Source of the DNA: a virus
IMG/VR virus record: IMGVR_UViG_3300050821_001858
Span: 49,067 to 113,066 of that record
Reading direction: 5' to 3' (one strand)
Length of the DNA: 64,000 bases
Both the position numbers and the translations under genes were made by a program. Positions 1-64,000 of this stretch are shown one piece after another. The notes below the pieces were generated by a model that worked only from the letters and a program-made list of their open reading frames with translations, did no database searches and was not told the origin of the DNA. How positions within the stretch are numbered: the stretch's first letter is position 1; every line of letters begins with the position of its first letter.

Positions 1-2
1 CG

Positions 3-1415
3 GTATTAAAGACCTTCGGAGGGCGCGCTTCTGGTCCTGAGCCTCTTAAGCGTTGTTTTGATTATATCGTTTCGACGTTTAAAGAGGCAAAGGGTCGTAA
101 GCTTACGTCTCTTGAATGTCATGATATGGTTTGTATGATAGGAGAATGTGTTGTATCTGGTGGTGTTAGGCGTTCTGCTACTATTTCTTTGTCTAATTTG
201 TCTGATGATCGTATGCGTACAGCTAAGTCGGGTCAATGGTGGAATACAACGCCTTGGCGATCACTTGCAAACAATTCGGCAGTATATAATGATCGAAGAC
301 CCTCCATGGACGTGTTCATGTCGGAATGGTTTTCCCTGCATGCCTCCAAGTCAGGAGAAAGAGGCATCTTCTCAAGGTTCGCAGCTAAAAATGTCATCGA
401 ACGATCAAACGCTTTTAGAAAAGAATTCTGTGGTGATATCGAAGGTATCCGATATCGAGATGTTGACTTCGAATGGGGGTGCAATCCGTGTTCGGAAATA
501 ATTCTTAGACCAAACGAAGTCTGTAATCTAACAGAAATCGTTGTACGTGAAAATGATACTTTAGAGACGTTGCTTCGTAAGGCTCGAATTGCATCGATCC
601 TTGGGACGTTTCAGGCAACTCTAACTCATTATCGTTTTCTTTCCAAGAAATGGCAACATAATGCTGAAGAGGAAAGATTGCTTGGTGTATCTTTGACAGG
701 TATTATGGATAATCCAGTATTGGCGGGTGAAAATGTCGATAAACTTAAGGATTGGCTTACTCAGATGCGAAGGGAAGTTATTAAAACTAATGTTGAGATC
801 GCTAGCGACCTTAATATACCTTCTAGTACTGCAAGTACATGTATCAAACCTAGCGGAACCGTGTCTTCGCTTGTCGATTCTGCTGCTGGAATACACGGTC
901 GTCATTCCCCTTATTATCTTAGGACAATTAGGTCTGATAAGAAAGACCCATGTGCACAAGTCATGATCGATGCTGGTGTTCCTTATGAGGATGATATTAT
1001 GCGTCCTGATCATAATATGGTATTCACCTTCCCTATGAAGAGCCCCCTAAGTTCTAAGAAGAGAGAGAATGCAACAGCTATTGATCAATTGAACTTCTGG
1101 CTTCTATATCAGATGTATTGGTGTGATCATAAGCCTTCTGTTACTATTTCAGTAAGGGATGATGAATGGATGGATGTAGGAGCATGGGTATACGCTCACT
1201 TTGAATATATGTCAGGTGTTTCGTTCCTTCCTTATGCTGATCATGTTTATTCCCAGGCTCCTTATCAAGAGATAACGGAGAAGGAATATCATGAGTGGCA
1301 AGCAAAGATGCCTCAAAATATTGACTGGTCCACTCTGACTAAATATGAGAGTAACGATTTAACAATTGGGTCACAAAACTTCGCTTGTGTTTCAAAAGAA
1401 GGATGTGACCTTTAA
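3..1415 (+). CDS. nrdJ: Class II (B12-dependent) ribonucleotide reductase, C-terminal part; starts before the window
   Basis: LKTFGGRASGP, GGVRRSA, NPCSEI, CNLTE and TCIKPSGT motifs; C-terminal Cys pair. Confidence 0.93.
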   Translation, partial: VLKTFGGRASGPEPLKRCFDYIVSTFKEAKGRKLTSLECHDMVCMIGECVVSGGVRRSATISLSNLSDDRMRTAKSGQWWNTTPWRSLANNSAVYNDRRPSMDVFMSEWFSLHASKSGERGIFSRFAAKNVIERSNAFRKEFCGDIEGIRYRDVDFEWGCNPCSEIILRPNEVCNLTEIVVRENDTLETLLRKARIASILGTFQATLTHYRFLSKKWQHNAEEERLLGVSLTGIMDNPVLAGENVDKLKDWLTQMRREVIKTNVEIASDLNIPSSTASTCIKPSGTVSSLVDSAAGIHGRHSPYYLRTIRSDKKDPCAQVMIDAGVPYEDDIMRPDHNMVFTFPMKSPLSSKKRENATAIDQLNFWLLYQMYWCDHKPSVTISVRDDEWMDVGAWVYAHFEYMSGVSFLPYADHVYSQAPYQEITEKEYHEWQAKMPQNIDWSTLTKYESNDLTIGSQNFACVSKEGCDL

Positions 1416-1431
1416 TTATAGGGGTCACATT

Positions 1432-2094
1432 ATGTCTAAAATAGCTTGGCCACACGATGATAATGAAACGTTGATCAAGTTTTATGGAACGCCAGGAATG
1501 GTCAAACTAAGAGACTTTGTTCCTCCGTTCCAAATGATCGATGCTGACACCAAAAAGCCAGTAAAATCGTTTGAAGTGCACCCCAAGTGTTTTAATGCTT
1601 TTGCCCAAGTGTTCCAAGAAATATGGGATAAGTGTAATCATGATCAGTCAGTTATTGAAAAGTATCATCTTCATCTTTTTGGTGGTTCTTACAATAAACG
1701 TCTTGTTCGTGGTTCCACCTCTCATTGGTCTGTTCATGCTTTTGGTGCTGCCATCGATATTAATCCTGCTGGTGCTCCCATGGCAGTCGATGAGCGACCT
1801 ACGCAAGAAAATATGCCTGACTTTGCGGTTGAAGCCTTCAAACGAGCGGGAGCAACCTGGGGTGGAGACTTTCAACATCGCAAGGACTGGATGCACTTCC
1901 AATTCGTCTATGAAGGGAAACAGACGTTCTTTGAACCTGTAGTAATGCCTGTAAGTAATGTTGTAATTCAATCGAATACTTCAGTATTTTCTAATACTAC
2001 CAAACATCCTGTAGTTATTAATACTACTCCTATTCCTATAGAATCCCCTAGTATCTTTGACAACCTTCTCGATAAACTTAAGCACATATTGTGA
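1432..2094 (+). CDS. M15-family peptidoglycan peptidase (endolysin-like)
   Basis: R...SVHAFGAAIDIN...WGGDF...DWMHFQ zinc motifs; low-complexity C-terminal tail. Confidence 0.85.
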   Translation: MSKIAWPHDDNETLIKFYGTPGMVKLRDFVPPFQMIDADTKKPVKSFEVHPKCFNAFAQVFQEIWDKCNHDQSVIEKYHLHLFGGSYNKRLVRGSTSHWSVHAFGAAIDINPAGAPMAVDERPTQENMPDFAVEAFKRAGATWGGDFQHRKDWMHFQFVYEGKQTFFEPVVMPVSNVVIQSNTSVFSNTTKHPVVINTTPIPIESPSIFDNLLDKLKHIL

Positions 2095-2101
2095 GGCTTG
2101 T

Positions 2102-2512
2102 ATGACCATAACCTTTACTGGAAAACACATCACTTGGTTCCTTCCGAAGCCTTATAAGTGGGTTGACAGTAAGGGCTATCAATGGTATGATCGGGGGGCG
2201 TTTAATAATGGGGAAGGTCCCAACGCTTCGGGACTGCCTTTCGAGACACCGGGTTTTGCGTTCCATAATGAGAACCATACGCTTGGGGGTTGGTGGCAAA
2301 TTGATATTCCTGATATTAAAAAAAGGATTATAACCCGACAGACTGACATTGGTCCTCGTAAGCCTGTTATTGATTTAAATGCGATGCTTGCATTTGAATT
2401 ATTTGGGACTGAAATGAAGGCTGATGCTAATGATAACCATCAATGGACTATAACCTATCTTGGAAAGCAATTGCCTAATAATGTAAAAGAAGGAATAACT
2501 GATCTTGATTAA
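2102..2512 (+). CDS. Hypothetical protein, possibly RlpA-like double-psi beta-barrel
   Basis: TDIGP..VIDL resembles the DPBB signature. Confidence 0.45.
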   Translation: MTITFTGKHITWFLPKPYKWVDSKGYQWYDRGAFNNGEGPNASGLPFETPGFAFHNENHTLGGWWQIDIPDIKKRIITRQTDIGPRKPVIDLNAMLAFELFGTEMKADANDNHQWTITYLGKQLPNNVKEGITDLD

Positions 2513-2735
2513 TTATCTTCGTAATTCAAATGTGAAAATATCTATTGATCTAAATCCGTTCTATTGGAGATTTCATTTTGATAGGATACTTCCTTCTCAA
2601 TATGATCCATATTTACGTGTTTGGTGGTGTCAACTTTTGTTCTTAAACTTGTGGATGGTAATAGATAATGGCAAGATCGTTTTGGACCCCCTTGAACAGA
2701 TTGAAGTCAAAGAGGAAGAGGAAGATCATCCATAA
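2505..2735 (+). CDS. Hypothetical protein
   Basis: ORF overlapping the upstream stop, acidic C-terminus. Confidence 0.55.
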   Translation: MINYLRNSNVKISIDLNPFYWRFHFDRILPSQYDPYLRVWWCQLLFLNLWMVIDNGKIVLDPLEQIEVKEEEEDHP

Positions 2736-2742
2736 ATACTGG

Positions 2743-3180
2743 ATGTGTGATTGGACATTCGAAGGTAAACCAGTAGATTTTGAATCCACAGCCGAGTATT
2801 TTGGATTTGTCTACTCGATAACAAACAGACTTACCGGTAAGAAATACATCGGTAAGAAAAAGCTTAAATTTACAAGATCAAGAAAAGTCAAAGATTCTAA
2901 GCGTCGGGTTCGTGTTGTAAAGGAATCTGATTGGAAGGAATACTATGGCTCTTCTAAGGAACTTGCCAAAGATATTCATAAGCACGGCAAGGAATGCTTT
3001 GATCGGGAAATTCTTCGTTGGTGCAACAGCGCCGGGGAGTGTTCCTATTGGGAACTTTGGTACCAGATGACGAACCATGTCCTTCTGAATCCAGCAAATT
3101 TTTACAACAATTACGTCGGCGCTCGGATACATCGCAAGCACCTGATGAAAAAATATCTTGACGAGATTGAAGAGACGTGA
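2743..3180 (+). CDS. GIY-YIG endonuclease
   Basis: GFVYSITN...KKYIGKK, WKEYYGSS, REIL. Confidence 0.85.
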   Translation: MCDWTFEGKPVDFESTAEYFGFVYSITNRLTGKKYIGKKKLKFTRSRKVKDSKRRVRVVKESDWKEYYGSSKELAKDIHKHGKECFDREILRWCNSAGECSYWELWYQMTNHVLLNPANFYNNYVGARIHRKHLMKKYLDEIEET

Positions 3181-3349
3181 TATAAGCTTCCTATGGTTGA
3201 TGAAATTCAAATTTCTACGTGGGTTAAACGTGAAAATGAAAGGAATTCTAGATAATGCCACACCCTCATAAAAATCGCCCTCGAACGGGGCGTCGTAAGA
3301 TTGGTTCAAAGAAGCGTCGAAAGAAACAGCAACAGAAGAGTATGAAGAG

Positions 3350-3532
3350 ATGATCCCCGGATTGTTCTTTTTTGTCGTGATGGCAGTTATCTTCGGATGG
3401 TTTGTTCTTCAAGCCCTCCGAAGTAATATTGTGGTAATTCTAATTGCCTTTGTCGTTGTTTGTTATATGATCAAGGATAATCAGAATTTTGAACCTGTTA
3501 ACTTTTATTTACGTCAGTTATATAGTCAATAA
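3350..3532 (+). CDS. Small membrane protein
   Basis: Two hydrophobic segments. Confidence 0.5.
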   Translation: MIPGLFFFVVMAVIFGWFVLQALRSNIVVILIAFVVVCYMIKDNQNFEPVNFYLRQLYSQ

Positions 3533-3713
3533 TAATCCTTTTGGTTGTCGATTTACCATGTAAAGTATTCAAAATGTTCTTTGCTGCATAGAGGTAAAGG
3601 GTTCCTAATAGATGGAGATCATTTGTATCGTCAGTCATTTGAATCTGAGACTCAATATTGGAGTACAAGTTCTTTAGTTTCTTAAGTTTTTTGGTGTCTT
3701 CCACGGCTCCCAA
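3498..3713 (-). CDS. Hypothetical protein
   Basis: 71-aa ORF with a GAGG-like SD on the minus strand. Confidence 0.5.
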   Translation of the reverse strand: MGAVEDTKKLKKLKNLYSNIESQIQMTDDTNDLHLLGTLYLYAAKNILNTLHGKSTTKRIIIDYITDVNKS

Positions 3714-3768
3714 TGTATCCTCTCCCTAAATATGAGTAACACTTCATTACTTATCTTAGGGAGAGATT

Positions 3769-4536
3769 ATGACTACATTTACCCCCAGAGTGTGCGACAT
3801 TTCCCACTATGAATGGATTGATAATGACAATGGATTTGGGAAGGCGCAAGCTGCTGGTCTATGGGGTATTATATCAAAAGCCACTCAGGGAACATCATCA
3901 AAAGATCAATATTACTTGTCACGTCGAGTAGCTGCTAAGAAAGCCGGATTGCTTTATGGTTCTTATCACTTCAATGACGGGGAAAATGTACAGAAACAGG
4001 TTGATTATTATCTAGCCTATGCTGATCCTCAACCCGATGAATTAGTATGTCTAGACTATGAGGCAAATCCTGCTTCTGATATGTCTATTAATCAAGCAGT
4101 AGAATTTCTTCATCGAATAGAAGAAAAGTTAGGTCGTAAAGCAGTTATCTATTCTGGTAACAAACTTAAGGAAACGATTAGTCGCCTTTCTGCTACTGAT
4201 CAAGCTTATGTTGCTTCGCATCGTCTTTGGCTTGCTCAGTATTCGTATACAGCAACATTGCCTCATGGGTTTAAAAACTGGTGGCTTTGGCAATATACTG
4301 GCGATGGTGCTGGTCCGACCCCTCATTGGGTGAACGGAATTACCGCTCCCGGCAACAAAGGACTTGACTTGAACATATTTTCTGGTACACTGGATGAACT
4401 GAAAGCAACATGGTCGGGACTACCCACTCAGGTAGCAAATGTACAACCAACGGTAGTGGCACCATCAATTGTTCCTTCAGTACCGGTAGCTAACGTTGTA
4501 CCAACACCAACAAAGCATTGGTGGGATGTATTCTAA
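3769..4536 (+). CDS. GH25 muramidase (endolysin)
   Basis: DISHY, KATQG, YHF, LDYE, LWLAQY, WQYT, LDLN. Confidence 0.92.
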   Translation: MTTFTPRVCDISHYEWIDNDNGFGKAQAAGLWGIISKATQGTSSKDQYYLSRRVAAKKAGLLYGSYHFNDGENVQKQVDYYLAYADPQPDELVCLDYEANPASDMSINQAVEFLHRIEEKLGRKAVIYSGNKLKETISRLSATDQAYVASHRLWLAQYSYTATLPHGFKNWWLWQYTGDGAGPTPHWVNGITAPGNKGLDLNIFSGTLDELKATWSGLPTQVANVQPTVVAPSIVPSVPVANVVPTPTKHWWDVF

Positions 4537-4591
4537 GAGATCGGGGCTAAGCCCGATTGGTGGAGCGCGCTTAGGCTGAGCCTACGCCCCT

Positions 4592-4620
4592 AGACCCCTC
4601 AGAGAAATCTGGGGGGTTTT
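4592..4620 (+). terminator. Intrinsic terminator
   Basis: agacccctcaga-gaaa-tctggggggtttt hairpin. Confidence 0.7.
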
Positions 4621-4633
4621 GACGAACAGAGGG

Positions 4634-4662
4634 TTGACAACATGAATGTAGCAGTGTATGAT
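4634..4662 (+). promoter_or_regulatory. Sigma70-type promoter
   Basis: TTGACA-17-TATGAT. Confidence 0.65.
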
Positions 4663-4872
4663 GAAGCTTACGAATGCAAGATAGCGTGTATCCCCCTTGT
4701 TAAGGTGGTACCTGATCGAATTGAAGAAGCCCAAATGTTCATTAAGGAATTTGGTCGTTTCTGGTTCAAACGTGATGGAAAGAGGATGTACCTTACCTAT
4801 GTGCCAGGGTGAAAATTTTTTTCACTGAAATACGATTTTTGAAAAAATCGACATAAATAGGCTTAAGAGGGG

Positions 4873-4901
4873 TTGACAACGCCGTGCAGGTCGTATAGTA
4901 T
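4873..4901 (+). promoter_or_regulatory. Sigma70-type promoter upstream of the tRNA region
   Basis: TTGACA-17-TAGTAT. Confidence 0.6.
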
Positions 4902-5301
4902 ATGAACCCTCGAAATTAGGAGTTAACAGTTCAAATGAATTCGGATCGTACATATAGTATTAAATCGTGGTGGCTGAATAGCCCCGTGAATTCATTCGAA
5001 TTAGATATTTAACTCGACAAGGCGCTTCGGCATCTTGTCTGGTTAAAGGGACAAGATGCCGGGACCAAAAAATCCCCAAATCTTATCCCACCAGTCTCCG
5101 AAAGTTTTTTCGGGTCGGACTAAAAAAAGTCTTGACTTTCGTAAAAAAGTTCGATAGGCTGTTGTGATGTTGGGGTGGTCCCGCTCTTTAGGCTTCGTTG
5201 CCGGGGGACGAATTGTCTAGTAGGTCGTCTAAAACGCTCTGGTTTCTAGCAGTTCTTTATTATGTTTTTCCGAGAGCTATACGTAGCTTTTCGAAAAGCA
5301 T

Positions 5302-5377
5302 GCCTTCTAAAGCATTTCTGGTGATGCACTAGTTTCGTAAGCTAGGGAAAAGGGTCCGAATCCCTTTGGAGGCTCCA
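5302..5377 (+). tRNA. tRNA-Thr(CGT)
   Basis: Cloverleaf, ctagt-ttCGTaa-gctag, encoded CCA. Confidence 0.85.
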
Positions 5378-5600
5378 ATTTCCAAGGGTTATCCATTAAA
5401 TCGCTCCTATGAGCCTTAGGGCACTTGACATAGGGTAGCTGTTTGTGGCAAGATAATCTCTTCGTCCCTTGGAATCTTTTAACGTGAGGTATGTATTATG
5501 ATAGAGTTTAGTTTTGTTTCTTTATACATACTTGCCGTTGGTATATGTCTCATGTCTTTTGTTCTAGGTATTGCAGTTGGTATAAAAATAGGATGGAACA

Positions 5601-5909
5601 ATGCCCGTAAGAATGACTGATTTGTTTAATGAAGATGGTAAGCCACGTCGGCTCATTGAAATTGAACGTGAACAGTTAAAATTCTTAGTGAAACGATGTA
5701 ATGGAAACGTTGCTCAGATTGCTAAGATCATGGGTGTTACTCGTAAACAAGCTTATCGACGTTTGTTTAAGACTGGTTTATATACACCTGAGAAACATCG
5801 GGTGCATGATAAAGAAACTGGTCAATGGAAAGCACCTGTTTTATCAGCTAAACAAGTTGGTAAGGTAAATAAGGTTACACCTAAGGTCAAAGAATATCAT
5901 TGGACCTAA
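5601..5909 (+). CDS. Fis-like helix-turn-helix protein
   Basis: CNGNVAQIAKIMGVTRKQAYRRL. Confidence 0.75.
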   Translation: MPVRMTDLFNEDGKPRRLIEIEREQLKFLVKRCNGNVAQIAKIMGVTRKQAYRRLFKTGLYTPEKHRVHDKETGQWKAPVLSAKQVGKVNKVTPKVKEYHWT

Positions 5910-5910
5910 T

Positions 5911-5985
5911 GGGGGATTAGTGCTAACGGGAACACGACGCACTTGCAATGCGTAATCAAGGGTTCGACTCCCTTATCCTCCACCA
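5911..5985 (+). tRNA. tRNA-Ala(TGC)
   Basis: acgca-ctTGCaa-tgcgt, G3:U70, CCA. Confidence 0.92.
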
Positions 5986-6006
5986 TGATTTTAACATGAA
6001 GGTTAT

Positions 6007-6429
6007 ATGTTTGGTAAAAATAGTAAAAAACAAGGTGATAAAGGTTTAGGAGCAGCAATAGCGTATTTTACTGAATGTGAATATACAGTTTGTGTTCCTT
6101 TGACTGATAGTCAAGATTATGATTTACTTGTTGATACTGGTGAATTCATAAAACGAGTTCAGGTAAGAACAACTTCATATAAAAAACGATCTTTTTATCG
6201 TGTTAATCTTCGTGTTATGGGTGGTAATTCAAAAAAGAATTATATTCATAAAACTGGTGATCAATTGATGTATGATTGGTTATTTGTTTTAATTGAAGAT
6301 GGTACACAATATCTAATACCTAAAGATGAATTAGTTGCTAAAAGTTATCTTACTTTAGGTGCAGATAAAAGTAAATATAAAATACGGGAAGGTTTGATAA
6401 GGACAGAGGGTTCTGTCGATGCGCTGTAA
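6007..6429 (+). CDS. PD-(D/E)XK endonuclease, group I intron-associated (I-Ssp6803I-like) family, free-standing
   Basis: GDKG...VCVPLTDSQDYDLLVD...RVQVRT. Confidence 0.75.
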   Translation: MFGKNSKKQGDKGLGAAIAYFTECEYTVCVPLTDSQDYDLLVDTGEFIKRVQVRTTSYKKRSFYRVNLRVMGGNSKKNYIHKTGDQLMYDWLFVLIEDGTQYLIPKDELVAKSYLTLGADKSKYKIREGLIRTEGSVDAL

Positions 6430-6476
6430 ACGCATTCCCTAAGGGCGTGGCGTTCAACTCGACCACCTTCCCACCA
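6386..6476 (+). tRNA. tRNA-Tyr(GTA), atypical D region
   Basis: gggaagg/ccttccc acceptor, atgcg-ctGTAaa-cgcat, variable arm, CCA. Confidence 0.8.
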
Positions 6477-6484
6477 TTTTTCGC

Positions 6485-6513
6485 TTGACAAAAGTTTGCC
6501 TCTATCGTATAGT
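6485..6513 (+). promoter_or_regulatory. Sigma70-type promoter
   Basis: TTGACA-17-TATAGT. Confidence 0.7.
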
Positions 6514-6594
6514 GACTATTACACCACCTTTGTAACGTGGATACTTCAGTTTGATTCTGAATAGGGGCTCCACTCTAAATTAGGAGAATATATC

Positions 6595-6912
6595 ATGACA
6601 TTTAGAACGAATATTGTTTTGACGAAAGATACAAAATCTGAAGATATTGAAAATCAAATGAAAAAAGACTATATTGCTCGACCTCTTAGAGAGGTCGGAG
6701 AAGAAGTTCGTCCATTAACAAATTCTAAAACTGATGTAATTTATCAAACATTCAAATGTTCAAATTGTGGTTATATTCAAATAGTTGATGTACCAAACAC
6801 ATTTTTTGGTACTGGTGAATGTGAAAAATGTAATCATGTAACAAATATGAATGTAGAGGGATGTAATTGTGTCCTTATTCGTGGACCTAAACCTCTTGTA
6901 TTAACAGAATAA
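6595..6912 (+). CDS. Zinc-ribbon protein
   Basis: CSNC...CEKC; SD AGGAG. Confidence 0.7.
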   Translation: MTFRTNIVLTKDTKSEDIENQMKKDYIARPLREVGEEVRPLTNSKTDVIYQTFKCSNCGYIQIVDVPNTFFGTGECEKCNHVTNMNVEGCNCVLIRGPKPLVLTE

Positions 6913-6953
6913 TGACTGGACGTGGCGGTCCTAAAAACGCTACGATATATAAT

Positions 6954-7028
6954 GCCCATGTAGCTCAGTGATAGAGCGTCCGCCTGAAGAGCGGAGCGTC
7001 GGTGGTTTGATTCCATCCTAGGGCACCA
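6954..7028 (+). tRNA. tRNA-Phe(GAA)
   Basis: tccgc-ctGAAga-gcgga; two acceptor-stem mismatches. Confidence 0.85.
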
Positions 7029-7032
7029 ATAT

Positions 7033-7116
7033 GCGGGTATGATGTAATGGTAGCCTTGTCGGTTTCAAAAACCGATGTCGAAAGACGTGGGGGTTCGAGT
7101 CCCTCTACCCGTACCA
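7033..7116 (+). tRNA. tRNA-Leu(CAA)
   Basis: tcggt-ttCAAaa-accga, long variable arm. Confidence 0.88.
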
Positions 7117-7290
7117 TTTATGCGGTTCTCTAAGTACGAGATTGAATTAGGGTGATCCCTTTGCCGCGCCAGTTTATGGGAAGTACTTTCTTCGTGTGGT
7201 CGATCCATCACGCAATGTATCAACCTATTTCGCATGTCATCATATCCTTGATTGACTTTGTGACACGCTTCCCATACCTTTTAGGAGAGA

Positions 7291-7518
7291 GTGATGTTAC
7301 CAGATGGTTTAATGAATATAGATACTTCAGAGTATAATGGTAATATTGTCATAGAAATGATGATGAGTTTTTATTGGGGAGAAAATTTTCGAAATACACA
7401 TACTAATTTAAATCGAATTGGTTGGACAGAAATTCCGCTGAATATAATGTTTCCTCAAACATATAATGTTCGGGATTATCGACATTACGTTAATCGGTTT
7501 TTTTATAAGGATGTGTGA
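7291..7518 (+). CDS. Micro-ORF family hypothetical protein
   Basis: AT-rich short ORF with SD, coupled to the next ORF. Confidence 0.5.
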   Translation: MMLPDGLMNIDTSEYNGNIVIEMMMSFYWGENFRNTHTNLNRIGWTEIPLNIMFPQTYNVRDYRHYVNRFFYKDV

Positions 7519-7715
7519 TGTTTAGTAATGAAGATAGAGACTATAAAAATCCTCAGATGTTGACTTCTACTCCACATACAGTTGGAGCGAAATGTTTAGA
7601 AATTGATGTGATGAAGTCGTATAATATAAGTTTTCCTCCTATACAAAATATATGGGGAGGATTTTATCAAACTGTGTCTGTGATAAGATATCTTCGTCAG
7701 TTTTTTGATGAATAG
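7515..7715 (+). CDS. Micro-ORF family hypothetical protein
   Basis: Ends ...FFDE; stop overlaps the tRNA-Trp 5' end. Confidence 0.5.
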   Translation: MMFSNEDRDYKNPQMLTSTPHTVGAKCLEIDVMKSYNISFPPIQNIWGGFYQTVSVIRYLRQFFDE

Positions 7716-7787
7716 GTGTGAGCCGGTGGCGGTGCAGGAAACTCCAAATCTCCATTGCCGAGGGTTCGACTCCCTACACACCTGCCA
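7714..7787 (+). tRNA. tRNA-Trp(CCA), atypical
   Basis: aggtgtg/cacacct, ggaaa-ctCCAaa-tctcc, G73 and CCA. Confidence 0.8.
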
Positions 7788-7793
7788 GTTTAT

Positions 7794-7869
7794 TCCCCCG
7801 TAGCTCAGTTGGTAGAGCGAAATGCTGTTAACATTAGGGTCGGACGTTCGAGTCGTTCCGGGGGAGCCA
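7794..7869 (+). tRNA. tRNA-Asn(GTT)
   Basis: Canonical cloverleaf. Confidence 0.93.
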
Positions 7870-7886
7870 TTTTTATAGGACATTTT

Positions 7887-8087
7887 ATGGAGTATATACC
7901 TTATGTGGTTAGAATTATGATCAAACAATTTTGGCATGATCGATGGAAATTGCTCACTAAAGAATATGATTGGGACTACGAATATCTCTTTGGAGAGGGA
8001 TTAGATTTTCCGGCAATGCCATGGGATCAATTTGGTCAAGTTCATAATGTAATGATGAAAACAATTTCAGATAGTATATTTTCTTAG
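7887..8087 (+). CDS. Micro-ORF family hypothetical protein
   Basis: 66 aa, FP motif, ends IFS. Confidence 0.5.
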   Translation: MEYIPYVVRIMIKQFWHDRWKLLTKEYDWDYEYLFGEGLDFPAMPWDQFGQVHNVMMKTISDSIFS

Positions 8088-8091
8088 TTAT

Positions 8092-8166
8092 GGGACCTTC
8101 CTCTATCGGCTAGGAGAATCGCCTTTCAAGCGATCAAGACGGGTTCGATTCCCGTAGGTCCTACCA
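8092..8166 (+). tRNA. tRNA-Glu(TTC)
   Basis: atcgc-ctTTCaa-gcgat. Confidence 0.92.
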
Positions 8167-8172
8167 AAACAT

Positions 8173-8229
8173 ATGCAGTTCGCGGGAACCTGCATTCATT
8201 GGCGTCGCCGTGAAAAAATAAAATCCCGC
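8173..8229 (+). ncRNA. Putative small pseudoknot RNA
   Basis: atgcag/ctgcat stem; loop gcggga complementary to tcccgc after an A-rich linker. Confidence 0.4.
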
Positions 8230-8237
8230 TGAGTTAA

Positions 8238-8312
8238 GCCTCTTTAGTACTAGTGATAGAACAATCCCTTGGTACGGGATAAGCCTGAGTTTGATTCTCA
8301 GAAGAGGCACCA
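8238..8312 (+). tRNA. tRNA-Thr(GGT)
   Basis: atccc-ttGGTac-gggat. Confidence 0.88.
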
Positions 8313-8319
8313 GATTTAT

Positions 8320-8397
8320 GCAGCATTGACGGGAATTGGTATACCTACTCCGCTTAAAACGGATTGTTTCTCGGTTCGAGTCCGAGATGCTGCACCA
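8320..8397 (+). tRNA. tRNA-Leu(TAA), short variable region
   Basis: tccg-ctTAAaa-cgga. Confidence 0.88.
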
Positions 8398-8403
8398 ATT
8401 AAT

Positions 8404-8488
8404 GCGAGAGTGATGGAACTGGTAGACTTGCCGGTCTAAGAAGCCGGTGCCTTCGGGCGTGGGAGTTCGAGTCTCCCTTTTCGCACCA
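8404..8488 (+). tRNA. tRNA-Leu(AAG), copy 1
   Basis: ccggt-ctAAGaa-gccgg, long variable arm. Confidence 0.9.
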
Positions 8489-8518
8489 AACTTAACCTCA
8501 AACAGTGGAGTATATATT

Positions 8519-8731
8519 ATGACTACGAAGAACGTTAAAGGAATTAAGTTTCATTTGTTCGGTTGTCATGATTTTGATAGACTCGAAGGCGCGGAATATA
8601 TTGGTGAATTTTCAACTTTAAATGCAGCAAAGAAATATGCTGAAGAGGAAATGATTGGAACTGATTATATCTATTTCTTTGTTGTAGAAGTCAAAGCCCA
8701 AGGTCCATATGGTGGAGTTGCTTGGAAATAA
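8519..8731 (+). CDS. Hypothetical protein between the duplicated tRNA-Leu genes
   Basis: SD GGAG, 70 aa. Confidence 0.65.
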   Translation: MTTKNVKGIKFHLFGCHDFDRLEGAEYIGEFSTLNAAKKYAEEEMIGTDYIYFFVVEVKAQGPYGGVAWK

Positions 8732-8736
8732 GTTAA

Positions 8737-8821
8737 GCGAGAGTGATGGAACTGGTAGACTTGCCGGTCTAAGAAGCCGGTGCCTTCGGGCGTGGGAGTT
8801 CGAGTCTCCCCTTTCGCACCA
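8737..8821 (+). tRNA. tRNA-Leu(AAG), copy 2
   Basis: Differs from copy 1 at one position. Confidence 0.9.
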
Positions 8822-8833
8822 ATTTAGGATAAT

Positions 8834-8910
8834 GCGCTAATAGCCCAACGGCAGGAGGCAACGGTCTTAGAAGCCGTACAGTGTCAGTTCGAATCTGACT
8901 TGGCGCACCA
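8834..8910 (+). tRNA. tRNA-Leu(TAG), short variable region
   Basis: acggt-ctTAGaa-gccgt. Confidence 0.88.
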
Positions 8911-8998
8911 TTTTATGATTGGAAAAAATATTGGAAAGTATTATTTATGGAACAAATATGACTTTCAAACGTTATCTCCTATAGAAGGGAGGTAACTT

Positions 8999-9220
8999 AT
9001 GATAGCAATGGCAATTTCTATCTTATGGTTGCTGATTGGTTTGATTGTTATATTAGGTGTAGTATGGCTTGCACTTTATGTTGTTAAGCTATTTACTCCT
9101 GTGCCAGATGCAGTTGAAAAAGCTGTTTGGGCAATTGTTTTGATATTATGTTTGATTTCAGCCCTAGGCTTACTAGGGGGTGGATCAGTAGGAATACCAC
9201 ATCCACCTTGGATGCATTAA
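8999..9220 (+). CDS. Two-TM membrane protein
   Basis: Two hydrophobic helices, SD GGAGG. Confidence 0.75.
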   Translation: MIAMAISILWLLIGLIVILGVVWLALYVVKLFTPVPDAVEKAVWAIVLILCLISALGLLGGGSVGIPHPPWMH

Positions 9221-9405
9221 CTAGGGGGCTTCTTTGCCCCCTTCCTTTTATTTAAATAAAACGAAGAAATGGGTTCGATTCCCATACTTTTATAGGTCGC
9301 GGAAAGCCCGTTCGAAAGGGTAGACACAGACACCGAAAGTAGAGAGTAATTAACTCGAAATCACTATTAAAGTGAGCCATATGGATACGGCATTCGTTGC
9401 TATAA

Positions 9406-9478
9406 GAGCGGAAACGGAGATTGTTCGAATCCTCCCTGCGCCGACAGGCGTTGTAGTTTAATGGGCAAAACACCGCTC
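9406..9478 (+). ncRNA. Circularly permuted tRNA-like domain (YrlA/Y-RNA-like), part of a larger structured RNA at about 9269-9488
   Basis: gagcgg, T-arm, acceptor closed by GACA, D-arm, ccgctc. Confidence 0.65.
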
Positions 9479-9497
9479 GCCTATAGCAGAATTTTAT

Positions 9498-9573
9498 GGG
9501 TCATTCGCCAAGTGGAAAGGCACGGGTTTTACACGCCCTGATTGCGAAGGTTCGATTCCTTCATGACCTACCA
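9498..9573 (+). tRNA. tRNA-Val(TAC)
   Basis: gggt-ttTACac-gccc. Confidence 0.88.
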
Positions 9574-9623
9574 GATGTCTCGGGAGTGAGAGGGCGACAG
9601 TCGAAAATTTTTTGAAAAAATTC

Positions 9624-9652
9624 TTGACTGTCCCTTCGACTTGCTGTAGAGT
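9624..9652 (+). promoter_or_regulatory. Sigma70-type promoter upstream of the large ncRNA
   Basis: TTGACT-17-TAGAGT. Confidence 0.55.
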
Positions 9653-9784
9653 ACTGAAACTGAGAACAGAGTTGAGAGAAATCGAAACACAACATAGGAG
9701 GCAATCATGTGACCGCAAGGTCATAAACAGCCAACAACTTTAATTGTTTTTGTGTGTAAAAGTGTGTAGAGAGTTTAAAGGTTA

Positions 9785-9863
9785 GGGAGAAATCACGGTT
9801 CGAGTCCGTGCGTTGTGGGGAAACCTGCTTTGTCGTCTAATGGTTAGGACGCTCCCGTTTCTA
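9785..9863 (+). ncRNA. Circularly permuted tRNA-Glu-like element
   Basis: gggag-aaat, perfect T-arm, acceptor closed by GAAA, Glu-type D-arm, ctccc-gtTTCta. Confidence 0.75.
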
Positions 9864-10892
9864 TTCGTCTTTGGACGGATTAGGGCAAGCCCCCCTGAAT
9901 GTGTGGGTATTAATATCAGAAAGTGTGTTATCACAAGGTAGTGTACACTACCTACCTACCGGGAGATAGGTACGCAAGCCTATCTCCCATTTAAAATTAT
10001 CAGATGTATTACAGATTGGGGGCATAGCCTCGTCAGGATAAGCCAGGGTGACTTGGTAAAAGCGGTAAGTCTTCCTACAGACCCGCACTATTAGCAATAA
10101 TAGCCCATCTATGCAGGTCCGGTCTTCCCCGTGAGGGGCAATCGATGGCATCGGTTGTAAAGCAGGACGGTTAGGTAAGGTCGAAAGATAGGTTCGAGGG
10201 TAACACTGTAGAGCCAAGTCCCGAAAGGACACCTTACGTTCAAACTAACTTACTGTGTATAGATAACGGATAGTGGGATACAGAGCATGAGACTTGCAAT
10301 CTAATGCGACCCGCAAAATGGAGGATAATGGCTGACGTTAACACAGTCGGACAGCATCCAAGAATTTGGTTTAGTAGCTCGCAAGGCGAAGGACAGTTGC
10401 CGTGTTGTATTTGGTACCTCAAAAGGGTATTGAGCAACAGTCGCAGCACGTCAAGTAGGTTTCCGATAATTGAAACTAGGTGTTTCAATCTCACTGTGAA
10501 TGAGATGTCGGTTGGTTCAAATCCAACTTATCATGCAGAAAAAGCAAAGTCTGCGACTGTGTTGAATGAAAGTGGTTTAATCCTATGAGTCCTTTGGACT
10601 AACATAGGGGATTTGTTACTCGCAAGGTGACAGTCTTTGATAGCGTGATTTGTCATAGAGGGTTAGCCCCCTCGAATAGCTCGCAAGGCTAGTGGTGAAA
10701 AGCATGTCGAATAGTTCAACATGAAAGAGGTACCGCCCCCTCTATAATCAAGGCAACCATGTGACGATACTGGATAGTTGTCCAGTGGAAATCGGGGAAC
10801 CTTTCTTAAATGTGCGCTCCGTCGCCGCATCCCTCGCAGGATGGAGGATAATCCCGTAAGTTGTCATGTAGAACCCGTATTCTCAGGGTTTT
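9864..10892 (+). ncRNA. Large structured ncRNA, GOLLD-like (5' boundary uncertain)
   Basis: About 1 kb with no credible ORF inside a tRNA array; many GNRA-capped hairpins (ctcgcaagg x3); gtgttgtatt..gtacctcaaaagggta..gcaac and terminal gtattctcaggg segments resemble GOLLD from memory. Confidence 0.65.
10463..10536 (+). tRNA. tRNA-His(GTG)-like domain embedded in the large ncRNA, no CCA
   Basis: gataa/ttatc, tctca-ctGTGaa-tgaga, gttgg-ttcaaat-ccaac. Confidence 0.65.
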
Positions 10893-11025
10893 ATCTTTTT
10901 ATCGCGTGGGTGTCCAATGTTCCGATGTGCAGGACACATCTGGCTTGACCATTGCGCGGAGTAATCCCAGGTCAAGGAATAACTGATTACCAGTCGGAAC
11001 AACCTTCCACGCGATAAGAGGATAA
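10891..11025 (+). ncRNA. Orphan branched structured RNA
   Basis: Nested stems ttatcgcgtgg/ccacgcgataa, tgttccga/tcggaaca, cttgacc/ggtcaag. Confidence 0.5.
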
Positions 11026-11029
11026 TGAA

Positions 11030-11206
11030 ATGTATTTTCAAACAACATCAAAAGCTATTAAGCAATGGTTACTTGATAGTAGAATATCTCTTATCTATGA
11101 AAGATATGATAACCCATTTAATGATTTTTTTCTCCGGTTATATCAAACACAGATTAATAATAATGTACATTTTGTAATTCGACAACATTTATTTACGCGC
11201 GATTAA
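11030..11206 (+). CDS. Micro-ORF family hypothetical protein
   Basis: 58 aa, SD GAGGA, stop lies inside tRNA-Val. Confidence 0.5.
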   Translation: MYFQTTSKAIKQWLLDSRISLIYERYDNPFNDFFLRLYQTQINNNVHFVIRQHLFTRD

Positions 11207-11271
11207 CTCATTGGTAGAGTGCAACTTTGACATAGTTGAAGTAAAAGGTCCGATTCCTTTATCGCGCACCA
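11197..11271 (+). tRNA. tRNA-Val(GAC)
   Basis: caact-ttGACat-agttg. Confidence 0.9.
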
Positions 11272-11275
11272 TTAT

Positions 11276-11354
11276 GGTCGGGTAGCTTAAAATATAAAGT
11301 AGCTGAAGCCTTGAAACTTCGGCAATGTAGGTGAAATCCCTACCCTGATCGCCA
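11276..11354 (+). tRNA. Non-canonical tRNA-like RNA (7-bp anticodon stem, 8-nt loop)
   Basis: ggtcggg/cctgatc, gctgaag-ccttgaaa-cttcggc, T-loop TGAAATC, GCCA. Confidence 0.65.
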
Positions 11355-11429
11355 ATTAAATCCTAGAGTAAGTCCCCTTTGTTTTTCGACAAGGTGAGAT
11401 ATAACCATTGTAGCATCTAGGATTATTAT

Positions 11430-11528
11430 GCCTCGGTAGCTTAGAAAATAGAGCGCATCCCGTTTAATATTCATATGGTGGATATTGGGAGGGGTGAGAC
11501 GTAGGTGAAATACCTACCAGAGGCACCA
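11430..11528 (+). tRNA. Non-canonical tRNA-like RNA with greatly extended anticodon arm
   Basis: gcctcgg/cagaggc, nearly the same T-arm gtaggtgaaatacctac, ACCA. Confidence 0.65.
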
Positions 11529-11543
11529 ACGATAGAGGATATT

Positions 11544-11729
11544 ATGGCACGCAAATCTTTTTTGGATTGTAAACATGAGAATGTTCAAGAGTTTACGGAA
11601 TGTTGTCTTGATTGTGGATATAATATTTGGACAACAAAAAAAGAATATCTGAAAGACCTTCAGCGACAAGCTGGTGGGAAAAACGTTGAAGAAATTCGAA
11701 AGCTTGAAAAACAGCTTGGAATAGGTTAA
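11544..11729 (+). CDS. Small Cys-containing hypothetical protein
   Basis: CKH...CCLDC, SD GAGG. Confidence 0.6.
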   Translation: MARKSFLDCKHENVQEFTECCLDCGYNIWTTKKEYLKDLQRQAGGKNVEEIRKLEKQLGIG

Positions 11730-11730
11730 T

Positions 11731-11803
11731 GCGAGGTTAGTTTAGTGGCAGAATAGGCGCTTGATAGGCGTTTGGCTCGGGTTCGATTCCCGTACTCGCA
11801 CCA
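11731..11803 (+). tRNA. tRNA-Ile(GAT)
   Basis: ggcgc-ttGATag-gcgtt. Confidence 0.8.
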
Positions 11804-11809
11804 TTTCAT

Positions 11810-11884
11810 GGACCAGTGGCTTGACGGGGAAGCAGTAGACTTTTAATCTTCGATATAGGGGTTCGAATCCCCTCTGGTCTTCCA
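11810..11884 (+). tRNA. tRNA-Lys(TTT)
   Basis: ctTTTaa anticodon loop, T-arm, CCA. Confidence 0.87.
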
Positions 11885-12014
11885 ATAGAATGCATTAGTA
11901 TATTCTACAGATATTAATGTGAAAAGTATACGGTTCCGGTTGCATGTTTTGTAGAGAGTATATTGTAAACGTAAAGGGGGACAGTCTTCAAAACGGGAAC
12001 CCAATAAATATCGA

Positions 12015-12254
12015 ATGCTAAGCGGATATGGGTTGACAACGGCTCACATTTTGTATAGAATACCGGACTACCAGAACATCCTTCAAACGTTTGTCTGGCA
12101 AGAATTTGACTTTCATCCTGAGTATCCTCATTTGAGGAAGTTTCTTGTCTTCTGGCATAAGAAGATTGAAGGACCGATCTTTAAGGTCGAAGTTGCTCAT
12201 GCTGGTTATGAAAACAAGATTGAACTTGCAAAGGATATCTGGAAATTACAATGA
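12015..12254 (+). CDS. usg: Usg-family protein
   Basis: GYGLTTAHILYRIPD...LQTFVWQEFD..PEYP.L..FL.FW...IEGP...V.VAH. Confidence 0.85.
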   Translation: MLSGYGLTTAHILYRIPDYQNILQTFVWQEFDFHPEYPHLRKFLVFWHKKIEGPIFKVEVAHAGYENKIELAKDIWKLQ

Positions 12255-12469
12255 ATATGATTAAAGATATAATTGAAGAGTTGTATGGAAATATGTTCGA
12301 TGCAACTAATACATCAACAATTTATGATTGGCGTAGTGCTTTTGAATATTATAAAGTAATAGGATATGATGAAATGAGATATCTGGATATACGACGATCA
12401 GAATTTTCCCAGATGCCCTTAGGGTATATGTGGAATAATCACGATAAGATTTTTAGATCAGTGGAATAA
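12251..12469 (+). CDS. Micro-ORF family hypothetical protein
   Basis: ATGA-coupled, ends IFRSVE. Confidence 0.5.
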   Translation: MNMIKDIIEELYGNMFDATNTSTIYDWRSAFEYYKVIGYDEMRYLDIRRSEFSQMPLGYMWNNHDKIFRSVE

Positions 12470-12470
12470 T

Positions 12471-12547
12471 GGACCAATGGCTCGATTGGAATGGCACGCC
12501 GCTCTTAACGGTTGTTTATAAGGGTTCGATTCCCTTTTGGTCCTCCA
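12471..12547 (+). tRNA. tRNA-Lys(CTT)
   Basis: gccg-ctCTTaa-cggt. Confidence 0.87.
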
Positions 12548-12554
12548 TTTTAAT

Positions 12555-12629
12555 GCGTCTGGACGCTGCTAGTGTGGCGACTCCCCTGTCACGGGAGCGA
12601 GCGGGGAGCGTAACCCCGTAGACGCGCCA
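12555..12629 (+). tRNA. tRNA-Asp(GTC), atypical T-loop
   Basis: ctccc-ctGTCac-gggag, G73. Confidence 0.82.
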
Positions 12630-12792
12630 ATTCCCCGTATCTCGCTAGTAGGTACAGCATTATATTGATTAGCTGGTACGTGGGATAAAACAGGTCACAA
12701 AGAGAGTTGAGAGCCTTTACATGTGACCCGTTGGATAAAAATGCTGATAGTTTATCGCAATGAATTGTGGCTCATGGTTTTATAGGTGATCA

Positions 12793-12978
12793 ATGATCCG
12801 TGATACGGAAGCTAGAGAAATTGAAAGATTGTATGCTGTCTATGCAAAGACTGTAGGGTATTTTGGAGAAGCTTTGAAGACTATACCTGATCATCCTTTG
12901 ACTTTTTTTCCTATTAAACCGTATCAACGTAGTATTAGAAGATACATACAAGAGACAATAAGTTATTTTTTTAGTTAA
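12793..12978 (+). CDS. Micro-ORF family hypothetical protein
   Basis: 61 aa, FP motif, ends YFFS. Confidence 0.5.
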   Translation: MIRDTEAREIERLYAVYAKTVGYFGEALKTIPDHPLTFFPIKPYQRSIRRYIQETISYFFS

Positions 12979-12979
12979 A

Positions 12980-13056
12980 CAGGGCGTAGCTCAGTCTGGT
13001 AGAGTTCTCGTTTTGGAAACGAGCGGTCGCACGTTCGAGTCGTGCCGTCCTGACCA
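12980..13056 (+). tRNA. tRNA-Pro(TGG)
   Basis: Canonical cloverleaf. Confidence 0.93.
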
Positions 13057-13076
13057 ATTATTCACCATAAAAATCT

Positions 13077-13150
13077 CAGGGAGTAGCTTAGTGGTAAAGT
13101 TCTCGCTTCGGAAGCGAGCGACAAAGGTTCGATTCCTTTTTCCCTGACCA
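13077..13150 (+). tRNA. tRNA-Pro(CGG)
   Basis: ctcgc-ttCGGaa-gcgag. Confidence 0.92.
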
Positions 13151-13257
13151 TTTCATAAAAAGTTCCTCTAAATAAAAATCTTTTTTACTCGATTATTGCG
13201 ATTGCTAAGAGTTTTCTCCCCTAAATACTACGTCGAACACAAAGACGCGGAGGGAAA

Positions 13258-13617
13258 ATGAATTTAGATCAATATCAGCGCCTCTTTGTGATGTTAGAAC
13301 TAGTCTTACACGAACAAAGGGAGTTAAAGAAGATGGTAGTAGATTTTACAGCACTTATAAGCCAAGTTGCTAACACTGTTGGTGCAGAACAGTCAGCAAT
13401 TGTTGCAATTCAGGGTATCGCAGCAGAAATTCAGGCAGCAGTAGCTTCCGAAGATTCAGCAGCAGCAACCGAGATTGCATCTCTTGCATCTCAGCTTTCG
13501 GCTTCAGCTAATGCTCTAGCAGCAGCAGTTGCAACCACGGTTCCGGCTAACACTGTAAGTAACACTGTTGTTGCGAACACTGTTCCGGTTACCAATACCG
13601 CTCCGGTATCTAACTAA
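13258..13617 (+). CDS. Ala-rich hypothetical protein with ANT-rich tail
   Basis: SD GGAGG, upstream TAAATA, downstream terminator. Confidence 0.75.
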   Translation: MNLDQYQRLFVMLELVLHEQRELKKMVVDFTALISQVANTVGAEQSAIVAIQGIAAEIQAAVASEDSAAATEIASLASQLSASANALAAAVATTVPANTVSNTVVANTVPVTNTAPVSN

Positions 13618-13641
13618 TACGCCTTTCCAGGGCGTCGTGTT

Positions 13642-13670
13642 AGGGGGGCAGCAATGTCCCCCTTTCTTTT
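13642..13670 (+). terminator. Intrinsic terminator
   Basis: aggggggca-gcaa-tgtccccct followed by a T-run. Confidence 0.75.
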
Positions 13671-13685
13671 ATAAGGGAGATCAAG

Positions 13686-13877
13686 ATGCGAGATTTTCGT
13701 AGAGGAAGAGAATATGGGCGTGTTGAGATTGTGCAGGTTTCTGTTGCTAACACAGCCAATACTGCTAATACGACAAGTAACACTAGTACAACCACCAATC
13801 CTTTAGCTAACGTTGTAAATCAAGTAGCTAATGTGGGTAGTATCTTTTCAAGTTTAGGTAATCTATTCAAACGTTAA
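13686..13877 (+). CDS. Small protein with ANT-rich tract and amphipathic C-terminus
   Basis: SD GGGAG. Confidence 0.65.
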   Translation: MRDFRRGREYGRVEIVQVSVANTANTANTTSNTSTTTNPLANVVNQVANVGSIFSSLGNLFKR

Positions 13878-13878
13878 T

Positions 13879-13969
13879 GCGCTTCGGTGTTGGACATGAG
13901 ATGGACTTATAAACCATTTTGCAGCGGACGGCTGTATCTAACTAGGTTCGAATCCTAGGAGGCGCACCA
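13879..13969 (+). tRNA. tRNA-Ile(TAT), minimal D-arm and long variable arm
   Basis: gcgcttc/gaggcgc, atgga-ctTATaa-accat, canonical T-arm, ACCA. Confidence 0.78.
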
Positions 13970-14011
13970 TTTTTCCTTGACTGGTAGGACTTAATCTGCT
14001 AGGATGGTATC

Positions 14012-14413
14012 ATGAAAGCTATGATGTCAATTGACCAATATGCTGATCCATTGCCCTTGTTGACAATGTTCGTGCATGGTTGCCCCCACAAGAGGGTTTA
14101 TCGTCCGTATCTTCAAAGGATGCGAGATGATTTCACACATTCGGCTCAGAGGCAACTTAAGTTGCCGTTCATCAAGAACGAGTATAATTCAGGTTATATG
14201 ATTGATTATCCTATCGATATTAACGTGGTCTATACTAATCCCATGAGTGAGGATATGGATCACTTGATGGAAGCATTGTATATGATCATGGATGGTCCTT
14301 CAGGTTCTTTGAAGGGTCCTTCAGTTCTAAAGGATGATCGATTGATCAAAGGTTTTTCTTGTCGGATATATTATCCCGAAGATAAAACCAAACGTGAAAC
14401 GGAGAGATGGTAA
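14012..14413 (+). CDS. RusA-like nuclease-fold protein
   Basis: DMDHL....MD...VLKDDRLI acidic motif pattern. Confidence 0.5.
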   Translation: MKAMMSIDQYADPLPLLTMFVHGCPHKRVYRPYLQRMRDDFTHSAQRQLKLPFIKNEYNSGYMIDYPIDINVVYTNPMSEDMDHLMEALYMIMDGPSGSLKGPSVLKDDRLIKGFSCRIYYPEDKTKRETERW

Positions 14414-14585
14414 TGGTAACATATGTTTATATTTTAGTATTCTGTGTTGCCACCAACTTTGCATCTTGTCAACCGATTAAAGTTTTTGCACATAGTTCGG
14501 GTTGTGTTGCAGAGATAAAATCTAATCCTATTTCAAGACACGGATACTATGATTGTTTTGAATTACAAGTACATGAGGATTAATT

Positions 14586-14777
14586 ATGGGTTCAACATCA
14601 GCAGCAAAAAAGCGTTCCGACGCTTATCAATTTGGAGAACAAGCACGACATTTTTTCAAGACGTTTAATGGTAACAGGTTAGCCCAAGATGGTAAGCCTG
14701 TTCCTCACCCTAATGATCTTGAACAACGTAAACGTTTTCCAGAACGTAAACCTAAGAAAGCAAAACAGGAAGGTTAA
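14586..14777 (+). CDS. Small basic hypothetical protein
   Basis: SD GAGG; stop lies inside tRNA-Ser. Confidence 0.65.
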   Translation: MGSTSAAKKRSDAYQFGEQARHFFKTFNGNRLAQDGKPVPHPNDLEQRKRFPERKPKKAKQEG

Positions 14778-14854
14778 GTCGCCAGGGAGCGACCACGGCT
14801 TCGAACACCGTAGGTACCTAACGGTATAGGATTCGAGTTCCTCGCCTTCCACCA
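14768..14854 (+). tRNA. tRNA-Ser(CGA), atypical (8/4-like)
   Basis: 5-bp D-stem, ttCGAac loop, long variable arm, 4-bp T-stem. Confidence 0.75.
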
Positions 14855-14898
14855 TTTTTTCCTTGACAATTCAAGGAAACTCTGATACATTCCATTAT

Positions 14899-14973
14899 GC
14901 TAGCGACCAAGGATTTGGGACCTCGGCTGTGAACCGGGCGTAAGTTGTGGCTTGACTCCACCCGCTAGTACCA
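14899..14973 (+). tRNA. tRNA-His(GTG), A73, no G-1
   Basis: ctcgg-ctGTGaa-ccggg; 4-bp T-stem. Confidence 0.78.
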
Positions 14974-15000
14974 TTTTTCTCAAACCATGGAGTATATATT

Positions 15001-15258
15001 ATGACTATTACTGTTGCTGATTTGGTTCCGGGAGCGTTTTTGGTTAACGTCAATAATGATATTTTGGTTATTCTTGGACCGTCATCCAAAAAAGAAAATC
15101 ATCTGAAGGCTCTTCTTGTTGATAATTTGGGTGTTGAAGTTTCTCGATTTGAGATTAGTCATCTCGTTGAGGCTCTTAATACGAGTGAGATGCGTTTAGT
15201 TGATCTTGAGGAAGGGGAAAACGATATGCAGGAAGTATCAGAAACGGAAAAGGTTTAA
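15001..15258 (+). CDS. Hypothetical protein
   Basis: SD GGAG, same initiation region as the ORF at 8519. Confidence 0.65.
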   Translation: MTITVADLVPGAFLVNVNNDILVILGPSSKKENHLKALLVDNLGVEVSRFEISHLVEALNTSEMRLVDLEEGENDMQEVSETEKV

Positions 15259-15267
15259 TATAATAAA

Positions 15268-15355
15268 GGAAGGATGTGTGAGTGGTTTAAACAGCTACCC
15301 TGGAAAGGTAGTATACCGAGAGGTATCGTCGGTTCGAATCCGACTTCTTCCGCCA
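15268..15355 (+). tRNA. tRNA-Ser(GGA)
   Basis: Canonical class II cloverleaf. Confidence 0.93.
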
Positions 15356-15366
15356 TTTAATAGAAT

Positions 15367-15454
15367 GGATAGTTGGCAGAGTGGATGATCGCACTTGTCT
15401 TGAAAACAAGCGTACCGAGAGGTACCGTGGGTTCGAATCCTACACTATCCGCCA
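15367..15454 (+). tRNA. tRNA-Ser(TGA)
   Basis: Canonical class II cloverleaf. Confidence 0.93.
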
Positions 15455-15471
15455 TTTAAAAGAGACGTGAG

Positions 15472-16074
15472 ATGTTATTATATCATGGAACAAGTAAGAA
15501 ATTGGTTGATGATATTTTGAAAGAAGGTTTGAAACCTCGGGGAGAAGATAAAGGTAACTGGTACGTAAATAACATACCAAGCCATCCCGATTTAATATAC
15601 CTAACTGATCAGAAATGGCTAACGTATTTTTACGCTCTTAATTGTGCGGTTAATACAATGTCAAATGGAGGGTGTCTTCTTACAATTGATACTGAATTTC
15701 TTGACGAAGATAAGTTTCGGATTGACGAAAATTACTACACCGAAATTGAATTGGATCGAACAAATGCTACTAATAAGGCTGTTCCTTTTGAAATACGATA
15801 TGATCAATTAGATAGAATAGCATCAGATAAACGTTGGAAAGAATCGTTATCTGTATGTAATGCTTGTTCTTTTAAAGGGGTCATTCCTCCGACAGCTATT
15901 ATAAGTACTGATTATGTCGATAATGAATGGAATCCTCTTTTTAGAAAAGAGTTTGTGGCTTCTTCAGATGTAGAAGCTAATTTAGCAACAATTAAAGTTG
16001 TTTTGGACACTACAGGAGTTTTCATAAATACCAACACAGGTGAATGCTGTTGGGAAGATAGAATTTCAACTTGA
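15472..16074 (+). CDS. ADP-ribosyltransferase/Tpt1(KptA)-like fold protein
   Basis: LYHGTS...ILKEGLKP...IYLT...IPP..I. Confidence 0.6.
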   Translation: MLLYHGTSKKLVDDILKEGLKPRGEDKGNWYVNNIPSHPDLIYLTDQKWLTYFYALNCAVNTMSNGGCLLTIDTEFLDEDKFRIDENYYTEIELDRTNATNKAVPFEIRYDQLDRIASDKRWKESLSVCNACSFKGVIPPTAIISTDYVDNEWNPLFRKEFVASSDVEANLATIKVVLDTTGVFINTNTGECCWEDRIST

Positions 16075-16130
16075 CCACGGATGTACTGGCAAGTTAGTTG
16101 GGGAGTTGGAAGCCCTTACAAACCGTTTAT

Positions 16131-16207
16131 AGCGCGGACAAGCTTCGGTAGGCTGGCATGTCTCATAAGCATGTGTAAAGTGGGTTCGACCCCCACCTGC
16201 GCAACCA
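16131..16207 (+). tRNA. tRNA-Met(CAT), 1:72 mismatch (initiator-like)
   Basis: catgt-ctCATaa-gcatg. Confidence 0.8.
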
Positions 16208-16223
16208 AAATAAAGGATATATC

Positions 16224-16454
16224 ATGTATGATGTAGGTTTCAATTGGAAATCTGAGTTTAAGAATGAGATGATATATATTCCTCCAAAAATAAAGAGACA
16301 CATAACAATAAAATATCGATTACCGTTTGAAACAGGTTGTGCTTCTTGGAGATGGTATCATAAGTTTCTTCATACACACGAAGATAAAATGATATTTCCT
16401 GTTATGTGTGATACAAATGAAATCCTTATGGAAAAAGGATTGGTAATGTGTTAA
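16224..16454 (+). CDS. Micro-ORF family hypothetical protein
   Basis: AT-rich, SD AAGGA. Confidence 0.5.
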   Translation: MYDVGFNWKSEFKNEMIYIPPKIKRHITIKYRLPFETGCASWRWYHKFLHTHEDKMIFPVMCDTNEILMEKGLVMC

Positions 16455-16463
16455 AAGGAGAGT

Positions 16464-16721
16464 ATGATGAAGTGGTTTATGCTTGAAGGAAAGTATTGCG
16501 TTTTGTTTTATATCATGATGGCAATCTGCTTCCAGATGGGTTATTTGTCTGGCATTGGTTTCCTCACAGTTTTATCATCGATCCTTTGGACTGTGGTTAT
16601 CCTTTTTGGATGTGTATTGTTATCGTCCTATCTTATGGTTTTAGATTATAAGAAATATCGAGCAGCGCAAATTCTTGCGGCTCAAGAGGAACGGGATTTA
16701 AAAGAGCAGGCGGGAGAATAA
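16464..16721 (+). CDS. Membrane protein
   Basis: Two hydrophobic segments. Confidence 0.65.
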   Translation: MMKWFMLEGKYCVLFYIMMAICFQMGYLSGIGFLTVLSSILWTVVILFGCVLLSSYLMVLDYKKYRAAQILAAQEERDLKEQAGE

Positions 16722-16723
16722 TA

Positions 16724-17380
16724 ATGCGTAAGATTTTGGAGATATCGCAGGCAGAGGGCGGGGAAGACTCCCGTTTATTTGCGCACGACCTTTTTAATGC
16801 CTATCGTAAGCTATGCGAGCGCATGGGTTGAAGAGGTACCCCCGTAGGGGAACTTATTTTACAGATTGACAACTGTGATGATCGCATATACAATGAGATC
16901 GGTGGTCATCGAATTCAACGTGTCCCCCCGACAGAAAGACGGGGACGTGTTCATACGTCTACTGTTACAGTGTCGGTGACTGATGAATTGAAAAATGACT
17001 TTAAGATCAATGAGAAGGATTTGAAAGTTGACTGGTTTTCGGGGTCCGGTAAAGGCGGCCAACATCGTAATAAACATCAAAACTCCTGTAGACTTACTCA
17101 CATACCTACAGGAATTACTCAAAAAGCCGAAGCTAGAGATCGACAAACGTCTTATCGCGAAGCATTTCAGGCATTATCTTCACTTCTACAATCTAGCCGG
17201 GCGTATCAGGCGACCGTTAGCCAAAGCAACATTCGACGGGACCAGATGGGCAGTGGAATGCGCGGTGACAAAAGAAGAACCTATCGCTTCCAAGATAACA
17301 TTGTAACGGATCATGAATTAGGTACAAAGAGTACTTGTATTGATCTAATGAATGGAAAGTTTGAAAAGATATGGTCATAA
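16724..17380 (+). CDS. Compact class I peptide release factor (RF1-like PxT, GGQ) with an in-frame TGA at codon 36
   Basis: ILEISQAEGGEDSRLFA..L..AY, then TGA at 16829-16831, then EIGGHRIQRVPPTE..GRVHTSTVTV...GSGKGGQHRNK...RGDKRRTY, all in one frame. Confidence 0.85.
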
Positions 17381-17550
17381 CACATGAATATTATGAGACA
17401 GAGAATGTCAAAGAACGTGCACTTGATGTATTATTGAATGTATTAGGAGCGAATATCTATAGGTCTATAGGACGTATCTTTCCTATTGTTCCTGACATGT
17501 ATTCTTATAATCATTATGTTACTATAATAGAAGAAATAATGCGGGTATAG
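17371..17550 (+). CDS. Micro-ORF family hypothetical protein
   Basis: 59 aa, FP..P motif, stop lies inside tRNA-Gly. Confidence 0.5.
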   Translation: MVITHEYYETENVKERALDVLLNVLGANIYRSIGRIFPIVPDMYSYNHYVTIIEEIMRV

Positions 17551-17615
17551 CATAACGGTTTATGTGCCTGATTGCCAATCAAGCGTAGTGGGTCCGACTC
17601 CCTCTGCCCGCACCA
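17541..17615 (+). tRNA. tRNA-Gly(GCC)
   Basis: ttGCCaa loop, gcgggta/tgcccgc. Confidence 0.85.
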
Positions 17616-17830
17616 ATTTTACCCCTTGACAACATGAAAGTAATGAGGTAGATTGCAAAAATGTCTGAAGAAGCGAGAGATATGAATAACTACAAGCCTT
17701 ACAGGACGAAGGCTCAGAAAGCTGAAGCCCGTCGTCTAGCCGTCAAGATTGACGGTCGTTGGGTGTCGTCTGCCCCTGTTTCGCGTCATGCGAGCAAGGA
17801 ATTAACCATTGATGTACCGGAGGAAAAGTA

Positions 17831-18049
17831 ATGTCGGAAATGGCATGCCCCGCTGAAAAACTCAAGTGGGGCGACGAGGTTCGGCTTAAGACCGATGAAA
17901 AGTCCAAGGGTTTGATCGTTGATGTGCAGAAAGATGCCACAACGGGTAAGCCGGATTATTTTGAGGTTGACTGGAAAACCGGTCAAAAGACGATGATTTA
18001 TCACAAGGATCAACTGCTTCTTTTGAAGCCTTCGTTTGATAGGAGCTAA
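17831..18049 (+). CDS. Hypothetical protein (SH3/KOW-like beta protein)
   Basis: GDEVRLK...G.IV.V...EVDW. Confidence 0.6.
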   Translation: MSEMACPAEKLKWGDEVRLKTDEKSKGLIVDVQKDATTGKPDYFEVDWKTGQKTMIYHKDQLLLLKPSFDRS

Positions 18050-18050
18050 C

Positions 18051-18290
18051 ATGTTCCGCATGTTAATACGATACTTCAAAGAGTACATTGGTTATTATCG
18101 TCCTAGTCGTGTCGATATGATCATCAATAGATCGATCCAGGCAAAGATTGATCCGAATTTGTTTAAAGACTTTGTTGAGGAAATGCAAAAGCTTCAAGTG
18201 CCGCCTGTGCATATGGCAGCTACACATAAACCGCGTTTCACATCGAGTGATGGTGTGATGACCGATTTGGTCACTGGTGAAGTTTTGTAA
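18051..18290 (+). CDS. Hypothetical protein
   Basis: SD AGGAG, ends DLVTGEVL. Confidence 0.6.
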   Translation: MFRMLIRYFKEYIGYYRPSRVDMIINRSIQAKIDPNLFKDFVEEMQKLQVPPVHMAATHKPRFTSSDGVMTDLVTGEVL

Positions 18291-18294
18291 TTCT

Positions 18295-18369
18295 GGGGGT
18301 TTCTTCTATCGGCTAGGAACCTCGCTTCTCAAGCGAGTAAGACGGGTCCGACTCCCGTAACCCCTACCA
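18295..18369 (+). tRNA. tRNA-Glu(CTC)
   Basis: ctcgc-ttCTCaa-gcgag. Confidence 0.9.
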
Positions 18370-18382
18370 AGGTTAAGGAAAG

Positions 18383-18649
18383 ATGAACGACGTGTTTGTG
18401 AAAACTTTCATTATGGGACGTATGTTGGACAAGATAGTGGAATTTGTTCCATTGTCTGAAAGACAACTGCTATTGATTACTAATCAACCGCCCCCTAATT
18501 TTATTCAATCTAGGGCTCCTAATAAGGTTATATTTCTTTCTCAAGGAGGAAAGATAAACATCATACCGACTGGCATGATCCAACATTGGACCTGGGCTGG
18601 TTCGAGGGCTCTAAAAGCTTATACAACAAAATGGTTTGCGTATGAATGA
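18383..18649 (+). CDS. Hypothetical protein
   Basis: SD AAGGA. Confidence 0.5.
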   Translation: MNDVFVKTFIMGRMLDKIVEFVPLSERQLLLITNQPPPNFIQSRAPNKVIFLSQGGKINIIPTGMIQHWTWAGSRALKAYTTKWFAYE

Positions 18650-19337
18650 TCTAACTGTAAAGAATTTTACGTATGTGGTCGGAGATATCCATGGGATGTA
18701 TGGCCAGATGCATCAATTGGTCGAGGCTTGTCTGGGACATGCCAAACATTATTCAATGCATCCGAAATTTGTATTTCTTGGAGATTATATTGACCGCGGA
18801 CCAAAGTCAAAAGAAGTTATCCAATACTTAATCGATTTCCCCCATGATAAAGTTTGTCTCATGGGAAACCATGAAGATATGTGTCTTGATTGGGGTAATC
18901 AGAGTATGTGGAGAAATAACGGTGGTATGAAGACCGAAGAATCATACCTACCGCAAGGTAGGGTATTGGATGAACATAGAGAATGGATGCGTCGCCTACC
19001 CCTTATTCATGAGGATGCACACCGCATTTATGTTCATGCTGGTTTAAATGATCAATGGTCATTAAAAGAACAGGTAAGAAAGGATATGCTTTGGATTAGA
19101 AATGCTTTCCTTTTGTCTGATCATGATTGGGGTAAACTTGTGGTTCATGGGCACATGCCCTACGATCCTAAAGATTTCCCTCAGTGGGGAATTGATAAGG
19201 TTCGTCTTAATCTTGATACTGCTTGTGTGTATGGTGGTTCTTTGACCGCTGCCTTCTTTAATGATGAACAGCGTAATCCCATCGGATACATTCAAGTTGA
19301 AGCTGATAACGTCAACAAGTATACTCAAGGAGTATAG
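18642..19337 (+). CDS. Ser/Thr phosphatase-like metallophosphoesterase
   Basis: GDIHG, GDYIDRG, GNHE, VHAG, VHGH, LDT. Confidence 0.92.
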   Translation: MNDLTVKNFTYVVGDIHGMYGQMHQLVEACLGHAKHYSMHPKFVFLGDYIDRGPKSKEVIQYLIDFPHDKVCLMGNHEDMCLDWGNQSMWRNNGGMKTEESYLPQGRVLDEHREWMRRLPLIHEDAHRIYVHAGLNDQWSLKEQVRKDMLWIRNAFLLSDHDWGKLVVHGHMPYDPKDFPQWGIDKVRLNLDTACVYGGSLTAAFFNDEQRNPIGYIQVEADNVNKYTQGV

Positions 19338-19506
19338 AATGGACACCGCAGTTCTTAATAAAGTTGATCAAGAATTTGAATATCGTAAGAAGCGTATCAT
19401 TGATGATTTGCGTCGTCGGGGTCGTTCCGAAGAAGATATTCAAGCCCATTTGAAATGGATGGAAGAAAACCGAGATTAATACGTATACTACCTCTGCGTA
19501 TTAAAG

Positions 19507-19865
19507 TTATAGACGGACTATCGCTGTACACCTATATGGGCTACCTTCGGGTACTGTACAGAGGAAAGTCGGGGCTGCACACGAAACCGTACAAGGTAAC
19601 ACCTTGGTATTCATAACTGCCACGCTTTTATGAATGACGATTAGAGCAACAGAAAATATGTATGCTTTATATACATGCCTAGATAGAGTGGGATAAACTT
19701 GTATATAAAGGCGTAGTGAAATTGGCAATCTCTACGGGCAGCAATCCCTAATAGGTCACTAGCCTTCGTGGGCGTTACGGTGACGGGTCGGGAGCTAGAG
19801 GGTAATCGCGAGGTTACTCCCAGATAAATGATAGTACTTGACAGAACCCCGCTTATAGTCTATAA
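19507..19865 (+). ncRNA. rnpB: RNase P RNA
   Basis: GAGGAAAGTC.GGGC, ACAGAAA, GTGAAA..GGCAA, AGATAAATG, ACAGAACCCCGCTTA; P1 ttatagac/gtctataa. Confidence 0.92.
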
Positions 19866-19948
19866 TGCTACTACCTTAGAATGACCATGATATTGAACGT
19901 AACAATTTGGGGCAGTTGGTCGAGCCCCCCTTGAATTAAAGGTGATAT

Positions 19949-20140
19949 ATGAAGATTAATCTATTTGCTGCTGCTTTTCTTGTTACCATGGCTTTATTGA
20001 TTTTTAAAGCATTAGGTTATATTACCATTGGATGGTTTTGGGTATTCTTGCCCCTTATCATTGGATTTGGATTTTGGATTTTGGTTTTGTTCTTTTGGAT
20101 TGGAATATTTATTTTGGCTGCTATCTTTAGTAAAGATTAA
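19949..20140 (+). CDS. Small membrane protein
   Basis: FK..G.I.IGWFWVFLPL pattern. Confidence 0.7.
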   Translation: MKINLFAAAFLVTMALLIFKALGYITIGWFWVFLPLIIGFGFWILVLFFWIGIFILAAIFSKD

Positions 20141-20141
20141 T

Positions 20142-20222
20142 GCACGCATAACCCCCTCGTCTTCGAAACGAGAGAAAGGTAACTGGATGTAAATGGGGGT
20201 TCGAATCCCTCTGCGTGCTCCA
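20142..20222 (+). tRNA. tRNA-Arg(TCG) without a conventional D-arm (D-loop relocated)
   Basis: gcacgca/tgcgtgc, ctcgt-ctTCGaa-acgag, T-arm, CCA. Confidence 0.75.
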
Positions 20223-20223
20223 T

Positions 20224-20301
20224 GGTTTCTTAGCTCAGTTGGAATAGAGCATCGCCCTGCGAAGGCGAAGGTCATCGGTTCGAGTCCGATAGAAACCTCC
20301 A
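20224..20301 (+). tRNA. tRNA-Arg(GCG)
   Basis: tcgcc-ctGCGaa-ggcga, A20. Confidence 0.92.
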
Positions 20302-20320
20302 TTTTATAAAGGGAGATGAT

Positions 20321-20848
20321 ATGACAGGTGAATATAATTATAAAGGTGATTACGGTGCTATTGCGGATCGACCAATCGATTCAGCTACTTGGACTGGTGA
20401 AGACACTAGTAAGTATCCGGTAGCGAATGCTGTTTATATCAATACCAATCCTGTTGGTACTAGTAATGTAATGCTTGAAACTACTCAAGATACAAAGTAT
20501 CAACAGTTTGAAGATGAAATACGGGCACTAATCAACAAACTATCACTTGAAGGTAATTCAAATACGCCTGATTTTATTCTCGCTGAGTTTCTGACAAACT
20601 GTCTTAAGGATTGGGATAGTGTTTCCTCTTATGAACAGTTTATGGATAGCGATGAAGTCCTTTGGGACTATCTGTGGCTTGCTCGCAGAACATTTCGAAA
20701 CACAAAGACTGTTCGTGCCAAGTGGTATATGCCGGTTATCGCTGAAAAGATAGCTTCGTCTTGGTGGAAAAAGTTGTATGTTTTCTGGGGAAGGCTTTGG
20801 GTTGCTTACCTAAATAATGGTAACTATAGTGATGCCTGGAAAAAGTAA
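20321..20848 (+). CDS. Hypothetical protein
   Basis: INKLSLEGNSNTPDFILAEFL segment; SD GGGAG. Confidence 0.7.
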   Translation: MTGEYNYKGDYGAIADRPIDSATWTGEDTSKYPVANAVYINTNPVGTSNVMLETTQDTKYQQFEDEIRALINKLSLEGNSNTPDFILAEFLTNCLKDWDSVSSYEQFMDSDEVLWDYLWLARRTFRNTKTVRAKWYMPVIAEKIASSWWKKLYVFWGRLWVAYLNNGNYSDAWKK

Positions 20849-20852
20849 TTAT

Positions 20853-20929
20853 TGGGGAGTAGGCTACGTTGGCTAAACCGCTTGGCTCTGAACCATGAGT
20901 AGAAGGTTCGACACCTTCCTCCCCATCCA
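20853..20929 (+). tRNA. tRNA-Gln(CTG)
   Basis: tggggag/ctcccca, ctCTGaa. Confidence 0.87.
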
Positions 20930-20973
20930 TTTTTCTCTTGACATTCGAGGGAGATAAGTATACAGTAGATAAT

Positions 20974-21047
20974 GTCCTGTTGGCAGACCGACGATGCAAC
21001 GGATTGCAACCCCGTTAAAGCTGGTTTAATTCCGGCACAGGACTCCA
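20974..21047 (+). tRNA. tRNA-Cys(GCA)
   Basis: ttGCAac loop, U73. Confidence 0.85.
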
Positions 21048-21054
21048 CTTTAAT

Positions 21055-21137
21055 GGTCTAGTAACCGGTTCGGGTTTCTACCCCGCTATCCGTAATTGGA
21101 GTTGTAAATGCGGGTTCGAGCCCTGCCTAGATCGCCA
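21055..21137 (+). tRNA. tRNA-Arg(TCT) without a conventional D-arm (D-loop relocated)
   Basis: ggtctag/ctagatc, cggg-ttTCTac-cccg, T-arm, GCCA. Confidence 0.75.
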
Positions 21138-21153
21138 TTTTAGGAGGTATATT

Positions 21154-21315
21154 ATGAAAGATGTTGATGCTGATCTTACCGAAGCATTATCGATTATCGC
21201 TGGTTTAATGTATTATGTTTCTGGTCATGATCTACGAGAAAGAGAAGCAAAGATTTTGAAAGAGTATTGCAATCGTGCTAATTCTCTTAGACAAAAGTAT
21301 CAAACGCTTTCTTAG
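21154..21315 (+). CDS. Hypothetical protein
   Basis: SD AGGAGG, 53 aa, stop lies inside tRNA-Arg. Confidence 0.6.
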   Translation: MKDVDADLTEALSIIAGLMYYVSGHDLREREAKILKEYCNRANSLRQKYQTLS

Positions 21316-21381
21316 TTCAACCGGAGAGAATAGTTGTTTCCTAAACTTCAGATTTGGGTTCGAGTCCCAAGGAAAGCACCA
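21306..21381 (+). tRNA. tRNA-Arg(CCT)
   Basis: ttCCTaa loop; weak anticodon stem. Confidence 0.8.
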
Positions 21382-21710
21382 TGACTAGATTAGAGAAGAT
21401 TGATGCGTTTTATGCGGTTGCTTTTATTGGTATTATGATCTATGTTTTTTGGTTTTATGTTCCTATGCAGTCTCATAGTTATTACATTCAAGGAACATTT
21501 GACGGTAAAGTTGGTTTAATAATGAATAGTCCTTTCATAGTTAAAGAACTTTGTGAGGATGTTGCTAAAGAGGCTCAAGCCGAAGTTGATTTGAATAAAC
21601 TGAGCATCTATATGATCCCTATAGAAGATCGTACTGATGTAATGAAAGAAGCTTTGAAAACTGATATCAAGATATCTTGTGTTTCAAAGAAACCGATTAT
21701 GGAAAGTTAA
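21381..21710 (+). CDS. Membrane-anchored hypothetical protein
   Basis: ATG shares the A of the upstream tRNA CCA; N-terminal TM. Confidence 0.6.
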   Translation: MTRLEKIDAFYAVAFIGIMIYVFWFYVPMQSHSYYIQGTFDGKVGLIMNSPFIVKELCEDVAKEAQAEVDLNKLSIYMIPIEDRTDVMKEALKTDIKISCVSKKPIMES

Positions 21711-21787
21711 ATCGCCAGGGCGCGATACCCGATTGCTAATCGGAGGGAACCGAAAGGTTTGAGTTTCGAGTACTCAGCTTTCCGCCA
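21701..21787 (+). tRNA. tRNA-Ser(GCT), 8/4-like
   Basis: ggaaagtt/agctttcc, ccga-ttGCTaa-tcgg, variable arm, G73. Confidence 0.82.
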
Positions 21788-21791
21788 ATAC

Positions 21792-21866
21792 GCGATGCTT
21801 GTATAGAAGGATATGCCCTAGGTTTCCACCCTAGAGAGACTGGATCGTTACCAGTGCATCGCTCCA
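21792..21866 (+). tRNA. tRNA-Gly(TCC)
   Basis: ctagg-ttTCCac-cctag, U73. Confidence 0.87.
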
Positions 21867-21893
21867 TATTAACCCTAACAGAGGATTATTATT

Positions 21894-22202
21894 ATGAGTT
21901 TAACAGGTATGATTTTAGGTTGTGTGCTTGCCGCTGGTGGCAATGCTCCGGTGGATTGTGGTTCTGATACTGATTTGGTATTGGCTCGCTCTAAGCCAGA
22001 TGTTTTTGCAACATTAAATGATTGTAATGAGGAATCTGGTCAGTATGTAGCTGAGATGGTAAGCCCCGTTGCTCGCCTTATGTATGGGGTACCTCCTGAA
22101 GTAAACGTAATCTATTATCGTTGCCTGGACGGTGATAAGGTAGTTTATGACTCTCTTACTCAGGGGAAGAATATTCTCGACCAAGATAATGATTCGAAAT
22201 AA
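21894..22202 (+). CDS. Secreted Cys-containing protein (paralog of the next ORF)
   Basis: LTG.IL.C...C...C..ES...C.D...KVVY.SL shared. Confidence 0.7.
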   Translation: MSLTGMILGCVLAAGGNAPVDCGSDTDLVLARSKPDVFATLNDCNEESGQYVAEMVSPVARLMYGVPPEVNVIYYRCLDGDKVVYDSLTQGKNILDQDNDSK

Positions 22203-22217
22203 GAAAGGAAACATATC

Positions 22218-22544
22218 ATGCTTACAGGTGTTATTCTTGCGTGTGCCGTTAGTTTAGCTAACCCTTCAATCAACGCTGTTGATCCTGAGAATTGTATGCC
22301 GATTTGGTCATATTCTTCTGATCCTTTGGCTTTTGAAGATGTGGATGAATGTCAATCAGAATCAAGGGATTTTCTTGAACAACTTGCACAGAGCGACGAT
22401 ATTCGAAAGCATTTGAATGCTCCTACTGTCCGTACATTGAATAATGGTAGCATTCCAGTTTATTTCTTTGTTTGTAAAGACAAGGATGAGAAAGTAGTTT
22501 ATAACTCCTTGAAGAATGCTCAAGATAATAACAAGGATCAATAA
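22218..22544 (+). CDS. Secreted Cys-containing protein (paralog of the previous ORF)
   Basis: Same Cys pattern. Confidence 0.7.
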   Translation: MLTGVILACAVSLANPSINAVDPENCMPIWSYSSDPLAFEDVDECQSESRDFLEQLAQSDDIRKHLNAPTVRTLNNGSIPVYFFVCKDKDEKVVYNSLKNAQDNNKDQ

Positions 22545-22558
22545 ATAGAGAGAGTTAT

Positions 22559-22629
22559 TGGGGTGACCAGAAGTTGGAACGGTGCCTTTGAAGCATCGGA
22601 GTAGGGGGCAGTACCTTACACCCCATCCA
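22559..22629 (+). tRNA. tRNA-Gln(TTG), atypical D and T loops
   Basis: ggtgc-ctTTGaa-gcatc. Confidence 0.75.
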
Positions 22630-22634
22630 GTTAT

Positions 22635-22710
22635 GGCGGTATAGCTTAATCGGCTAGAGCGGGCGTCTCATAAGCGTCAGATTCGGGTTCGATCCCCGGT
22701 TCCGCTACCA
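22635..22710 (+). tRNA. tRNA-Met(CAT)
   Basis: ggcgt-ctCATaa-gcgtc. Confidence 0.88.
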
Positions 22711-22729
22711 ATTTAAGAAAGGTAACCAG

Positions 22730-22915
22730 ATGACAAAGATGTTTGCGGTTTTTGCACTTATTATCATGACGATCCCGGCATTGGGTGCTACACCTTCTAT
22801 TGTTGCACGCCACCCTTCCCAGCCTCGTGTACAACCACATTTTCAGAACCATGTGCCGAGTAAACCTATGCAACAGCAGCGTTTAAATCCGCGTGGGAGT
22901 GTTGTAGTTCAGTAA
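22730..22915 (+). CDS. Small secreted protein
   Basis: Signal-peptide-like N-terminus. Confidence 0.6.
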   Translation: MTKMFAVFALIIMTIPALGATPSIVARHPSQPRVQPHFQNHVPSKPMQQQRLNPRGSVVVQ

Positions 22916-23181
22916 AGGATATAATCCATGCTTTTGTTCTTACAAATTATAACAGCTATTGGTATCATTGCCGGTGCTTATTTTATGTATAGAACTTGGC
23001 CAAATAAAGATTTGTAATAGGGCAGCACACACACAATTGCTACCCCAAGCCCCCATAGATATACGAAAATTATGTCTATGGGGGCTTTTTTTATGCTTTT
23101 TTAACTTGATCTACCTTTCGATTTGTGGTATAAATATCTTGCTGCAATGCAGCATTTCATTTAAACTCTAGACGAAAGGAA

Positions 23182-23382
23182 ATGATTATGAAGAAGATGT
23201 TTGTAATGGCGGCTCTTGCCGTTGCTTTAGTCAATCCGGTTTTTGCTGCGGAGACTGTTTCGAAGGTTCATTATAAGAGCCCGAAGACCCCGATGAAGGT
23301 ATACTCGCCTAAGTATTACTTTCCGACAACGACTGCCCCGTATGATCATGATTTCCAGCTTGGTGCTCAGATTTACGGGTAA
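23182..23382 (+). CDS. Small secreted protein
   Basis: MKK...PVFA signal peptide. Confidence 0.7.
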   Translation: MIMKKMFVMAALAVALVNPVFAAETVSKVHYKSPKTPMKVYSPKYYFPTTTAPYDHDFQLGAQIYG

Positions 23383-23424
23383 GGTTTAAGGGGCATAAGT
23401 GCCCCTTTTCATTTGGAGATACTA

Positions 23425-23616
23425 ATGAATCCTTTAGTTTATTGGTATAAGAAAAACCTTGATAATAAAATCGTAAGTTTCCGTGATAGTTGGAGCGGGA
23501 TTTTTGTTCTTTCAATTCCCGATAATAGTTGGTCCCGGTGGCATCATTTTCTTCCTGTTTCAACTACTAGAATGTATACGTTTGCCTATCGACCCAATTC
23601 ATTGTTCGATGAATAA
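23425..23616 (+). CDS. Micro-ORF family hypothetical protein
   Basis: Ends LFDE. Confidence 0.5.
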   Translation: MNPLVYWYKKNLDNKIVSFRDSWSGIFVLSIPDNSWSRWHHFLPVSTTRMYTFAYRPNSLFDE

Positions 23617-23706
23617 ATAAGGATATGAATATGATTAACAAAGGAGATTACCTCATGACGATATAAGGAAGCAATTGGGCTTCCTATATTCTCATAGGAG
23701 GTAAGT

Positions 23707-23922
23707 ATGACTGGTGCCACTCAACAGGCAAAGAAGTCTAAGAAGCAGCGTAAGGTTGGTCGTAATGCGACCTACTGTAACTTTTATCGTTTGACTAATC
23801 GTCGCGAGAAGAACAAGGTGAAGAAGATTAATCGTCACCTTAAGAAGCACAGCGGAGATAAGGTTGCCAAAGACGCTGTTGTGCGTCTTAAGAACGTTAT
23901 CGCTGGAATCAAGGGGGAGTGA
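23707..23922 (+). CDS. Small basic protein
   Basis: K/R-rich, SD GGAGG. Confidence 0.7.
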   Translation: MTGATQQAKKSKKQRKVGRNATYCNFYRLTNRREKNKVKKINRHLKKHSGDKVAKDAVVRLKNVIAGIKGE

Positions 23923-23950
23923 AATCCCCCTTTTACATCATGAGGATCAT

Positions 23951-24163
23951 ATGAACATATTCTTCAATATACGTCCATATACATCTAGACCTTATATGTT
24001 GGATTCTGATACACATTCGCCTAATCTAGAAAGATATATAAGTAGGTCAGCCATTAATTTTGTGAGGGAAGTTTTTCCTCATGCCATAAACACGTGTGGA
24101 ACATTACAACATTTCTATACGATTATGAATGACTATTTCACGTGTATATTAGCTGAAGGATGA
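23951..24163 (+). CDS. Micro-ORF family hypothetical protein
   Basis: NIRPYTSRP similar to the ORF at 45871. Confidence 0.5.
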   Translation: MNIFFNIRPYTSRPYMLDSDTHSPNLERYISRSAINFVREVFPHAINTCGTLQHFYTIMNDYFTCILAEG

Positions 24164-24360
24164 TCATGATACAATTAATGTATGTTGAATTGTATAAGTC
24201 TAAATTAATTCAATCAGGATCGATGTCTGGTCGTTTAGAACGTGAATTAGACATTGATACAACATCAATAAGACGTGTTTTTGACAATCATTATCGGGCT
24301 GAGATGCATTTTGTTGCTGATGTACTAGGTTTGTTTACCGATATATTCGCCCCCGACTAA
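24160..24360 (+). CDS. Micro-ORF family hypothetical protein
   Basis: ATGA-coupled, ends IFAPD. Confidence 0.5.
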   Translation: MIMIQLMYVELYKSKLIQSGSMSGRLERELDIDTTSIRRVFDNHYRAEMHFVADVLGLFTDIFAPD

Positions 24361-24377
24361 GGGGGCTTTTTTTTGCC

Positions 24378-24406
24378 TTGACGAACCCCTAACTATCTGA
24401 TATACT
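24378..24406 (+). promoter_or_regulatory. Sigma70-type promoter for map
   Basis: TTGACG-17-TATACT just after a terminator hairpin. Confidence 0.65.
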
Positions 24407-24414
24407 GGTGCAAA

Positions 24415-25167
24415 ATGGAATATGAAGAAAAATTCCGGGGTATGGCTCATGCAGGTCAACACGCATCCCGGTGCCTCTCGTTATTAAAAGATTTGATTGT
24501 ACCGGGCTGGTCAACGGCTCGGATTGATGCGTTCGTCCATGATTATGCTAAGGCTAATGATTTAATATGTGCGACGAAGGGATATAAGGGTTTCCCTGCC
24601 TATTGTTGTACTTCCGTCAACCACATTGTCTGTCATGGTATACCATCCTTAAGTAAAATACTCAAAGATGGTGACTTATTAAAGGTTGATATCACATTCA
24701 TTAATAAGGATGGCTGGCATGGTGATACATGTCGGACATATTTCGTCGGTGACGCTTCAGTTAAAGCCACTCGGGTTGCTCAGGTCGCTAAGGAAGCCAT
24801 GGATAGAGCGATTGCTATTATTCGCCCCGGTGTGACGTTTGGTCATCTGGGGAAGGTATGTGAAGACTATGTTAACAGTCAAAGGATGGGTGTGGTCAAG
24901 GGATATTGTGGTCATGGAATAGGGCAAGAGTTTCATACTTTACCTCCTATTCTACATTATTATGATCCGAAGAGTTCCTATGCGCATCAACCTATTCTAG
25001 AAGGAATGACCTTTACAGTTGAACCAATGGTAACATTTGGTAAGTCGGATGTAAAGGAACTGTCTGATGGGTGGTCGGTAGTTACTAAAGACCGATCCCT
25101 GTCAGCACAATGGGAACACACAATAGGAGTAGTTGCAAATGGGCACCACATATTCACCGCCTACTAA
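24415..25167 (+). CDS. map: Methionine aminopeptidase type I
   Basis: CTSVNHIVCHGIP, DIT, GWHGDT, GHGIG..FH, FTVEPM, SAQWEHT. Confidence 0.96.
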   Translation: MEYEEKFRGMAHAGQHASRCLSLLKDLIVPGWSTARIDAFVHDYAKANDLICATKGYKGFPAYCCTSVNHIVCHGIPSLSKILKDGDLLKVDITFINKDGWHGDTCRTYFVGDASVKATRVAQVAKEAMDRAIAIIRPGVTFGHLGKVCEDYVNSQRMGVVKGYCGHGIGQEFHTLPPILHYYDPKSSYAHQPILEGMTFTVEPMVTFGKSDVKELSDGWSVVTKDRSLSAQWEHTIGVVANGHHIFTAY

Positions 25168-25369
25168 AATACCCCAAAAATTGTACAAATTGGTAAGAAA
25201 AATGTCTGGTATAGTCAATCATTGTTACGATCCAAGAGATCATCTGGCAGTCCATTACTTTCATGAAGAGAGTTATATAGCAAGAAATGCTCGGATCATG
25301 GACCCGGTGGAAGTAACTTTGAGATGGGATGGAATATTCGATAAAAAGAGGAAAGTATATGACGAATAA
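25139..25369 (+). CDS. Micro-ORF family hypothetical protein
   Basis: Bridges map and the next ORF. Confidence 0.45.
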   Translation: MGTTYSPPTKIPQKLYKLVRKMSGIVNHCYDPRDHLAVHYFHEESYIARNARIMDPVEVTLRWDGIFDKKRKVYDE

Positions 25370-25553
25370 AGAAGTAAAACAACTTGTCAACTTGATACTA
25401 TCAATTGAGCGACGTTGCAAGACTGAAAATGTATTTCTTCAAGCTACTGTTGATCCCTACAAGGAATTTGATCCTGAGGCACAACAGGGACCGCTGGTCA
25501 CTAAGCTGTTTCAAATGGCGAAGGATATGAAAAAGCAACTCGCCCGTAAATAG
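25359..25553 (+). CDS. Hypothetical protein
   Basis: SD GAGG. Confidence 0.55.
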   Translation: MTNKEVKQLVNLILSIERRCKTENVFLQATVDPYKEFDPEAQQGPLVTKLFQMAKDMKKQLARK

Positions 25554-25606
25554 TTCTTGACAAAAGCCGAGAAATCCAGTAGTATCAATACTTTAAGGGA
25601 GATCAT

Positions 25607-25852
25607 ATGAAAGTCGAATTGATTACTCGCACGGGTTGTATTCACTGCAACTCGACCAAACAGATTCTAAACAATCATAATATCGAATATACTGAAAAGG
25701 TTATTGGGGAGGATATTTCAAGAGAGGAAGTTAAGGCTCTCTATCCTGATGTAACCAAGGTTCCGATCATTTTGGTGAATTCTACTCGTGTCGAAGGACC
25801 ATCAGAGTTGAAGTTGCTTTTGGAGAAGGGTCAATTGGAGCAATTGCAATGA
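25607..25852 (+). CDS. Glutaredoxin
   Basis: CIHC, KVP.I. Confidence 0.88.
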   Translation: MKVELITRTGCIHCNSTKQILNNHNIEYTEKVIGEDISREEVKALYPDVTKVPIILVNSTRVEGPSELKLLLEKGQLEQLQ

Positions 25853-26124
25853 GCTATCTATCAGTTAATAAGAATGAACTTCAACGAGATTTGAAACTAG
25901 CTATTGCCGAGATTGCTTATCATAACGATGAAGGTGTGCCCCGTAAAGCTATTATTACGTTGCAGCGTGAATATATTCCAGAACATGATAGATATCGTAT
26001 TGATGAAATTGTTAATCAAGAAAGCAGGGGCGATGTTATTAAAGTTTGGGATGTTAATCATTCGGCTTGGCGTCTTATTCCTCTTGCGCATGTAGTATAT
26101 GTACAAATGAAAGATGGCTGGTGA
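25849..26124 (+). CDS. WYL-like/SH3-fold phage protein
   Basis: VWDV...AWR motif. Confidence 0.6.
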   Translation: MSYLSVNKNELQRDLKLAIAEIAYHNDEGVPRKAIITLQREYIPEHDRYRIDEIVNQESRGDVIKVWDVNHSAWRLIPLAHVVYVQMKDGW

Positions 26125-26302
26125 AAAAATTTATATGCATACATTTCCTCATTCGATCCAGGGACCCACACAACGTGTTTATGCTAAGTTGCGTGATCGA
26201 ATAATATGTTATAGTTGGATGTATACAGAACGATGGGATAACAACGTACTTAATTCTATTGTTGAAACTTTAGAACATCATGGGATTTTCGATGAAGAAT
26301 GA
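26114..26302 (+). CDS. Micro-ORF family hypothetical protein
   Basis: Ends IFDEE. Confidence 0.5.
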   Translation: MAGEKIYMHTFPHSIQGPTQRVYAKLRDRIICYSWMYTERWDNNVLNSIVETLEHHGIFDEE

Positions 26303-26501
26303 CCTTAGTTGTATACGAGATTATGGCAACAATTTACGTATGGATTGTGAGAATAAAACATATAATAGAATAGACTTGGTTTTATCTCATTTACTTGATG
26401 ATGTTGGTCTATTTGCTCTATTTAATATGTTTTGGGATTTTAATCTGAGGGGAAATCTTGATCAGTACTTACAAAACGAAAAGATTTGGGCAAAAAGATG
26501 A
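26292..26501 (+). CDS. Micro-ORF family hypothetical protein
   Basis: Ends IWAKR. Confidence 0.5.
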   Translation: MKNDLSCIRDYGNNLRMDCENKTYNRIDLVLSHLLDDVGLFALFNMFWDFNLRGNLDQYLQNEKIWAKR

Positions 26502-26728
26502 AATATTATCTTATTCAAACACTTTCACAACACTCTATAAGCTATTTGATATCGACGGAGGAAGTGGTATCGAATGCGGCGATACAGGAAGCGATTGAGC
26601 AGGGTGTTATTCGAGAATATCAGCAAGAATTTTTGGGGGAAAGGATCGTCGGTCTTCAAGAGATTACCGAAGATGAGATGAAGAAACGTATACCTATTAA
26701 AGATGAAGAAAAATTTGATCAAGGCTAG
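26498..26728 (+). CDS. Hypothetical protein
   Basis: EYQQEFLGERIV motif. Confidence 0.6.
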   Translation: MKYYLIQTLSQHSISYLISTEEVVSNAAIQEAIEQGVIREYQQEFLGERIVGLQEITEDEMKKRIPIKDEEKFDQG

Positions 26729-26921
26729 AGACATTCGAGATACAGTTTGGGATATCTATTATTCCTATGTTCATTTGATTGCCCATAAAATTCAATTTGA
26801 ACATATATTTGATTTTATTCCGAATATTGCTGATTATAATTTAGTTGAAATTCAGTGGGATATGCCTTTATGGAATCCCGTTTTGAGTGCATTGAGAGAT
26901 AGTAAGTTTTATGACAAATAG
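26703..26921 (+). CDS. Micro-ORF family hypothetical protein
   Basis: Ends KFYDK. Confidence 0.5.
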   Translation: MKKNLIKARDIRDTVWDIYYSYVHLIAHKIQFEHIFDFIPNIADYNLVEIQWDMPLWNPVLSALRDSKFYDK

Positions 26922-27468
26922 ATTTGTGATATCAGATACACATTTTTTTCATACCAAGTGTTGGGACACATTCAAGAGGGACGATGGTAGTCCCCTTCGA
27001 CATTTTACCTCGACTGAGGAAATGAATGAAACAATGATCAACAACTGGAACGCAGTTGTGAACCACGATGATACTGTTTATCATTTGGGGGATGTTACTT
27101 GGGAGTATAAGAAACCATTTAATGAACTAATGCATCATTTAAAGGGACGGAAAATCCTTATCCTTGGAAATCACGACAAACTTTCTAAGAAGGTACCAGT
27201 TCTTCTAGATCATTTTGAGCGTATTGAACTTTGGAAGGGTTTTCATGAATTAGGATGTACTTTTATCCATATTCCAATTAATATTAATGACTTACGTGAT
27301 GGTGATATATGTGTTCACGGACATATTCATTATCGGCATTATATGAATAAGGCTGGCTTGCTTGATCCTCGTTATATCAATGTTTCGGTTGAACAAACAA
27401 ACTATGCTCCTGTCCCGTTTGATATTTTGAGAGATATGATTGAAACAAGAAGGAGAGTTATAAAATGA
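26911..27468 (+). CDS. Calcineurin-like phosphoesterase
   Basis: SDTHF, YHLGD, GNHD, VHGHIH. Confidence 0.9.
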   Translation: MTNRFVISDTHFFHTKCWDTFKRDDGSPLRHFTSTEEMNETMINNWNAVVNHDDTVYHLGDVTWEYKKPFNELMHHLKGRKILILGNHDKLSKKVPVLLDHFERIELWKGFHELGCTFIHIPININDLRDGDICVHGHIHYRHYMNKAGLLDPRYINVSVEQTNYAPVPFDILRDMIETRRRVIK

Positions 27469-27908
27469 AAGACTTTGAAATAGGTATTACATTTGGATCG
27501 TGGGATTTACTTCATCCCGGTCATATCACTTTTCTACAAACGTGTTCGTTGGATTGTGAAACCTTGATTGTTGGTTTGCATGTTGATCCACGTCGGGAAA
27601 ATAAGAACAAAGCCCCGATGGTTGAAACTGTATTTGAACGTTGGGTGCGTCTAAACGCACTTCGTCTTGAATCTGAACTTGAGATCGTTCCTTATTCACT
27701 TGAGGAAGATATTGTCAATATGTTAGCTATGATGTCTCCTGATGTCTATTTTATTGGGGGAGATTATAAAGATAAGTTGGAAACTATTACGGGTTATGAT
27801 ATGTGTGTAAAGAAAGATATCACAATTTCTGTGATTGAACGTTCTCATAACTTAAGTACTACTCGTTTGAAACAGGCAGTTGTTGATTGGATGGATTGGG
27901 CAAAATGA
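27465..27908 (+). CDS. HIGH-family cytidylyl/adenylyltransferase (TagD/RfaE-II-like)
   Basis: TFGSWDLLHPGH, ER, GGDY, LSTT. Confidence 0.85.
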   Translation: MKDFEIGITFGSWDLLHPGHITFLQTCSLDCETLIVGLHVDPRRENKNKAPMVETVFERWVRLNALRLESELEIVPYSLEEDIVNMLAMMSPDVYFIGGDYKDKLETITGYDMCVKKDITISVIERSHNLSTTRLKQAVVDWMDWAK

Positions 27909-28480
27909 ATCATTTACAGCACTATTTTGAATTGGTTGGGCAGCTTGCTGAAGATATGCCGCTTTTTCACATCGATGAAATGATCGATGTATTGGCGGCT
28001 TGTGACGGGCGAGTGTTTGTGATCGGGCTTGGTGGCTCGGCTGGAAACGCTTCACATATGGTCAACGATCTTCGTAAGCTTTGTCATATCGAGGCTTATT
28101 CCCCCCTGGATAATGTATCGGAATTTTCAGCCGTTGTTAATGACGATGGTATTGATGGTTTCTTTGTTGATTGGTTGATCAATTCAAACTTCAACGAGCA
28201 TGATATTCTGTTTGTCCTTTCCGTTGGAGGGGGAAACCGAGAGAAAAATGTATCGGTCTGTATTTCCCAGGCTGTTCTTCATGCTTACTCTATTCATGCC
28301 AAGATACTTGGTATTGTAGGAAGAGATGATGGTACTACGGCTCAATATGGTGATCACGTGCTTGCTATACCACAAGCCGATGAAAAGTTAGTAACTCCGT
28401 TGTCCGAAGCTTTTCAAGCTGTGGTATGGCATTCTATGGTATCTGATCCTCGATTACAGGCTCGTCCAACAAAATGGTAA
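27905..28480 (+). CDS. gmhA: Phosphoheptose isomerase (SIS domain)
   Basis: GLGGSAGNASHMVND, NDDG, LSVGGG, E..Q....H. Confidence 0.85.
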   Translation: MNHLQHYFELVGQLAEDMPLFHIDEMIDVLAACDGRVFVIGLGGSAGNASHMVNDLRKLCHIEAYSPLDNVSEFSAVVNDDGIDGFFVDWLINSNFNEHDILFVLSVGGGNREKNVSVCISQAVLHAYSIHAKILGIVGRDDGTTAQYGDHVLAIPQADEKLVTPLSEAFQAVVWHSMVSDPRLQARPTKW

Positions 28481-28689
28481 GTGCGATATTCAGGATTGAT
28501 ATTCTTCAAGAGACATTAAATAAACTTGGTGAACGCATTTGGCGTTTGGATCAAGATTTGCGTAAGTTTGAGTATTTTAGGGATCGATATACCAAGAACG
28601 TATATGGTCCTATAAAATTTTATGATGAGTGGATTCTTTTCAATACCATAAGAAGTTATGAATATAGGATTTTTGCCCGTGATGAATAA
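28474..28689 (+). CDS. Micro-ORF family hypothetical protein
   Basis: Overlaps the gmhA stop and the gmhB start. Confidence 0.55.
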   Translation: MVSAIFRIDILQETLNKLGERIWRLDQDLRKFEYFRDRYTKNVYGPIKFYDEWILFNTIRSYEYRIFARDE

Positions 28690-29203
28690 AGCAGTGTATC
28701 TTGATAGAGATGGTGTTATTAATCCTTTAATTCATCGGGGACCCCGAGGTTGGACACCCCCTTGGAATGTTCATGAGTTTTCTATATACCCATGGGTAAA
28801 GGAAGCAATCAAATCTTTAAAGAATGATGGCTTTATGGTATTTGTGGTATCTAATCAACCGGACGTGTATTCACACGAAATGCCCTGGACGATGACCGGA
28901 ACGATCAATCAGATTTTGCTTGACAATCTGGCGATTGATGATATAATGACCTGTCATCAGCGTGGGAATTATAACTACAAGCCTAACCCAGGCATGTTAA
29001 TTTCACTCCGGGACACCTATATTATCGACATGAGCGAATCATGGATGGTAGGTGATACTTGGAAAGACGCTGTTGCTGCACATATAGCTCATGTTCGTTA
29101 TATACATCTCGGGGACGAAGACCCTGTTTCGTCTAGTGTGTTTGCTAAGGTACCAACTCTTAAAGAAGCTGTTCCTATTATATTAGACCCTGAGGCATTA
29201 TGA
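28682..29203 (+). CDS. gmhB: Heptose bisphosphate phosphatase (HAD IIIA)
   Basis: LDRDGVIN, SNQ, KPNPGM, MVGD..KD. Confidence 0.87.
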   Translation: MNKAVYLDRDGVINPLIHRGPRGWTPPWNVHEFSIYPWVKEAIKSLKNDGFMVFVVSNQPDVYSHEMPWTMTGTINQILLDNLAIDDIMTCHQRGNYNYKPNPGMLISLRDTYIIDMSESWMVGDTWKDAVAAHIAHVRYIHLGDEDPVSSSVFAKVPTLKEAVPIILDPEAL

Positions 29204-29424
29204 TGGCACCTAGACCATGGGAACCTGTTGGAAGATATTACCTACTTGAATGGTGGGAAGATAATGTTACAGATTTAATGGGTGCGTTAGCACAATTATA
29301 TAGTGTGGATATCTATGGTACTAATGCTCGTTTAATACGTTTTGCTACTCAAAGATGGAATTTCATGCAATCAATAAAAGAACGAATCTCACGTTTACAA
29401 GATCAAATATATCGAAGAGGATAA
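29200..29424 (+). CDS. Micro-ORF family hypothetical protein
   Basis: Between gmhB and transaldolase. Confidence 0.55.
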   Translation: MMAPRPWEPVGRYYLLEWWEDNVTDLMGALAQLYSVDIYGTNARLIRFATQRWNFMQSIKERISRLQDQIYRRG

Positions 29425-29426
29425 AA

Positions 29427-30167
29427 ATGAAAAACATTCGTTTGTTCGCCGATACAGCGTCGATGACTGATATTAAGGAAATGGTAGCTAATGACTTGGT
29501 GGAAGGATATACTACTAATCCTACGCTCATGCGTCGAGCGGGAATTAAGGATTATAAGGGATTTGTCACCGAAGTCTTGGATTACCTAGCGGAACATCAT
29601 CCCGATGGATGTATCTCTTTTGAGGTATTTTCGTCGGATGAAATGGAGATGGTTTATGAGGCTCGGGAGTTGAAAAAACTCAACTATCATAACTATAATA
29701 TGTATGTCAAGGTGCCTTATCTCAATATCGATGGACGCCCTAATGAGCAAGTTATTCGTAATCTGCTCAAAGAGGATATTTCAGTCAACGTAACAGCAGT
29801 TTTTAATCAGATACAGGCTATCCATTCTATTCAGATGTTAGCCGACGATAATAATGATCATATTATATCGATCTTTGCTGGTAGAATTAATGATACTGGA
29901 TATCCGGCTGAAAAAATTGTAGCCTATATTATAGCTATTCCAACTCAGAATGTAGAAATCCTTTGGGCATCCCCTCGTCAGGTTTTTGATTATGTTTTGG
30001 CAGATAGTGTAGGGTGTCATATTATCACCATGACCCCCGATTTAATAAGGAAGATACCGGGAATTGGTACGCCTCTGAAACTGGCAGCATTGAATACATC
30101 GCGTCAGTTTTATGATGACGCAAAAGCTTGTGGTTATAAACTTTGGGAGAATGAAGATGGGGTTTGA
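29427..30167 (+). CDS. tal: Transaldolase
   Basis: FADTA, TTNPTLM, SFEV, YVKVP, NVTAVF, SIFAGRI.DTG, LWASPR. Confidence 0.92.
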   Translation: MKNIRLFADTASMTDIKEMVANDLVEGYTTNPTLMRRAGIKDYKGFVTEVLDYLAEHHPDGCISFEVFSSDEMEMVYEARELKKLNYHNYNMYVKVPYLNIDGRPNEQVIRNLLKEDISVNVTAVFNQIQAIHSIQMLADDNNDHIISIFAGRINDTGYPAEKIVAYIIAIPTQNVEILWASPRQVFDYVLADSVGCHIITMTPDLIRKIPGIGTPLKLAALNTSRQFYDDAKACGYKLWENEDGV

Positions 30168-31167
30168 TGAAAATGAGATCAGTGCCAAGGCATATGGTGG
30201 AACTGAGATAGCGAAGAGACTGCTGGCAAATACTCTTGATAAAGAATTGCTATCTCATTTCCAAATTATTCCATCGCGCATTCGGGAATTGAAAGAGGAT
30301 AAGATTCGTATCCTGTTTCTAAATGACCTTGCGGGCGATCCTGAAGTTGCTCAGTTGAAGGACCATAACTATCGAAACAAGTTTCATAAATTTGTGTTTA
30401 TTTCAAATTGGCAATATCAACAGTTTCAGACAATTCTGAATTTACCATATGATCACAAGTCTATTGTGATTGAAAGTGGTATTGCTCCTTCTAGTGCTAA
30501 GTTCGAAAATAAACCAACCGATAAGATTAATCTGGTTTATACTTCTACCCCTCAACGAGGGTTGAATATCCTGGCGGCTGTGTTCAATGAATTGTGTAAG
30601 AGGTATGATAACCTACATCTAGACGTGTTTTCGTCATTCAAGATTTATGGATGGGAAGAACAGGATAAGGCATTTGAGCCTTTATACCAGCAAATCCGTG
30701 ATAATCCTAATGCGACTTATCATGGCTTTGTCCCCCATGATGAACTTTTGAAGCATGTTGCAGAACAGTCGCATATCTTTGCTTATCCGAGTGTTTGGCA
30801 GGAAACTTCTTGTCGGGCTATGTTAGAAGCCATGGCTTCGCAGTGTGTTTGTGTACATCCAAATTTCGCTGGTTTGCCTGATACGTCGGGAAGTTTGAAC
30901 CTTATGTATGCAGGTGATCAAGATATGCAAGTTCATGCTAACTTGTTTATGAGCAGCGTTGAACAGGCTATCAAGATGATCAATGATCGAGAAAATGTTG
31001 ACAAGCTTCAACAGCGTTTGCAATATGTTCAAAACTATATCAATGGACGTTTTAATATAGCCAACGTATCTCGGACCTGGGATAATCTTTTGAGAGGATT
31101 GCTTCAGACTATGCCTGATCCAAATTCTCGACGCTTCCCCGGTGATATGTTTTCGTATAAATTCTGA
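30157..31167 (+). CDS. GT-B (family 4-like) glycosyltransferase
   Basis: GGTE, YTSTPQRGL, YPSVWQETSC...LEAM. Confidence 0.88.
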   Translation: MGFDENEISAKAYGGTEIAKRLLANTLDKELLSHFQIIPSRIRELKEDKIRILFLNDLAGDPEVAQLKDHNYRNKFHKFVFISNWQYQQFQTILNLPYDHKSIVIESGIAPSSAKFENKPTDKINLVYTSTPQRGLNILAAVFNELCKRYDNLHLDVFSSFKIYGWEEQDKAFEPLYQQIRDNPNATYHGFVPHDELLKHVAEQSHIFAYPSVWQETSCRAMLEAMASQCVCVHPNFAGLPDTSGSLNLMYAGDQDMQVHANLFMSSVEQAIKMINDRENVDKLQQRLQYVQNYINGRFNIANVSRTWDNLLRGLLQTMPDPNSRRFPGDMFSYKF

Positions 31168-31358
31168 TGAAACATTTGGTTAAAGAAGATATTGAGTATA
31201 TTGCATATAATACACGAAGGGCAACGTATGATTGTCTTCCGTGGTTGAAACCTGCGATTGGTACTTTGAGTAAATTGGGATTTTTAGAAAACATTCAGGC
31301 TGTTCGTCTGAAAGGAATGATGTGGATATTTAATGATGGCTCATGGATGGATAAGTAA
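31167..31358 (+). CDS. Micro-ORF family hypothetical protein
   Basis: TGATG coupling. Confidence 0.5.
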   Translation: MKHLVKEDIEYIAYNTRRATYDCLPWLKPAIGTLSKLGFLENIQAVRLKGMMWIFNDGSWMDK

Positions 31359-31572
31359 TTTGATATTAAATGCTTGTGTGTACACACTTGAAGCAGAACT
31401 ATGGAGCCGTCAACATAAGTATAGTTTTTATGAGATGTATGACATATTCAATAATAATCAACATATGGAAAATCACTTTGAGTTGGAAGATCAAATAGAG
31501 GCTTTATCAAATAAGATTTGGAGAAAAGATGGGAAACCGATACGGAAGAAATCAGAAAAGAAAGCATCGTGA
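31333..31572 (+). CDS. Micro-ORF family hypothetical protein
   Basis: AT-rich, overlaps neighbours. Confidence 0.45.
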   Translation: MMAHGWISNLILNACVYTLEAELWSRQHKYSFYEMYDIFNNNQHMENHFELEDQIEALSNKIWRKDGKPIRKKSEKKAS

Positions 31573-32110
31573 GATTATCCAAAGATTGCTTGAGCAAACG
31601 ATTAAGCTGAGTAATGAAAATGTTCAGCTTAAGAATGAGGTTGAATATTTTCTAAGGATGGATCGTGAAATTGCTCAGACATTAGGTACCGCAACGGCAT
31701 TTCGTTTGGTGACTGATAAAATTCGAACGTCAAATACAGAACCGGAGCAAATGCATCTGAATATGTTTAATCGTCCGATGTATGCTTATACTGATGGTAC
31801 TGGACAACTGTTACAAGAGATTCAAACGACTAAGCATCATTTGAAGAAACTGTTTACTCATATTCAAGCTGATCCACAAAAGTATGGATCGTACATTAAG
31901 GTACTTGTAGGTAACGAAACCAAGGCAGCTATTTTTGTTGATAATGATTATCTGTTTCGTAGTGGTTTGACGCCTCGGGATATCGAGTATCTTTCAAAAC
32001 ATTTGGCTGAAGAGCTAGGTACTTTTATTAATCAACACTACCAGACAGAACGGGATATTAATCATGTTAATCGTCAAAACTCCCCTGAGGGTGCCCTTCT
32101 TCTCCGGTAG
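31529..32110 (+). CDS. Hypothetical protein
   Basis: RYGRNQKRKHRE N-terminus and coiled coil. Confidence 0.7.
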   Translation: MGNRYGRNQKRKHREIIQRLLEQTIKLSNENVQLKNEVEYFLRMDREIAQTLGTATAFRLVTDKIRTSNTEPEQMHLNMFNRPMYAYTDGTGQLLQEIQTTKHHLKKLFTHIQADPQKYGSYIKVLVGNETKAAIFVDNDYLFRSGLTPRDIEYLSKHLAEELGTFINQHYQTERDINHVNRQNSPEGALLLR

Positions 32111-33161
32111 TTCCGACCATCCTGCCTTTGTTCAAACAGAGGGGGGAATGGCATTTTCAGCGACTATTGATAAGTATGTCTATGTGATTATTCATAGTAA
32201 TGTTGAAAATCAATTTAGATTTACTCATGATACTATACAAGTAGGTCATGATGTAACTCAGATTAAACATACAATTACCGAGAAATCATTTGAAGCAATT
32301 AATTCTCGAATTCATGATTATAATCGTATAAACAGAACTGAGTTCCAGGCATTACCAAAGAATAGTCTTACGATTGCTTCGTTGAATGATATCAATCAGG
32401 TTGGAACGGGTTTAGGGGCATCTTCGGCTTATACCGTTGGTTTGGTAAACGCTCTATATACCTTCTGTAGTTTCCCCCCTAATGAAACTACACTCGATAA
32501 GATGGCTGAGATGGCTTGTAAGATTGAGATTGATTATTGTAAATATCCTATTGGTGTACAGGATCAATGGGCAGCGTCGATAGGAGGAACAAACCTGTTC
32601 ACATTTAATAAGGATGAAACTGTTGGTGTTGAACAGTTCCATAATATGGAACGTATGCGTCGGTTTGCTAACTCTCTTGTTTTGATCAATAGTGGGGTTC
32701 AACGTCATTATAAGGATATTGTTGAAACAGGAAAAGAAACAAAAGGTTATCTGACGCATCCTAAGTATGATAAGCTTAAGGAAGCCCAGAAAGCAAATAT
32801 GCGCGAAGGTAAGATTCTAGCGAAAACAGCCTGGGATATTTTGAATTCCCGAGAAGGAAACGGCAACCTAGATTACATAGGGGAAATGCTAAATAATTCT
32901 TGGAGAAAGAAGAAGCTTACTGATAGAAAAGTTACTGACGAACAAATTGATGGTCTTTATGATCTTTGTATAGATAATGGCGCTATTGGTGGTAAACTGC
33001 TTGGGTCAGGTGGGGGAGGATATATGTTGTTTTATGTCCCTCATGACAAGCGTGATGAATTCTTAACCAAACTTCCTTTTGAATATAAGTCTCGGGTGGT
33101 CAACTTCTCTTTTACGCACGAAGGCTCAAAAATTATATATAATGATAGGAGCACTAAATAG
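32064..33161 (+). CDS. hddA: GHMP kinase, heptose-7-phosphate kinase-like
   Basis: KTPLRV, IDKYVY, GTGLGASSA, IGVQDQW, GGKLLGSGGGG. Confidence 0.87.
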   Translation: MLIVKTPLRVPFFSGSSDHPAFVQTEGGMAFSATIDKYVYVIIHSNVENQFRFTHDTIQVGHDVTQIKHTITEKSFEAINSRIHDYNRINRTEFQALPKNSLTIASLNDINQVGTGLGASSAYTVGLVNALYTFCSFPPNETTLDKMAEMACKIEIDYCKYPIGVQDQWAASIGGTNLFTFNKDETVGVEQFHNMERMRRFANSLVLINSGVQRHYKDIVETGKETKGYLTHPKYDKLKEAQKANMREGKILAKTAWDILNSREGNGNLDYIGEMLNNSWRKKKLTDRKVTDEQIDGLYDLCIDNGAIGGKLLGSGGGGYMLFYVPHDKRDEFLTKLPFEYKSRVVNFSFTHEGSKIIYNDRSTK

Positions 33162-33171
33162 AGAGGGTAAA

Positions 33172-33519
33172 GTGGAAGCGAATAATGTAATTCAATTTCC
33201 AAAAATCAACCATCGCTTGCAAGAAGTTAAAACCACTGAAGAAAACGTTAAATCTACAGTGGATGTACTGAGAAATCAGTTGATCCAAGAGGTAACAAGT
33301 TTGGTTTGCCATCCTTTGTTTGCTTCACTCGATACAGCCGGTTTTACTTTGGACACAAGTACAATGAAAGAAGGGGCTTTGATTACAGAAGCAATTAAAG
33401 CTTTCATAATGAAGTATTATGGAGTTGAACACAGCTTTCATAAGATTGCAAAAAGTATGTTTGAAGTTGATAAACATAACAATGTAAATATAGTAGGTAA
33501 CTTGAAACTAAAGGAATGA
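33172..33519 (+). CDS. Conserved T4-like phage hypothetical protein
   Basis: NNVIQFP start. Confidence 0.65.
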   Translation: MEANNVIQFPKINHRLQEVKTTEENVKSTVDVLRNQLIQEVTSLVCHPLFASLDTAGFTLDTSTMKEGALITEAIKAFIMKYYGVEHSFHKIAKSMFEVDKHNNVNIVGNLKLKE

Positions 33520-33521
33520 CT

Positions 33522-33950
33522 ATGAAACTTGGTATATATGAAATTTTGAATGCGGTGAATACAAAAAAGACCAAAAAAGAAAGACTAGAAGAGCTACAAA
33601 AGCACACAAACAACGAGGTTCTTCAGACGCTTTTGAAGATGGCGTTTGATCCTGAGTTGAAATGGCGTTTACCTTTTGGTTCGCCTCCTTATACTCCGTC
33701 CCCTAATTTCGATCAACAGGGGATGTTGTATGGCGAAATGCGTCGTTTTTATATCTGGGCACGTATTGACGACCGGGGAGATCGTATTGCTCCTATTAAA
33801 CGTGAACAGCTATGGATTGATCTTCTTGAACACCTTCACCCCGAAGATGCCAAGATTATCTGTGCTGTGAAGGATAAGAATTTACCTGATGTTTATCCTC
33901 ATGTGACAAAGAAATTGGTAGCTGAAGCATGGCCAAATCTTTTACAATAA
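33522..33950 (+). CDS. Conserved T4-like phage hypothetical protein
   Basis: W.LP.G.PPY, KREQL.I.LLE.LHP.DA. Confidence 0.75.
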   Translation: MKLGIYEILNAVNTKKTKKERLEELQKHTNNEVLQTLLKMAFDPELKWRLPFGSPPYTPSPNFDQQGMLYGEMRRFYIWARIDDRGDRIAPIKREQLWIDLLEHLHPEDAKIICAVKDKNLPDVYPHVTKKLVAEAWPNLLQ

Positions 33951-34168
33951 AGAGTGTCAATTATCGAACTGATAATGATATACGAGATGGAATGGTCAAT
34001 AGAATAGATAATGTCTATTCTGCTGATGAACATACATATTGGGTTAAGATTATTGAGAAGTCTTATGAGGAATTTGTACGAGTGTGGAATTTAAGCACTG
34101 TTCTTCGCCCCCCTCGAATGTTAAATGAATTCATTACTATATCTCATGCTATTTTTAAGGAGAAATAA
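33929..34168 (+). CDS. Micro-ORF family hypothetical protein
   Basis: PPR motif, ends IFKEK. Confidence 0.5.
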   Translation: MAKSFTIKSVNYRTDNDIRDGMVNRIDNVYSADEHTYWVKIIEKSYEEFVRVWNLSTVLRPPRMLNEFITISHAIFKEK

Positions 34169-34404
34169 TGCCAAACTATTGGGTTCGTAATAAGAAAACT
34201 GGTAAGTATGTTGCGGTGCTTTCAATGACCATCTCTGAGATGGAGACGTTCGAAAAGAAGGAATTGAAGGGTACTGATCTAGAGATAGCTGCTGGGGCTC
34301 CGGGAATCGGTTATTCGTTTCATCGTATGAAGCCTTCGGATGGTTTCAAGGATCGACTAAGAGATATCAAGAGATCACACCCAGGAAGTACAATAGACAT
34401 TTAA
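34168..34404 (+). CDS. Conserved T4-like phage hypothetical protein
   Basis: MPNY..RNKKTG...GFKDRL..IK..HPGS. Confidence 0.7.
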   Translation: MPNYWVRNKKTGKYVAVLSMTISEMETFEKKELKGTDLEIAAGAPGIGYSFHRMKPSDGFKDRLRDIKRSHPGSTIDI

Positions 34405-34628
34405 TGTATAAATGGGTTTTTCTCTATTACATCGTATTTGGGTTTATTGTTTTACATAACATATATGGTAAAGAGGTTTATGTAAATTCGGGAGAGATTA
34501 TGATAATAGCCCCTCCCGATGCTATTTCCCCACGTGGTACCGGTTCTAAAGTGCTTGTACATGATACTTGGTTATACATAAGAGAAATTCCAAAAGATGT
34601 CATTAGAGCGATTAAAGATGAAACGTAA
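34404..34628 (+). CDS. Hypothetical protein
   Basis: Coupled ORF. Confidence 0.55.
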   Translation: MYKWVFLYYIVFGFIVLHNIYGKEVYVNSGEIMIIAPPDAISPRGTGSKVLVHDTWLYIREIPKDVIRAIKDET

Positions 34629-34824
34629 AAAGAAGAAGCGTGATATATCACGTATCAGACGTAAGATTGATAATTATATCTATGGAAAGTATTTTGATAC
34701 TCTTAGTAAATATCAAGATCAAGATGATATTAGATTTCCTATGCCCTCTTGGGCTATTATGAGTTATCAAACTGAAGAATATATGAGATATATGAATGGC
34801 GAAATTTATTCATCAAAACTATGA
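34618..34824 (+). CDS. Micro-ORF family hypothetical protein
   Basis: FP.P motif. Confidence 0.5.
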   Translation: MKRKKKKRDISRIRRKIDNYIYGKYFDTLSKYQDQDDIRFPMPSWAIMSYQTEEYMRYMNGEIYSSKL

Positions 34825-35476
34825 ATCGGCTGACCTCAAGAAAGAAGATACTGATCAAGGTAGGTTCTATATTACCCCTGAGGGAGATCGCTACCCTTCT
34901 GTGACTACAGTCCTATCCAAGTCTCGGGATCAAACTGGTCTTAAAAAGTGGCGAGAGGCTATTGGTAAAGAACAAGCCAATCAGATACTCAAACAGGCTC
35001 AGAATAGAGGAAACGCTGTACATTTATTAGCCGAAGAGTACATTAAGAACAATCCTAATTGGGCACGAGGGCACATGCCGTCCAATCTGGATTCCTTCAA
35101 GCAGTTCAAACTTTTGCTTGACACCAATCTCAACCTAGTGTATGGTCAGGAACTTAGACTCTACTCCACCTTACTTCAGGCGGCTGGAACTGCTGACTTG
35201 GTGTGTAGGTGGAATGGTGAAAATGCCATTGTTGACTTTAAGACAGCACGTAAAGAGAAGACCGAAGAATTTGCATTAGGATATCTGTTACAAGCTACAG
35301 CTTATTCAATAATGGTAGAAGAACGTTTTGGACTAGTCTGCCCTCGTATAGTGGTATTGCTAGCCAGAGATCACGAAAATATACCGCAGGTTTTCATCAA
35401 GGAAACCGCTGATTATCGTCAGCGAGTGACCGATATCTTCAAGAATTACACCTTGAAGACAATAAATAAAGGATGA
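34796..35476 (+). CDS. PD-(D/E)XK exonuclease (Cas4/RecB-like)
   Basis: YPSVTTVL, RG..VH, AGTADL, IVDFKT, Q..AY. Confidence 0.88.
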   Translation: MAKFIHQNYESADLKKEDTDQGRFYITPEGDRYPSVTTVLSKSRDQTGLKKWREAIGKEQANQILKQAQNRGNAVHLLAEEYIKNNPNWARGHMPSNLDSFKQFKLLLDTNLNLVYGQELRLYSTLLQAAGTADLVCRWNGENAIVDFKTARKEKTEEFALGYLLQATAYSIMVEERFGLVCPRIVVLLARDHENIPQVFIKETADYRQRVTDIFKNYTLKTINKG

Positions 35477-36057
35477 AAACATTTAAGCAACATTCGAACG
35501 TACTTTTAGAAATGGGTCTTAGTCGAATGCGAACGCATTTCCAGAACGGTCCTGTTGGGATTGTATCTGCTTTTCAGGGCAAAGATCGAAACGAAGATGA
35601 AGATAACCATAAGAAGCTTATTGGTATGGCTCGGGAACATGGTTATGGTCCTATTCAAACTACTGGTCGTTCCCAATGGGGACCTGAAAAGTCTGTAGTT
35701 ATTCCGGGTGTTTCTAAAGAACATCTAGAAAAGTTTGGAAACCATTTCAACCAACAGGCAGCTATTCATGTTACTGATGGGGGAACTAAAGCGAACCTTC
35801 ATTGGTTAAAGTCATCGGATAAGCCGGGTGTTACTGAGCATCTTGGGGGTGTCCATTATAATAAGCCCAATGACCTGGGGGTTACTATTCTAAAAGGTCA
35901 CGGTTTTAATACAAAGGATAAAACTTCTATTGGTGCTGAAAAGACTGATGGGGAACGTCCCACAAGATCATTTACCTTTGGGGAAGGGTATATTTTGGAA
36001 AAGATTGAAATTCCACCTTCGGGAATGCTTAGACAGGAAGCAATCCCTCTAGTATAA
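35473..36057 (+). CDS. Hypothetical protein, possible internal head protein
   Basis: MKTFKQH..LLE N-terminus; TAAATA just upstream. Confidence 0.65.
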   Translation: MKTFKQHSNVLLEMGLSRMRTHFQNGPVGIVSAFQGKDRNEDEDNHKKLIGMAREHGYGPIQTTGRSQWGPEKSVVIPGVSKEHLEKFGNHFNQQAAIHVTDGGTKANLHWLKSSDKPGVTEHLGGVHYNKPNDLGVTILKGHGFNTKDKTSIGAEKTDGERPTRSFTFGEGYILEKIEIPPSGMLRQEAIPLV

Positions 36058-36068
36058 GGATTGTTTTT

Positions 36069-36353
36069 ATGAATAATACCACTCCAAATACAGTACACGC
36101 TAATACCACCTCGGTATCAACTCGACATTATTCGTTTGCTCTCCCGGTAACTCTATCGGCATTTTATACGTCGATGGCTCCCGGTTATCTTCAGCAAAAG
36201 GGTATTTGGGCTGATCTACCGGTTTCGTTTCAGTGGTTGATTTATAATGCTTCTCAAAAGGGAGAGAGTGTTACAATCACTAAGGCAGAATTAGATCAAA
36301 TTTCGGATGCTCATTGGCAGCATATTCAGCCATTGCTTTCGGGTATGGTGTGA
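36069..36353 (+). CDS. Hypothetical protein
   Basis: SD AAGGA. Confidence 0.6.
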   Translation: MNNTTPNTVHANTTSVSTRHYSFALPVTLSAFYTSMAPGYLQQKGIWADLPVSFQWLIYNASQKGESVTITKAELDQISDAHWQHIQPLLSGMV

Positions 36354-36514
36354 TGCACGATAGTAGAATTTTTAATGATTATGATCATCGAACATTTAAG
36401 ATGATTGATAAAGATGTTGATCTTGCTCCATTTTCTACAGAACTATCATTAGCAGGATCGCGTCTTCGTTGGATACTTTTAGAAGTTATTGAAAAAACAT
36501 CATGGTTTAGATAA
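36353..36514 (+). CDS. Micro-ORF family hypothetical protein
   Basis: Ends WFR. Confidence 0.45.
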   Translation: MHDSRIFNDYDHRTFKMIDKDVDLAPFSTELSLAGSRLRWILLEVIEKTSWFR

Positions 36515-37066
36515 ATGATTATACGAGTGATATTCTTTGGGGGCTATCTAGCTTCCATCAATGATATGGCAGCATGGCAGAATTCAGCTAAACTTCAAAA
36601 GCCAGATGTTGAATTTGAAACCCACCATTGGGTATCAGGTGCATCCGCTGGTGATCCGGTCCCCCATTATCAACAGACACTTGCTGCCGCTGAATTACAA
36701 ATCAAGAATACGCCTGAGAAGACATTCTATATTGTTGGTCATTCATCAGGATGCGCAGTTGCCAATGAATTGGCAAAGCGTGTTATAAAGTTGAAACATT
36801 GGTGTGTCGTTGCTTTGGATGGTTTTCGTCCGACGAATGATCTAAATCCCGATTGTTGGTCGGCGATGTGTGAAGGACACAAATCACTCAATTATGATGC
36901 TTTGAAGAGTGCTGTTCATTTCTCGGTTTATCAGGCGAAAGATGCTACCACTAAGTGGGCACTTCATTTCTCGCTTGTTAATACGAATTCAACTGATAAA
37001 CTTGTCCATGATATTGTTCATGGTTATGCTAATTGTGAGGCAAATCTATGTTGGCTTCGGGAATGA
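36515..37066 (+). CDS. Alpha/beta-hydrolase-like protein
   Basis: GHSSG nucleophile elbow, LDG. Confidence 0.65.
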   Translation: MIIRVIFFGGYLASINDMAAWQNSAKLQKPDVEFETHHWVSGASAGDPVPHYQQTLAAAELQIKNTPEKTFYIVGHSSGCAVANELAKRVIKLKHWCVVALDGFRPTNDLNPDCWSAMCEGHKSLNYDALKSAVHFSVYQAKDATTKWALHFSLVNTNSTDKLVHDIVHGYANCEANLCWLRE

Positions 37067-37236
37067 GTGCTTTTGATTATGGGTTTATTGCTGATAGAAT
37101 ATTCAATATGGTTATGTCCCCTATTTTTACCGAATGTCTTAAACACGCACCAATGACTAATCATCGATTGTTTACTGAACAACTTGCTATGTTTACTCGA
37201 ATGGAACGAACGATACAAAATGGATTTGCCAAATAA
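37063..37236 (+). CDS. Micro-ORF family hypothetical protein
   Basis: ATGA-coupled. Confidence 0.45.
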   Translation: MSAFDYGFIADRIFNMVMSPIFTECLKHAPMTNHRLFTEQLAMFTRMERTIQNGFAK

Positions 37237-37804
37237 AAAGTTTCCTGTGATTTACTCAGACCCGGCGTGGTCTTTTATGACCTTTTCTAACAAAGGAAAG
37301 GGTCGATCCCCGGAGCAGCATTATCCTTGTTTGAATTTACCAGATTTGAAAGCAATTCCAGTAGGGGATATTGCTGAGAAGAATAGCGTTCTTTTGATGT
37401 GGACAATCGATACTCATATTCCTCAGGCTCTTGATTTAATGAAATGTTGGGGATTTGAATATAAGACGGTTTGTTTTTATTGGGCTAAGTTGAATAAGTC
37501 CGCCCCGGAACATGAATGGAAAGAAAAGGATTTCTTTAAAGGACTTGGTTATTATACGCGAGCTAATCCCGAGCAATGTCTTATTGGAACGCGAGGAAAA
37601 GGATTGACACGTAAAGGTAAAGATGTCCCCCGCCTGATTATATCAAAGCGTCGAGAACATTCCCGTAAACCAGATGAAGCTTATAAGCGTATCATGCGTT
37701 TGTATGATGGTCCTTATATTGAACTATTCGCTCGCCAATCTTGGCCAGAATGGGAAGTTTGGGGAAACGAAATTAATAAGTTTGAGGTAGCTGATGGCAA
37801 ATGA
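37220..37804 (+). CDS. MT-A70-family adenine methyltransferase
   Basis: IYSDPAW, HY, WGFEYKT, GLGYYTRANPE, EHSRKP, ELFAR, WGNE. Confidence 0.92.
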   Translation: MDLPNKKFPVIYSDPAWSFMTFSNKGKGRSPEQHYPCLNLPDLKAIPVGDIAEKNSVLLMWTIDTHIPQALDLMKCWGFEYKTVCFYWAKLNKSAPEHEWKEKDFFKGLGYYTRANPEQCLIGTRGKGLTRKGKDVPRLIISKRREHSRKPDEAYKRIMRLYDGPYIELFARQSWPEWEVWGNEINKFEVADGK

Positions 37805-37994
37805 TCTTGATGGAGTTAAGATGCATTTTGATGCTAGGACTAGAAACCTAGAAAATCGATGCAAGGAACTTGAACGTCGGGTTGCTCTTCTGGAAAGAGA
37901 CAACAAGACGTTGAAAGCAGAGAACAAAAAGCTAGCAAGGAAAGGACTTAAGTCCTATGTTGATGCGGTGACAAAAACCTCAATGAAGGGTTGA
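37794..37994 (+). CDS. Coiled-coil hypothetical protein
   Basis: Heptad pattern. Confidence 0.55.
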   Translation: MANDLDGVKMHFDARTRNLENRCKELERRVALLERDNKTLKAENKKLARKGLKSYVDAVTKTSMKG

Positions 37995-38051
37995 CAGTGT
38001 TATTTTCTTCTGCTAGAGTGTCCAAAGTGAGAAAATATCAGGGGAATGTAA

Positions 38052-38321
38052 ATGTTGAATTTAGGCAGTCCACCAAACAAGGGTTTTAATCCAAATAGTC
38101 AATGCAAGGGTTTGTTTGCGAGCGTTGTAGTCATGGAAGAACGTATCACGGCGCTTATGCGAAATGCCCTGAAGGGGGTAAAAGTTAATCCGGTATTTGA
38201 ACCTCGACTGATAGCTGTTGCACGCAGAGCAATTAAGATATATGGTGCTGATGATAATGCTGTCATCAACGCTATCATCATGGCAAGGGAAGCACTTATC
38301 TCAACCGAATGTAAGGAGTGA
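38052..38321 (+). CDS. Hypothetical protein
   Basis: Follows TTGACA-17-TAGAGT promoter at 37991. Confidence 0.5.
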   Translation: MLNLGSPPNKGFNPNSQCKGLFASVVVMEERITALMRNALKGVKVNPVFEPRLIAVARRAIKIYGADDNAVINAIIMAREALISTECKE

Positions 38322-38324
38322 GCT

Positions 38325-38531
38325 ATGTCTGTGAATTACAATCCTAATTGGAAAAATGGTCTGCCCCCGGCGCCGAGTAATAAGACGCTTGTGTATCGTG
38401 ATCTTTATCCTACGTCTGTGTCCCTTCCTGTAACATCCAACGATCCGCTTACGTGGTGGCTTTGTGGTGTTGGTGTCGCTTTGGCTGTGTTGGCTTTTGT
38501 TATGTGGGGCGCTCATGTGGTTGTTGGATAA
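38325..38531 (+). CDS. Small membrane protein
   Basis: SD AGGAG, C-terminal TM. Confidence 0.6.
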   Translation: MSVNYNPNWKNGLPPAPSNKTLVYRDLYPTSVSLPVTSNDPLTWWLCGVGVALAVLAFVMWGAHVVVG

Positions 38532-38748
38532 GAGACTGTTTCAGTTGATTGGAATTAGACTATACAAAGGCATCAAATGGATTTTGATAGCTTTTGTTAT
38601 TGCCTTTGCCGTAGTTTTCTTTTCTTCTGTATTTTATGGTTTACTATCATTGATTTTACCTGTACCAATTGCTATGATCGGTACGTGTTTTATTCTTGGT
38701 TGTATATTATTGGGATTTGCTGATAGAAGTGATGAAAGGGAGTAAATT

Positions 38749-39228
38749 ATGCCGTATATTGAGAACAAAGATAATATTCGGGAACGTATTATGATTGGTA
38801 AACAAAAGCCTACTAATCCAGGGGAGTTGAATTATTATATGACGACCCAGATACTTAGATATCTGGCTGATCAACGAGCAATGTTCGGAAGACTTTCCTA
38901 TCAGACATTGAATTATGTCTATGGAAAGCTTGATGAAATCTACGATAATGCCGACAAGATAAGTTTAGCTCTTGACAAAGAACGTTTTGTTCAAAACGTT
39001 CAATTGGTTATTCGTCGGTATATTTTAGATACTGATAATGTTTTCTCTGAAAATGGAGAACATATCATGACTGATGTACGGGGGGCAATCCGTGCTTGTC
39101 AAGCTGAATTCTATCGTCGCTTGATTGCCCCTTATGAGGATCAAAAAATAAAAGAGAACGGGGACGTTTATCCTGTTGACAACGGGGCTGTGTTGTGGTC
39201 TTCTTATGAGACAAAGACCGGGAGATAA
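38749..39228 (+). CDS. Conserved phage hypothetical protein
   Basis: MPYI...GELNY...EFYRR..APYED.KI.ENGDV. Confidence 0.75.
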   Translation: MPYIENKDNIRERIMIGKQKPTNPGELNYYMTTQILRYLADQRAMFGRLSYQTLNYVYGKLDEIYDNADKISLALDKERFVQNVQLVIRRYILDTDNVFSENGEHIMTDVRGAIRACQAEFYRRLIAPYEDQKIKENGDVYPVDNGAVLWSSYETKTGR

Positions 39229-39231
39229 ATT

Positions 39232-39636
39232 ATGACTGTTGGTGATATTCTACATCGTGACCAAGCATTGAAAGGCTATTCGCTTGCAGCCGTTGAGCAA
39301 ATGGCAATTCATTGGTTGATGATGTCGCAGATTTTTGCGGGACGTAAGATCGATGCTATCAAGCTTCGTCGCGCTGCAACTGGTGATGGGCTGAAGGAAG
39401 CCAAGGATTACGTTGAAGAGATTGAGGCTAAACTTAAGCCTTCCACTTACGCACCGGTTAATCCTCCGTTTGCTCTTACGGAGGTTCAATATAAGGAAGT
39501 GTTGCGTCGGCTTGATAAGCTTGAGCAAGATGCTTATGATCTTTTCCAGATTGTCGGTGATCATGATAAGAAAATCCGACGTGTTAATAAGAGAGCGTTT
39601 AGAGAGTTACCGGAGCATGCACGCAATGGGGATTAA
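39232..39636 (+). CDS. Ribosomal protein L7/L12 C-terminal-like domain protein
   Basis: KIDAIKLRRAATGDGLKEAKDYVE. Confidence 0.75.
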   Translation: MTVGDILHRDQALKGYSLAAVEQMAIHWLMMSQIFAGRKIDAIKLRRAATGDGLKEAKDYVEEIEAKLKPSTYAPVNPPFALTEVQYKEVLRRLDKLEQDAYDLFQIVGDHDKKIRRVNKRAFRELPEHARNGD

Positions 39637-39934
39637 TACCGTAGCTGTTCTTTTTAATGATGTGGCACATCAGATGCCTGATCGTATGTATCGGGCAGTT
39701 GTGGATTATCGTTATGAAAAGAATGAGCATTTTGGTTTGGGGACGGTGATTTCTGCTGCCCATGCCGATCACTATCAGGTTGTAGTTGTGCAAGGTAACA
39801 CGGGATGGACGCTTGACAAAGCCCCTGATCTTCCGTTATACTGCCAGGATCAATTGGCGGAATGCCTTCGTCGGCACGGTTGGAGGGTTACGAAAAATGT
39901 TCGCTCGGCATCCAAAAGAATTTCTGGTCTATAA
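39626..39934 (+). CDS. Hypothetical protein
   Basis: MG.NT.....ND...HAD...VVV.GN. Confidence 0.65.
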   Translation: MGINTVAVLFNDVAHQMPDRMYRAVVDYRYEKNEHFGLGTVISAAHADHYQVVVVQGNTGWTLDKAPDLPLYCQDQLAECLRRHGWRVTKNVRSASKRISGL

Positions 39935-40181
39935 TAATAAGCCCGCTTGGGGCGTCATTATAGATAATACCGATCAAGCTGTGCTCCATCTTGTGCGCTA
40001 TGAAAAGGCACGCAAGGCGGATTTTCATCATGTGTATTACATCGCTCCGCAGTACCTCGAAAAAATGAGTGTTGGCGAGGCGACTTTTCTTTGGGGTGAT
40101 GAACGCGGCATTTCTTCGTTTGATGTTGTTCCCCTTGCCGTGGTAAATAAGGTAAAGGAACTGTATAATAAGGAAAACTAA
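39897..40181 (+). CDS. Hypothetical protein
   Basis: SD GGAGG. Confidence 0.55.
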   Translation: MFARHPKEFLVYNNKPAWGVIIDNTDQAVLHLVRYEKARKADFHHVYYIAPQYLEKMSVGEATFLWGDERGISSFDVVPLAVVNKVKELYNKEN

Positions 40182-40182
40182 A

Positions 40183-41040
40183 ATGGCTAAAAAAAAGAAT
40201 AAGGGAACAGAATATGAAATCAATTTTGTTGAAATTTTAACGAAAGCAGGTTTAGCCTCGCCGGGGCATACTACGGGAGGAAATGGTACCGACGCTTATA
40301 TTTGTGATTTCTTGGTTGAACTTAAGAAGAGTAAGAAAGCTCATTATCTTCAAAAGACTTTACATTGGATTAATGGTAAAGGTTGGCAATTTGCTGAACC
40401 TGAAGAGAAAACCTCTCAAGTAGAGTTTATGAAATGCTTAGAAACGTTGCCGAGTATTCTTGAATATATCAATGAAAATTGGCCAAAGCCAACAGGGAAT
40501 TATGAAATTGATGTTGAACGTATTGTGAATTTAGAGGATATTCAAAAGCACGCAAAGATTACTAATGATCAAATGATGGATATGATTAGGACATTCTATT
40601 ATGATAAGAGAAATACTTATCTTCATGTGGGGAGCGGTTTTGGTCTGTACCATTTTAACGATGATCATGGACATTTTCTTACACCTAGATTTGGTGGTGG
40701 CGCTGCTAAAATGAGAGCGCGTCTTAAGAAAACAAAGACACCGAAAGAGGAAGGAAAAAAAATACAGTACCACTTTCAGTTGCAGTTGGAGTTAACTTCG
40801 CTTCCAAAATCACCTATTGACTTGAACGATCCGGTTATGCTACAATCCTTCATCGATAGACACCGGGACGGCTTTATCTCGGGAAAATGGAAGATAGAAC
40901 ATTGGGATCGTCTTAAGCCTCTTCTTAGACTTGGCTTTATTACATCGTTACCTCCTAAACCGATAAGGAAAGACAATGAACAAGTTTCAGGCGGCTTTCG
41001 AAGCGAAGCGGGCTCGTTTAGTCACAGCCTTGCGCTCTAA
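40183..41040 (+). CDS. Putative PD-(D/E)XK endonuclease
   Basis: G.EYE...GTD......VELK. Confidence 0.55.
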   Translation: MAKKKNKGTEYEINFVEILTKAGLASPGHTTGGNGTDAYICDFLVELKKSKKAHYLQKTLHWINGKGWQFAEPEEKTSQVEFMKCLETLPSILEYINENWPKPTGNYEIDVERIVNLEDIQKHAKITNDQMMDMIRTFYYDKRNTYLHVGSGFGLYHFNDDHGHFLTPRFGGGAAKMRARLKKTKTPKEEGKKIQYHFQLQLELTSLPKSPIDLNDPVMLQSFIDRHRDGFISGKWKIEHWDRLKPLLRLGFITSLPPKPIRKDNEQVSGGFRSEAGSFSHSLAL

Positions 41041-41233
41041 GGAAACTGGCGTCATTTTGACGCTGCCGCGCCCAAAGCGTCATTATGATGTGTTTGTGTC
41101 AAACAACATCCCCCTTGAGGAAAGAACCAAGTATGATTGTGGGTTTTTCGATCCGCAGGAAAATGATTTCCTCAAGCAGGGTCGGGGTGATGGGGAGTAT
41201 CCTCTTGATTCCGTTAGGGTGTTTGTGGTATGA
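40976..41233 (+). CDS. Hypothetical protein
   Basis: P.RH.D...GF.D...FL motif. Confidence 0.55.
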   Translation: MNKFQAAFEAKRARLVTALRSKETGVILTLPRPKRHYDVFVSNNIPLEERTKYDCGFFDPQENDFLKQGRGDGEYPLDSVRVFVV

Positions 41234-41436
41234 TTGAACAAAATTTTTTCGTCAAAAGACTTGGACGTATTCATGAGAAAACGACTAAAAAGCTTAAAAT
41301 TTTTGTAGATTTTAAGCTTTATCCTTTTCATCCTTTTGATATGGCTAGAAATATTGATAATGTTAACCTTATGTATAATATTCAACTTCACGATCATGAA
41401 TGGCAAATATTGTACGAACAGTGGTTTCAGAGGTAA
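41230..41436 (+). CDS. Micro-ORF family hypothetical protein
   Basis: Ends WFQR. Confidence 0.5.
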   Translation: MIEQNFFVKRLGRIHEKTTKKLKIFVDFKLYPFHPFDMARNIDNVNLMYNIQLHDHEWQILYEQWFQR

Positions 41437-41437
41437 A

Positions 41438-41617
41438 ATGTTTAATTATGATCGATTCGATGAAGTGAAAAGGGTGTTGTATATTGCAACAAATATGCAT
41501 TTAGGTAATCCTTATGTATATTATAAAGGTATTGATCTATCGATACCTTTATATCGAGGATGGGGAACTATCCTTAGAACAGGATTGACAAGTGTTTTGG
41601 GAGCGTTTGACGCATAA
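41438..41617 (+). CDS. Micro-ORF family hypothetical protein
   Basis: PL.R.WG..L as in the ORF at 44764. Confidence 0.5.
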   Translation: MFNYDRFDEVKRVLYIATNMHLGNPYVYYKGIDLSIPLYRGWGTILRTGLTSVLGAFDA

Positions 41618-41942
41618 CGAACAAGATCGATACTGGTCCCTCTCGCAAAGGCTTAAGAGGTATGTGACGGCTTGTCTTCAATTTCCTGGTGTTGAAAAGG
41701 CTATGATAGAGTGGTTGAAGGCTGCTCATGAAGAGCGCGAAGCAATCTGCCGACGTGAAGAGCGTAAGAGTAACCATTTTACTCATAATGTCGCCAATCA
41801 CGTTCATTATGACCAAGAAACCATCCGAATGCACTTGGAGTTGGAATTGAATTTTTGCCGAGATCATATGGTTAATTCAGTGTGTACCGATGCTGAGTTA
41901 ATTGAGATTGAATTACTGGCATGCAAGGGATGGGGAATATGA
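41592..41942 (+). CDS. Hypothetical protein
   Basis: 116-aa ORF. Confidence 0.55.
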   Translation: MFWERLTHNEQDRYWSLSQRLKRYVTACLQFPGVEKAMIEWLKAAHEEREAICRREERKSNHFTHNVANHVHYDQETIRMHLELELNFCRDHMVNSVCTDAELIEIELLACKGWGI

Positions 41943-42154
41943 ACCATACTGAAGTTGGGGAGATCAAAGGTAAGATCAACACTAAGGTTTTTAACCGTTA
42001 TCTTAATATAGCTAAAAATGATGTTGTTGATAATTGGTGGGTTATAGCAAACGAACTTTCAAGATTTAACGGTTGTTTTACTATTAGAAATCCTCTTCAA
42101 AGAGCTATAGCTGATATGCGATATCTAGATAAACTAAATAAACCCCAGAGGTAA
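41939..42154 (+). CDS. Micro-ORF family hypothetical protein
   Basis: ATGA-coupled. Confidence 0.5.
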   Translation: MNHTEVGEIKGKINTKVFNRYLNIAKNDVVDNWWVIANELSRFNGCFTIRNPLQRAIADMRYLDKLNKPQR

Positions 42155-42162
42155 AAAACAAA

Positions 42163-42450
42163 ATGATACTTCCTGAATCTTTAGTAGGTTATATTGCATC
42201 GGTCTATATTTGTCTAGCATCAGCGACCGTTTGTGATAATTCAAATGCTCTTTGGACAAATTGGGCTTATATGCGCCCTGATAATGGTATGGTCGAACTT
42301 TCGTCCCCTGAGAAATTGAAGCAGATTTGTATCGATACAATGAAAAAAAATATTCCGAAGATCAATGCTCCTTATTTTACCATGGACGGGTCGAAAGAGG
42401 GCGAGCGATTAAAAATTCGGATTGAATGCGAAAAAGGTGTTGACATCTGA
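42163..42450 (+). CDS. Cys-containing, probably secreted protein
   Basis: Hydrophobic N-terminus, 4 Cys. Confidence 0.6.
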   Translation: MILPESLVGYIASVYICLASATVCDNSNALWTNWAYMRPDNGMVELSSPEKLKQICIDTMKKNIPKINAPYFTMDGSKEGERLKIRIECEKGVDI

Positions 42451-42470
42451 CCCAAGATGCAGTATAAATA
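42440..42470 (+). promoter_or_regulatory. Combined sigma70 and T4-late promoter for tmRNA
   Basis: TTGACA-17-TATAAATA. Confidence 0.7.
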
Positions 42471-42475
42471 AGACA

Positions 42476-42770
42476 CTGGACGATTAGTTGATGGTTCAAC
42501 TAAACACGAAACACTCGGGGGCAGTACCCGATACCTCCACCAAAAGCACATACCCTACCCAAAGGGTTGTTGACAGGGTTGGAAGGATCAACGCACAGGA
42601 TGTGCTTTTGATGGGGGTAAAATAGGTTCGACTTCGTGTGGAATGGAATCGGATAGTCGGTCGGTATATAACTGTCGCATCAAACGACAACTTTGCTCGG
42701 GAACTCGCCCTCGCGGCGTAATTCCCTACGGAGTTCGGTAGCTTCCTTGGCAACAGAAAAGCTACCATTT
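42476..42770 (+). ncRNA. ssrA: Two-piece (permuted) tmRNA, tag ASNDNFARELALAA
   Basis: T-arm and ACCTCCACCA (ending 42542) precede an intervening hairpin and the GGGGGT...TTCGAC piece (42613); tag ORF 42677-42721. Confidence 0.93.
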
Positions 42771-42804
42771 CACCATGTGTTTAACGAAAATAGGAGTGTA
42801 TACA

Positions 42805-43311
42805 ATGAGTTTGAATTCGAATGTTCGTAAGTTTGACCCTGTAAAGGGTATGGCGTTTCAGGGCGACCTCGCCATCGTTCCGGTTCCGGCTTCCGTGAAG
42901 CTTAACACCGCCAACGAAATCCAGCCCAAGAACGGCTACCTTGTTCTTCTTGAGGGTGAGTTGACTGGTCATCACCATGCAATTCCGGTCCTTGAGCGTC
43001 CGACCACTCAGGTTGAGCCGAAGACCACCCCGAAGAAGACCAGCAAGACTGTTGAAAACCTTTTCGACCTTGCTACTCAGGCTCCGTCCACCGCCAAGAT
43101 GTATCGTGATGCAAACGTCGCATCAGAGATGCAGCGCCTCGGCATCCTTACCCGTACCGACCTGATTGTCGGTGTGCTTGAGGTTTCCGAAGGTAACGGT
43201 GTTATCCTTCGCCATCACGAGCATGATGGTATCCACCTTCCGAAGGGCACTTACTACATCGGTCGTCAGGTCGAAAGTGCTTTCAATGAAGAGCGCCGGG
43301 TCGCCGACTAA
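42805..43311 (+). CDS. Hypothetical protein, usual partner of DUF6745-type proteins
   Basis: QGD, EGELTGHHH, H.EH..I.LP.G.Y...RQ.E......RVAD. Confidence 0.8.
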   Translation: MSLNSNVRKFDPVKGMAFQGDLAIVPVPASVKLNTANEIQPKNGYLVLLEGELTGHHHAIPVLERPTTQVEPKTTPKKTSKTVENLFDLATQAPSTAKMYRDANVASEMQRLGILTRTDLIVGVLEVSEGNGVILRHHEHDGIHLPKGTYYIGRQVESAFNEERRVAD

Positions 43312-43329
43312 TAATCGGTAACCAGTATC

Positions 43330-43353
43330 AGGGGGCTTGATTGCCCCCTTTTT
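43330..43353 (+). terminator. Intrinsic terminator
   Basis: agggggc-ttgatt-gccccct-tttt. Confidence 0.7.
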
Positions 43354-43386
43354 ATCTCCATGTCCTTCTAACATGAGGTTTATATT

Positions 43387-44511
43387 ATGAGCAATAAGAA
43401 ATTGATTTCCCTCACCGACGAACACAAGGCACAAATCCACCCTTGGCATGAACGGTGGGTAAAGATCGCGATGCGAACCAAGCCTCAGACTGAGGATGAG
43501 CGGGAGATCATGCGTGGGGCAGTAAAGGGTTTGTATAAGGCTGCAAACTTGGAAATGCCTCGGTATATCATTTTTGGTGATTCTCCGGTTTCGTGCCAGA
43601 TTACCGCTGGTGGTTCATACTATGCGATGAACACCAAAACCTCCCTCAATCTCAATATCCAAACTGATAATCCGATTATCAAGTCGGCGATCAAAACTCT
43701 GGAACAAATCATTGGACCGGAGAAGTTGGTCAAGAATGAAAAGAAGCCTGTCAAGGTTGATGATACCAAGTTGAATTGGGGTCGTCAGATGGTCATCGCT
43801 ATGCTGCCGCATGGCAAGACCAAGGACGTTGATGGTCTGTGCGATGAAATCAAGGTCGCACTCAATGCTTACTCCGGTGGTAACATGTGGAGCGCAGGCG
43901 TTGACTTCATTTCCTTCTTCAGACACGTCGTTGGATTGGATATTGACTATACGGAATGGGATCATTACGAAAAGGCATCAATGTATGGCGGTTTCCGTTA
44001 TATGTATGCTGACTTCTGTGTTATCTCAGACTTCCCGAAGCATATCTCCCTGGACAACGGTAACGTTGCTCATAACGATGAAGGTCCCTCGCATGCTTGG
44101 CGAGATGGCTTTGAAATCTTTAACTGGCACGGAATTTTGATTGCTCCCGAATACCAGTGGGTTATCAAGGAGCCTCAAAAGCTTACTCCGGTTATTATTG
44201 CCAACGAGCGCAACGCCGAAATGCGTCGTATCATGCTCGAAAAGTTCGGCTTTGAGAAGTATCTTGAAGCTGGTAAGGCAGAAACCATGGCGAAGGATAT
44301 GGACGGCAATGGCTTTGAGCGATTGCTTTTGTCCCTCACTGTTGGGGCAGATCGTATCCGGGTGCTTCAGGTGCTCAACGGTTCCCTTGAAGCCGATGGT
44401 TCCCGTCGAAAGTTCCATATCGGAGCAATGCCGGGCACTAACCCCCACGAGTGTGTGGCGGCATCTTACGGTATTAGCCCTTCGAAGTACAAGGAAGAGG
44501 TTCGTACTTAA
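43387..44511 (+). CDS. DUF6745-like protein
   Basis: H...GP...W.DG.....WHG, NAE.RR.M.E..G...Y. Confidence 0.75.
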   Translation: MSNKKLISLTDEHKAQIHPWHERWVKIAMRTKPQTEDEREIMRGAVKGLYKAANLEMPRYIIFGDSPVSCQITAGGSYYAMNTKTSLNLNIQTDNPIIKSAIKTLEQIIGPEKLVKNEKKPVKVDDTKLNWGRQMVIAMLPHGKTKDVDGLCDEIKVALNAYSGGNMWSAGVDFISFFRHVVGLDIDYTEWDHYEKASMYGGFRYMYADFCVISDFPKHISLDNGNVAHNDEGPSHAWRDGFEIFNWHGILIAPEYQWVIKEPQKLTPVIIANERNAEMRRIMLEKFGFEKYLEAGKAETMAKDMDGNGFERLLLSLTVGADRIRVLQVLNGSLEADGSRRKFHIGAMPGTNPHECVAASYGISPSKYKEEVRT

Positions 44512-44535
44512 TAAAAGCCTCGGGCTTACGAATTA

Positions 44536-44562
44536 AAAAGGGGGGCTTAATTGCCCCCCTTT
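44536..44562 (+). terminator. Intrinsic terminator (bidirectional)
   Basis: aaaggggggc-ttaatt-gcccccttt. Confidence 0.7.
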
Positions 44563-44578
44563 GGTTAGGAGCAGGGAT

Positions 44579-44767
44579 ATGAACGCTATTATAACCAAAA
44601 TGAACAATCTTTATCATCGTGCCTACCATATGGTATTTCTTAGAACTAACATTGAAGAAAGAAAATATGTAACAGGCGAATTTATGCCCTTACGTGCTCC
44701 TTATGTAACTTTGTGTAATATGTGTCAAATTGAGGCTGACCGTTGTATAGCAAAGGCATTCAAATGA
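44579..44767 (+). CDS. Micro-ORF family hypothetical protein
   Basis: G...PLR, E.DR, AF shared with the next ORF. Confidence 0.5.
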   Translation: MNAIITKMNNLYHRAYHMVFLRTNIEERKYVTGEFMPLRAPYVTLCNMCQIEADRCIAKAFK

Positions 44768-44949
44768 AGCTAATGAATAGATATTATGATTTAGATGAAA
44801 CGCTACGTCATAAAACTCTTACGGCACAATGTGAATTAAAGGATGTATCGGTTCAATCAGGTATAGTTCCATTACGGAGATGGGGAATTGTCTTAAAACA
44901 GGATATGCTTTTGGCAATTATAAAGGAAAGTGACCGGGCATTCATATGA
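44764..44949 (+). CDS. Micro-ORF family hypothetical protein
   Basis: ATGA-coupled at both ends. Confidence 0.5.
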   Translation: MKLMNRYYDLDETLRHKTLTAQCELKDVSVQSGIVPLRRWGIVLKQDMLLAIIKESDRAFI

Positions 44950-45173
44950 TTGATATCAAAATAAAGTCTGAAACTTTTACCACCGACGTTGAAAAAATTG
45001 TCGCAGGCGGTAGTAAATATTTGGATGCTATTTTACGTTGGGCTGATGAAAAGGGGGTGGAAATGGAGTATATCTCATCCCTTATTGATGAGAATCCAGC
45101 TATTAGGCTTAAGCTTCAGAGGGAAGCTGAAGACCTACACTTCCTAAAGAAGGCTCGAAGGGTCCGAATCTAA
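44946..45173 (+). CDS. gp33: Late transcription coactivator gp33
   Basis: F..DVEKIV....YLDAI.....G.E.E.I..LI...KL..EAE.LHFL; gp33-gp59-gp32 synteny. Confidence 0.85.
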   Translation: MIDIKIKSETFTTDVEKIVAGGSKYLDAILRWADEKGVEMEYISSLIDENPAIRLKLQREAEDLHFLKKARRVRI

Positions 45174-45207
45174 ATATCCTCAGGTAAATCCAAACTTGAG
45201 GTAACCA

Positions 45208-45666
45208 GTGAGGATTGTATTTGAGGGAAAGCCAAAGAAAATCAGTTTAAAGAAATGTCGGCAAGCCCTGCACTTCTTTGCTTCGATATTATTTCCTCGT
45301 CGGATCAATACTCGGCTACCTCTGGTTGTAAAGTTTATACCCGGCTACCTTAAGAAAGAAGATTGTAAAGGAGCTACCGATTGGGTGGAAGCAGATGCCC
45401 CCTTGTTTTCTTTCGAATTAGATGATAATCTATCGTCTCGGGAAACCCTGAAGGTTATCGCTCACGAGTTAGTTCATGTTAAACAGATGCGCCTAGGGGA
45501 ATTGGTCGAGACTAATCATGCATCGAAGTTCCTTTATAAGAACAAATCGTTTGATATCGCCAAGATTGATTATTGGGACTTGCCTCATGAGATAGAGGCA
45601 TATGGTAGAGAAGTAGGTTTATATACTCGTTATCATGATATCGTTGTGAAAAAGAGAAAGAAATGA
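45208..45666 (+). CDS. HEXXH metallopeptidase-like protein
   Basis: AHELVHVKQ, YWDLPHEIEAY. Confidence 0.8.
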   Translation: MRIVFEGKPKKISLKKCRQALHFFASILFPRRINTRLPLVVKFIPGYLKKEDCKGATDWVEADAPLFSFELDDNLSSRETLKVIAHELVHVKQMRLGELVETNHASKFLYKNKSFDIAKIDYWDLPHEIEAYGREVGLYTRYHDIVVKKRKK

Positions 45667-45887
45667 ACCCTCTTAGATTTTATAGACGTGATACTGGTAG
45701 ATGGTACCAGATACAATTATACTTTCAAACTCATTTCATGACAGATGGGTGGCTATCCGATGTGGTTTATAATTATGCTGCCAGGGTGTTGACTAAAAGA
45801 CTTGTTGGACTTGACCCCCCTCGTCATTATACTATAGGTATGTTAAAACTAATGAGTGAGAGTATCTACAATGAAACATCCTCTTAA
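45663..45887 (+). CDS. Micro-ORF family hypothetical protein
   Basis: Similar to the next ORF (PL; W....VY; L..R). Confidence 0.5.
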   Translation: MNPLRFYRRDTGRWYQIQLYFQTHFMTDGWLSDVVYNYAARVLTKRLVGLDPPRHYTIGMLKLMSESIYNETSS

Positions 45888-46068
45888 CCTTAGAATTTTT
45901 ACTGAACGTCCTAGTATCGGTCTTGTATATAGAAGTGCTTATCTTTATCATGAATGGATGACGCAAAGTGTTTATTATGAAGTAAATAATATTCTCCGTA
46001 GAAGAGAATGGTTATTCGATATATATGACCAACTTAGAACGATAAACAGGCATCTTTATGCACGCTGA
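45871..46068 (+). CDS. Micro-ORF family hypothetical protein
   Basis: Overlaps the gp59 start. Confidence 0.5.
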   Translation: MKHPLNLRIFTERPSIGLVYRSAYLYHEWMTQSVYYEVNNILRRREWLFDIYDQLRTINRHLYAR

Positions 46069-46627
46069 TGAAGCGTTGAATCTTTACATTGCCCTGAAAC
46101 TTCATTTCTCATCAATGTCATATGACTATGATAGATTTGGGGGTGAGATTAAAAATCCAGTGTCGGTTGAATGTCGTCCCGACAAGCTGAATTTTATGAA
46201 GCTGGCGAAAAAGAAAGACGTGTTCGGGCGGCTGGTATCCAACCTGATCGTAAATCCGCGTGCACATATTTCCTCGATAATCGGCAAAGAAGGAGAGGAT
46301 ATCTATTTCGCTTGGAAGCGCCGGCATGAAAGTTTGAAGTATCATATCAAAGAAGAAATGGAGAAACTGAAGGAAATCTTCCCCGAAGGTTTTAAGGTTG
46401 TGCAGCATCAACACCCCGAAGCCTTTAAGATGTATATTCGAAAGGATGTGTCTATTGAAGCTTTAGCGATCCTGAACAATTTTACTAATATGTTTCGAGC
46501 ATGGGATAGAGATTTGAGAGATGATCCAGTGTGGGTAAACATGCGTATTCCACTTCTGAAATATGGGAAATGGTTACATTATGATCGACAGGAAATGAGT
46601 AAGATTGTGAAGGAAGCTTTGTTATGA
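46058..46627 (+). CDS. gp59: Helicase loader gp59
   Basis: Y.ALKLHF...YDY..FGG, R.D...F.KLA, KY..L. Confidence 0.88.
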   Translation: MHADEALNLYIALKLHFSSMSYDYDRFGGEIKNPVSVECRPDKLNFMKLAKKKDVFGRLVSNLIVNPRAHISSIIGKEGEDIYFAWKRRHESLKYHIKEEMEKLKEIFPEGFKVVQHQHPEAFKMYIRKDVSIEALAILNNFTNMFRAWDRDLRDDPVWVNMRIPLLKYGKWLHYDRQEMSKIVKEALL

Positions 46628-46818
46628 GGGGGATAGACAAGAGAGAGTATGAATTTATGCAGGGATGGATGGCTCGTACTCAACGATACTATCCATATAT
46701 GACCAGTTATGCTTTGTGGGAGGGACCACGGAACGGTGATCCTCTGATCGTTTTCCACCCCCACCCGCCGTTGCGCATCCAAACCTACATGGACCAGATT
46801 TTCGAAAAAAACCCTTGA
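46624..46818 (+). CDS. Micro-ORF family hypothetical protein
   Basis: Ends IFEKNP. Confidence 0.5.
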   Translation: MRGIDKREYEFMQGWMARTQRYYPYMTSYALWEGPRNGDPLIVFHPHPPLRIQTYMDQIFEKNP

Positions 46819-46852
46819 CAGGACAAGGGGTTAGCTGTATACTCCCTAAATA
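46815..46852 (+). promoter_or_regulatory. Sigma70 promoter plus late TAAATA box for gp32
   Basis: TTGACA-17-TATACT followed by CTAAATA. Confidence 0.7.
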
Positions 46853-46914
46853 GTGAGGGTTCGGACAAACCGATCCCACTGTATACAACGTAAAAAACGA
46901 AAAGGGAGAATACA

Positions 46915-47838
46915 ATGACTTTTGCTAATCTAAAGAAGAATGCTAAAACATCTATTGAGACGATCAATAAAAAAGTTCAAGAGATGAACAAGTTCCAGAG
47001 CGATGATCGCTTTTGGCAACTGACAACCGACAAGGCTGGTACAGGCGAAGCCACAATTCGCTTCCTTCCCACAAAAGACGCTGCGGCAAATGATGATGAC
47101 ATTCCATTCGTTCGTGTTTGGGACCATGGTTTTAAGGGTCCAGGCGGATGGTATATTGAAAAGTCGCTAACTACACTAGGTCCCGACACTCCTGATCCGG
47201 TGGCAGAATATAACAGCGCACTTTGGGCAACGGACGAAAAGGCTAAGAAAGATATCGTTTCTGGTACACCGAATAATCCCGGTACAAAGCGACGACTTCA
47301 TTACGTTTCCAACATTCTTGTTGTGAACGATCCTGAAAATCCTTCGAACAACGGTAAGGTTATGTTGTTCAAGTATGGAAAGAAGATTTTTGAGAAGTTG
47401 AATTCGGCAATGAACCCGAAGTTTGCTACTCAGAAGGCAATCAATCCATTTGATATGTGGAGCGGTGTTAATCTAATCCTTCGTGCTCATAAGGAAGATG
47501 GTCAGCGCGTTTATTCACAGTCAGAATTTGAAGCTGCATCACCGATTGCATCTACTGATAAGGAAATTGAAAAGATTTGGGGTAACACTTATTCCCTTAA
47601 GGAATTTGTTGACGCCAAGAATTTCAAGTCTTATGATGAACTTAAGGCACGTCTTGAACGTGTTTTGAAAAAGCCGGTAGCAGGTGCTACCTCTTCAGTT
47701 GAAGAACAGTCTCCGGTGAGACAGTCAACTGAGGGTCGCTCAAAGCCGGAACCGACCCAACAGGCAGAAACGCCACCTTGGGATGGTGAAGGTGACGAAG
47801 ATGATGAACTAGCTGAATTTCGTAAGCTAGCTCAGTAA
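46915..47838 (+). CDS. gp32: Single-stranded DNA-binding protein gp32
   Basis: DDRFW, IRFLP, HGFKGPGGWYIE, GKV.LFKYGKKIF, acidic tail. Confidence 0.95.
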   Translation: MTFANLKKNAKTSIETINKKVQEMNKFQSDDRFWQLTTDKAGTGEATIRFLPTKDAAANDDDIPFVRVWDHGFKGPGGWYIEKSLTTLGPDTPDPVAEYNSALWATDEKAKKDIVSGTPNNPGTKRRLHYVSNILVVNDPENPSNNGKVMLFKYGKKIFEKLNSAMNPKFATQKAINPFDMWSGVNLILRAHKEDGQRVYSQSEFEAASPIASTDKEIEKIWGNTYSLKEFVDAKNFKSYDELKARLERVLKKPVAGATSSVEEQSPVRQSTEGRSKPEPTQQAETPPWDGEGDEDDELAEFRKLAQ

Positions 47839-47857
47839 CTTAGTGCCCTCGTGGTAC

Positions 47858-47895
47858 GACCCTCCGACAAGCAGCGTCTTTCGGAGGGTTTTTTC
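47858..47895 (+). terminator. Intrinsic terminator
   Basis: accctccga...tcggagggt-tttt. Confidence 0.7.
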
Positions 47896-47956
47896 TTGTT
47901 GACAATCCCTCCGAGATCGCTTATATTGGCTCTACGTGGTAGATACAAAGGACAAG

Positions 47957-48976
47957 ATGATGAAAAAGGTGATTGTTATCATGGCTTTGCTGGCGTCTAC
48001 GTCAGCCTATGCTCATGGTCCCGGTGGTTTCGGCGGCTTCCATGGTGGAGGCGGCGGAGGTTTTGGAGGTTTTCATGGTGGAGGCTTTGGTGGTTTTCAT
48101 CTCGGTGGTGGTTTTGGAGGTTTCCATCCTGGCGGCGGTTTTCACCCTGGCGCGTGGAGTGGATGGAATCGCCCAGGTTGGGGAGGATGGCGCGGACCTG
48201 TAATCGGTGGTAGTTGGGGGCGTCCGTGGGGCGTTCCGTGGTCGGCTATTCCTTCCGCACCGGTTTATTCGTCCCCGCCTCCGGTTTATTATGATCCCCC
48301 GCCTCCCCCGCCTCCGGTTTATTATAATCCGCCGCCGCAGTACTATGCGCCGCCCCCGCCCCCTCCTTACTATAACGAGGGTCCGGGATTGTCTGATATT
48401 GGACCGGTGGTCGTTGATATTGTGAACGGGATTCTTGGTCCGATCCTGCAACAGTTTTTTGCACAGCCTCAATATGCGCCGCCTCCACCCCCTCCGGTGT
48501 ATGAGCCGCCCCCGCCCCCTGTTTATGCGCCCCCGCGTATAAATCCGTCTTATACGCGACCGCGTGTAGAAGCACCACCCCCGGCACGTCCCTCGGCGCC
48601 GCGCCCCCCTCGTGCACCTGCCCCGATTGAACCGTTGGTACAGAACGGTGTGATGAACGGGACAGTGACTTGTAAAACAAGTGATGGAGCAACCGTTGCA
48701 ATTGAACTTGCAATGACTGCTAAGACGCATCAACTTACCAAGTTTCACGTGACGTTTACACTTGCAAACGGGGACTTTAAAGATCGGACTGATCAGTACA
48801 ATAATATCAAGCTGCATAATGATAAGAACACGTTGTATTGGGAAGGTGATCGTGCTCATATGCATATGATCGGCACGTTTGCCCAGGATGGCACTTACAA
48901 CGAAGTTCTTATTGATGATGGTAAGCGTAAGATCATCACGAATAATGCCCGTTGTTCGGAACCAACAATGCAATGA
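47957..48976 (+). CDS. Secreted Gly-rich/Pro-rich protein with a C-terminal globular domain
   Basis: Signal peptide, GGFHG repeats, PPPVY repeats. Confidence 0.8.
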   Translation: MMKKVIVIMALLASTSAYAHGPGGFGGFHGGGGGGFGGFHGGGFGGFHLGGGFGGFHPGGGFHPGAWSGWNRPGWGGWRGPVIGGSWGRPWGVPWSAIPSAPVYSSPPPVYYDPPPPPPPVYYNPPPQYYAPPPPPPYYNEGPGLSDIGPVVVDIVNGILGPILQQFFAQPQYAPPPPPPVYEPPPPPVYAPPRINPSYTRPRVEAPPPARPSAPRPPRAPAPIEPLVQNGVMNGTVTCKTSDGATVAIELAMTAKTHQLTKFHVTFTLANGDFKDRTDQYNNIKLHNDKNTLYWEGDRAHMHMIGTFAQDGTYNEVLIDDGKRKIITNNARCSEPTMQ

Positions 48977-49176
48977 CACATGGAGATGTACATAAAGCGA
49001 TAATGAATGCCACTATTGACAAAATATGGCGTTTCCAAAATCAATTACCGGCTAATACAAAACTTAGTGAACTTCTTCGACGAGAAGTACAACGTACACC
49101 AACGTTTATGAATATTATTTTGCGAGATGCTAATATGGTTTCTAATATCGCAAGGGATATATTTAATGAAGACTGA
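48973..49176 (+). CDS. Micro-ORF family hypothetical protein
   Basis: Ends IFNED. Confidence 0.5.
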   Translation: MTHGDVHKAIMNATIDKIWRFQNQLPANTKLSELLRREVQRTPTFMNIILRDANMVSNIARDIFNED

Positions 49177-49585
49177 CCATGAAAAACCACATCAAGCAAT
49201 TCAAAATCATTTTAATACAAGTGAACGAGAATTGAAACGTTTAATACATTATTATTGTATGCCTAGTAAGTCAGATTTTTCTGAGTATGATGATACTCGA
49301 CTTACTGACCAGAGAAATTGGGTTCACAACGGTTTGTTTATTTCTAATTATTCTGCGTTTAAAGAAACTCGCTGGTGGATACTTTTTCCTTGGCAGGACA
49401 CGTTTGTGAATTTAGCTTTGGCTGTTCTCACCGGAGCTATTCTTTGTATTGTAATAGTGATTATGAGTGTAGGGGTGGTAGGGTTTGTGGGTTGGGTACT
49501 CAGTCTTCATGGATGGGTATTTGCTTTAGTAGTTATTCCTATTATTTTACTTTTTACCTTTATAGGTGGAATAGTATCACAATGA
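49166..49585 (+). CDS. Hypothetical membrane protein
   Basis: C-terminal TM segments. Confidence 0.5.
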   Translation: MKTDHEKPHQAIQNHFNTSERELKRLIHYYCMPSKSDFSEYDDTRLTDQRNWVHNGLFISNYSAFKETRWWILFPWQDTFVNLALAVLTGAILCIVIVIMSVGVVGFVGWVLSLHGWVFALVVIPIILLFTFIGGIVSQ

Positions 49586-49594
49586 AGGATATAA

Positions 49595-49942
49595 TTATTG
49601 GTGTATTTGTTCTGGTTGTGGTGGCGGGGATTCTGACGCATCGGAAGAAAGTTGCATGTACAACCTCTTTTCCATGGTGCGTCCATATGCATAAATCCCC
49701 AGAATTGCCCCGAATGCAAGGTGAAATAATCCCCCTCCCTGAAGGGTTAAAGGTACCCATTGAACAAGGGGAGTTATATGTTCGTAAGCATGGAATAGAG
49801 CATTTAAGATAGGGAATACAACAAAGTCAAAGGTACAGATAATAGCATAGAGCCAAGCCATTGTTGGTCGCCATGCATACATGTACCAATGTTCGTAATC
49901 TTCATCGCTTTGTATTTTGGGACCAATTCGGAAGAGGCTCAT
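49595..49942 (-). CDS. Holin-like membrane protein (3TM family)
   Basis: WRP.MAWLY..IC.FDF..FP...W.PLTLQGGGLFH.A.GAILG..AYGRT.EK. Confidence 0.75.
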   Translation of the reverse strand: MSLFRIGPKIQSDEDYEHWYMYAWRPTMAWLYAIICTFDFVVFPILNALFHAYEHITPLVQWVPLTLQGGGLFHLAFGAILGIYAYGRTMEKRLYMQLSSDASESPPPQPEQIHQ

Positions 49943-49964
49943 AAATATATTTATGGCTAGATAA

Positions 49965-50423
49965 ATGAGTTTAATTGATCTTACAGGAAGGACTTTTGGG
50001 AATTGGATTGTTTTACGTAAAGGTAAAACGAAAAATCATGCTCATTGGATATGTAAATGTTCGTGTGGTGATGAGTATGAAGTAAGGAGTGATCATTTAA
50101 GAACGGGGAAATCAACTCAATGCACAAATTGTGCAATTCCCAAACATGGTATGTATGGAACTAGAACATATAAATCATGGTCTTCTATGATTGGTCGGTG
50201 TTTTAATGAAAATCATATTCGATATGAAGATTGGGGTGGGAGGGGAATTACTGTTTGTGATGAATGGTTAGACTTCAAGAATTTTTTTAAAGATATGGGG
50301 GTTCGTCCTGAAGGAATGTCATTGGATCGTAAAGATAATGATTTAGGTTATTATAAAGACAATTGTAAATGGTCAACCCCCAAAGAACAAGCAAAAAATA
50401 GAAGAAACAGATATGGCTCTTAA
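49965..50423 (+). CDS. HNH homing endonuclease-like protein
   Basis: DLTG.TFG, C.C.CG, GGRGITVC..W, SLDR.DND.GY...NC.W. Confidence 0.87.
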   Translation: MSLIDLTGRTFGNWIVLRKGKTKNHAHWICKCSCGDEYEVRSDHLRTGKSTQCTNCAIPKHGMYGTRTYKSWSSMIGRCFNENHIRYEDWGGRGITVCDEWLDFKNFFKDMGVRPEGMSLDRKDNDLGYYKDNCKWSTPKEQAKNRRNRYGS

Positions 50424-51096
50424 ATTTACTGATTTACTAGATACCATCAAGGCAGTTGCCTCATCGAGATTAGGAGCCATTTCAAACCAAGGCATGAATT
50501 GGATGCTCGAAAAGGTCGGGGAGTTAAGGCGAGCAGCCCTAGAAGCAACCTCTGACACTCGTTACACGCCATCACCTGAGAAGATCATAGACGAATTATC
50601 GACGGCAGTAAAAGACGATGATCTACTTAAAGGGGTCAAACAGGATCATCCCCTTAAGAAGGCATCGATGTTTAAGATCGGGGACCTGATTTTATTTCAA
50701 TACGATGCCAAGTTGAAAGACAAGCTGCCCTATTGGGATCGTTTCCCGGTTGTGTTTCCGATCAACTTCTATAAGGATGGGTTCCTAGGGATTAACCTTC
50801 ACTACCTGCCCCCTTTGTATCGGGCGCAATTGATGGATGCTCTCTATAACATACGTAACAATCAGAATATGGATGAAACAACGGTATTGAATGTCTCATA
50901 TGAAATCCTTAAAGGTGCTTCTCAATTCAAATCCTTTAAGCCATGTGTCAAAAGATATCTGTATCATCATATTACTTCGCATTGGCTTATTATTGCTCCT
51001 GAAGCTTGGGAGCCTGTTTTGTTTTTACCGATAGCTAGATTTCAAAAAGCAAATCAGCAACGTGTTTGGGATGATTCTTTGAAGAGGATACAGTGA
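50413..51096 (+). CDS. gp2: DNA end protector gp2
   Basis: YDAKLKDKLPYWDRFP, GINLHYLPP, PCVKRYL. Confidence 0.9.
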   Translation: MALKFTDLLDTIKAVASSRLGAISNQGMNWMLEKVGELRRAALEATSDTRYTPSPEKIIDELSTAVKDDDLLKGVKQDHPLKKASMFKIGDLILFQYDAKLKDKLPYWDRFPVVFPINFYKDGFLGINLHYLPPLYRAQLMDALYNIRNNQNMDETTVLNVSYEILKGASQFKSFKPCVKRYLYHHITSHWLIIAPEAWEPVLFLPIARFQKANQQRVWDDSLKRIQ

Positions 51097-51443
51097 TGAT
51101 TGGTGGATATATGATTGGTCCTAGACGTGTTCGTTATAATCCTGACGAAGAAGAGAGATTTGATGAGTGTATACTTGAGTATTACAAAGTACGAACTGAT
51201 CATACGTATGTAAGTACTGATTCTTATATAACCGGGACGCTTTTAGAATTGTATGAAGATCAAGTTCCAAAAGTCCAAATACAAAACCTTAAATTATGGA
51301 ATCGTTGGCCAATATGGAACTCATTCCGAATTCTAAGTTATTGGATGCTTAAAAATAATATCGATCCGTTATTTGTAACGAATAAGAATACGTATTTTGA
51401 AAGACTTAAATCGTGGATTTTGACCCTAAATAAGGAACAATGA
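51093..51443 (+). CDS. Hypothetical protein
   Basis: Coupled ORF. Confidence 0.5.
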   Translation: MMIGGYMIGPRRVRYNPDEEERFDECILEYYKVRTDHTYVSTDSYITGTLLELYEDQVPKVQIQNLKLWNRWPIWNSFRILSYWMLKNNIDPLFVTNKNTYFERLKSWILTLNKEQ

Positions 51444-52105
51444 GTGGCATTACTGGTTCCGATAGTCTTGTAGGGTTTAACATTGAGACGTTTAGAGGGT
51501 ATCTCAATAACGTTCAAGGTGTTCTAAAGCCTTCGAAGTTTATGATATATCTTACTCCCCCAGCGGCAATTGATCAAGGACCATTAACATCCTTTGGTCG
51601 GCAAGGGGCACAAGGTGTTCAATTTGCTTGTTCGGCTGCAATGCTTCCAGGCATGGAAGCTATTACATTCGACGCTCGACGTTATGGTTATGGAGCTATC
51701 CAAAAGCTTCCGTGGGCACCGGGATTTGGTCCCTGTCCTATGCAGATTATTACGGATGCTGCCGGTTTGGAGTGGTCATTCTTTAGACTATGGCTTTCGA
51801 AACTTGTTTCGTTTGATATGTCGCGAGGGATCAATAATCCTAATCCAGCCGGATATTACCCTTACGAGGTAGGATACCTACCTGATTTTGCCGTGAATGT
51901 TTCAGTCATTCAGTTTAACGACACCGGTCAAGAAGTTTTGGAAGTGACTTTACGTAATGCCTACCCTATTGGTTTGGGAGAAGTGAAGCTTGATTGGGGT
52001 GAAAACAATGCCGGTCGGTTTAACGTATTCTTTCATTTCCAAGATTGGAAGCAAGAGGACTTGACTATACAACAGCAATTTGGATTGGACCCTGAACAGG
52101 ACTGA
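51440..52105 (+). CDS. Tail-tube-like protein (gp54/gp19 family)
   Basis: C..A.LPG, FF..W, L.NAYP...G.V.L.W, F.F.DW. Confidence 0.75.
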   Translation: MSGITGSDSLVGFNIETFRGYLNNVQGVLKPSKFMIYLTPPAAIDQGPLTSFGRQGAQGVQFACSAAMLPGMEAITFDARRYGYGAIQKLPWAPGFGPCPMQIITDAAGLEWSFFRLWLSKLVSFDMSRGINNPNPAGYYPYEVGYLPDFAVNVSVIQFNDTGQEVLEVTLRNAYPIGLGEVKLDWGENNAGRFNVFFHFQDWKQEDLTIQQQFGLDPEQD

Positions 52106-52129
52106 CGCACTATATTTGATAAATACTTT

Positions 52130-52759
52130 ATGGAAAAATATGGATTTGTGTACCTTTGGTACGATAGGAAACATAAGAGATACTACGTTGGATCACATTG
52201 GGGGTCTGAAGATGATGGATACATTTGTTCATCAAATTGGATGCGTGATGCATATCGAAGACGCCGGGAGGATTTTAAACGACGAATTCTTTCTCGTGTT
52301 AATACAACACGACAAGAACTTTTAGATGAAGAACATAAATGGTTAAACCTTATAAAAATTGAGGAATTAGGAAAACGATATTATAATCTTCGTACATGGC
52401 ATCAAGGACATTGGACAACAATTGAAAATACATTATCAATAAGGGAAAAAATTTCAAAAGCTAACAAAGGACGAAAGTTACTTCCGCGTTCAGATGAGTA
52501 TAAGAAGAAAATTTCAAAAGCTAACAAAGGACGAAAACAAACTCCTGAAGCAATTGAAATTAATCGTCAAGCACAACTTAAATCGTATGAGAATGGACGC
52601 GTTGCTTTTATGAAAGGAAAAACATACGAAGAATTAGGTTATATTCATCCAATGCTTGGAAGAAAACATACCGAAGAAAGTAAACAGAAAATTAAAGAAG
52701 CCCGTGCTAAACAACCCCCTCCCCGATTAGGAAAAAAGAAAAATTATGCGTTATTTTGA
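52130..52759 (+). CDS. GIY-YIG homing endonuclease with NUMOD3-like repeats
   Basis: GFVY.W...YYVGSH.G..DDGY..SS; duplicated KISKANKGRK; HTEESKQKI. Confidence 0.87.
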   Translation: MEKYGFVYLWYDRKHKRYYVGSHWGSEDDGYICSSNWMRDAYRRRREDFKRRILSRVNTTRQELLDEEHKWLNLIKIEELGKRYYNLRTWHQGHWTTIENTLSIREKISKANKGRKLLPRSDEYKKKISKANKGRKQTPEAIEINRQAQLKSYENGRVAFMKGKTYEELGYIHPMLGRKHTEESKQKIKEARAKQPPPRLGKKKNYALF

Positions 52760-52985
52760 GATATATAATCAAAAAATAGAGAACATCAAGAAATCTTTGT
52801 ATAGGGAGACTTGGCGGTTAACCGCTACCAATCCCTTTTTTGTTTTCCACAACCCCCAAAATCTTCCAAATTTAGATTCATATTTAAGGAGATATCATGA
52901 CACTACCTACAATCGCAGTTTCGACATTCGAAGTGACGTTGCCTTCAAACCAAAAGAAACTCAAGCTTCGTTCCATGCTTACTAA
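52746..52985 (+). CDS. Micro-ORF family hypothetical protein
   Basis: Bridges the homing endonuclease and gp26. Confidence 0.4.
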   Translation: MRYFEIYNQKIENIKKSLYRETWRLTATNPFFVFHNPQNLPNLDSYLRRYHDTTYNRSFDIRSDVAFKPKETQASFHAY

Positions 52986-53619
52986 GGAGGAAAAGGTTCT
53001 CCTTATTGCAAAGGAATCCCGTGACCTCAATGACGTTATGGTCGCTGTGACTGATGTTATTCAAGCTTGTATTCAAGAGCCAAAGGATACTAAGGTAACA
53101 GACTGGCCAATCTTTGACGTGGAATATGCATTTGTTCGTTTGCGATCAATGTCCGTTTCACCGACGATTGATTGGGGATTGGTCGATCAAACCAATCAAA
53201 AGGAACATAAGTTCAAGATCGATTTGAACGATGTCAAGGTCGTTGGACTTGAAGGACGAGAAGCCCCGTTTGTTATTAATGTCGGTAACGGTATTAAGTT
53301 TACCCTGGATTATCCTAAGGTAGCATTGCATGGTGATAAGAAGTTTCTTGATTTACGAGGGGAACGATCTTTCAACGCGATGCTCGCCAAGTCGCTGGTA
53401 TCGATTTCACAAAACGAGATAACGACCAAGGCAAAGGATATTAAGCCCGACGAGCTAGAGGCTTGGGTTGACACCCTTCCTATTCAAGCATATAATGATG
53501 CCCGTGAATTCTTTCGTGACCTTCCCCATATCGAGTGGACAACTGAGTATACCGATGGGAATGGTGAAAAGGTTCCGGTGAGGTTGAGTACGCTCAATGA
53601 TTTTTTTATGTTTGTCTGA
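52897..53619 (+). CDS. gp26: Baseplate hub assembly protein gp26
   Basis: LPS..K....R....KEEK.LL.A.ES, FDVEY.F..LR..SV, ends L.DFF. Confidence 0.88.
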   Translation: MTLPTIAVSTFEVTLPSNQKKLKLRSMLTKEEKVLLIAKESRDLNDVMVAVTDVIQACIQEPKDTKVTDWPIFDVEYAFVRLRSMSVSPTIDWGLVDQTNQKEHKFKIDLNDVKVVGLEGREAPFVINVGNGIKFTLDYPKVALHGDKKFLDLRGERSFNAMLAKSLVSISQNEITTKAKDIKPDELEAWVDTLPIQAYNDAREFFRDLPHIEWTTEYTDGNGEKVPVRLSTLNDFFMFV

Positions 53620-53807
53620 GCCACAATAACCTTATAAACTACCTGCGTCTCAATCTTAATTTGATGCATCATCATAAATGGAGTTTGTCTGATATAGAAA
53701 ACATGACGCCATGGGAGCGTGATTTCTATGTTGACTTGATCCATGAACAGATGAAAGAATCTGAAGAAAAGAGCATTCAAGATGAGTTCAACAGTTTCTT
53801 ATCGTAA
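53601..53807 (+). CDS. gp51: gp51-like hub assembly catalyst, probably reached by -1 frameshift from gp26
   Basis: L.NY...N..LMHHHKWSLSDIENM.PWER..Y..L; frame opens exactly at the T7 run. Confidence 0.78.
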   Translation, partial: FFYVCLSHNNLINYLRLNLNLMHHHKWSLSDIENMTPWERDFYVDLIHEQMKESEEKSIQDEFNSFLS

Positions 53808-53976
53808 GGCAAAGTCTTTCATTTACAATTGGTTATATTTGCAGTTCTTCGCACCGTTGAAAGATTTGAAAGATGATTATAATGAAGTTTTGACTATGCC
53901 GACTGGATTGCCCAATCATCATCTTGGTTTACATCGTTATATGCAATTTACTATGATTAGTGTAATGGGGAAATAA
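53782..53976 (+). CDS. Micro-ORF family hypothetical protein
   Basis: Tandem paralog, ends SVMGK. Confidence 0.55.
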   Translation: MSSTVSYRKAKSFIYNWLYLQFFAPLKDLKDDYNEVLTMPTGLPNHHLGLHRYMQFTMISVMGK

Positions 53977-54164
53977 TGACATATAAGTATACCAAATATC
54001 CTAATCCGAATAAAAATACCAAAATTTGGGATTATACCTATTTAAAGATGTTGGGTGAAATGAGCCATCAATATATGCATGCATATCCTGATTGGGACCC
54101 CCTTGTTAATCCTTTAAGTATTATCACTTTACAGGGTGCTGTTAGTAGTGTGATGAGGAAATAA
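53976..54164 (+). CDS. Micro-ORF family hypothetical protein
   Basis: NKN.KIW..TY, ends SVMRK. Confidence 0.55.
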   Translation: MTYKYTKYPNPNKNTKIWDYTYLKMLGEMSHQYMHAYPDWDPLVNPLSIITLQGAVSSVMRK

Positions 54165-54166
54165 CA

Positions 54167-54349
54167 ATGGAATGTTATGGTCTTAATAAAAATATCCAAA
54201 TTTGGGGTGTTACCTATCGAGCATTCTACCTAAAAGTCAGTGGAGCTATATATAATAGGTATGAGAAACTCTTTCCTTGGGTTTATCCTTCTGTTTCATT
54301 AGATTATGATACTTTATCAGAAGCTATTAATAGTGTATTCAAACATTAA
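54167..54349 (+). CDS. Micro-ORF family hypothetical protein
   Basis: NKN.QIW..TY, ends SVFKH. Confidence 0.55.
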   Translation: MECYGLNKNIQIWGVTYRAFYLKVSGAIYNRYEKLFPWVYPSVSLDYDTLSEAINSVFKH

Positions 54350-54362
54350 CAAATGTTAAGAA

Positions 54363-55610
54363 TCAGTTCCACCCGCCCCTCATACATCGGCACGTTGTTG
54401 ATGATAAGTTGTTATCATTGTGGATTTCATGAGTTAAGTCCGCGACTAGATAAGGACCGGTCAATTCAGAATCCTCATAGTTTCCGCCGCTTTCGTCTAA
54501 ACCAGCCGGGCTAAGGATATTTAAATTGATACCAGCCCCCACAGTTACACTTAACCCCCCTTGAATTGGAAACTTAGCATAGACTGACGGAGTACACGAA
54601 ACGATTGCTCTAAACAACGCCTCGATATCAGTACGTCTAACAAATTGAGCAGGTATCTTATCAGTATCAACGACTAGGAATTGTTGTTGCCCACCATTTC
54701 CTCCATAAGCAATCTGTTGTGCTTGTTGATTATATTGACCATCTGTGGTCGGAATAGGAACAGGGGATGGAGGGATATCATAAATCAATTTGTTACTCTT
54801 CTTATCAAGCACTCGATATTCCTGTTTTAGTGCCATAAGAGTTTCAGATATAGATAGACGGTTACCTTGTTGTTCTTCGCCTGGAATGGATGTGGTATAA
54901 TCAATAATTTGGTTGGTATTGAGTATCATATTTTCCCAAGCAAAACCGGGAGTTACACTTTGATAGAAGGATGGTCCCCCACCCGACGCCTGTTGAAACA
55001 TATATTCAGCGGGGGCTAATACACATCCTGAATTATTTCTGTAATAACATGTAACTCCACTCTGATATTGAGCAAATGTTAGTATTTTTCGAAATTCGTC
55101 AATAGCTTTGAAAGGCTTTAGTTTATCAACCACATAAGGATTGACCGGAAACAGTAAGCCATTGGATGCTACAGGAATGGATAATCCCCCTCCTACACCT
55201 TCGGAATGAATTTGTGATATAGCATCGGTGGCAGTGATTTGTTGAAACGATTTGGATATAATATTGGAGCGTTCGGTATAATATTCAGGACCGATCACTT
55301 GTAGTTCATACGCGAGTGTACGTGCGTTTTCAGAAAGATTTTCTTTCGTAAGGGAGTGTAACGCGCCAGAGCCCGAATAACCTCCACCCCCGGAAGCAGA
55401 AATAGAAAAAGAGACAGGTTCGCCGCCTCGCAAACCAAGTCGATCAACCAATTTACTGTTGTCAAGAATAAGTGCTCTTGCTGTAATATACGGTTTACAG
55501 ACCGATTCGAAGATTTCCAGTTTGTTGACATAGGCTGCTATATCCACTCCGTTGATTACAAACGAGTTAACACCAGCGTATCCTACTTGGGTTGCATTTG
55601 TCTGAATCAT
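54363..55610 (-). CDS. Baseplate hub protein (gp27-like)
   Basis: IFES..KPYIT....I.D...L...G.E N-terminus; G.YLV..L.H C-terminus; context. Confidence 0.6.
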   Translation of the reverse strand: MIQTNATQVGYAGVNSFVINGVDIAAYVNKLEIFESVCKPYITARALILDNSKLVDRLGLRGGEPVSFSISASGGGGYSGSGALHSLTKENLSENARTLAYELQVIGPEYYTERSNIISKSFQQITATDAISQIHSEGVGGGLSIPVASNGLLFPVNPYVVDKLKPFKAIDEFRKILTFAQYQSGVTCYYRNNSGCVLAPAEYMFQQASGGGPSFYQSVTPGFAWENMILNTNQIIDYTTSIPGEEQQGNRLSISETLMALKQEYRVLDKKSNKLIYDIPPSPVPIPTTDGQYNQQAQQIAYGGNGGQQQFLVVDTDKIPAQFVRRTDIEALFRAIVSCTPSVYAKFPIQGGLSVTVGAGINLNILSPAGLDESGGNYEDSELTGPYLVADLTHEIHNDNNLSSTTCRCMRGGWN

Positions 55611-55611
55611 A

Positions 55612-56493
55612 TTAGTTATCGTTCAGTAGTTTCTCCAAAGCATTGGCTGTCGGGGTTTTATATGGATCGTTAAGAACTAGAAGGCTCTTACGACTTTCAT
55701 TAATACCACGTTCCATTTCATAGTACGTAATGTTTTGCCAGTAAACCAATTCATCGATTGGAATGGATTGTTGAAGTAACAATAAATCAGTAATAAGAAC
55801 TCCATTGGGATCGATAAAACCAGCATTGGCAGTCCAGAGTTGAACAGTATCACCAACGTCAAACTCATTAAGAATTTGAGCAACAGTCATTGTAGTTGAA
55901 TTAATGATTGATGTAACTATACCAGTTCCCACAACAGATAAATCACTATTAGCTGCTTGCACAAGAGTATTTGAAACAAACTGAGCGGTATTGGTTACTT
56001 GCACTTCGTATAGTACATTCAAGTTCGTGAACCAATCGGTAGGGTTTCTCTTATAACCAATGATAGAAGTAGGACCCCAGATAGGAATGAAGTATTTCTT
56101 TTGGTTTATAGGCAATCGATTATAATAGTTGGGGGCGTAAGTTAAGTCGTCGTCTGACCAATTGGTTTGCCAGTAGGCTGTCATCGATTGAGCTAATTCA
56201 AATGATCCATACTTATCGACAATGAACTCGTTAAACTCTTCTTGTCTCAAAAACCACCCATAGTATGGGTCAACAATCCCATTGGCGAGATACAATAACC
56301 AATCCCAATGAGAATCCCCATAATAGTTATATGATAACACATCTGACCGTTGATAATCAGGTACGTCATAACCATAGAAAGCATTAGGGCTTTGACGAAT
56401 ATGATCAGCAATAACCACTCGCCTAGAGATATCTCGGATGTTTGTATTCCCATATAGAATAACAGGGAAGTTTTCAAAGTAATTTGTTGCCAT
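55612..56493 (-). CDS. gp53: Baseplate wedge subunit gp53
   Basis: YF..FP...Y, R.D.LSY.YYG....W...L.N.I.DP...W, Y..E...NE..K. Confidence 0.85.
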   Translation of the reverse strand: MATNYFENFPVILYGNTNIRDISRRVVIADHIRQSPNAFYGYDVPDYQRSDVLSYNYYGDSHWDWLLYLANGIVDPYYGWFLRQEEFNEFIVDKYGSFELAQSMTAYWQTNWSDDDLTYAPNYYNRLPINQKKYFIPIWGPTSIIGYKRNPTDWFTNLNVLYEVQVTNTAQFVSNTLVQAANSDLSVVGTGIVTSIINSTTMTVAQILNEFDVGDTVQLWTANAGFIDPNGVLITDLLLLQQSIPIDELVYWQNITYYEMERGINESRKSLLVLNDPYKTPTANALEKLLNDN

Positions 56494-57464
56494 TAGGCAC
56501 CTTTCGCAATAGCTACTGCATTATCCAAATCAGTATTAGTAACAAAGTCACCTTTACGCCAGTATTCGATTTCAACAAACTGAGCATGAATAATAACTGA
56601 AACAGGGGCATTTTGAGGGGTCGAGGCTCCCGCAGTTGTATCAGGATCGGCACGATGAAACGATGGAGCATGACCACCTGCATAATCAACAAGGAAATTG
56701 GTTAAAACAGCAGGCTTGAACTTGAAGATATAGTCATCATTAGGATTGAATTTGATCAACCAAACTGAAGGGAATTCCCAATATAAACCACCCGGAATAT
56801 TAATACCAGTGTTAAGAACATTTTGTACACCAGCACCAGCAGCCGGTGCCATATTATTGTTAATATACTGAATAATTTTTCGGATTTGTTCAGCCTCTTT
56901 AGGAGTATTACAAGCAAGAGTCCAAGTTAGTTGGTGTTGTTTATATTCGGGTGATTCAAATAGAATAGTAATGAATTGGTTTGGAGCCACACCTCCAAAT
57001 GCACGTAATGCTGTTAAACCAGCTTGTGCTAATCCTCCCGCAGCAACACCGGTACCAACAGCACCAAAAGTATGAGAGATGGCATTAACAGATTGAGCAA
57101 GGCTGCGACCTAACGCAGAACCAGCTAGACCGGCAAGAATTTTACCACCGGAATCAAAAAATTCAGCAAGTAAGTTAGCTTGGTTCCAACGAACACCATG
57201 GGCATCGATTAATTGATCAGGTAATGGTAAAAATATCTGTCCGTCAGTATTTTGAAGAACAACAGAATTAGCTTGCTGACCCCAATCAATAGCTGCAAGG
57301 GAAGTATAATACTTTGGTAAATCCTCAGGAAACTGCATTTGTTGAATTGTCGTAGTAGCAGCCTGGGATGCTTGGACTACCGGAGCAACGGGCACCGTGC
57401 CTGCAAAAACAGAAGGAATAAAAACTTGGGGATTAGTGGTAACACTAGAAGCGAGATCAGCCAT
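56493..57464 (-). CDS. gp48: Baseplate tail-tube cap gp48
   Basis: I.LPLP..L.D...V.W, F.SP....H...W.L.....EA..I..II, P..W.I.F. Confidence 0.8.
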   Translation of the reverse strand: MADLASSVTTNPQVFIPSVFAGTVPVAPVVQASQAATTTIQQMQFPEDLPKYYTSLAAIDWGQQANSVVLQNTDGQIFLPLPDQLIDAHGVRWNQANLLAEFFDSGGKILAGLAGSALGRSLAQSVNAISHTFGAVGTGVAAGGLAQAGLTALRAFGGVAPNQFITILFESPEYKQHQLTWTLACNTPKEAEQIRKIIQYINNNMAPAAGAGVQNVLNTGINIPGGLYWEFPSVWLIKFNPNDDYIFKFKPAVLTNFLVDYAGGHAPSFHRADPDTTAGASTPQNAPVSVIIHAQFVEIEYWRKGDFVTNTDLDNAVAIAKGA

Positions 57465-57467
57465 CGA

Positions 57468-57911
57468 TTATTTAGTCCTATATCCTAGAGCAGTTTCCCC
57501 CCATATTTCGAATTTAATACCCCGTTTTTTACACCAATCCTTGGCAGCTTCCCATTTTTTCATGTTTTTGGCATATTCAAAGGTTTCTTTCAGACTTCTT
57601 TTGGTCATCTGACCTTTCTTGGTTAACTGTGTGGTAGGAGGAACTTGCTGGTATTCAGGCTTAATCTCTATGAGATACTGTGAACCATCCTTCTTTTTGT
57701 ACCAGAGGTCTGGAAAGTAACGGTGGACTTTGTTATCTAGGGGGGAGACATAGGGTATAATGATTTCCTCTGATGACCATTGCACCACGTCGGGATCATG
57801 ATCGAGTTTCATCATAACGTTAAACTCCCAACCTGATCGATATACGATATTCGTAGGGTTACCTTTATATTTGCTCTTATTTTTGGGCTTAAAGATACCT
57901 TTTCTGGTCAT
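57468..57911 (-). CDS. gp4: Head completion nuclease gp4
   Basis: KYKG.P..IVYRS.WE, WSSEE..IPY, HRYFPD, EIKP, N..KW.AA. Confidence 0.92.
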   Translation of the reverse strand: MTRKGIFKPKNKSKYKGNPTNIVYRSGWEFNVMMKLDHDPDVVQWSSEEIIIPYVSPLDNKVHRYFPDLWYKKKDGSQYLIEIKPEYQQVPPTTQLTKKGQMTKRSLKETFEYAKNMKKWEAAKDWCKKRGIKFEIWGETALGYRTK

Positions 57912-57937
57912 ATATATTATTTAGAACTAAATATTTG

Positions 57938-60900
57938 ATGGCTAATACAACTTCTTCAGCAACAACCACTGGCGCAGCCAAAGGATCGACGTTTAAAGCT
58001 TATGCTGGCAATTTGATTGGCGGTATTGTTGAAGGTGCAGCACGTGGTTTAGGTGTGTCTGATGGGGGAATAGGACAAGCTATTAAGACAGCAACGACGC
58101 CTCGTGTTTCCTATGTGTCTAGTCCAAGTGGCACCCAAACTCCAATGCCATCTTCAATGAGGATGATGGTGCAAGAACAACTTAAATTACCACCGCCCGA
58201 AGAAATTGAACAAGCCACACGTGATTTAGAAAATGATCCAAAACTTCCTGAAGACGGTTCGATTAACACTGCATACAATCGCTTGCATGACCATGTGCAG
58301 GAAGGCTTTGTTGCAATCACCGATGTTATTCAACATAACTTTCATCTTGTTGAACAACGCCTAACTGAGCAGTCACGTGCAATCAACATCATCAATACTG
58401 AGCAACAGAAAACGAAACGTTCTCTTGAAGACCTCGAACAACGTTTTGGTCGATTTGAGCGTGGGGGGTTACAAAGCAGAGGTAATGACCCTTTTAAGTT
58501 TGGGAATGGTATAAGTGAGAAATCGTGGAAATCATCTCCTAATAACGGGGGTGGTATTATTGAGGCACTTGAAAATCTTGGAGAAGGTGCTTTAGCTGGA
58601 TGGATAGCTAGAAAGCTTTGGCCAACAATGCTTCGCTCTGTTCCATGGTTAGCAGCGGGAGCGGCATTAGGAGCAGCAGCTTGGTTTGGAGAAAAGGGAC
58701 GTTCTGAATTAAATGCCCTACCCAAAGCAACATGGGGAGATAAACTTGATTCATTGGGATGGGGAACGTCACCGTCTGTTCAAGAATATAATCGTCGTCG
58801 TTCCTCTCTTCAGTCTCATAATAGACGAAGAGATGCCCTTGGATTAAGTAGCGGACCACTCTCAGGTAATATCGATGATCGGCGCGGACAAGCACCTTAT
58901 ACTGGCTCGGGAGAAGGATCAGGTAAACCATTATTTTTTCAAGGGGGAGCCCCTAATGAAAAGGGTCCTATTCAATTGAATGCGGACCAAGCTATTATTT
59001 CAGGTAAGACAACTGAAATCAAATCAGATAGAACCGAAATCAAAGGTTCTACTCTTACCATTAGTGCTGATAAAGTTAAACTATCTGATAGTGCCAAGAG
59101 AAGTCTACTTGAACAATTAGGATTAGGCAATCTTCATATGCCTTCTCTTGCGTCAGTACTGAGTGGAATGTCAGGTGGGGCAACGTCGGCTGTTAGTGGT
59201 TTATCAACGATGGGTAATCAAGCATCGGGTGGGGCAACTGGTGACGTACTATCAAACCAAGTAAATCCTCAATCCGATAGTTTTTTTGGTAAATTCGGAC
59301 AAGCTTTTGCTGATATAGGTAAAACAATTGGGGGTGGTATTACTAATGGTTTTACTGATCATCCTAATCATGCTATAGGTGGTTTTAATTCTGGTATGGC
59401 TCGTCGCCCTGATGGTATGGGTGGTTATGCTAATGCTCCGGGATCGACATATGTATGGCGACCGGGCGGTGGTGGAGGCGGTGGGGGACGCACTACTTGG
59501 TCCGGTGGTTCACGTCCTAGTGGGGGTGGATATGGCGGTGGTGGAATAGGTATTAATCCTAACACTCCTATTAATGTTCCGGCTGGAACGCCGGGTACGA
59601 CTGCTACTCTAATGTCACAACGTGCTCAGTTTAGAGATATGTTGAATAATCCTCAAACCCGTGAACTTGCCATGGGTTTGATGGTAGCAGAAAACAACGG
59701 TAGCGCCCAAGGTAGAATGTCAGTTTTGGAAACTGCATTAAATCGTGGTGTTTCGCATGGATTTAATAATTCTAATCAAATCTTTTCGTCAGCTTATTAT
59801 GCTCCCTTTCATGATGGGGGATTACAACGGGCGTTGGGTCAACTTCGAAGCAATCCTCAATTACGTGCCCAAGTAAACGCTGAAGTTGATCAAGTTTTAG
59901 GGGGATCAAACTGGTCTAATTTTGGTACTCAAAATGGATCGGCTGGTGTTGCAGCATCAGCAGCACGTGACCAAACAGTAACCGCGCGCTGGACTGGTGA
60001 AACTTATTCACGAAAAGATAATCCTATCGGTACAGCACATCATGGTGCTGGTACGATCCGAATGGAAGGTGGATGGTATCAAAACACTCAGAGACAAATT
60101 CAAGATTGGGATCGTCAACATCCCCAGAATAATACAACTCCACAAGGACAACCATCAGTTCCCCAGAATAATACAACTCCACAAGGACAACCATCAGTTC
60201 CTCAGAATACAACACCAGCATCGCCAACTTCTCAAAACAATGGACCAACTGTTGCAATTCCTTCAGGACGTTTAACATCGAAACAGCTTGAAAACTTTGT
60301 AGCACACCATGAAGCTTTTGAACCTAAGCCGTTTTCTGATTTTGGACAAACTAATATTGGTTATGGTACTAGTGCTCGACCGGGTGAAACATCTATTTCA
60401 GAACCCGAAGCACGTCAGCGAATGGTTTCTGAATTAGATAAACACATGGCAAAAGTCCATGAAATGAATCCAAAACTGGATCAAGGTACTAAAAATGCTT
60501 TGGCATCCTTATCATATAATATTGGTGATAACTGGATGACTTTGAAAAATCAGGATGGTTCGAAGACTTTAGGTGATTATGTTCGTGATGGAAATATACA
60601 AGGAATTAAAGAAAAAATTGTTCAATACAATAAGGCTGGTGGAAAAGTACTTTCGGGATTAACAAAACGACGTAATGATGAATCCCAAATGATTGGCAAT
60701 CCTCGATGGGGAGATGTTACAGGTTCGGATGTTGGTAAGGATTGGGGACGTGCTGAAAACCAAGGTGTACCGGGACAACCGACCCATACACAACAAGACC
60801 CTTCTAAGCCTTATCCCGCTGGTCAGACAAGCCAAGTACCTATTGGACAACCACCTAGAGCAGGGACGCCCCCAACACCAGGGCGTTCCTCTCCCGATGG

Positions 60901-62812
60901 TGGAGGTAATCAATCACATATTGGCAATCTAGCAAAGGCTGATGAATTTCTTTATCAAGCATATAATCGAAGTTCTCACACTGATTCTGGTGGTCCTTAT
61001 GGATGGAAAGATGTTCAAGCTTCTCAGCGTTATGGGATGTCACTTAAAGAATATGCTATTCAAGGTATGGACCCTAGAATGCGAATGGCATTGTATGAAC
61101 AAGGTCAAACATACGAGAAAGCAACAGGACAACCATTTACCCTTAATACTGGTTTCCGTGATGACTATCGTCAATCTATTGCTACTGGTAAAGTTGTGGC
61201 TGCTCCGGGGGGTTCTACACATGGTGGTTCTAGAGTGGTGGGTGATCCTAATAGTCCTTATGCTCAAAAATTTGGACAACAAATGTCGGGATATGGTCAT
61301 GGTCAAGCAGCAGACTTTGATGAAGGATTTCCACAATGGGTAGCAAGACAAGGACCTGATACAGGAATAGGTTATACAGGACGACATTTTGGAGATGCCC
61401 CTCACGTTTCGTTTAGTGGTTCATATGAAGCACGAAAGGTAGGAGAAGGATTTTCACCACAAGGTGGTGCAAGATTTGGTCAACGCTTTAATCAATTCAT
61501 GGGAGATCAAGGAGGCGCACAATCTGCACAAGCCGCTGGTGGAAAGAAAACTATGATTTTCTTTTCGGGTATTGATGGGCGTATTGATAAAGAAGCTGCT
61601 CAAGCATTTGCAAAACAGCAGGGTGCAGAAGCAAAAATATTTGCTTTCAATGATACGGCTAGTGCAGCACAATATCTAAAACAAAATCCTGGACCTTATT
61701 CTGTTATGGGATTTTCGCAGGGTGCTAGTGCAACTACACTTGAGAGATTCGAAAAGGATGCTATACGTGCTGGTGTTCCTATGCCAGAAAGAGTTGATAC
61801 TACTGGATTGAGTGATAAATCCCCTCAATATAAAAGACCGGCTGGTGTTGTGGGTGTTGATTTTATTGATCATTCGGGTGGTGCTCATGCAGGTCAAACG
61901 AATGTAGTTGATATGCGCCCTCGTCTTCCGGCTACTGGTTTTCATGATACACCGGGTACTGGTATTCTAGCTCAGTTAACAAGAGAAGGTGCCTCTTCTA
62001 ATCCTTCCAGTCCTTCAGGGGGTGCTCCTTCTAGTGGGAATGTTCCTTCTAGTGGTGATACACAAACTCATTATAATGAAGGATGGGAAAAGAATTCGAT
62101 TGGTAAGAAAGGATGGGAACCATCACCATCTCCGATGCCTGATTGGTATAAAAACCAAGGGGGAGATACGGCTAAAGATTATAACAATCGTAGGGATGCG
62201 TGGCGTAATGCTAGAACTCCACCCCCCGGTGATGTTGGTCCTCCCGCTATGCCTGGAAAATATTCAGGACCAAACGCTGAAGGACAACAAGGCGCACCTA
62301 TTTTAAATCAAGACAGTAAGTATGGTGGTGCTAATAAATTTGGAGGTAAACCACCAGCGCGTGATATACCTGCACCTTCAAAGGAAACATTATCAGGACC
62401 GGTTACTAATCCAGAAGGATCGGCACCAGAAGGATGGCATAAGACTGACACTACACAACAACCAAATGTAAAACAAAAATGGGCTGATGTTGATAAAGGT
62501 GCGGCTGAAGGTAAGTCAGGTGCTAATAGAGTTAAACCTCATGGGGGGGCATCGGTGCGTGATCGTGCGACCCATAAGTCTGGTAAACCAAAGGAAACAC
62601 CACAAGGTGGGGGACGTAAAGAAACGTCAGGTGGGGGTAAGCAACATGGCTCCGGTCATCCAAGCACGGGGGGACGTGGTAGCGCGCCTGGAAATATTGG
62701 TGGGGCACCGGTTAACCATCCTGAGTCAGGTGGTGGTTTCCCTGGTTCGGATGGCATTGGAATGGAAAAAATCAACGGGGATTATGATAAAGGCGGATTG
62801 TGCATGGTGTGA
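57938..62812 (+). CDS. Large virion protein (tape-measure/gp29-like) with several peptidoglycan-hydrolase domains
   Basis: GH24 lysozyme (HEAF...D....IGYG...GLTKRR.DE), M15-like (GFR...S.H...G.AAD...D.PH), GFSQG; Gly/Pro linkers. Confidence 0.75.
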   Translation: MANTTSSATTTGAAKGSTFKAYAGNLIGGIVEGAARGLGVSDGGIGQAIKTATTPRVSYVSSPSGTQTPMPSSMRMMVQEQLKLPPPEEIEQATRDLENDPKLPEDGSINTAYNRLHDHVQEGFVAITDVIQHNFHLVEQRLTEQSRAINIINTEQQKTKRSLEDLEQRFGRFERGGLQSRGNDPFKFGNGISEKSWKSSPNNGGGIIEALENLGEGALAGWIARKLWPTMLRSVPWLAAGAALGAAAWFGEKGRSELNALPKATWGDKLDSLGWGTSPSVQEYNRRRSSLQSHNRRRDALGLSSGPLSGNIDDRRGQAPYTGSGEGSGKPLFFQGGAPNEKGPIQLNADQAIISGKTTEIKSDRTEIKGSTLTISADKVKLSDSAKRSLLEQLGLGNLHMPSLASVLSGMSGGATSAVSGLSTMGNQASGGATGDVLSNQVNPQSDSFFGKFGQAFADIGKTIGGGITNGFTDHPNHAIGGFNSGMARRPDGMGGYANAPGSTYVWRPGGGGGGGGRTTWSGGSRPSGGGYGGGGIGINPNTPINVPAGTPGTTATLMSQRAQFRDMLNNPQTRELAMGLMVAENNGSAQGRMSVLETALNRGVSHGFNNSNQIFSSAYYAPFHDGGLQRALGQLRSNPQLRAQVNAEVDQVLGGSNWSNFGTQNGSAGVAASAARDQTVTARWTGETYSRKDNPIGTAHHGAGTIRMEGGWYQNTQRQIQDWDRQHPQNNTTPQGQPSVPQNNTTPQGQPSVPQNTTPASPTSQNNGPTVAIPSGRLTSKQLENFVAHHEAFEPKPFSDFGQTNIGYGTSARPGETSISEPEARQRMVSELDKHMAKVHEMNPKLDQGTKNALASLSYNIGDNWMTLKNQDGSKTLGDYVRDGNIQGIKEKIVQYNKAGGKVLSGLTKRRNDESQMIGNPRWGDVTGSDVGKDWGRAENQGVPGQPTHTQQDPSKPYPAGQTSQVPIGQPPRAGTPPTPGRSSPDGGGNQSHIGNLAKADEFLYQAYNRSSHTDSGGPYGWKDVQASQRYGMSLKEYAIQGMDPRMRMALYEQGQTYEKATGQPFTLNTGFRDDYRQSIATGKVVAAPGGSTHGGSRVVGDPNSPYAQKFGQQMSGYGHGQAADFDEGFPQWVARQGPDTGIGYTGRHFGDAPHVSFSGSYEARKVGEGFSPQGGARFGQRFNQFMGDQGGAQSAQAAGGKKTMIFFSGIDGRIDKEAAQAFAKQQGAEAKIFAFNDTASAAQYLKQNPGPYSVMGFSQGASATTLERFEKDAIRAGVPMPERVDTTGLSDKSPQYKRPAGVVGVDFIDHSGGAHAGQTNVVDMRPRLPATGFHDTPGTGILAQLTREGASSNPSSPSGGAPSSGNVPSSGDTQTHYNEGWEKNSIGKKGWEPSPSPMPDWYKNQGGDTAKDYNNRRDAWRNARTPPPGDVGPPAMPGKYSGPNAEGQQGAPILNQDSKYGGANKFGGKPPARDIPAPSKETLSGPVTNPEGSAPEGWHKTDTTQQPNVKQKWADVDKGAAEGKSGANRVKPHGGASVRDRATHKSGKPKETPQGGGRKETSGGGKQHGSGHPSTGGRGSAPGNIGGAPVNHPESGGGFPGSDGIGMEKINGDYDKGGLCMV
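60122..60209 (+). repeat. 39-bp tandem repeat (about 2.3 copies) encoding PQNNTTPQGQPSV
   Basis: Exact duplication 60122-60160 and 60161-60199. Confidence 0.9.
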
Positions 62813-62882
62813 CAACTTGTCGCATAGCTTGTGCTGTCCTATTGTGTTATGTTGGCGACCGTGATCCTAAGGGAGATTTGTT

Positions 62883-63317
62883 ATGAAGAAATTCCTACTT
62901 GTTGCTGCCGCGTGTGTAGCATTCGTGTCACCTCTTCACGCTGAAGCTGGTGTGGTCAATTTTGTGTGTTCCAACATTTTGATCAACCCCCAGGATCGTG
63001 ATCCTGATCCCACCTATAAGATTACGGTTGATCTTCGATTGAGTGATGATGGTGTCTACATTGTTGGCACTCGGGTTATTCATCATTCAATTCATGGTGC
63101 TCAATATGTTCGGCATCGTCAGTATCCCAATTTTCATGGTACAGATAAGTCCAATGGAAATATTGATGTGTTGTGGGATGGTGACAATCAATATGGTCAT
63201 ATGACTGGTCATGTGTTTTGGTATAATCAGAATTGGCATTATACCGAAAGATTAGTCAAGAATGGTCGAGTGATGTTTGACTTGGATAGCATTTGTTCAA
63301 TTGTGAATGGAGAATAA
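62883..63317 (+). CDS. Secreted protein
   Basis: MKKFLL..AAC signal peptide. Confidence 0.75.
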   Translation: MKKFLLVAAACVAFVSPLHAEAGVVNFVCSNILINPQDRDPDPTYKITVDLRLSDDGVYIVGTRVIHHSIHGAQYVRHRQYPNFHGTDKSNGNIDVLWDGDNQYGHMTGHVFWYNQNWHYTERLVKNGRVMFDLDSICSIVNGE

Positions 63318-63318
63318 A

Positions 63319-63630
63319 GTGAAGAAATTCCTACTTATTGCTGCCGCGTGTGCAGCCCTCGTGTCGCCTGTTCATGCAGGTATCTTTCATAGAGAGTACA
63401 CATGCATTGTTATCGATAAGGACCCCCCTCTTAATGTACGAGCGACCCCTGGTGGTCGTATCATTGGAGGTTTTGATCGTGGTGATAAGGTGATTGTCGT
63501 TAGCGCCGACCGCCATCCAAACGCGAGTTGGGTATACGTCGAGTCCCCCACTGAGGGTGCTGTTGCAGGGTGGGTTTATCGTTCCCTTCTTGGAAGTTGC
63601 ATCTGGGAAAATATTGAGGGAGAACCATAA
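63319..63630 (+). CDS. Secreted bacterial SH3-domain protein
   Basis: LNVRATP.G.IIG....G..V...W.YV...GWV. Confidence 0.75.
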   Translation: MKKFLLIAAACAALVSPVHAGIFHREYTCIVIDKDPPLNVRATPGGRIIGGFDRGDKVIVVSADRHPNASWVYVESPTEGAVAGWVYRSLLGSCIWENIEGEP

Positions 63631-64000
63631 TGAAGAAATTCCTAATGGCTTTGGTAGCAGTACAAGTCTTTGTTGTTGCATCATCACAAGTCTCACATGC
63701 CCAAGCGTTCTCTTCCTATTGGAACCACAACGGTTCCATTATGGGATTAGCTGCACAAGGCAATCAACGTGCATTTGTTTATGTTCAGCCACGTCCTGGC
63801 ATGGCTGAGTTGGGTGTGCAGGGGGAAAGCTTTTTCGAGGGAGTGAGTGATGGTCATGCCTATTACGGAACAGCATTTGCTTTTTCCCCTCGTTGTGGAA
63901 AGCTTCCGTTTCCGGTATCGGGACCGATTTCACCTGATCAATTGCATGTGGTTCTGTTTGGTAACATGCCACGGACTGATCCGGTGACGTGTCAGATTGT
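63630..64000 (+). CDS. Secreted protein, runs off the window end
   Basis: MKKFLM signal peptide, WNHNGS.M.L motif, frame open to the end. Confidence 0.7.
   Translation, partial: MKKFLMALVAVQVFVVASSQVSHAQAFSSYWNHNGSIMGLAAQGNQRAFVYVQPRPGMAELGVQGESFFEGVSDGHAYYGTAFAFSPRCGKLPFPVSGPISPDQLHVVLFGNMPRTDPVTCQI

Follow-up and report, generated by a model that had tools for sequence, protein, structure and literature searches.

The plus-strand DNA between positions 7291 and 54349 of the window (the whole 64,000 nt stretch analysed here) is the early/middle block of a divergent T4-like myophage, with all genes on one strand, and probably represents a single-strand hyperplastic block of mixed micro-ORFs, including a sub-class with a shared C-terminal ending. 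Besides the small ORFs, it contains a tRNA island, genes of sugar pathways and the gp33-gp59-gp32 block, and tiling gave 96 plus-strand ORFs, 54 of them 45–100 aa and 41 of them 55–80 aa in length. An earlier note on this DNA had proposed about 35 micro-ORFs between core genes; their presence was borne out, with dense plus-strand small ORFs at 28474–28689, 29200–29424, 44561/44743, 45663/45856 and 53782–54349, but the count was too low. Since plus-strand open frames ≥45 codons long cover 81–90% of the gaps between larger genes (33–36% in shuffled sequence), the own frame outscores the other five frames in coding score for 59/69 tiled micro-ORFs, and strain variants keep the small ORF frames intact, approximately 50 micro-ORFs are, on these sequence grounds, taken to be genuine protein-coding genes. 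Rejected as spurious were the open frames 10304 and 10778 (10304–10948, plus strand), which have negative coding scores and lie inside a GOLLD RNA (10395–10889, Rfam RF02032, 174 bits), and ORF 19455, which lies inside the RNase P RNA.

The micro-ORFs had been proposed to form one rapidly diversifying family, but no link between the members emerged from pairwise tests (BLASTP, phmmer against off-frame decoys, Smith-Waterman z-scores of neighbours), from profile tests with leave-one-out HMMs or from the Pfam and PHROGs libraries. The sole demonstrable pair consists of the plus-strand paralogues 53976–54164 and 54167–54349 (BLASTP E=6e-4, phmmer E=4e-4, Smith-Waterman z=9.6), which alone emerged from all-vs-all BLASTP and phmmer searches, with scores that off-frame decoys reached too, and which alone rose above background in Smith-Waterman comparisons of 36 neighbour pairs. 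An HMM of this pair failed to recover the adjoining ORF 53782, and the suggested local paralogy was likewise not found for 44561/44743 (z=−0.03) or 45663/45856 (z=2.2). Each Pfam or PHROG family was matched by at most a single member out of 64, and the singletons of known families are the gp33 late-transcription coactivator (44946–45173, plus strand, PF16805, E=1.7e-13), a small ORF yet a core gene, with 58–59 homologues in related loci; a glutaredoxin (25607–25852, plus strand) and a WYL_2/Sm-like protein (25849–26124, plus strand), both recognised by Pfam and with homologues in related loci as well as cluster mates on a 188,295-bp relative, where the latter is 95.6% identical; and a Usg-like small protein (12015–12254, plus strand, PF06233, E=3e-30), which shows no kinship with the other small ORFs. 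As no family was matched twice and one pair only exceeded background, the sequence comparisons argue for heterogeneous, mostly unrelated lineage-specific ORFans rather than one family, and the earlier reading is partly supported: the recurring aromatic-rich ORF type with a late Pro and a Phe-acidic end holds as a statistical pattern, not as a family.

Comparison with related phages supported insertion between core genes. The gp33 and gp59 genes have a 4-nt overlap in the majority of 52 related loci, whereas here three ORFs lie between them (45208–46068, plus strand), a 152-aa ORF and the micro-ORFs 45663–45887 and 45856–46068, which are thus considered insertions; a homologue of 45208 is present in just two of the related loci, and of the two micro-ORFs in none. 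The two plus-strand micro-ORFs upstream of gp33 (44561–44767 and 44743–44949) had no PHROG match at E≤1 and no homologue in 80 related loci. In related loci totalling 824 kb, homologues were found for only 6/93 small ORFs, and a relative with gp32 97% and gp59 96% identical has 90%-level cluster mates for four small ORFs and lacks them for 18, which indicates turnover of the small ORFs. No repeated flanking DNA able to mediate insertion was found, and from these comparisons the insertions appear to be ordinary T4-type hyperplastic-region behaviour. The micro-ORF at 26114 has no relatives in billions of proteins, the sole other database cluster being a 98%-identical strain variant, nor was a look-alike found in the Atlas, and that at 28474 has zero homologues among 5.8e9 clusters or 1.84e9 representatives.

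A hydrophobic-aromatic-charged ending had been noticed among the small ORFs, and this was confirmed for a tail defined as hydrophobic-Phe/Tyr-x(0–3)-Asp/Glu at the extreme C-terminus, which was present in 20/86 small ORFs over the 113 kb compared to 5.7% expected (p=6e-8), and in 15/59 small ORFs of the window against an internal rate of 6.5%. The data on which the tail was tested also served to define it, a weakness partly offset by a hold-out half, by four control sets and by a regular expression derived independently; in the hold-out, the untouched upstream 49 kb, it was present in 8/29 small ORFs versus 3.2% (p=3e-6). It was not enriched in ORFs >110 aa (6/98) or in small ORFs of P-SSM2 (6/93) and Cr30 (5/92), and only marginally so in small ORFs of T4 (10/76, 13% versus 7%) and of 57 metagenomic relatives (13/230). 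The tail accompanies an aromatic-rich, Ala/Gly-poor composition (11/19 versus 9/67, p=2e-4). The claimed richness in Tyr, Trp, Arg and Ile holds, as Y/W/F/R/I/M enrichment, mainly for the tail-bearing subset. The late Pro motif was also substantiated, with a Pro at −28 to −16 in 46/86 small ORFs compared to 34±4 in shuffles (z=3.0), and was absent in controls. We estimate that the tail-bearing sub-class comprises about 13–20 ORFs over the 113 kb, and about 12–15 in the window.

Among the plus-strand micro-ORFs with such endings, 12251–12469 (IFRSVE) is followed by tRNA-Lys rather than a coupled gene, and its frame and tail are retained in a strain variant with one substitution; 23413–23616 (SLFDE) has a weak coding score and is without a coupled downstream gene. 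Other endings carry signals for the next gene, as suggested by 18383–18649 (WFAYE), with the ATG of the next gene inside its final codons, 26114–26302 (GIFDEE), with the GGGA and ATG of the next gene written into its tail, 26703–26921 (KFYDK), which overlaps the start of a phosphoesterase gene at 26911, and 33929–34168 (IFKEK), where the junction is TAATG and the KEK codons form the AAGGAG Shine-Dalgarno (SD) sequence of the gene at 34168. The micro-ORF 28474–28689 (IFARDE) lies between gmhA-like and gmhB-like genes, and the tail of this ORF holds an ATG (about 28682) that is likely the true gmhB start, while 29200–29424, between the gmhB-like gene and tal, ends in RRG, which encodes a GAGGA SD that likely serves the true tal start at 29427.

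This double use raises the alternative that the tail has no protein function, being a by-product of junction signals with a Phe excess due to a stop-anchored RNA signal or chance, which we regard as improbable. The last 2–3 codons of most tails indeed hold GGAG, GAGG, AGGA or the downstream ATG, an xAT Gxx reading gives D/N/Y-E, SD use is strong (31/53 confident genes versus a background of 17%), and two tails coincide with a terminator stem or promoter hairpin: at 24160–24360 (plus strand, IFAPD), an intrinsic terminator, itself followed by a promoter, takes its 5′ arm from the final codons, and the tail of 46624–46818 (plus strand, IFEKNP), between gp59 and gp32, shares sequence with a hairpin and with the −35 box of the gp32 promoter. 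However, large genes with identical junctions show neither acidic nor aromatic enrichment, T4 also has SD sequences and overlaps yet is marginal for the tail, a T-run upstream of the SD or ATG is not general, and the distance from TTY to the downstream ATG ranges from −4 to −15. While the acidic or charged final residues often double as SD or ATG of the next gene, the Phe does not, and Phe codons at −4/−3 were in excess in frame 0 (21 versus 7.6 expected, p=5e-5) and not in frames 1 and 2; because the excess is reading-frame specific, the codon counts show the tail Phe as a protein-level feature, although the stop fixes the frame and a stop-anchored RNA signal is thereby only partly countered. 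Furthermore, a coupled downstream gene is missing for 7/20 tail-bearing ORFs, and the tail is still enriched among ORFs of this kind (7/42, p=0.009), which argues that it is more than dual coding.

On the single sequences compared, it is similarly unlikely that the micro-ORFs are one ancient, dispersed paralogous family of which only composition, late Pro and Phe-acidic anchor survive. These three features are found together, specifically in this phage, the pair 53976/54167 is a proven tandem duplication, and tail-bearing ORFs are often in runs, such as the adjoining 7291–7518 (FFYKDV) and 7515–7715 (FFDE) on the plus strand and, upstream of the window, a minus-strand run of three. Beyond the last six or so residues there is nevertheless no detectable similarity, as the 29 residues before the fixed last seven of tail-bearing ORFs scored like their own tail-preserving shuffles with leave-one-out HMMs (p=0.27) and with an ungapped PSSM (p=0.30), and neighbouring tail-bearing ORFs are no closer than random pairs (z=0.13 for 7291–7518 against 7515–7715). 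Late Pro and tail were not significantly associated (14/20 versus 32/66, p=0.13), and the topologies of two single-sequence AF2 models of modest confidence differ, with a helical hairpin for 28474 (pLDDT 74) and three helices, the last running from just past a Pro to the C-terminal end, for 48952–49176 (plus strand, DIFNED; pLDDT 68); both have a terminal helix after a Pro.

Small ORFs frequently overlap the stop or start of their neighbours, as had been proposed, with distances of −3 (ATGA), 0 (TAATG) and −10 predominating; junctions are coupled for 51% of large genes, 47–65% of small ORFs and 47% of non-motif small ORFs. Near-consensus σ70-like promoters are located on the plus strand at 24378, 25557, 28920, 37991, 46815, 47899 and 53468, and the few plus-strand terminators at 23047, 23388, 24349 and 43330. 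The predicted rare-codon enrichment of small versus large ORFs was found for ATA (1.8x), AGG (1.8x), AGA (1.6x) and TTA (1.4x), four synonymous codons that small ORFs over-use more than any others, and not for CGA; ORF 28474 does carry several codons of this set (9 in 71). That the micro-ORFs are coupling relays, handing ribosomes on and tying expression to phage tRNAs through ATA, AGR and TTA, is very improbable, since, although overlapping junctions are common, the codon over-use exceeds the general A3 shift (median A-ending ratio 1.12) and the phage carries tRNA-Leu(UAA), tRNA-Arg(CCU) and two CAU tRNAs, one of which might read Ile, large genes share the junction geometry and are coupled equally, many micro-ORFs are followed by a tRNA, a terminator or a gap, CGA shows no enrichment, usage rich in rare codons and low in GC3 is typical of weakly expressed accessory genes, and a relay needs less than 60–80 codons in which the Asp/Glu/Asn content is protein-like and the tail frame-specific.

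We therefore favour the hyperplastic block of mixed micro-ORFs, in which a few would derive from separate known families, one pair from tandem duplication, and the remainder would be lineage-specific ORFans put between conserved core genes with fast turnover. Transcription would proceed in long plus-strand units from the σ70-like promoters, and translation via ATGA/TAATG-type stop-start overlaps, as for the large genes, while the AT-rich ATA/AGR/TTA usage would fit weakly adapted accessory genes served by the large tRNA set of the phage. The tail sub-class would share aromatic-rich composition, a predicted terminal helix after Pro and the Phe/Tyr-acidic end, and we infer that this end is a common C-terminal docking or packing motif on otherwise unrelated small early proteins rather than the trace of one family.

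Small ORFans are known from the hyperplastic regions (HPR) of T4-like phages (Comeau, Arbiol & Krisch, PMC4122927; Arbiol et al., PMC2839356), the cyanophage 'ORFanage' (PMC4503421) and T4 ORFan 55.2 (PMC4396842). Like HPR ORFans, the micro-ORFs are small, mostly early, on the same strand and packed between conserved core blocks, and vary among close relatives while missing from distant ones; in the T4 HPR, individual ORFans act on host proteins. In contrast to those regions, most ORFs here abut or overlap without intergenic space, and a conserved, repeated cassette of stem-loop and promoter (PeSL) is absent from their flanks, isolated stem-loop-plus-promoter composites numbering only 2–3 in this phage. 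We know of no report of a C-terminal tail common to HPR ORFans, and the T4 (marginal), Cr30 and P-SSM2 controls do not share one among their small ORFs. With SD sequences placed in the end of the preceding coding region, the overlaps at −3, 0 and −10 nt resemble the translationally coupled overlapping genes of phage operons, but overlap is a whole-genome trait here and not particular to micro-ORFs.

The C-terminal tail of gp43 binds the sliding clamp, as established for T4/RB69 (PDB 1B8H). In T4, P-SSM2 and Cr30, gp43 closes with hydrophobic-Phe and a single further residue (FLFG, SFFS and SLFD), in this phage with LFYED plus three further residues, and hydrophobic-Phe plus 1–3 residues ends 13/86 small ORFs here (e.g. 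SLFDE, SLFGE, GIFDE and IFNED); among gp33 proteins, FFE, LFE or SLF closes three variants from related loci, whereas the gp33 of this phage has no such ending. In contrast to gp43, the micro-ORF tails are predicted to close a helix rather than a flexible linker, and usually bear one or two extra acidic residues, and the resemblance to the clamp-binding ends of gp43 may serve as a lead only.

Small ORFs of 45-100 aa are packed between the larger core genes of the window, and the earlier note's observation of such micro-ORFs was largely right. Maximum-coverage tiling of the + strand ORFs left 22.8-54.3 kb nearly without uncovered sequence, and within 7291-54349 there were 96 + strand ORFs with an own-frame coding score above that of all five other frames, 54 of which were 45-100 aa and 41 of which were 55-80 aa in length. 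In the approximately 20 kb free of larger genes and tRNAs, 81-90% of the sequence lay under + strand open frames (>=45 codons) versus 33-36% after shuffling, and the frames were intact in strain variants from the protein collection, with 1-4 substitutions each. Some of the ORFs tiled across the tRNA island are artefacts, as they lie within GOLLD or RNase P RNA, and some overlaps were inflated by the use of longest-ORF starts. The likely gmhB start is at approximately 28682, with a good Shine-Dalgarno (SD) sequence upstream and the usual short N-terminus ahead of the DRDG motif, which reduces the overlap to 8 nt, and the likely tal start at 29427, also preceded by a good SD sequence, leaves no overlap.

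A subset of the small ORFs shares a recurrent C-terminal ending, defined as [ILVMFWY][FY].{0,3}[DE] in the last 8 residues, with the internal rate of the motif taken as expectation and controls run by the same pipeline. The ending was present in 15/59 small ORFs of the window (6.5% expected), was replicated in the upstream 49 kb used as hold-out (8/29, 3.2% expected, p=3e-6), and reached 20/86 over the small ORFs of the whole 113 kb (5.7% expected, p=6e-8). It was not enriched in the large ORFs of the same 113 kb (6/98) or in the small ORFs of phages P-SSM2 (6/93) and Cr30 (5/92), and was marginal in those of T4 (10/76) and in 57 related metagenomic loci pooled (13/230); the difference between this phage and the pooled controls was significant (Fisher p=2e-5). 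The late proline described in the earlier note was likewise enriched at positions -28 to -16 (46/86 versus 34±4, z=3.0), in this phage only when compared with the controls. Two single-sequence AF2 models (28474 and 48952, pLDDT 74 and 68) were all-alpha, the first a hairpin and the second of three helices, and in both the late proline caps a terminal helix of 23-25 residues, which ends 1-2 residues before the C-terminus. Tail-bearing ORFs contain more F/Y/W, I, R and M and less A, G, K and V, and 11/20 of the tails fall in a class of 19 ORFs that are aromatic-rich and Ala/Gly-poor (p=2e-4). The signature is statistically robust, phage-specific and frame-specific, found on about one fifth of the small ORFs and associated with a distinct composition, which is not expected of ordinary hyperplastic-region genes. 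Three consecutive small ORFs on the minus strand 5′ of the window (G000 C1 7957-8633) have the tails SLFGE, GIFDE and VFDRRD, and no similarity was detected among these three.

The charged part of the ending is largely dual coding at gene junctions. SD use is common in this phage, with G-rich sequence at -11 to -8 in 31/53 confident genes, and the SD of the next gene lies inside many tails (GGA GAA giving G-E, AAG GAG giving K-E, and GAG GA giving R-G), with the ATG of the next gene located in the +2 frame inside others (xAT Gxx, giving D/N/Y followed by E/D/A). Dual-coded examples are 7291, 18383, 25133, 26114, 26703, 28474, 29200, 33929, 45856, 53782 and 53976, while the tail of 24160 is a terminator stem and that of 46624 a promoter hairpin. 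Dual coding does not explain the whole ending. Large genes, whose junctions have the same geometry, displayed neither acidic nor aromatic enrichment, the TTY codon was found at varying positions (-4 to -15) with respect to the ATG of the downstream gene, and the ending was still enriched in ORFs without a coupled downstream gene (7/42, p=0.009). Phe codons at -4/-3 were in excess in frame 0 only (21 versus 7.6 expected, p=5e-5), with frames 1 and 2 at expectation. The idea that a T-run belongs to the ribosome-binding region was rejected, since no general T-run was found upstream of the SD or ATG. Together these findings make the Phe of the ending best read as a protein-level feature, with the proviso that a stop-anchored signal would be frame-specific too. 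A recurrent DNA element at the ORF ends was also rejected: TTYGATGAATAR occurred 4 times versus 0.2 expected, with looser forms near expectation. If the tail were only junction dual coding, it would caution against over-reading the shared termini of overlapping genes.

The tail resembles clamp-binding sequences. The C-terminus of gp43 polymerases is a hydrophobic-Phe tail, which binds the gp45 clamp in T4 and RB69; these ends are FLFG in T4, SFFS in P-SSM2 and SLFD in Cr30, and gp43 of this phage ends in LFYED plus three residues. A gp43-derived expression ([ILFMV]F, then 1-3 residues to the end) matched 13/86 small ORFs (4.2% expected, p=5.5e-5), versus 3/76 in T4, 0/92 in Cr30 and 2/93 in P-SSM2 (pooled Fisher p=2e-5). 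A gp45 is encoded by this phage (E=1e-11 to T4 gp45; PHROG 223, E=1e-36), and the hydrophobic-Phe-x-acidic tail also resembles the host beta clamp motif QL[SD]LF. It is conceivable, albeit improbable in our view, that at least 12 otherwise unrelated early micro-proteins mimic the polymerase clamp tail and dock on a common hub, either gp45 or the host beta clamp. In that case a single short linear motif would recruit a 'tool-belt' of small factors with accessory or regulatory roles, and this motif may have evolved convergently or may have been passed between ORFans. Complex prediction of three gp45 copies with ORF 26114 gave a score of 0.15 against a mark of 0.34, which provides no answer either way. 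The gp33 protein ends in KLPI in most related loci, with three variants ending in FFE, LFE or SLF; gp33 of this phage (44946-45173) ends in ...HFLKKARRVRI and nearly all relatives in ...K/R-L-P-I/L. The presumed clamp-binding tail of gp33 is altered in this lineage. Judged from sequence, the likeness to the gp43 tail is a resemblance and a lead; were the tail to act in docking, this phage would illustrate how many newly acquired micro-proteins can be plugged into a single hub.

The proposal in the earlier note that the micro-ORFs form one rapidly diversifying family was not supported by any of the similarity searches. BLASTP all-vs-all of 69 micro-ORFs gave a single pair at E<0.01 (53976/54167), and phmmer all-vs-all of 753 six-frame genome ORFs again returned only this pair (E~4e-4), with antisense spurious ORFs reaching similar E-values. 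An HMM built from 53976/54167 found no further micro-ORF above decoys, 53782 included. Smith-Waterman comparison of 36 adjacent pairs gave z=9.6 for 53976/54167 and background values for the others, and a tandem-duplication origin was rejected for the remaining neighbours; the proposed 'PLRxWG' paralogues 44561/44743 scored z=-0.03. When 64 micro-ORFs were scanned against Pfam and PHROGs, each family was matched by at most one member, with singleton matches to gp33 (44946), glutaredoxin (25607), Usg-like (12015), WYL_2 (25849) and a coiled coil (37794), and the most prominent ORFs of the earlier note had no PHROG match even at E<=1. ORF 28474 had no relative in 5.8 billion clusters and none among 1.84 billion representatives scanned exhaustively with HMMER, and the sole relative of ORF 26114 was a 98% strain variant, with no usable match in the ESM Atlas. 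Tail-bearing ORFs had no shared profile in leave-one-out comparisons with shuffles (PSSM p=0.30, HMM p=0.27), and nothing shared was detectable in these comparisons beyond the last ~6 residues, which argues for a short shared motif rather than homology; a short tail is by itself insufficient to establish homology. Much of phage 'dark matter' consists of small ORFans, which are commonly treated as unrelated one-offs. Most of the micro-ORFs are indeed such unrelated one-off ORFans and the single-family idea is to be dropped, with the tail offering a concrete and cheap experimental handle.

Translational coupling, suggested as a role by which the micro-ORFs make downstream genes dependent on phage tRNAs, is not special to them, as coupled junctions were found for 65% of small ORFs with the motif, 47% of those without it and 51% of large genes. 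Synonymous codon use of small versus large ORFs across the 113 kb supported part of the associated rare-codon claim: AGG (1.83x), ATA (1.80x, p=2e-9), AGA (1.64x), AGT (1.56x) and TTA (1.37x) were the most over-used codons in small ORFs, against a median ratio of 1.12 for A-ending codons, whereas CGA was not enriched (1.02x). GC3 in the window was 0.32 for small and 0.37 for large ORFs. Rare-codon enrichment is also what accessory genes usually show when they are weakly adapted.

The window is the final 64 kb of a 113,066-bp contig of a divergent T4-like myophage, and a 183,425-bp contig carries the same proteins. Pfam matches in the window include gp59, transaldolase, SIS/GmhA-like, HAD/GmhB-like, GHMP kinase, cytidylyltransferase and glycosyltransferase, and gp47, gp46, gp45, gp44, RegA, gp43, UvsX and gp41 are encoded 5′ of it. 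The best gp32 identity across phage and metagenome collections was 47-48%, with the nearest matches in cyanophages, Pelagibacter phage HTVC008M and Caulobacter phage Cr30. Megablast of window 27-47 kb against phages gave no match, and no close relatives were found via gp59 and gp43 in viral contigs or gp43 in genome contigs. A gp32 search of metagenome contigs yielded 80 loci, all <=48% identical, which were used for synteny and as control and are too distant to judge micro-ORF conservation. The span contains 30 tRNA genes (ARAGORN), to which Rfam added a full-length GOLLD RNA within the tRNA island (10395-10889; RF02032, 174 bits), a full-length phage-encoded bacterial class A RNase P RNA (19505-19871; RF00010, 168 bits) and a permuted alpha-proteobacterial-type tmRNA (42436-42812; RF01849, 92 bits; RF04321, 69 bits; ARAGORN tag ending ...ELALAA), the latter a hint of a possibly non-cyanobacterial host. 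Rfam tRNA matches without an ARAGORN call (6498-6569, 11430-11525 and 20142-20219) are possibly unusual tRNAs. A motif of ~21 nt (D11; CCA, a T-run, then TTGACAA) at 6471, 14849, 20924 and 28906, with three copies in the tRNA island and one inside gmhB, is likely an early-promoter -35 module reused across the island.

A sugar-nucleotide cluster (26911-33161) encodes a phosphoesterase, cytidylyltransferase, SIS/GmhA-like, HAD/GmhB-like, transaldolase, GT1 glycosyltransferase and GHMP kinase, of which the GmhA-like protein was not matched by tblastn in any of 50,697 phage records. Also phage-encoded is a methionine-aminopeptidase-like M24 metallopeptidase (24415-25167; PF00557, E=7e-43), and a 346-aa ORF just 3′ of gp32 (47936-48976) contains tandem repeats of the Gly-Phe-Gly and Pro-Pro-x-Tyr type (repeat families D5, D6 and D8). 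ORFs at 49965-50423 and 52130-52759 have strong paralogues 5′ of the window (E=7e-26 and 8e-44), the second with a NUMOD3 motif, and are likely to be mobile genes of the homing-endonuclease type that interrupt the baseplate block. The block at 50413-53807 (homologous to p50413, p51440, p52897 and the 48-aa ORF 53661) shares the strand of gp32 here; in all related loci that have it, its orientation relative to gp32 is inverted.

Empty sites in related phages were found at the gp33-gp59 junction: the two genes share a 4-nt overlap in most of the 52 related metagenomic loci containing gp33, gp59 and gp32, while in the window they are separated by a 152-aa ORF (45208), found in 2 related loci, and micro-ORFs 45663 and 45856, found in none. 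Only 6/93 small ORFs had any homologue in 824 kb of related loci. A much closer relative, represented by a 188,295-bp contig on which gp32 and gp59 are 97% and 96% identical, contained 90%-level cluster mates for four small ORFs (25607, 25849, 34168 and 17831); 18/22 small ORFs lacked such a mate, as did gp33 and the Usg-like gene, which is only suggestive of small-ORF turnover between close relatives. In T4-like phages, conserved repeated stem-loop/promoter (PeSL-type) cassettes are a known shuffling device of hyperplastic regions (PMC4122927). A direct-repeat search found no repeated DNA flanking the 25-54 kb micro-ORFs, hence such cassettes are not evident here; the repeat families consisted of tRNA arms, repeats within coding sequence and a single short motif containing TTGACA, located mostly 3′ of tRNAs. 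Two or three composites of a stem-loop and a promoter occur singly (including 24349/24378 and 46812/46815). The micro-ORFs differ from T4-like hyperplastic regions, where PeSL repeats flank the cassettes, in having no conserved repeated stem-loop and early-promoter motif. Like the ORFans of these regions, they lie between core genes, with the gp33-gp59 site empty in most of the related loci, and have few or no homologues outside the lineage. We conclude that they are T4-type hyperplastic-region ORFans, in which the shared C-terminal signature is the genuinely unusual element and the remainder is ordinary hyperplastic-region behaviour.

Follow-up and report, generated by a model that had tools for sequence, protein, structure and literature searches.

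The locus described here raises the question whether a release-factor gene that is interrupted by an in-frame stop codon can still give rise to a complete protein, and how the stop codon would then be read. The gene lies on a phage sequence of 64,000 nt, referred to as the window (positions 49,067 to 113,066 of the IMG/VR record IMGVR_UViG_3300050821_001858). All coordinates are window coordinates unless a locus is named. The record itself is a 113-kb linear entry with an estimated completeness of ~63% (CheckV), and the window carries tail, endolysin-domain and glycosyltransferase genes.

Gene anatomy and genomic setting

For the positions of the individual features see Table 1. An ATG with a Shine-Dalgarno-like GGGAG 7 nt upstream opens a reading frame that meets a TGA at codon 36, in the following referred to as the gate. 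Past the TGA the same frame stays open until the TAA at 17378–17380; with the TGA read as a sense codon it comprises 218 codons. This arrangement had been described in the initial annotation, and our analysis reproduced its coordinates as well as the ribosome binding site. As also stated there, the list of open reading frames covers only the last 136 amino acids: translation table 11 yields a single piece at this locus, which starts with GTG (16970–17380). Two small ORFs abut the gene. One of them (16464–16721) ends 2 nt 5' of the ATG, the other one (17371–17550) starts with an ATG at 17371 and overlaps the TAA. Read-through could therefore also affect the expression of the downstream ORF.

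Table 1. Features of the release-factor gene and of selected tRNA genes in the window.
Feature	Position	Strand	Basis or remark
tRNA-Trp(CCA) candidate, the only one of the phage; degenerate, A30.C40 mismatch in the anticodon stem	7714–7787	+	ARAGORN, lowered threshold only
tRNA-Met	16131–16207	+	closest tRNA of the array on the upstream side
Shine-Dalgarno-like GGGAG	16712–16716	+	7 nt 5' of ATG 16724; read from sequence
Release-factor gene, first 35 codons: start of domain 2 with EI..AEGGEDS.LFA helix	16724–16828	+	translation; Pfam PCRF (residues 4–83); dN/dS 0.10
In-frame UGA, codon 36 (gate)	16829–16831	+	aligned with Trp of E. coli and T. maritima RF1
Release-factor gene, other 182 codons and TAA: remainder of domain 2, domain 3 (GGQ), domain 4	16832–17380	+	Pfam RF-1 (residues 91–197)
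Predicted hairpin: two 4-bp stems with an A/A internal loop between them, CGUA loop	16834–16855	+	MFE -10.3 kcal/mol, z = -1.62
PPT codons, residues 68–70: RF1-type PxT tripeptide for stop-codon recognition	16925–16933	+	invariant in family alignment A1
GGQ codons, residues 111–113: motif for peptidyl-tRNA hydrolysis	17054–17062	+	G111 and G112 invariant, Q113 nearly invariant in alignment A1
tRNA-Gly(GCC)	17541–17615	+	closest tRNA of the array on the downstream side

Apart from the gate, TGA is an ordinary stop codon in this phage. Among 142 non-overlapping ORFs of at least 80 amino acids, 70 end in TAA, 59 in TGA (42%) and 13 in TAG, and the same ORFs contain 476 TGG codons for tryptophan. 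A reassignment of TGA in the whole phage (code 4 or 25) was rejected on the basis of these numbers and because long ORFs are not extended by it. The gate is thus a case of local recoding, in agreement with the initial annotation. No other TGA-interrupted gene with a recognizable domain was found in the phage; three candidates had neither a Pfam nor a PHROG match. The release-factor gene is the only gene with a release-factor domain in the record.

The gene is embedded in the tRNA/translation module of the phage, which comprises at least 30 tRNA genes in an array. The array also contains a GOLLD RNA (10395–10889; 174.5 bits, gathering threshold 150), which overlaps a tRNA-His call at 10463–10536, and a class A bacterial RNase P RNA (19505–19871; 167.8 bits, gathering threshold 100), which is unusual on a phage. 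Rfam matched two further tRNAs without an ARAGORN call (20142–20219 and 11430–11525). One of them has an aberrant D region; the other one, with a length of 96 nt, carries an insertion near the anticodon. A tmRNA with the tag peptide VASNDNFARELALAA is located at 42450–42812, and a NinI-like phosphatase is encoded at 18636–19334.

The read-through product

With tryptophan at codon 36, the read-through product (P0001) has 218 amino acids and is an RF1-type class I release factor consisting of domains 2–4. Pfam assigns residues 4–83 to the C-terminal part of PCRF and residues 91–197 to RF-1 (E = 8e-20). The product matches positions 107–334 of the 347 positions of the NCBIfam RF1 model, with 181 bits for RF1 compared to 96 bits for RF2. 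It does not reach the RF1 equivalog cut-offs (181 vs. 400 bits for NF001859, 176 vs. 423 bits for TIGR00019), and the RF2 score is below its cut-off, too. Solved RF1 structures from the PDB align at E = 1e-37 over residues 4–214, beginning with residue 112 of E. coli RF1. Since the alignments start at model position 107 and E. coli residue 112, respectively, domains 2, 3 and 4 are present and domain 1 is absent. An AlphaFold2 model (18 sequences in the alignment) has a mean pLDDT of 87. A Foldseek search with this model gave ribosome-bound RF1 chains as the best matches in the PDB (TM 0.79–0.83); RF2 scored lower. Domain models, PDB alignment and predicted fold thus bear out the earlier assignment as a release factor that lacks domain 1 and contains the PxT motif of RF1. 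RF1 without domain 1 is reported to catalyze peptide release in vitro and to work in vivo, but to be unable to engage RF3 (PMC1586002).

The decoding residues of RF1 are kept in the product (HRIQRVPPTE..RVHTS), including the PPT tripeptide, the glutamine of HRIQRVP and the HTS residues. P68, P69 and T70 are invariant in our family alignment A1, and the glutamine, HTS and GGQ vary little or not at all across the family. As judged from these motifs, the product is predicted to be specific for UAA and UAG. The initial annotation had also considered that the product might read UGA itself, which would establish a negative-feedback loop. With PPT, the glutamine and the HTS residues all being RF1-like this is unlikely, and direct self-feedback through UGA is not expected.

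The small ORF directly upstream was considered as a split-off domain 1 and rejected. It encodes a hydrophobic, membrane-like protein of 85 amino acids in another frame and has no PHROG match. The closest relatives of the product (P0029, P0084 and others) share 58–65% identity with it; the nearest relative read at the DNA level (L001) shares 56%. No isolated phage in the collection searched encodes a protein with more than 40% identity to the 218-residue product.

Conservation of the UGA at codon 36

In a PDB-based alignment codon 36 corresponds to a tryptophan in RF1 from E. coli as well as from T. maritima, which is the usual release-factor position that the initial annotation had assigned to the UGA. 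The residues on both sides of the UGA align without gaps to one RF1 domain.

A scan of IMG/VR retrieved 252 relatives, and we examined 80 loci among those listed, with identities of 47–56% on contigs of up to 524 kb. The TGA is located exactly at codon 36 in 79 of these 80 viral loci, corresponding to 76 of 77 distinct viral sequences. Scans of metagenomes and of species-representative genomes yielded more than 511 and 17 relatives, respectively. Eighty further loci (76 from metagenomes, four from genomes) were matched by their N-terminal motif, all of them with TGA at codon 36. The eight remaining loci were inspected by hand: six carry the TGA, one is cut by the end of the contig and one is an exception (L170, see below). 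Taken together, the TGA is kept in all but two of the ~160 copies from related phages and prophages, which represent at least 120 distinct sequences; this is far beyond what chance would give. After removal of duplicates there were 122 distinct 57-nt contexts. The terminator of the gene itself is TAA in 116 of the 122 distinct sequences. Gated copies also occur in the cultured Alphaproteobacteria Gemmobacter caeni DSM 21823, where eight tRNA genes surround the gene, Jiella sp. LLJ827 and Thalassospira xianhensis.

Pairwise dN/dS, calculated for 162 unsaturated pairs, was 0.10 upstream of the stop (35 codons) and 0.13 downstream of it, at a dS of ~0.75–1. Values of ~0.1 on both sides indicate that both parts are translated and constrained. 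At this level of synonymous divergence a neutral A-to-G exchange leading to TGG would have arisen many times, which argues that the stop codon itself is under selection. The comparison of homologues that had been suggested in the initial annotation, with a sense codon in all of them pointing to a recent pseudogene, had the opposite outcome. On these comparative grounds the conserved UGA is an intrinsic control site of the gene and not the result of damage.

The two exceptions carry TGG at codon 36, and both are interrupted again just past this codon. In L003 (3001–3663) an in-frame TGA follows at codon 38, as if the gate had moved. In L170 (3001–3664, a metagenome-assembled genome of Hahella sp.) the frame resumes via a +1 shift at CTT TAG C. 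This corresponds to the slippery pattern of prfB with UAG, the stop codon read by RF1; an SD-like element upstream is absent. We searched for close relatives of this frameshift variant and found none, so that it is a singleton and possibly a sequencing error.

Protein databases also contain apparently full-length forms of 222–225 residues with tryptophan at the gate. They fall into the same 90% clusters as pieces of 35 and 166–172 residues from longer contigs, which makes it most likely that short contigs were translated with code 4 by the gene callers. For this reason they were rejected as evidence of a sense codon. In one cluster the tryptophan form and the split pieces come from contigs of equal size.

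Distant, short RF1-like genes (~36% identity) were observed in the uncultured huge phages LR756504, LR745206 and LR756501 (L081, L082 and L083). They contain one or two in-frame TGA codons at positions other than codon 36.

Sequence and structure 3' of the UGA

The initial annotation had emphasized a hairpin following the UGA. A hairpin of 22 nt (AGGU-A-CCCC-CGUA-GGGG-A-ACUU) indeed begins 2 nt past the stop codon. Evaluated as a 34-nt fold it is ordinary for its composition, with 17 of 200 shuffled sequences being as stable (for energy and z-score see Table 1). The surrounding 101 nt are more structured than expected by chance (z = -2.67, 1 of 200 shuffles). We looked for the hairpin in L001 and it is absent there. 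The location of the hairpin was hence confirmed, but its stability is weak (z = -1.6), it is missing in the nearest relative and it shows no covariation in the family.

Over ~10 codons past the UGA, synonymous change in the family is reduced to 0.43–0.5 of the expectation, compared to a median of 1.02 for the gene. The reduction is strong (0.33) in a large clade in which the next residues are T/A-T-R-L-I, and weak (0.67–0.75) in a K/I/L-type clade that includes the window. In the large clade a CGCC...GGCG stem is predicted 6 nt past the UGA, and it is often extended such that the UGA itself is paired. Folding of 60 distinct contexts gave z-scores below -2 in 22 cases. RNAalifold did not recover this structure but only a trivial fold of four pairs, and a model with 14 pairs (80% paired) was no better than column shuffles and had essentially no compensatory changes. 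The substitution pattern thus indicates a constraint at the nucleotide level just 3' of the UGA; a conserved 3' structure is a candidate for part of the family only.

The base following the gate UGA is A in 86, G in 22, C in 14 and T in none of the 122 distinct contexts. For real TGA terminators on the same contigs the corresponding numbers are A 120, T 78, C 70 and G 52. This bias fits a weak termination context. Alternatively, the absence of T could be due to protein constraint on codon 37 together with shared ancestry.

tRNA genes and decoding of the UGA

UGA differs from UGG by a single transition, and it is the stop codon that is misread by tRNA-Trp(CCA), as known from the general leakiness of UGA and from the A1 protein of phage Q-beta. 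We analyzed the tRNA-Trp genes of the phage and its relatives. The tRNA-Trp candidate in the window has no Rfam call at E < 0.1. It is a possible reader of the UGA; being degenerate, it may not function at all.

Of the 27 distinct phage tRNA-Trp(CCA) genes located up to 10 kb from the release-factor gene, 12 have no 27–43 pair at the top of the anticodon stem, compared to 100 of 802 other tRNAs (Fisher p = 6e-5). The trait is not specific for tRNA-Trp, as the top pair is also missing in 75% of tRNA-Lys(CTT) and 44% of tRNA-Ser(GGA). About 8% of bacterial tRNA-Trp genes are without the 27–43 pair, and in E. coli a tRNA-Trp with such a 4-bp stem is reported to read through UGA (PMC13092985).

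A suppressor tRNA with the anticodon UCA was found neither in the record nor in the ~160 loci. Since the record is ~63% complete, such a tRNA could lie in the missing part. At a low threshold ARAGORN reported a 'SeC(tca)' at 12554–12628. This call was rejected as a mis-registered tRNA-Asp(GUC), which refolds canonically with U33, A37 and G73. The tRNA-Asp(GUC) at 12555–12628 has a non-canonical T-loop (AGCGTAA) and is overlooked by Rfam and by ARAGORN at default settings.

An intergenic region outside the window (G000:C1:25187-25262; L181:1687-1760) contains a tRNA-like gene whose anticodon is CUA and whose acceptor stem is long. It is a default ARAGORN call, and Rfam detects it weakly with the tRNA-Sec model (25 bits). 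The loci L201, L213, L234, L242 and L258 likewise have tRNA(CUA) genes no more than 10 kb away from the release-factor gene. An amber suppressor beside an RF1-type factor is an odd pairing.

In 59 of the 80 viral loci, tRNA genes are found at a distance of up to 3 kb from the release-factor gene, and in five related loci this also applies to tmRNA genes. Recurrent protein-coding neighbours in the relatives encode phosphatases of the DSP type (74 loci) and metallophosphoesterases (49), as well as AAA_33 kinases (18) and Ro-like proteins with DUF2828/DUF7788 (15). Examples from the flanks of L001–L171 are L160:715-1308, L128:2847-3482, L128:188-946 and L029:1314-2735. Together these neighbours look like an RNA-repair-type module.

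Proposed mechanism

Based on the conservation pattern and the domain assignment we propose programmed read-through of the UGA as tryptophan, with host RF2 and tRNA-Trp competing for the codon, as the best explanation of this locus (estimated probability ~0.7). Ribosomes would initiate at ATG 16724 and reach the UGA at codon 36. Host RF2, the sole factor that reads UGA, would usually terminate translation there and release a peptide of 35 amino acids. In a minority of ribosomes Trp-tRNA(CCA), either from the host or from the phage, would read the UGA by C-A mispairing at the third position. Insertion of tryptophan would restore the residue found in RF1 and lead to the full factor of 218 amino acids. 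Due to the competition at the UGA the output should be low by default and rise when RF2 runs short or tRNA-Trp is plentiful. The product would terminate translation at UAA and UAG, without RF3-assisted recycling.

Four other explanations were considered. Dedicated decoding would make the gate a temporal switch instead of an RF2 sensor: the UGA would be read efficiently only once a UGA-competent phage tRNA is expressed, and the factor would appear only after expression of the phage tRNA array. The location of the gene in tRNA arrays would suit such a switch. So would the frequent loss of the 27–43 pair in nearby tRNA-Trp(CCA) genes, viewed against the low bacterial baseline and the UGA reading by a 4-bp-stem tRNA-Trp in E. 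coli, as well as the anticodon-stem mismatch of the tRNA-Trp in the window. Normal 5-bp stems, however, are present in the majority of phage tRNA-Trp genes, and tRNA-Lys(CTT) and tRNA-Ser(GGA) often lack the same pair. Neither the record nor any locus provided a tRNA(UCA), with the one apparent case being the tRNA-Asp(GUC) described above. An efficient reader of UGA would, in addition, read through the 42% of the phage genes that end in TGA. We therefore consider dedicated decoding unlikely.

Much less probable still is that no read-through takes place and the gene yields the N-terminal 35-residue peptide and/or a re-initiated C-terminal fragment, but never the full-length factor. Gene callers do predict pieces of 35 and 136–172 residues. 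For re-initiation, however, neither a conserved start codon nor a Shine-Dalgarno sequence was found past the TGA in the family, and the first in-frame start in the window is a GTG at codon 83, which would remove PPT. The gap-free alignment of both sides to one RF1 domain, the replacement of a conserved tryptophan by the stop and the equal purifying selection on both sides also speak against separate products. Selenocysteine insertion, with the hairpin as SECIS element, would account for a layout that resembles bacterial selenoprotein mRNAs, in which a hairpin closely follows the UGA. It is highly improbable: the position is tryptophan in RF1 and TGG in L003 and L170, not cysteine, the hairpin is not conserved, and the record contains neither SelB nor a credible tRNA-Sec as far as our searches detected them. 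A lone in-frame stop in one contig could finally be an assembly error or the mark of a recent pseudogene. The chance of this is negligible, and the explanation is refuted because the same TGA recurs in ~160 independent assemblies, among which synonymous divergence is saturated and dN/dS is ~0.1.

Programmed read-through by tRNA-Trp leads to a further, more tentative proposal, to which we attach clearly less confidence than to the read-through itself. As the motifs of the product predict specificity for UAA and UAG, the gate is the stop codon that the product is not expected to read, and any feedback would run via RF2 and not via the product. The initial annotation had suggested that the gene senses low RF2 activity or the arrival of a UGA-reading phage tRNA. 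The locus may form a circuit for termination homeostasis in the phage: the RF1-type factor would be made only when host RF2 runs short in the course of infection or when a weak-stem phage tRNA-Trp accumulates. By taking over UAA and UAG it would leave RF2 available for UGA, the stop codon of 42% of the phage genes. The purpose of the gate could also be timing by a phage tRNA or simple down-tuning of expression, the latter being indistinguishable from RF2 sensing.

Significance and comparison with known systems

The gated family is large and widespread, as seen from the matches in IMG/VR, metagenomes and cultured Alphaproteobacteria. If read-through is confirmed, the gate will be among the most strongly conserved read-through sites known in bacteria and phages. 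It would then follow that phages adjust not only their supply of tRNAs but also the capacity for termination, and the gene would serve as a natural reporter, simple to assay, of how RF2 and tRNA-Trp compete. For annotation it is relevant that gene callers split the gene into pieces of 35 and ~170 amino acids, or appear to assign short contigs to code 4 by mistake.

The phage Q-beta offers a parallel for the mode of decoding. Its coat protein gene ends in a leaky UGA followed by A, which is read at low frequency by tRNA-Trp to give the C-terminally extended A1 protein, and both the short and the long product are functional virion proteins. In the gated gene, by contrast, the short product is a domain fragment of 35 amino acids and only the read-through product looks functional. 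A second difference is that the gate occupies exactly the codon that is tryptophan in homologues.

The product itself resembles RF1 (prfA) in its PxT and GGQ motifs, in the fold of domains 2–4 and in its best sequence and structure matches. The product differs from RF1 in that it is phage-borne, lacks domain 1, which contacts RF3 and the L11 stalk, shares ~33–36% identity with it and scores below the equivalog cut-off. As a short release-factor homologue with GGQ and no domain 1 it is also similar to PrfH (RF-H) and ArfB, and the RNA-repair-type neighbours in its relatives (phosphatases, AAA_33 kinase, Ro-like protein) recall the pairing of PrfH with RtcB2. RtcB was not seen among these recurrent neighbours. 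In contrast to PrfH and ArfB the phage factor keeps the stop-codon-reading motifs of RF1. The PrfH model gave 44 bits against a cut-off of 167 and matched the GGQ domain only, and ArfB matched at E = 0.007.

A search of the full-text literature yielded no description of a UGA-interrupted RF1 gene in phages. Papers on huge phages list RF1 and RF2 genes without an internal-UGA feature (PMC7162821), and the absence of a prfB-like mechanism of regulated recoding from the RF1 family was noted by those who reviewed the RF-H paper (PMC1586002).

A regulatory counterpart is prfB, the gene for RF2. Both release-factor genes are broken early by an in-frame UGA (codon 26 in prfB, codon 36 in the phage gene), and in both the efficiency of termination at this codon sets, or in the phage gene would set, the amount of full-length factor. 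In prfB the ribosome shifts to the +1 frame on CUU UGA C, whereas the zero frame of the phage gene continues. The phage gene has neither a CUU slippery codon nor an SD-like stimulator, and the codon in front of the stop is GGN (Gly); a prfB-like +1 site (CTT TAG C) occurs only in the singleton L170. Moreover, the phage product is of the RF1 type and is predicted not to read UGA, so control would be exerted by host RF2 and not by its own product. The proposed circuit would thus be a cross-regulated counterpart of prfB autoregulation, in which RF2 controls an RF1-like factor. Regulatory recoding of a release-factor gene is already known from the frameshift in prfB; here it would proceed by read-through and concern an RF1-type factor of a phage.

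What the first reader, a model, noticed from the sequence alone, without database searches (positions are those of the whole stretch)
20142..21137. Two Arg tRNAs with the D-loop moved to the 3' side of the anticodon arm
Seen: 20142-20222 (UCG) and 21055-21137 (UCU) have normal acceptor stems, T-arms and CCA, but only 7-8 nt between acceptor and anticodon stem, so there is no D hairpin. After the anticodon arm both carry a D-loop-like TAAYTGGA followed by ...TGTAAAT. The short 5' strand can pair on both sides of that loop with covariation (ac-cc with gg-[taactggat]-gt; ac-cgg with ccg-[taattgga]-gt). Established: G18G19 contact the T-loop and A20 is the major Arg identity element, and GGA is preserved in the relocated loop. 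Inference: a rewired topology giving the same L-shape, likely to be missed by tRNA finders and possibly evading tRNA-targeting defences.
Basis: partly seen in the sequence, partly recalled or inferred. Interest (0 to 1): 0.82.

Follow-up and report, generated by a model that had tools for sequence, protein, structure and literature searches.

The report
Two phage arginine tRNAs, rewired D-arm
Two genes in this soil phage's tRNA cluster are very probably working arginine tRNAs that are not cloverleaves: one strand of the D-stem and the whole D-loop lie after the anticodon arm and pair back around it, a layout shared by many phages, missed by gene finders and not found in any paper I could search.

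Summary
Window 20142-20222 (anticodon UCG) and 21055-21137 (UCU) have normal acceptor stems, anticodon arms, T-arms and CCA. They have no D hairpin, and a (G)UAAYUGGA motif follows the anticodon arm.

- **Family:** a pattern scan of viral contigs gave about 70 distinct homologues, nearly all with Arg anticodons. My covariance model scores the two genes 79.9 and 65.3 bits; ordinary tRNAs score 32 or less.
- **Helix:** on an unfitted alignment, the short 5' strand pairs with the bases just before the motif. One pair is kept in 64 of 65 sequences using four pair types. In the subtype of the UCU gene, two further covarying pairs lie beyond the motif.
- **Arg signature:** the motif is the D-loop signature of ordinary tRNA-Arg (25 of 39 Arg against 36 of 629 other tRNAs).
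- **Non-redundancy:** rewired and ordinary Arg tRNAs of one phage rarely share an anticodon.
- **Stand-alone case:** in Pseudomonas phage PA11 the rewired gene is the only tRNA.

Not shown: expression, charging, the 3D fold, and any role in evading defences.

This scan has already reported the same family on many other genomes. A later check of one such report kept the observation and gave its bold reading 30 in 100. I found no published description.

The parts
20142..20222 (+). Rewired tRNA-Arg(UCG), 7-nt-linker subtype, CCA encoded
   Evidence: Sequence read. Model R1 scores it 79.9 bits. Rfam tRNA 34.7 bits with the D arm deleted. Not called by ARAGORN.
20152..20153 (+). Gene 1, 5' strand of the enclosing helix (CC); takes the place of D-stem positions 23-24
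   Evidence: Pairs with G20179 and G20178. The family equivalents are C:G in 65 of 65 and a pair kept in 64 of 65 with four pair types.
20163..20165 (+). Gene 1 anticodon UCG in the loop CUUCGAA
   Evidence: No ordinary tRNA-Arg(UCG) was called in the window.
20178..20187 (+). Gene 1, 3' strand of the helix (GG) followed by the D-loop-like UAACUGGA
   Evidence: Motif conserved in the family. ARY(Y)GGA is the D-loop signature of ordinary tRNA-Arg.
21055..21137 (+). Rewired tRNA-Arg(UCU), 8-nt-linker subtype, CCA encoded
   Evidence: Sequence read. Model R1 scores it 65.3 bits. Rfam tRNA 25.3 bits, below the gathering score. Not called by ARAGORN.
21064..21068 (+). Gene 2, 5' strand of the enclosing helix (ACCGG)
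   Evidence: A21064:U21102, C21065:G21101, C21066:G21092, G21067:C21091, G21068:C21090. All five columns are supported in the family.
21077..21079 (+). Gene 2 anticodon UCU in the loop UUUCUAC
   Evidence: No ordinary tRNA-Arg(UCU) was called in the window.
21090..21102 (+). Gene 2, 3' strand of the helix: CCG, the 8-nt bulge UAAUUGGA, then GU
20224..20301 (+). Ordinary cloverleaf tRNA-Arg(GCG), starting one base after gene 1's CCA; used as comparator
   Evidence: ARAGORN; Rfam 68.7 bits.
21306..21381 (+). Ordinary cloverleaf tRNA-Arg(CCU); used as comparator
   Evidence: ARAGORN; Rfam 48.5 bits.

Best explanation
Both genes encode working elongator tRNAs for arginine. Gene 1 (UCG) would read CGA and CGG, and gene 2 (UCU) would read AGA. 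They belong to a widespread phage family with a changed strand order.

An ordinary tRNA runs 8-9, D-stem 5' strand, D-loop, D-stem 3' strand, 26, anticodon arm, variable loop. Here the order is 8-9, a short strand in the place of 22-26, the anticodon arm, a few mostly A-rich bases, a strand in the place of 10-12, a D-loop-like UAAYUGGA (A14 A15 Y16 U17 G18 G19 A20 by analogy), a short tail ending in AU, then the T arm.

The two short strands pair around the anticodon hairpin and extend it by a 2-3 bp helix. In the 8-nt-linker subtype (gene 2), two or three more pairs lie beyond the loop, so the loop becomes a bulge in a 5-6 bp helix.

Inferred, not shown:
- The GG reaches the T loop as G18-G19 do, so the elbow forms.
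- The following A plays the part of A20 for the host's arginyl-tRNA synthetase, together with C35.
- Host RNase P, EF-Tu and the ribosome accept the molecule, because the acceptor/T branch, the anticodon arm and a helix in the D-stem's place are all kept.

The likely biological role is the usual one for phage tRNAs: supplying Arg codons that the phage uses more than its host does.
For: 1. Real family. The pattern GTAAYTGGA-N(3-14)-GGTTCGA hit 119 or more viral loci, and about 70 distinct hits parse as this layout. Anticodons were UCU 41, ACG 25, UCG 3, CCU 2 and one GAU.

2. Selection on structure. On the unfitted MAFFT alignment A1, 97.0% of cells pair against 61.1% for shuffles (0 of 500 shuffles reach it) and 38-46% with partners slid. 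All three classical stems covary.

3. The new helix.
- The first pair is C:G in 65 of 65 (the search pattern fixed the G).
- The next pair is kept in 64 of 65 with GC 28, CG 23, UA 8, AU 5.
- The third pair is kept in 39 of 65 with five pair types.
- In the gene-2 subtype, the pairs beyond the bulge are kept in 16 of 16 (GC 10, AU 6) and 25 of 30.
- Members found by the model without the pattern show that the 'invariant' pair also covaries: G:C in L052:9491-9566 and U:A in L053:6388-6463.

4. Model R1 separates the class. It gives 57-87 bits for members (one search also lists weaker matches of 49-57 bits) and 32 or less for ordinary tRNAs. The window genes score 79.9 and 65.3 bits.

5. Arg-type D loop. 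ARY(Y)GGA occurs in the D loop of 25 of 39 ordinary tRNA-Arg but 36 of 629 other tRNAs in the same phage loci. A20, C35 and U/G36 are the bacterial Arg identity elements (PMC9976931). Two of the three rewired members with Ile anticodons have GGU instead of GGA.

6. Non-redundancy.
- In 20 loci that hold both kinds of Arg tRNA, the anticodon sets overlap in 2, against 6.3 expected by shuffling (P about 0.007).
- In this window GCG and CCU are ordinary, and UCG and UCU are rewired.
- CGA, CGG and AGA together make up 51% of Arg codons in the window's long ORFs.

7. No phage helper is needed.
- In Pseudomonas phage PA11 (49.6 kb) the rewired tRNA-Arg(UCU) is the only tRNA and the only Rfam match.
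- AGA and AGG make up 44% of PA11's Arg codons.
- No ArgRS domain is present in this 113-kb record.

8. Wide host range: phages of Microbacterium, Pseudomonas, Sinorhizobium, Mesorhizobium, Maribacter, Limnohabitans, Stenotrophomonas and Klebsiella, plus a crAss-like phage.
Against: - No experiment or read-level data show a mature, charged RNA.
- The enclosing helix is short. In gene 1 it has only two secure pairs, because the third position is C/A. RNAalifold does not predict it from energy.
- Single-sequence folds are no better than shuffles (z -1.4 and -1.6).
- The third helix pair is unpaired in 26 of 65 members.
- The mapping of loop bases onto positions 14-20 is by analogy only.
- My pattern fixed GTAAYTGGA and GGTTCGA, so conservation of those letters in the pattern-derived set is circular. 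Only the dozen model-found members test it.
- Related phages share sequences, so the counts are not independent events.
- Microbacterium phage Zooman and L038 each carry an ordinary and a rewired Arg tRNA with the same anticodon.
- A later check of the same claim on other DNA gave the bold reading 30 in 100.
Confidence: 0.72

Rival explanations
1. The same working tRNA-Arg, but the rewiring is kept because it makes the phage's Arg tRNAs poor substrates for host enzymes that attack or deplete tRNA-Arg by recognising the D arm or core.
For: - The family is almost confined to viral DNA. About 70 of 119 pattern hits in viral contigs are members, against 1 of 120 in prokaryote genomes, and that one lies inside a tRNA array.
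- Zooman and L038 carry a rewired copy beside an ordinary copy with the same anticodon, which codon supply alone does not explain.
- Phage tRNAs that resist host tRNases have been proposed (PMC10264068), and colicin D is named there among the tRNA-depleting enzymes.
Against: - Nothing here tests it.
- The anticodon loops are the standard Arg loops, whereas the published escape hypothesis rests on anticodon-loop changes.
- In most phages the rewired and ordinary Arg tRNAs split the anticodons between them. That pattern fits plain decoding and leaves the ordinary ones exposed.
- No defence or counter-defence gene is consistently adjacent. HNH endonucleases flank the gene in PA11 and SOVA965 only.
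Confidence: 0.12
2. A conserved tRNA-like RNA that is not used in translation. It could be a decoy or sponge for a tRNA-binding protein, or a processing or regulatory element of the tRNA operon. The UAAYUGGA segment would then serve some role other than that of a D loop.
For: - Charging and ribosomal use are unproven.
- The core differs from every tRNA known to work in bacterial translation.
- Other tRNA-like modules without anticodons occur in this same phage, according to unchecked first-reader notes.
Against: - The anticodon loops are intact 7-nt loops with U33 and A37, and the anticodons are restricted to Arg: 71 of 72 of those parsed as this layout.
- Anticodons complement the ordinary Arg tRNAs of the same phage.
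- CCA or a host-appropriate 3' end and a discriminator base are kept.
- In PA11 it is the only tRNA, and that phage uses AGA and AGG for 44% of its Arg codons.
Confidence: 0.1
3. Decayed tRNA genes: pseudogenes that lost the D arm and picked up an insertion in the variable region.
For: Low Rfam scores (34.7 and 25.3 bits) and no ARAGORN call.
Against: - About 70 homologues in unrelated phages share the same layout.
- Compensatory changes occur in all stems and in the new helix.
- Two subtypes are kept side by side in this one phage.
- They fill the only UCG and UCU slots.
Confidence: 0.03
4. The RNA is rearranged after transcription (cut and rejoined, as for permuted tRNA genes) to restore an ordinary cloverleaf.
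For: Permuted and split tRNA genes are known in algae and archaea (established knowledge). A T4-like phage may carry RNA ligases; I did not check this.
Against: - The two acceptor strands already sit at the ends of the gene. Restoring the usual order would need two cuts and two joins inside the molecule.
- No bulge-helix-bulge motif is evident.
- The RNA-library contigs that cover both genes are colinear with the DNA, with no joint. Contigs can miss rare forms, so this point is weak.
Confidence: 0.02

Closest known systems
Ordinary class I bacterial and phage tRNA-Arg (Rfam RF00005), for example this phage's own tRNA-Arg(GCG) at 20224-20301 and tRNA-Arg(CCU) at 21306-21381
   Same: 7-bp acceptor stem, discriminator and CCA. 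5-bp T stem with a UUCGA-type loop. 7-nt anticodon loop identical to ordinary Arg loops. U8 and A9. An A-R-Y-Y-G-G-A loop with the A20-like base. A pyrimidine before the T stem that could pair with the A15-like base.
   Different: No D hairpin between position 9 and the anticodon arm. The strand that pairs with the 22-25-like bases, and the whole D loop, lie after the anticodon arm. The cloverleaf's four-way junction becomes a three-way junction with a long anticodon/D-like helix. Gene 2 fails Rfam's gathering score.
Mitochondrial tRNAs without a D arm, for example animal mt tRNA-Ser(AGY) and nematode and mite minimal tRNAs (PMC4394434 and PMC2797822 appeared in my searches; I did not read them in detail)
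   Same: No D hairpin at the usual place, and only a short connector between the acceptor and anticodon stems.
   Different: Those are shortened molecules with a D-replacement loop and usually degenerate T loops. They work with a specialised mitochondrial apparatus. The phage genes are 78-80 nt before CCA, keep a standard T loop and a GG-containing D-loop motif, and must work with ordinary bacterial enzymes.
Permuted and split tRNA genes of red algae and archaea (established knowledge)
   Same: The order of tRNA segments in the gene differs from the cloverleaf order.
   Different: In those genes the 3' half precedes the 5' half, and RNA processing restores a normal cloverleaf. Here the termini are normal, only the D-stem 5' strand plus D loop is displaced, and the mature RNA would itself have the new order.
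Class II tRNAs with a long variable arm, and allo-tRNAs with 8/4 or 9/3 acceptor/T branches (PMC5389517)
   Same: About 20 nt lie between the anticodon and T arms. Both are natural departures from the 7/5 class I cloverleaf, and some occur in phage tRNA clusters.
   Different: Their extra region forms its own hairpin and they keep a D arm. Here the extra region has no hairpin of its own, and it pairs back across the anticodon arm.

Membership tests
Canonical cloverleaf tRNA (Rfam RF00005) | 7-bp acceptor stem with discriminator, and CCA or a site for CCA addition | tested here: met
   Both genes have 7 pairs (one G-U in gene 2), discriminator U or G, and CCA encoded.
Canonical cloverleaf tRNA (Rfam RF00005) | T arm: 5-bp stem and a 7-nt UUCRANY-type loop | tested here: met
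   GGGGG-UUCGAAU-CCCUC and GCGGG-UUCGAGC-CCUGC. The stem covaries in the family.
Canonical cloverleaf tRNA (Rfam RF00005) | Anticodon arm: 5-bp stem, 7-nt loop with U33 and a purine at 37 | tested here: met
   Loops are CUUCGAA and UUUCUAC. Gene 2 has a U/C mismatch at the outermost stem pair.
Canonical cloverleaf tRNA (Rfam RF00005) | D hairpin between position 9 and the anticodon arm | tested here: not met
   Only 7 or 8 nt lie between the acceptor and anticodon stems. Rfam aligns both genes with the D arm deleted.
Canonical cloverleaf tRNA (Rfam RF00005) | Score at or above Rfam's gathering score of 29 bits | tested here: inconclusive
   Gene 1 scores 34.7 bits (met). Gene 2 scores 25.3 bits (not met).
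Rewired phage tRNA-Arg family (defined here by model R1) | 7-8 nt linker UA(N)NC..., followed directly by the anticodon arm | tested here: met
   UAACCCC and UAACCGGU. Family linkers are listed.
Rewired phage tRNA-Arg family (defined here by model R1) | Covarying helix between the linker and the bases just 5' of the loop motif, enclosing the anticodon arm | tested here: met
   Gene 2 has 3 pairs plus 2 beyond the bulge. Gene 1 has 2 pairs plus one possible A:U.
Rewired phage tRNA-Arg family (defined here by model R1) | (G)UAAYUGGA after the anticodon arm, 4-10 nt before the T stem | tested here: met
   20179-20187 and 21092-21100.
Rewired phage tRNA-Arg family (defined here by model R1) | High score with model R1, well separated from ordinary tRNAs | tested here: met
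   79.9 and 65.3 bits, against 32 or less for ordinary tRNAs. Both genes were in the model's training alignment, so they match it partly by construction. Cultured-phage copies outside the training set score 57-78 bits.
Functional tRNA-Arg (bacterial identity set) | C35 with U or G at 36 | tested here: met
   Anticodons are UCG and UCU. The identity set is taken from PMC9976931.
Functional tRNA-Arg (bacterial identity set) | A20 in the D loop presented to ArgRS | not testable with these tools
   An A follows GG in the relocated loop, and this is the Arg-type motif. Whether it occupies the A20 site needs a structure or charging assays.
Functional tRNA-Arg (bacterial identity set) | Processed to a mature RNA and arginylated | not testable with these tools
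   Only assembled contigs of RNA libraries were available. They cannot show ends, level or charging.
Mitochondrial-type tRNA without a D arm | Shortened molecule with a D-replacement loop and no D-loop/T-loop contact motif | tested here: not met
   78-80 nt before CCA, a standard T loop, and a conserved GG motif.
Permuted tRNA gene | The 3' half lies upstream of the 5' half, so the acceptor strands are internal to the gene | tested here: not met
   The acceptor strands are at the two ends of each gene.
Class II tRNA | The long variable region forms its own stem-loop, and a D arm is present | tested here: not met
   No self-hairpin was predicted for the region on the family alignment, and there is no D arm.

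The most novel reading that the evidence does not exclude
A natural class of tRNAs that is not a cloverleaf works in ordinary bacterial translation. The D-stem 5' strand and D loop are transposed to the 3' side of the anticodon arm, yet the molecule is charged by host ArgRS through a relocated A20 and is accepted by RNase P, EF-Tu and the ribosome. Phages maintain the design because it makes their Arg tRNAs resistant to a host activity directed at ordinary tRNA-Arg.
Probability: 0.1. Interest if true: 0.92.

Novelty: new variant of a known kind. Interest (0 to 1): 0.78.

Why it matters
- **The cloverleaf would not be the only solution.** The cloverleaf strand order is treated as universal for tRNAs used by bacterial ribosomes. 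A widespread natural family that builds the D-stem region with the strands in a different order would show that the L-shape, ArgRS recognition through A20, and passage through the ribosome tolerate a different topology. That bears on tRNA evolution and on the design of orthogonal tRNAs.
- **Annotation gap.** Standard annotation misses these genes. Phage tRNA inventories, codon-supply analyses and host predictions are therefore wrong for Arg in many phages, including cultured ones such as PA11, whose only tRNA is unannotated.
- **A testable lead.** The family also offers a concrete test of the idea that phage tRNAs are shaped by host tRNA-directed defences.

Tried and rejected
1. **Single-sequence folding.** The minimum-energy structures are not tRNA-like and are no better than shuffles. 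This is uninformative, as it often is for tRNAs.

2. **RNAalifold on the 65-sequence alignment.** It recovers the acceptor, anticodon and T stems but not the short enclosing helix, so that helix rests on covariation counts only.

3. **In-silico 'de-permutation'.** I moved the 11-nt segment back between positions 9 and 22 and ran ARAGORN. 64 of 68 were then called with the right anticodon, against 0 of 68 for the originals. A shuffled segment gave 51 of 68 and shifted segments 22-68 of 68. ARAGORN is mostly responding to spacing, so I do not count this as evidence.

4. **RNA libraries.**
- One soil metatranscriptome holds contigs over 20075-20296 and 20886-21498 that are colinear with the DNA.
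- Their depth (3-5) equals that of the neighbouring ORFs, and DNA carry-over cannot be excluded.
- Contigs show no ends.
- This is therefore no evidence for or against a mature tRNA.
- The uncovered stretches mean nothing.

5. **Literature.** Six full-text searches on phage tRNA, D arm, non-cloverleaf, D-armless, atypical tRNA and ArgRS found no description. The library lacks most subscription journals, so this is not proof of novelty.

7. **A required phage helper.** There is no ArgRS domain in the 113-kb record, which is 63% complete. PA11 has no RNase P RNA or other tRNA. I therefore dropped the idea that the nearby phage RNase P RNA is needed for these tRNAs.

8. **Position 10 pairing in the 7-nt-linker subtype.** Pairing with the first base after the loop is 44% against 35% by shuffling. 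It is not established.
Full report
**What is there**

The window is the last 64 kb of a 113-kb IMG/VR virus record, 63% complete by CheckV. The DNA is held by soil metagenomes, and earlier notes call the phage T4-like.

Between about 5.3 and 22.7 kb lies a large tRNA cluster. ARAGORN tRNAs there. Rfam also finds a GOLLD RNA, a class A RNase P RNA at 19505-19871, and a permuted tmRNA.

The two flagged stretches sit inside this cluster. Gene 1 (20142-20222) begins two bases after a small ORF and ends one base before an ordinary tRNA-Arg(GCG). Gene 2 (21055-21137) begins seven bases after tRNA-Cys.

Read base by base, both have a 7-bp acceptor stem, a discriminator, CCA, a standard T arm and a standard anticodon arm (UCG and UCU). 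Only 7 or 8 nt separate the acceptor and anticodon stems. After the anticodon arm comes a 20-23 nt region containing GUAACUGGA or GUAAUUGGA.

ARAGORN calls neither gene. Rfam's tRNA model aligns both with the D arm deleted and a long insertion, at 34.7 and 25.3 bits against a gathering score of 29.

**It is a family, not an accident**

A first blastn search against cultured phages aligned gene 1 to an unannotated stretch of Microbacterium phage Zooman. That stretch has the same layout and anticodon ACG.

No ordinary tRNA can match this pattern, because its D and T loops are about 35 nt apart.

An anchor-based parser found that about 70 distinct hits have the full layout. Their anticodons are UCU 41, ACG 25, UCG 3, CCU 2 and one GAU. 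The rest are chance matches inside coding regions.

Two subtypes are visible:
- **7-nt linker** (UAUCNNN or UAACNNN), as in gene 1.
- **8-nt linker** (UA-R-Y-C-NNN) with a 9-nt tail such as GYUGNAAAU, as in gene 2.

**Covariation**

I counted pairs in two ways that do not fit the alignment to the structure.

From fixed anchors (the end of the acceptor stem and the G of the motif):
- The invariant linker C faces the motif's G in 68 of 68.
- The next linker base pairs with the base before the G in 67 of 68, as GC 29, CG 23, UA 8 and AU 7.
- The third pairs in 62%, against 29% by shuffling.
- The fourth does not pair (12%), as expected for a base in the place of position 26.

On a MAFFT alignment of 65 members (A1), the count of structure pairs gave the following:
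- 97.0% paired cells against 61.1% in shuffles; 0 of 500 shuffles reach it.
- 38-46% paired when partners are slid by one to three columns.
- The acceptor, anticodon and T stems all covary richly.
- The new helix gives 65/65, 64/65 (four pair types) and 39/65 (five pair types).

In the 8-nt-linker subtype, the two bases before the invariant C pair with the two bases after the loop. This holds in 16 of 16 (GC 10, AU 6) and 25 of 30 (CG 9, UA 9, AU 5, UG 2).

In the 7-nt-linker subtype this extra pairing is weak: 44% against 35% by shuffling.

RNAalifold does not predict the short helix from energy, so the case for it is comparative only.

**A model of the class**

A covariance model built from A1 (R1) scores members of the class at 57-87 bits (one search also lists weaker matches of 49-57 bits) and ordinary tRNAs at 32 or less. 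The record holds exactly two copies.

R1 also found about a dozen members that do not match my pattern. These are the only ones that test the motif without circularity:
- They keep UAA(Y)UGGA with small length changes.
- They show that the 'invariant' pair can flip: G:C in L052:9491-9566 and U:A in L053:6388-6463.

Some phages carry three or four rewired Arg tRNAs. L084 has UCG, GCG, UCU and CCU.

**Which part of a tRNA has moved**

The loop reads U-A-A-Y-U-G-G-A. Among ordinary tRNAs called by ARAGORN in the same phage loci, the D-loop motif A-R-Y-(Y)-G-G-A occurs in 25 of 39 tRNA-Arg and 36 of 629 others. It is therefore the Arg-type D loop, ending in the base that corresponds to A20.

The mapping that fits all the counts is as follows:
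- The linker is U8, A9, a 22-like base, an invariant C in the place of 23, the two covarying bases in the place of 24 and 25, and an unpaired 26-like base.
- After the anticodon arm come the bases in the place of 10, 11 and 12, then 13 to 20, then a tail ending in A-U before the T stem.
- That final U is invariant and could make the A15:U48-type pair.

In an ordinary tRNA, position 9 lies beside 23, positions 44-45 lie beside 10 and 26, and position 21 lies beside 46-48 (established knowledge of the tRNA core). All three new connections are therefore sterically plausible. This paragraph is inference and no 3D model was computed.

I cannot decide between them.

**Evidence that they are used as Arg tRNAs**

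- **Identity elements.** Bacterial Arg identity rests on A20, C35, U/G36 and A/G73 (PMC9976931). C35 and the A after GG are kept.
- **Ile-anticodon members.** Of the three rewired members with Ile-type anticodons, two have GGU (L027:2428-2504 and crAss-like cr130_1) and one has GGA (L041). This is a small hint that the base after GG tracks identity.
- **Anticodon complement.** In 20 loci holding both ordinary and rewired Arg tRNAs, the two sets share an anticodon in 2, against 6.3 expected by shuffling (P about 0.007). In this window GCG and CCU are ordinary, and UCG and UCU are rewired.
- **Codon use.** CGA, CGG and AGA together are 51% of Arg codons in the window's long ORFs.
- **PA11.** In Pseudomonas phage PA11 the rewired tRNA-Arg(UCU) is the only tRNA and the only Rfam match in 49.6 kb. 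AGA plus AGG are 44% of its Arg codons. These codons are rare in its GC-rich host (my own knowledge).
- **No phage ArgRS.** None is present in this record.

The design therefore appears to work with host enzymes, in phages of at least Actinomycetota, Alpha-, Beta- and Gammaproteobacteria and Bacteroidota. None of the cultured-phage copies I looked at is annotated as a tRNA: most lie in unannotated DNA, and two overlap CDSs labelled hypothetical protein.

**What is not shown**

Expression, 5' and 3' processing, charging and decoding are untested. RNA-library contigs cover both genes colinearly, but at the same low depth as the flanking ORFs, so they say nothing about a mature tRNA.

The defence-evasion idea is untested. 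The anticodon loops are the ordinary Arg loops, while the published escape hypothesis concerns loop changes (PMC10264068). Two cases of an ordinary and a rewired copy with the same anticodon (Zooman, L038) leave room for it.

**Prior reports and novelty**

This scan has already reported the same family on many other genomes. 35 notes matched my first word query and 89 matched a broader one, though that broader set also returned unrelated tRNA findings. One follow-up was later checked with 'what was seen stands', scored as seen 93 in 100 and bold reading 30 in 100.

Six literature searches found no description, but the library is incomplete.

**Verdict**

- The two genes are members of a real, selected, phage-borne family of non-cloverleaf tRNA-Arg genes.
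- Function in translation is probable but unproven.
- A defence-related advantage is speculative.

Noticed in passing
window 19505-19871: The phage encodes a full-length class A RNase P RNA (Rfam 167.8 bits), about 270 nt upstream of gene 1. RNA-library contigs of four soil metatranscriptome studies hold it. In run X2 its depth is 151, against 3-5 for neighbouring DNA. One 354-nt contig joins 19875 back to 19552, which is a circular 324-nt unitig; this could be a circularised RNA or an assembly or ligation artefact.
   Followed up: partly
L001:1645-1865 (Microbacterium phage Zooman, OK040793.1): A 221-nt stretch between two tRNA-Arg genes matches the bacterial RNase P RNA model end to end, but at only 53 bits (gathering score 100). 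It may be a reduced phage RNase P RNA, and it is unannotated.
   Followed up: no
L027:2428-2504; L041:193-271; L244:397-474 (crAss-like phage cr130_1): These are rewired tRNAs with Ile-type anticodons (GAU, GAU, UAU). Two of them have GGU instead of GGA in the relocated loop. The design is therefore not strictly limited to Arg.
   Followed up: partly
L084 (954-1027, 1034-1113, 2687-2767, 2772-2851); L015 (three copies); L099: Some phages carry three or four rewired Arg tRNAs. In L084 they cover CCU, UCU, UCG and GCG, which is a near-complete Arg set in the non-cloverleaf form.
   Followed up: partly
L248 (Pseudomonas phage PA11, NC_007808.1) 47672-47751; L250 (Stenotrophomonas phage SOVA965) 284-358: In these two small phages the rewired tRNA-Arg lies directly downstream of an HNH homing endonuclease gene. 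This might bear on how the gene spreads.
   Followed up: no
window 11430-11525 and 6498-6569: Rfam finds two further tRNA matches that ARAGORN does not call. One is 96 nt at 32.2 bits, with a long insertion around the anticodon region and a T loop UGAAAUA. The other is 72 nt at 45.6 bits.
   Followed up: no
window 10395-10889 and 42436-42812: A GOLLD RNA (174.5 bits) lies inside the tRNA cluster, overlapping tRNA-His. There is also a permuted, alphaproteobacterial-type tmRNA with tag VASNDNFARELALAA.
   Followed up: no
L112:2260-2346: This family member has an 11-nt tandem duplication inside the anticodon arm (CUUCGAAACU UUCGAAACUAG). It may be a damaged copy or a variant with an extended arm.
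   Followed up: no
L140:4746-4822 (Blastocatellia MAG contig JAWVEB010000045.1, 139 kb): This is the only true family member among 120 pattern hits in prokaryote genomes. It sits in a dense run of tRNA-like matches, so it is probably a prophage or a mis-binned phage contig.
   Followed up: partly
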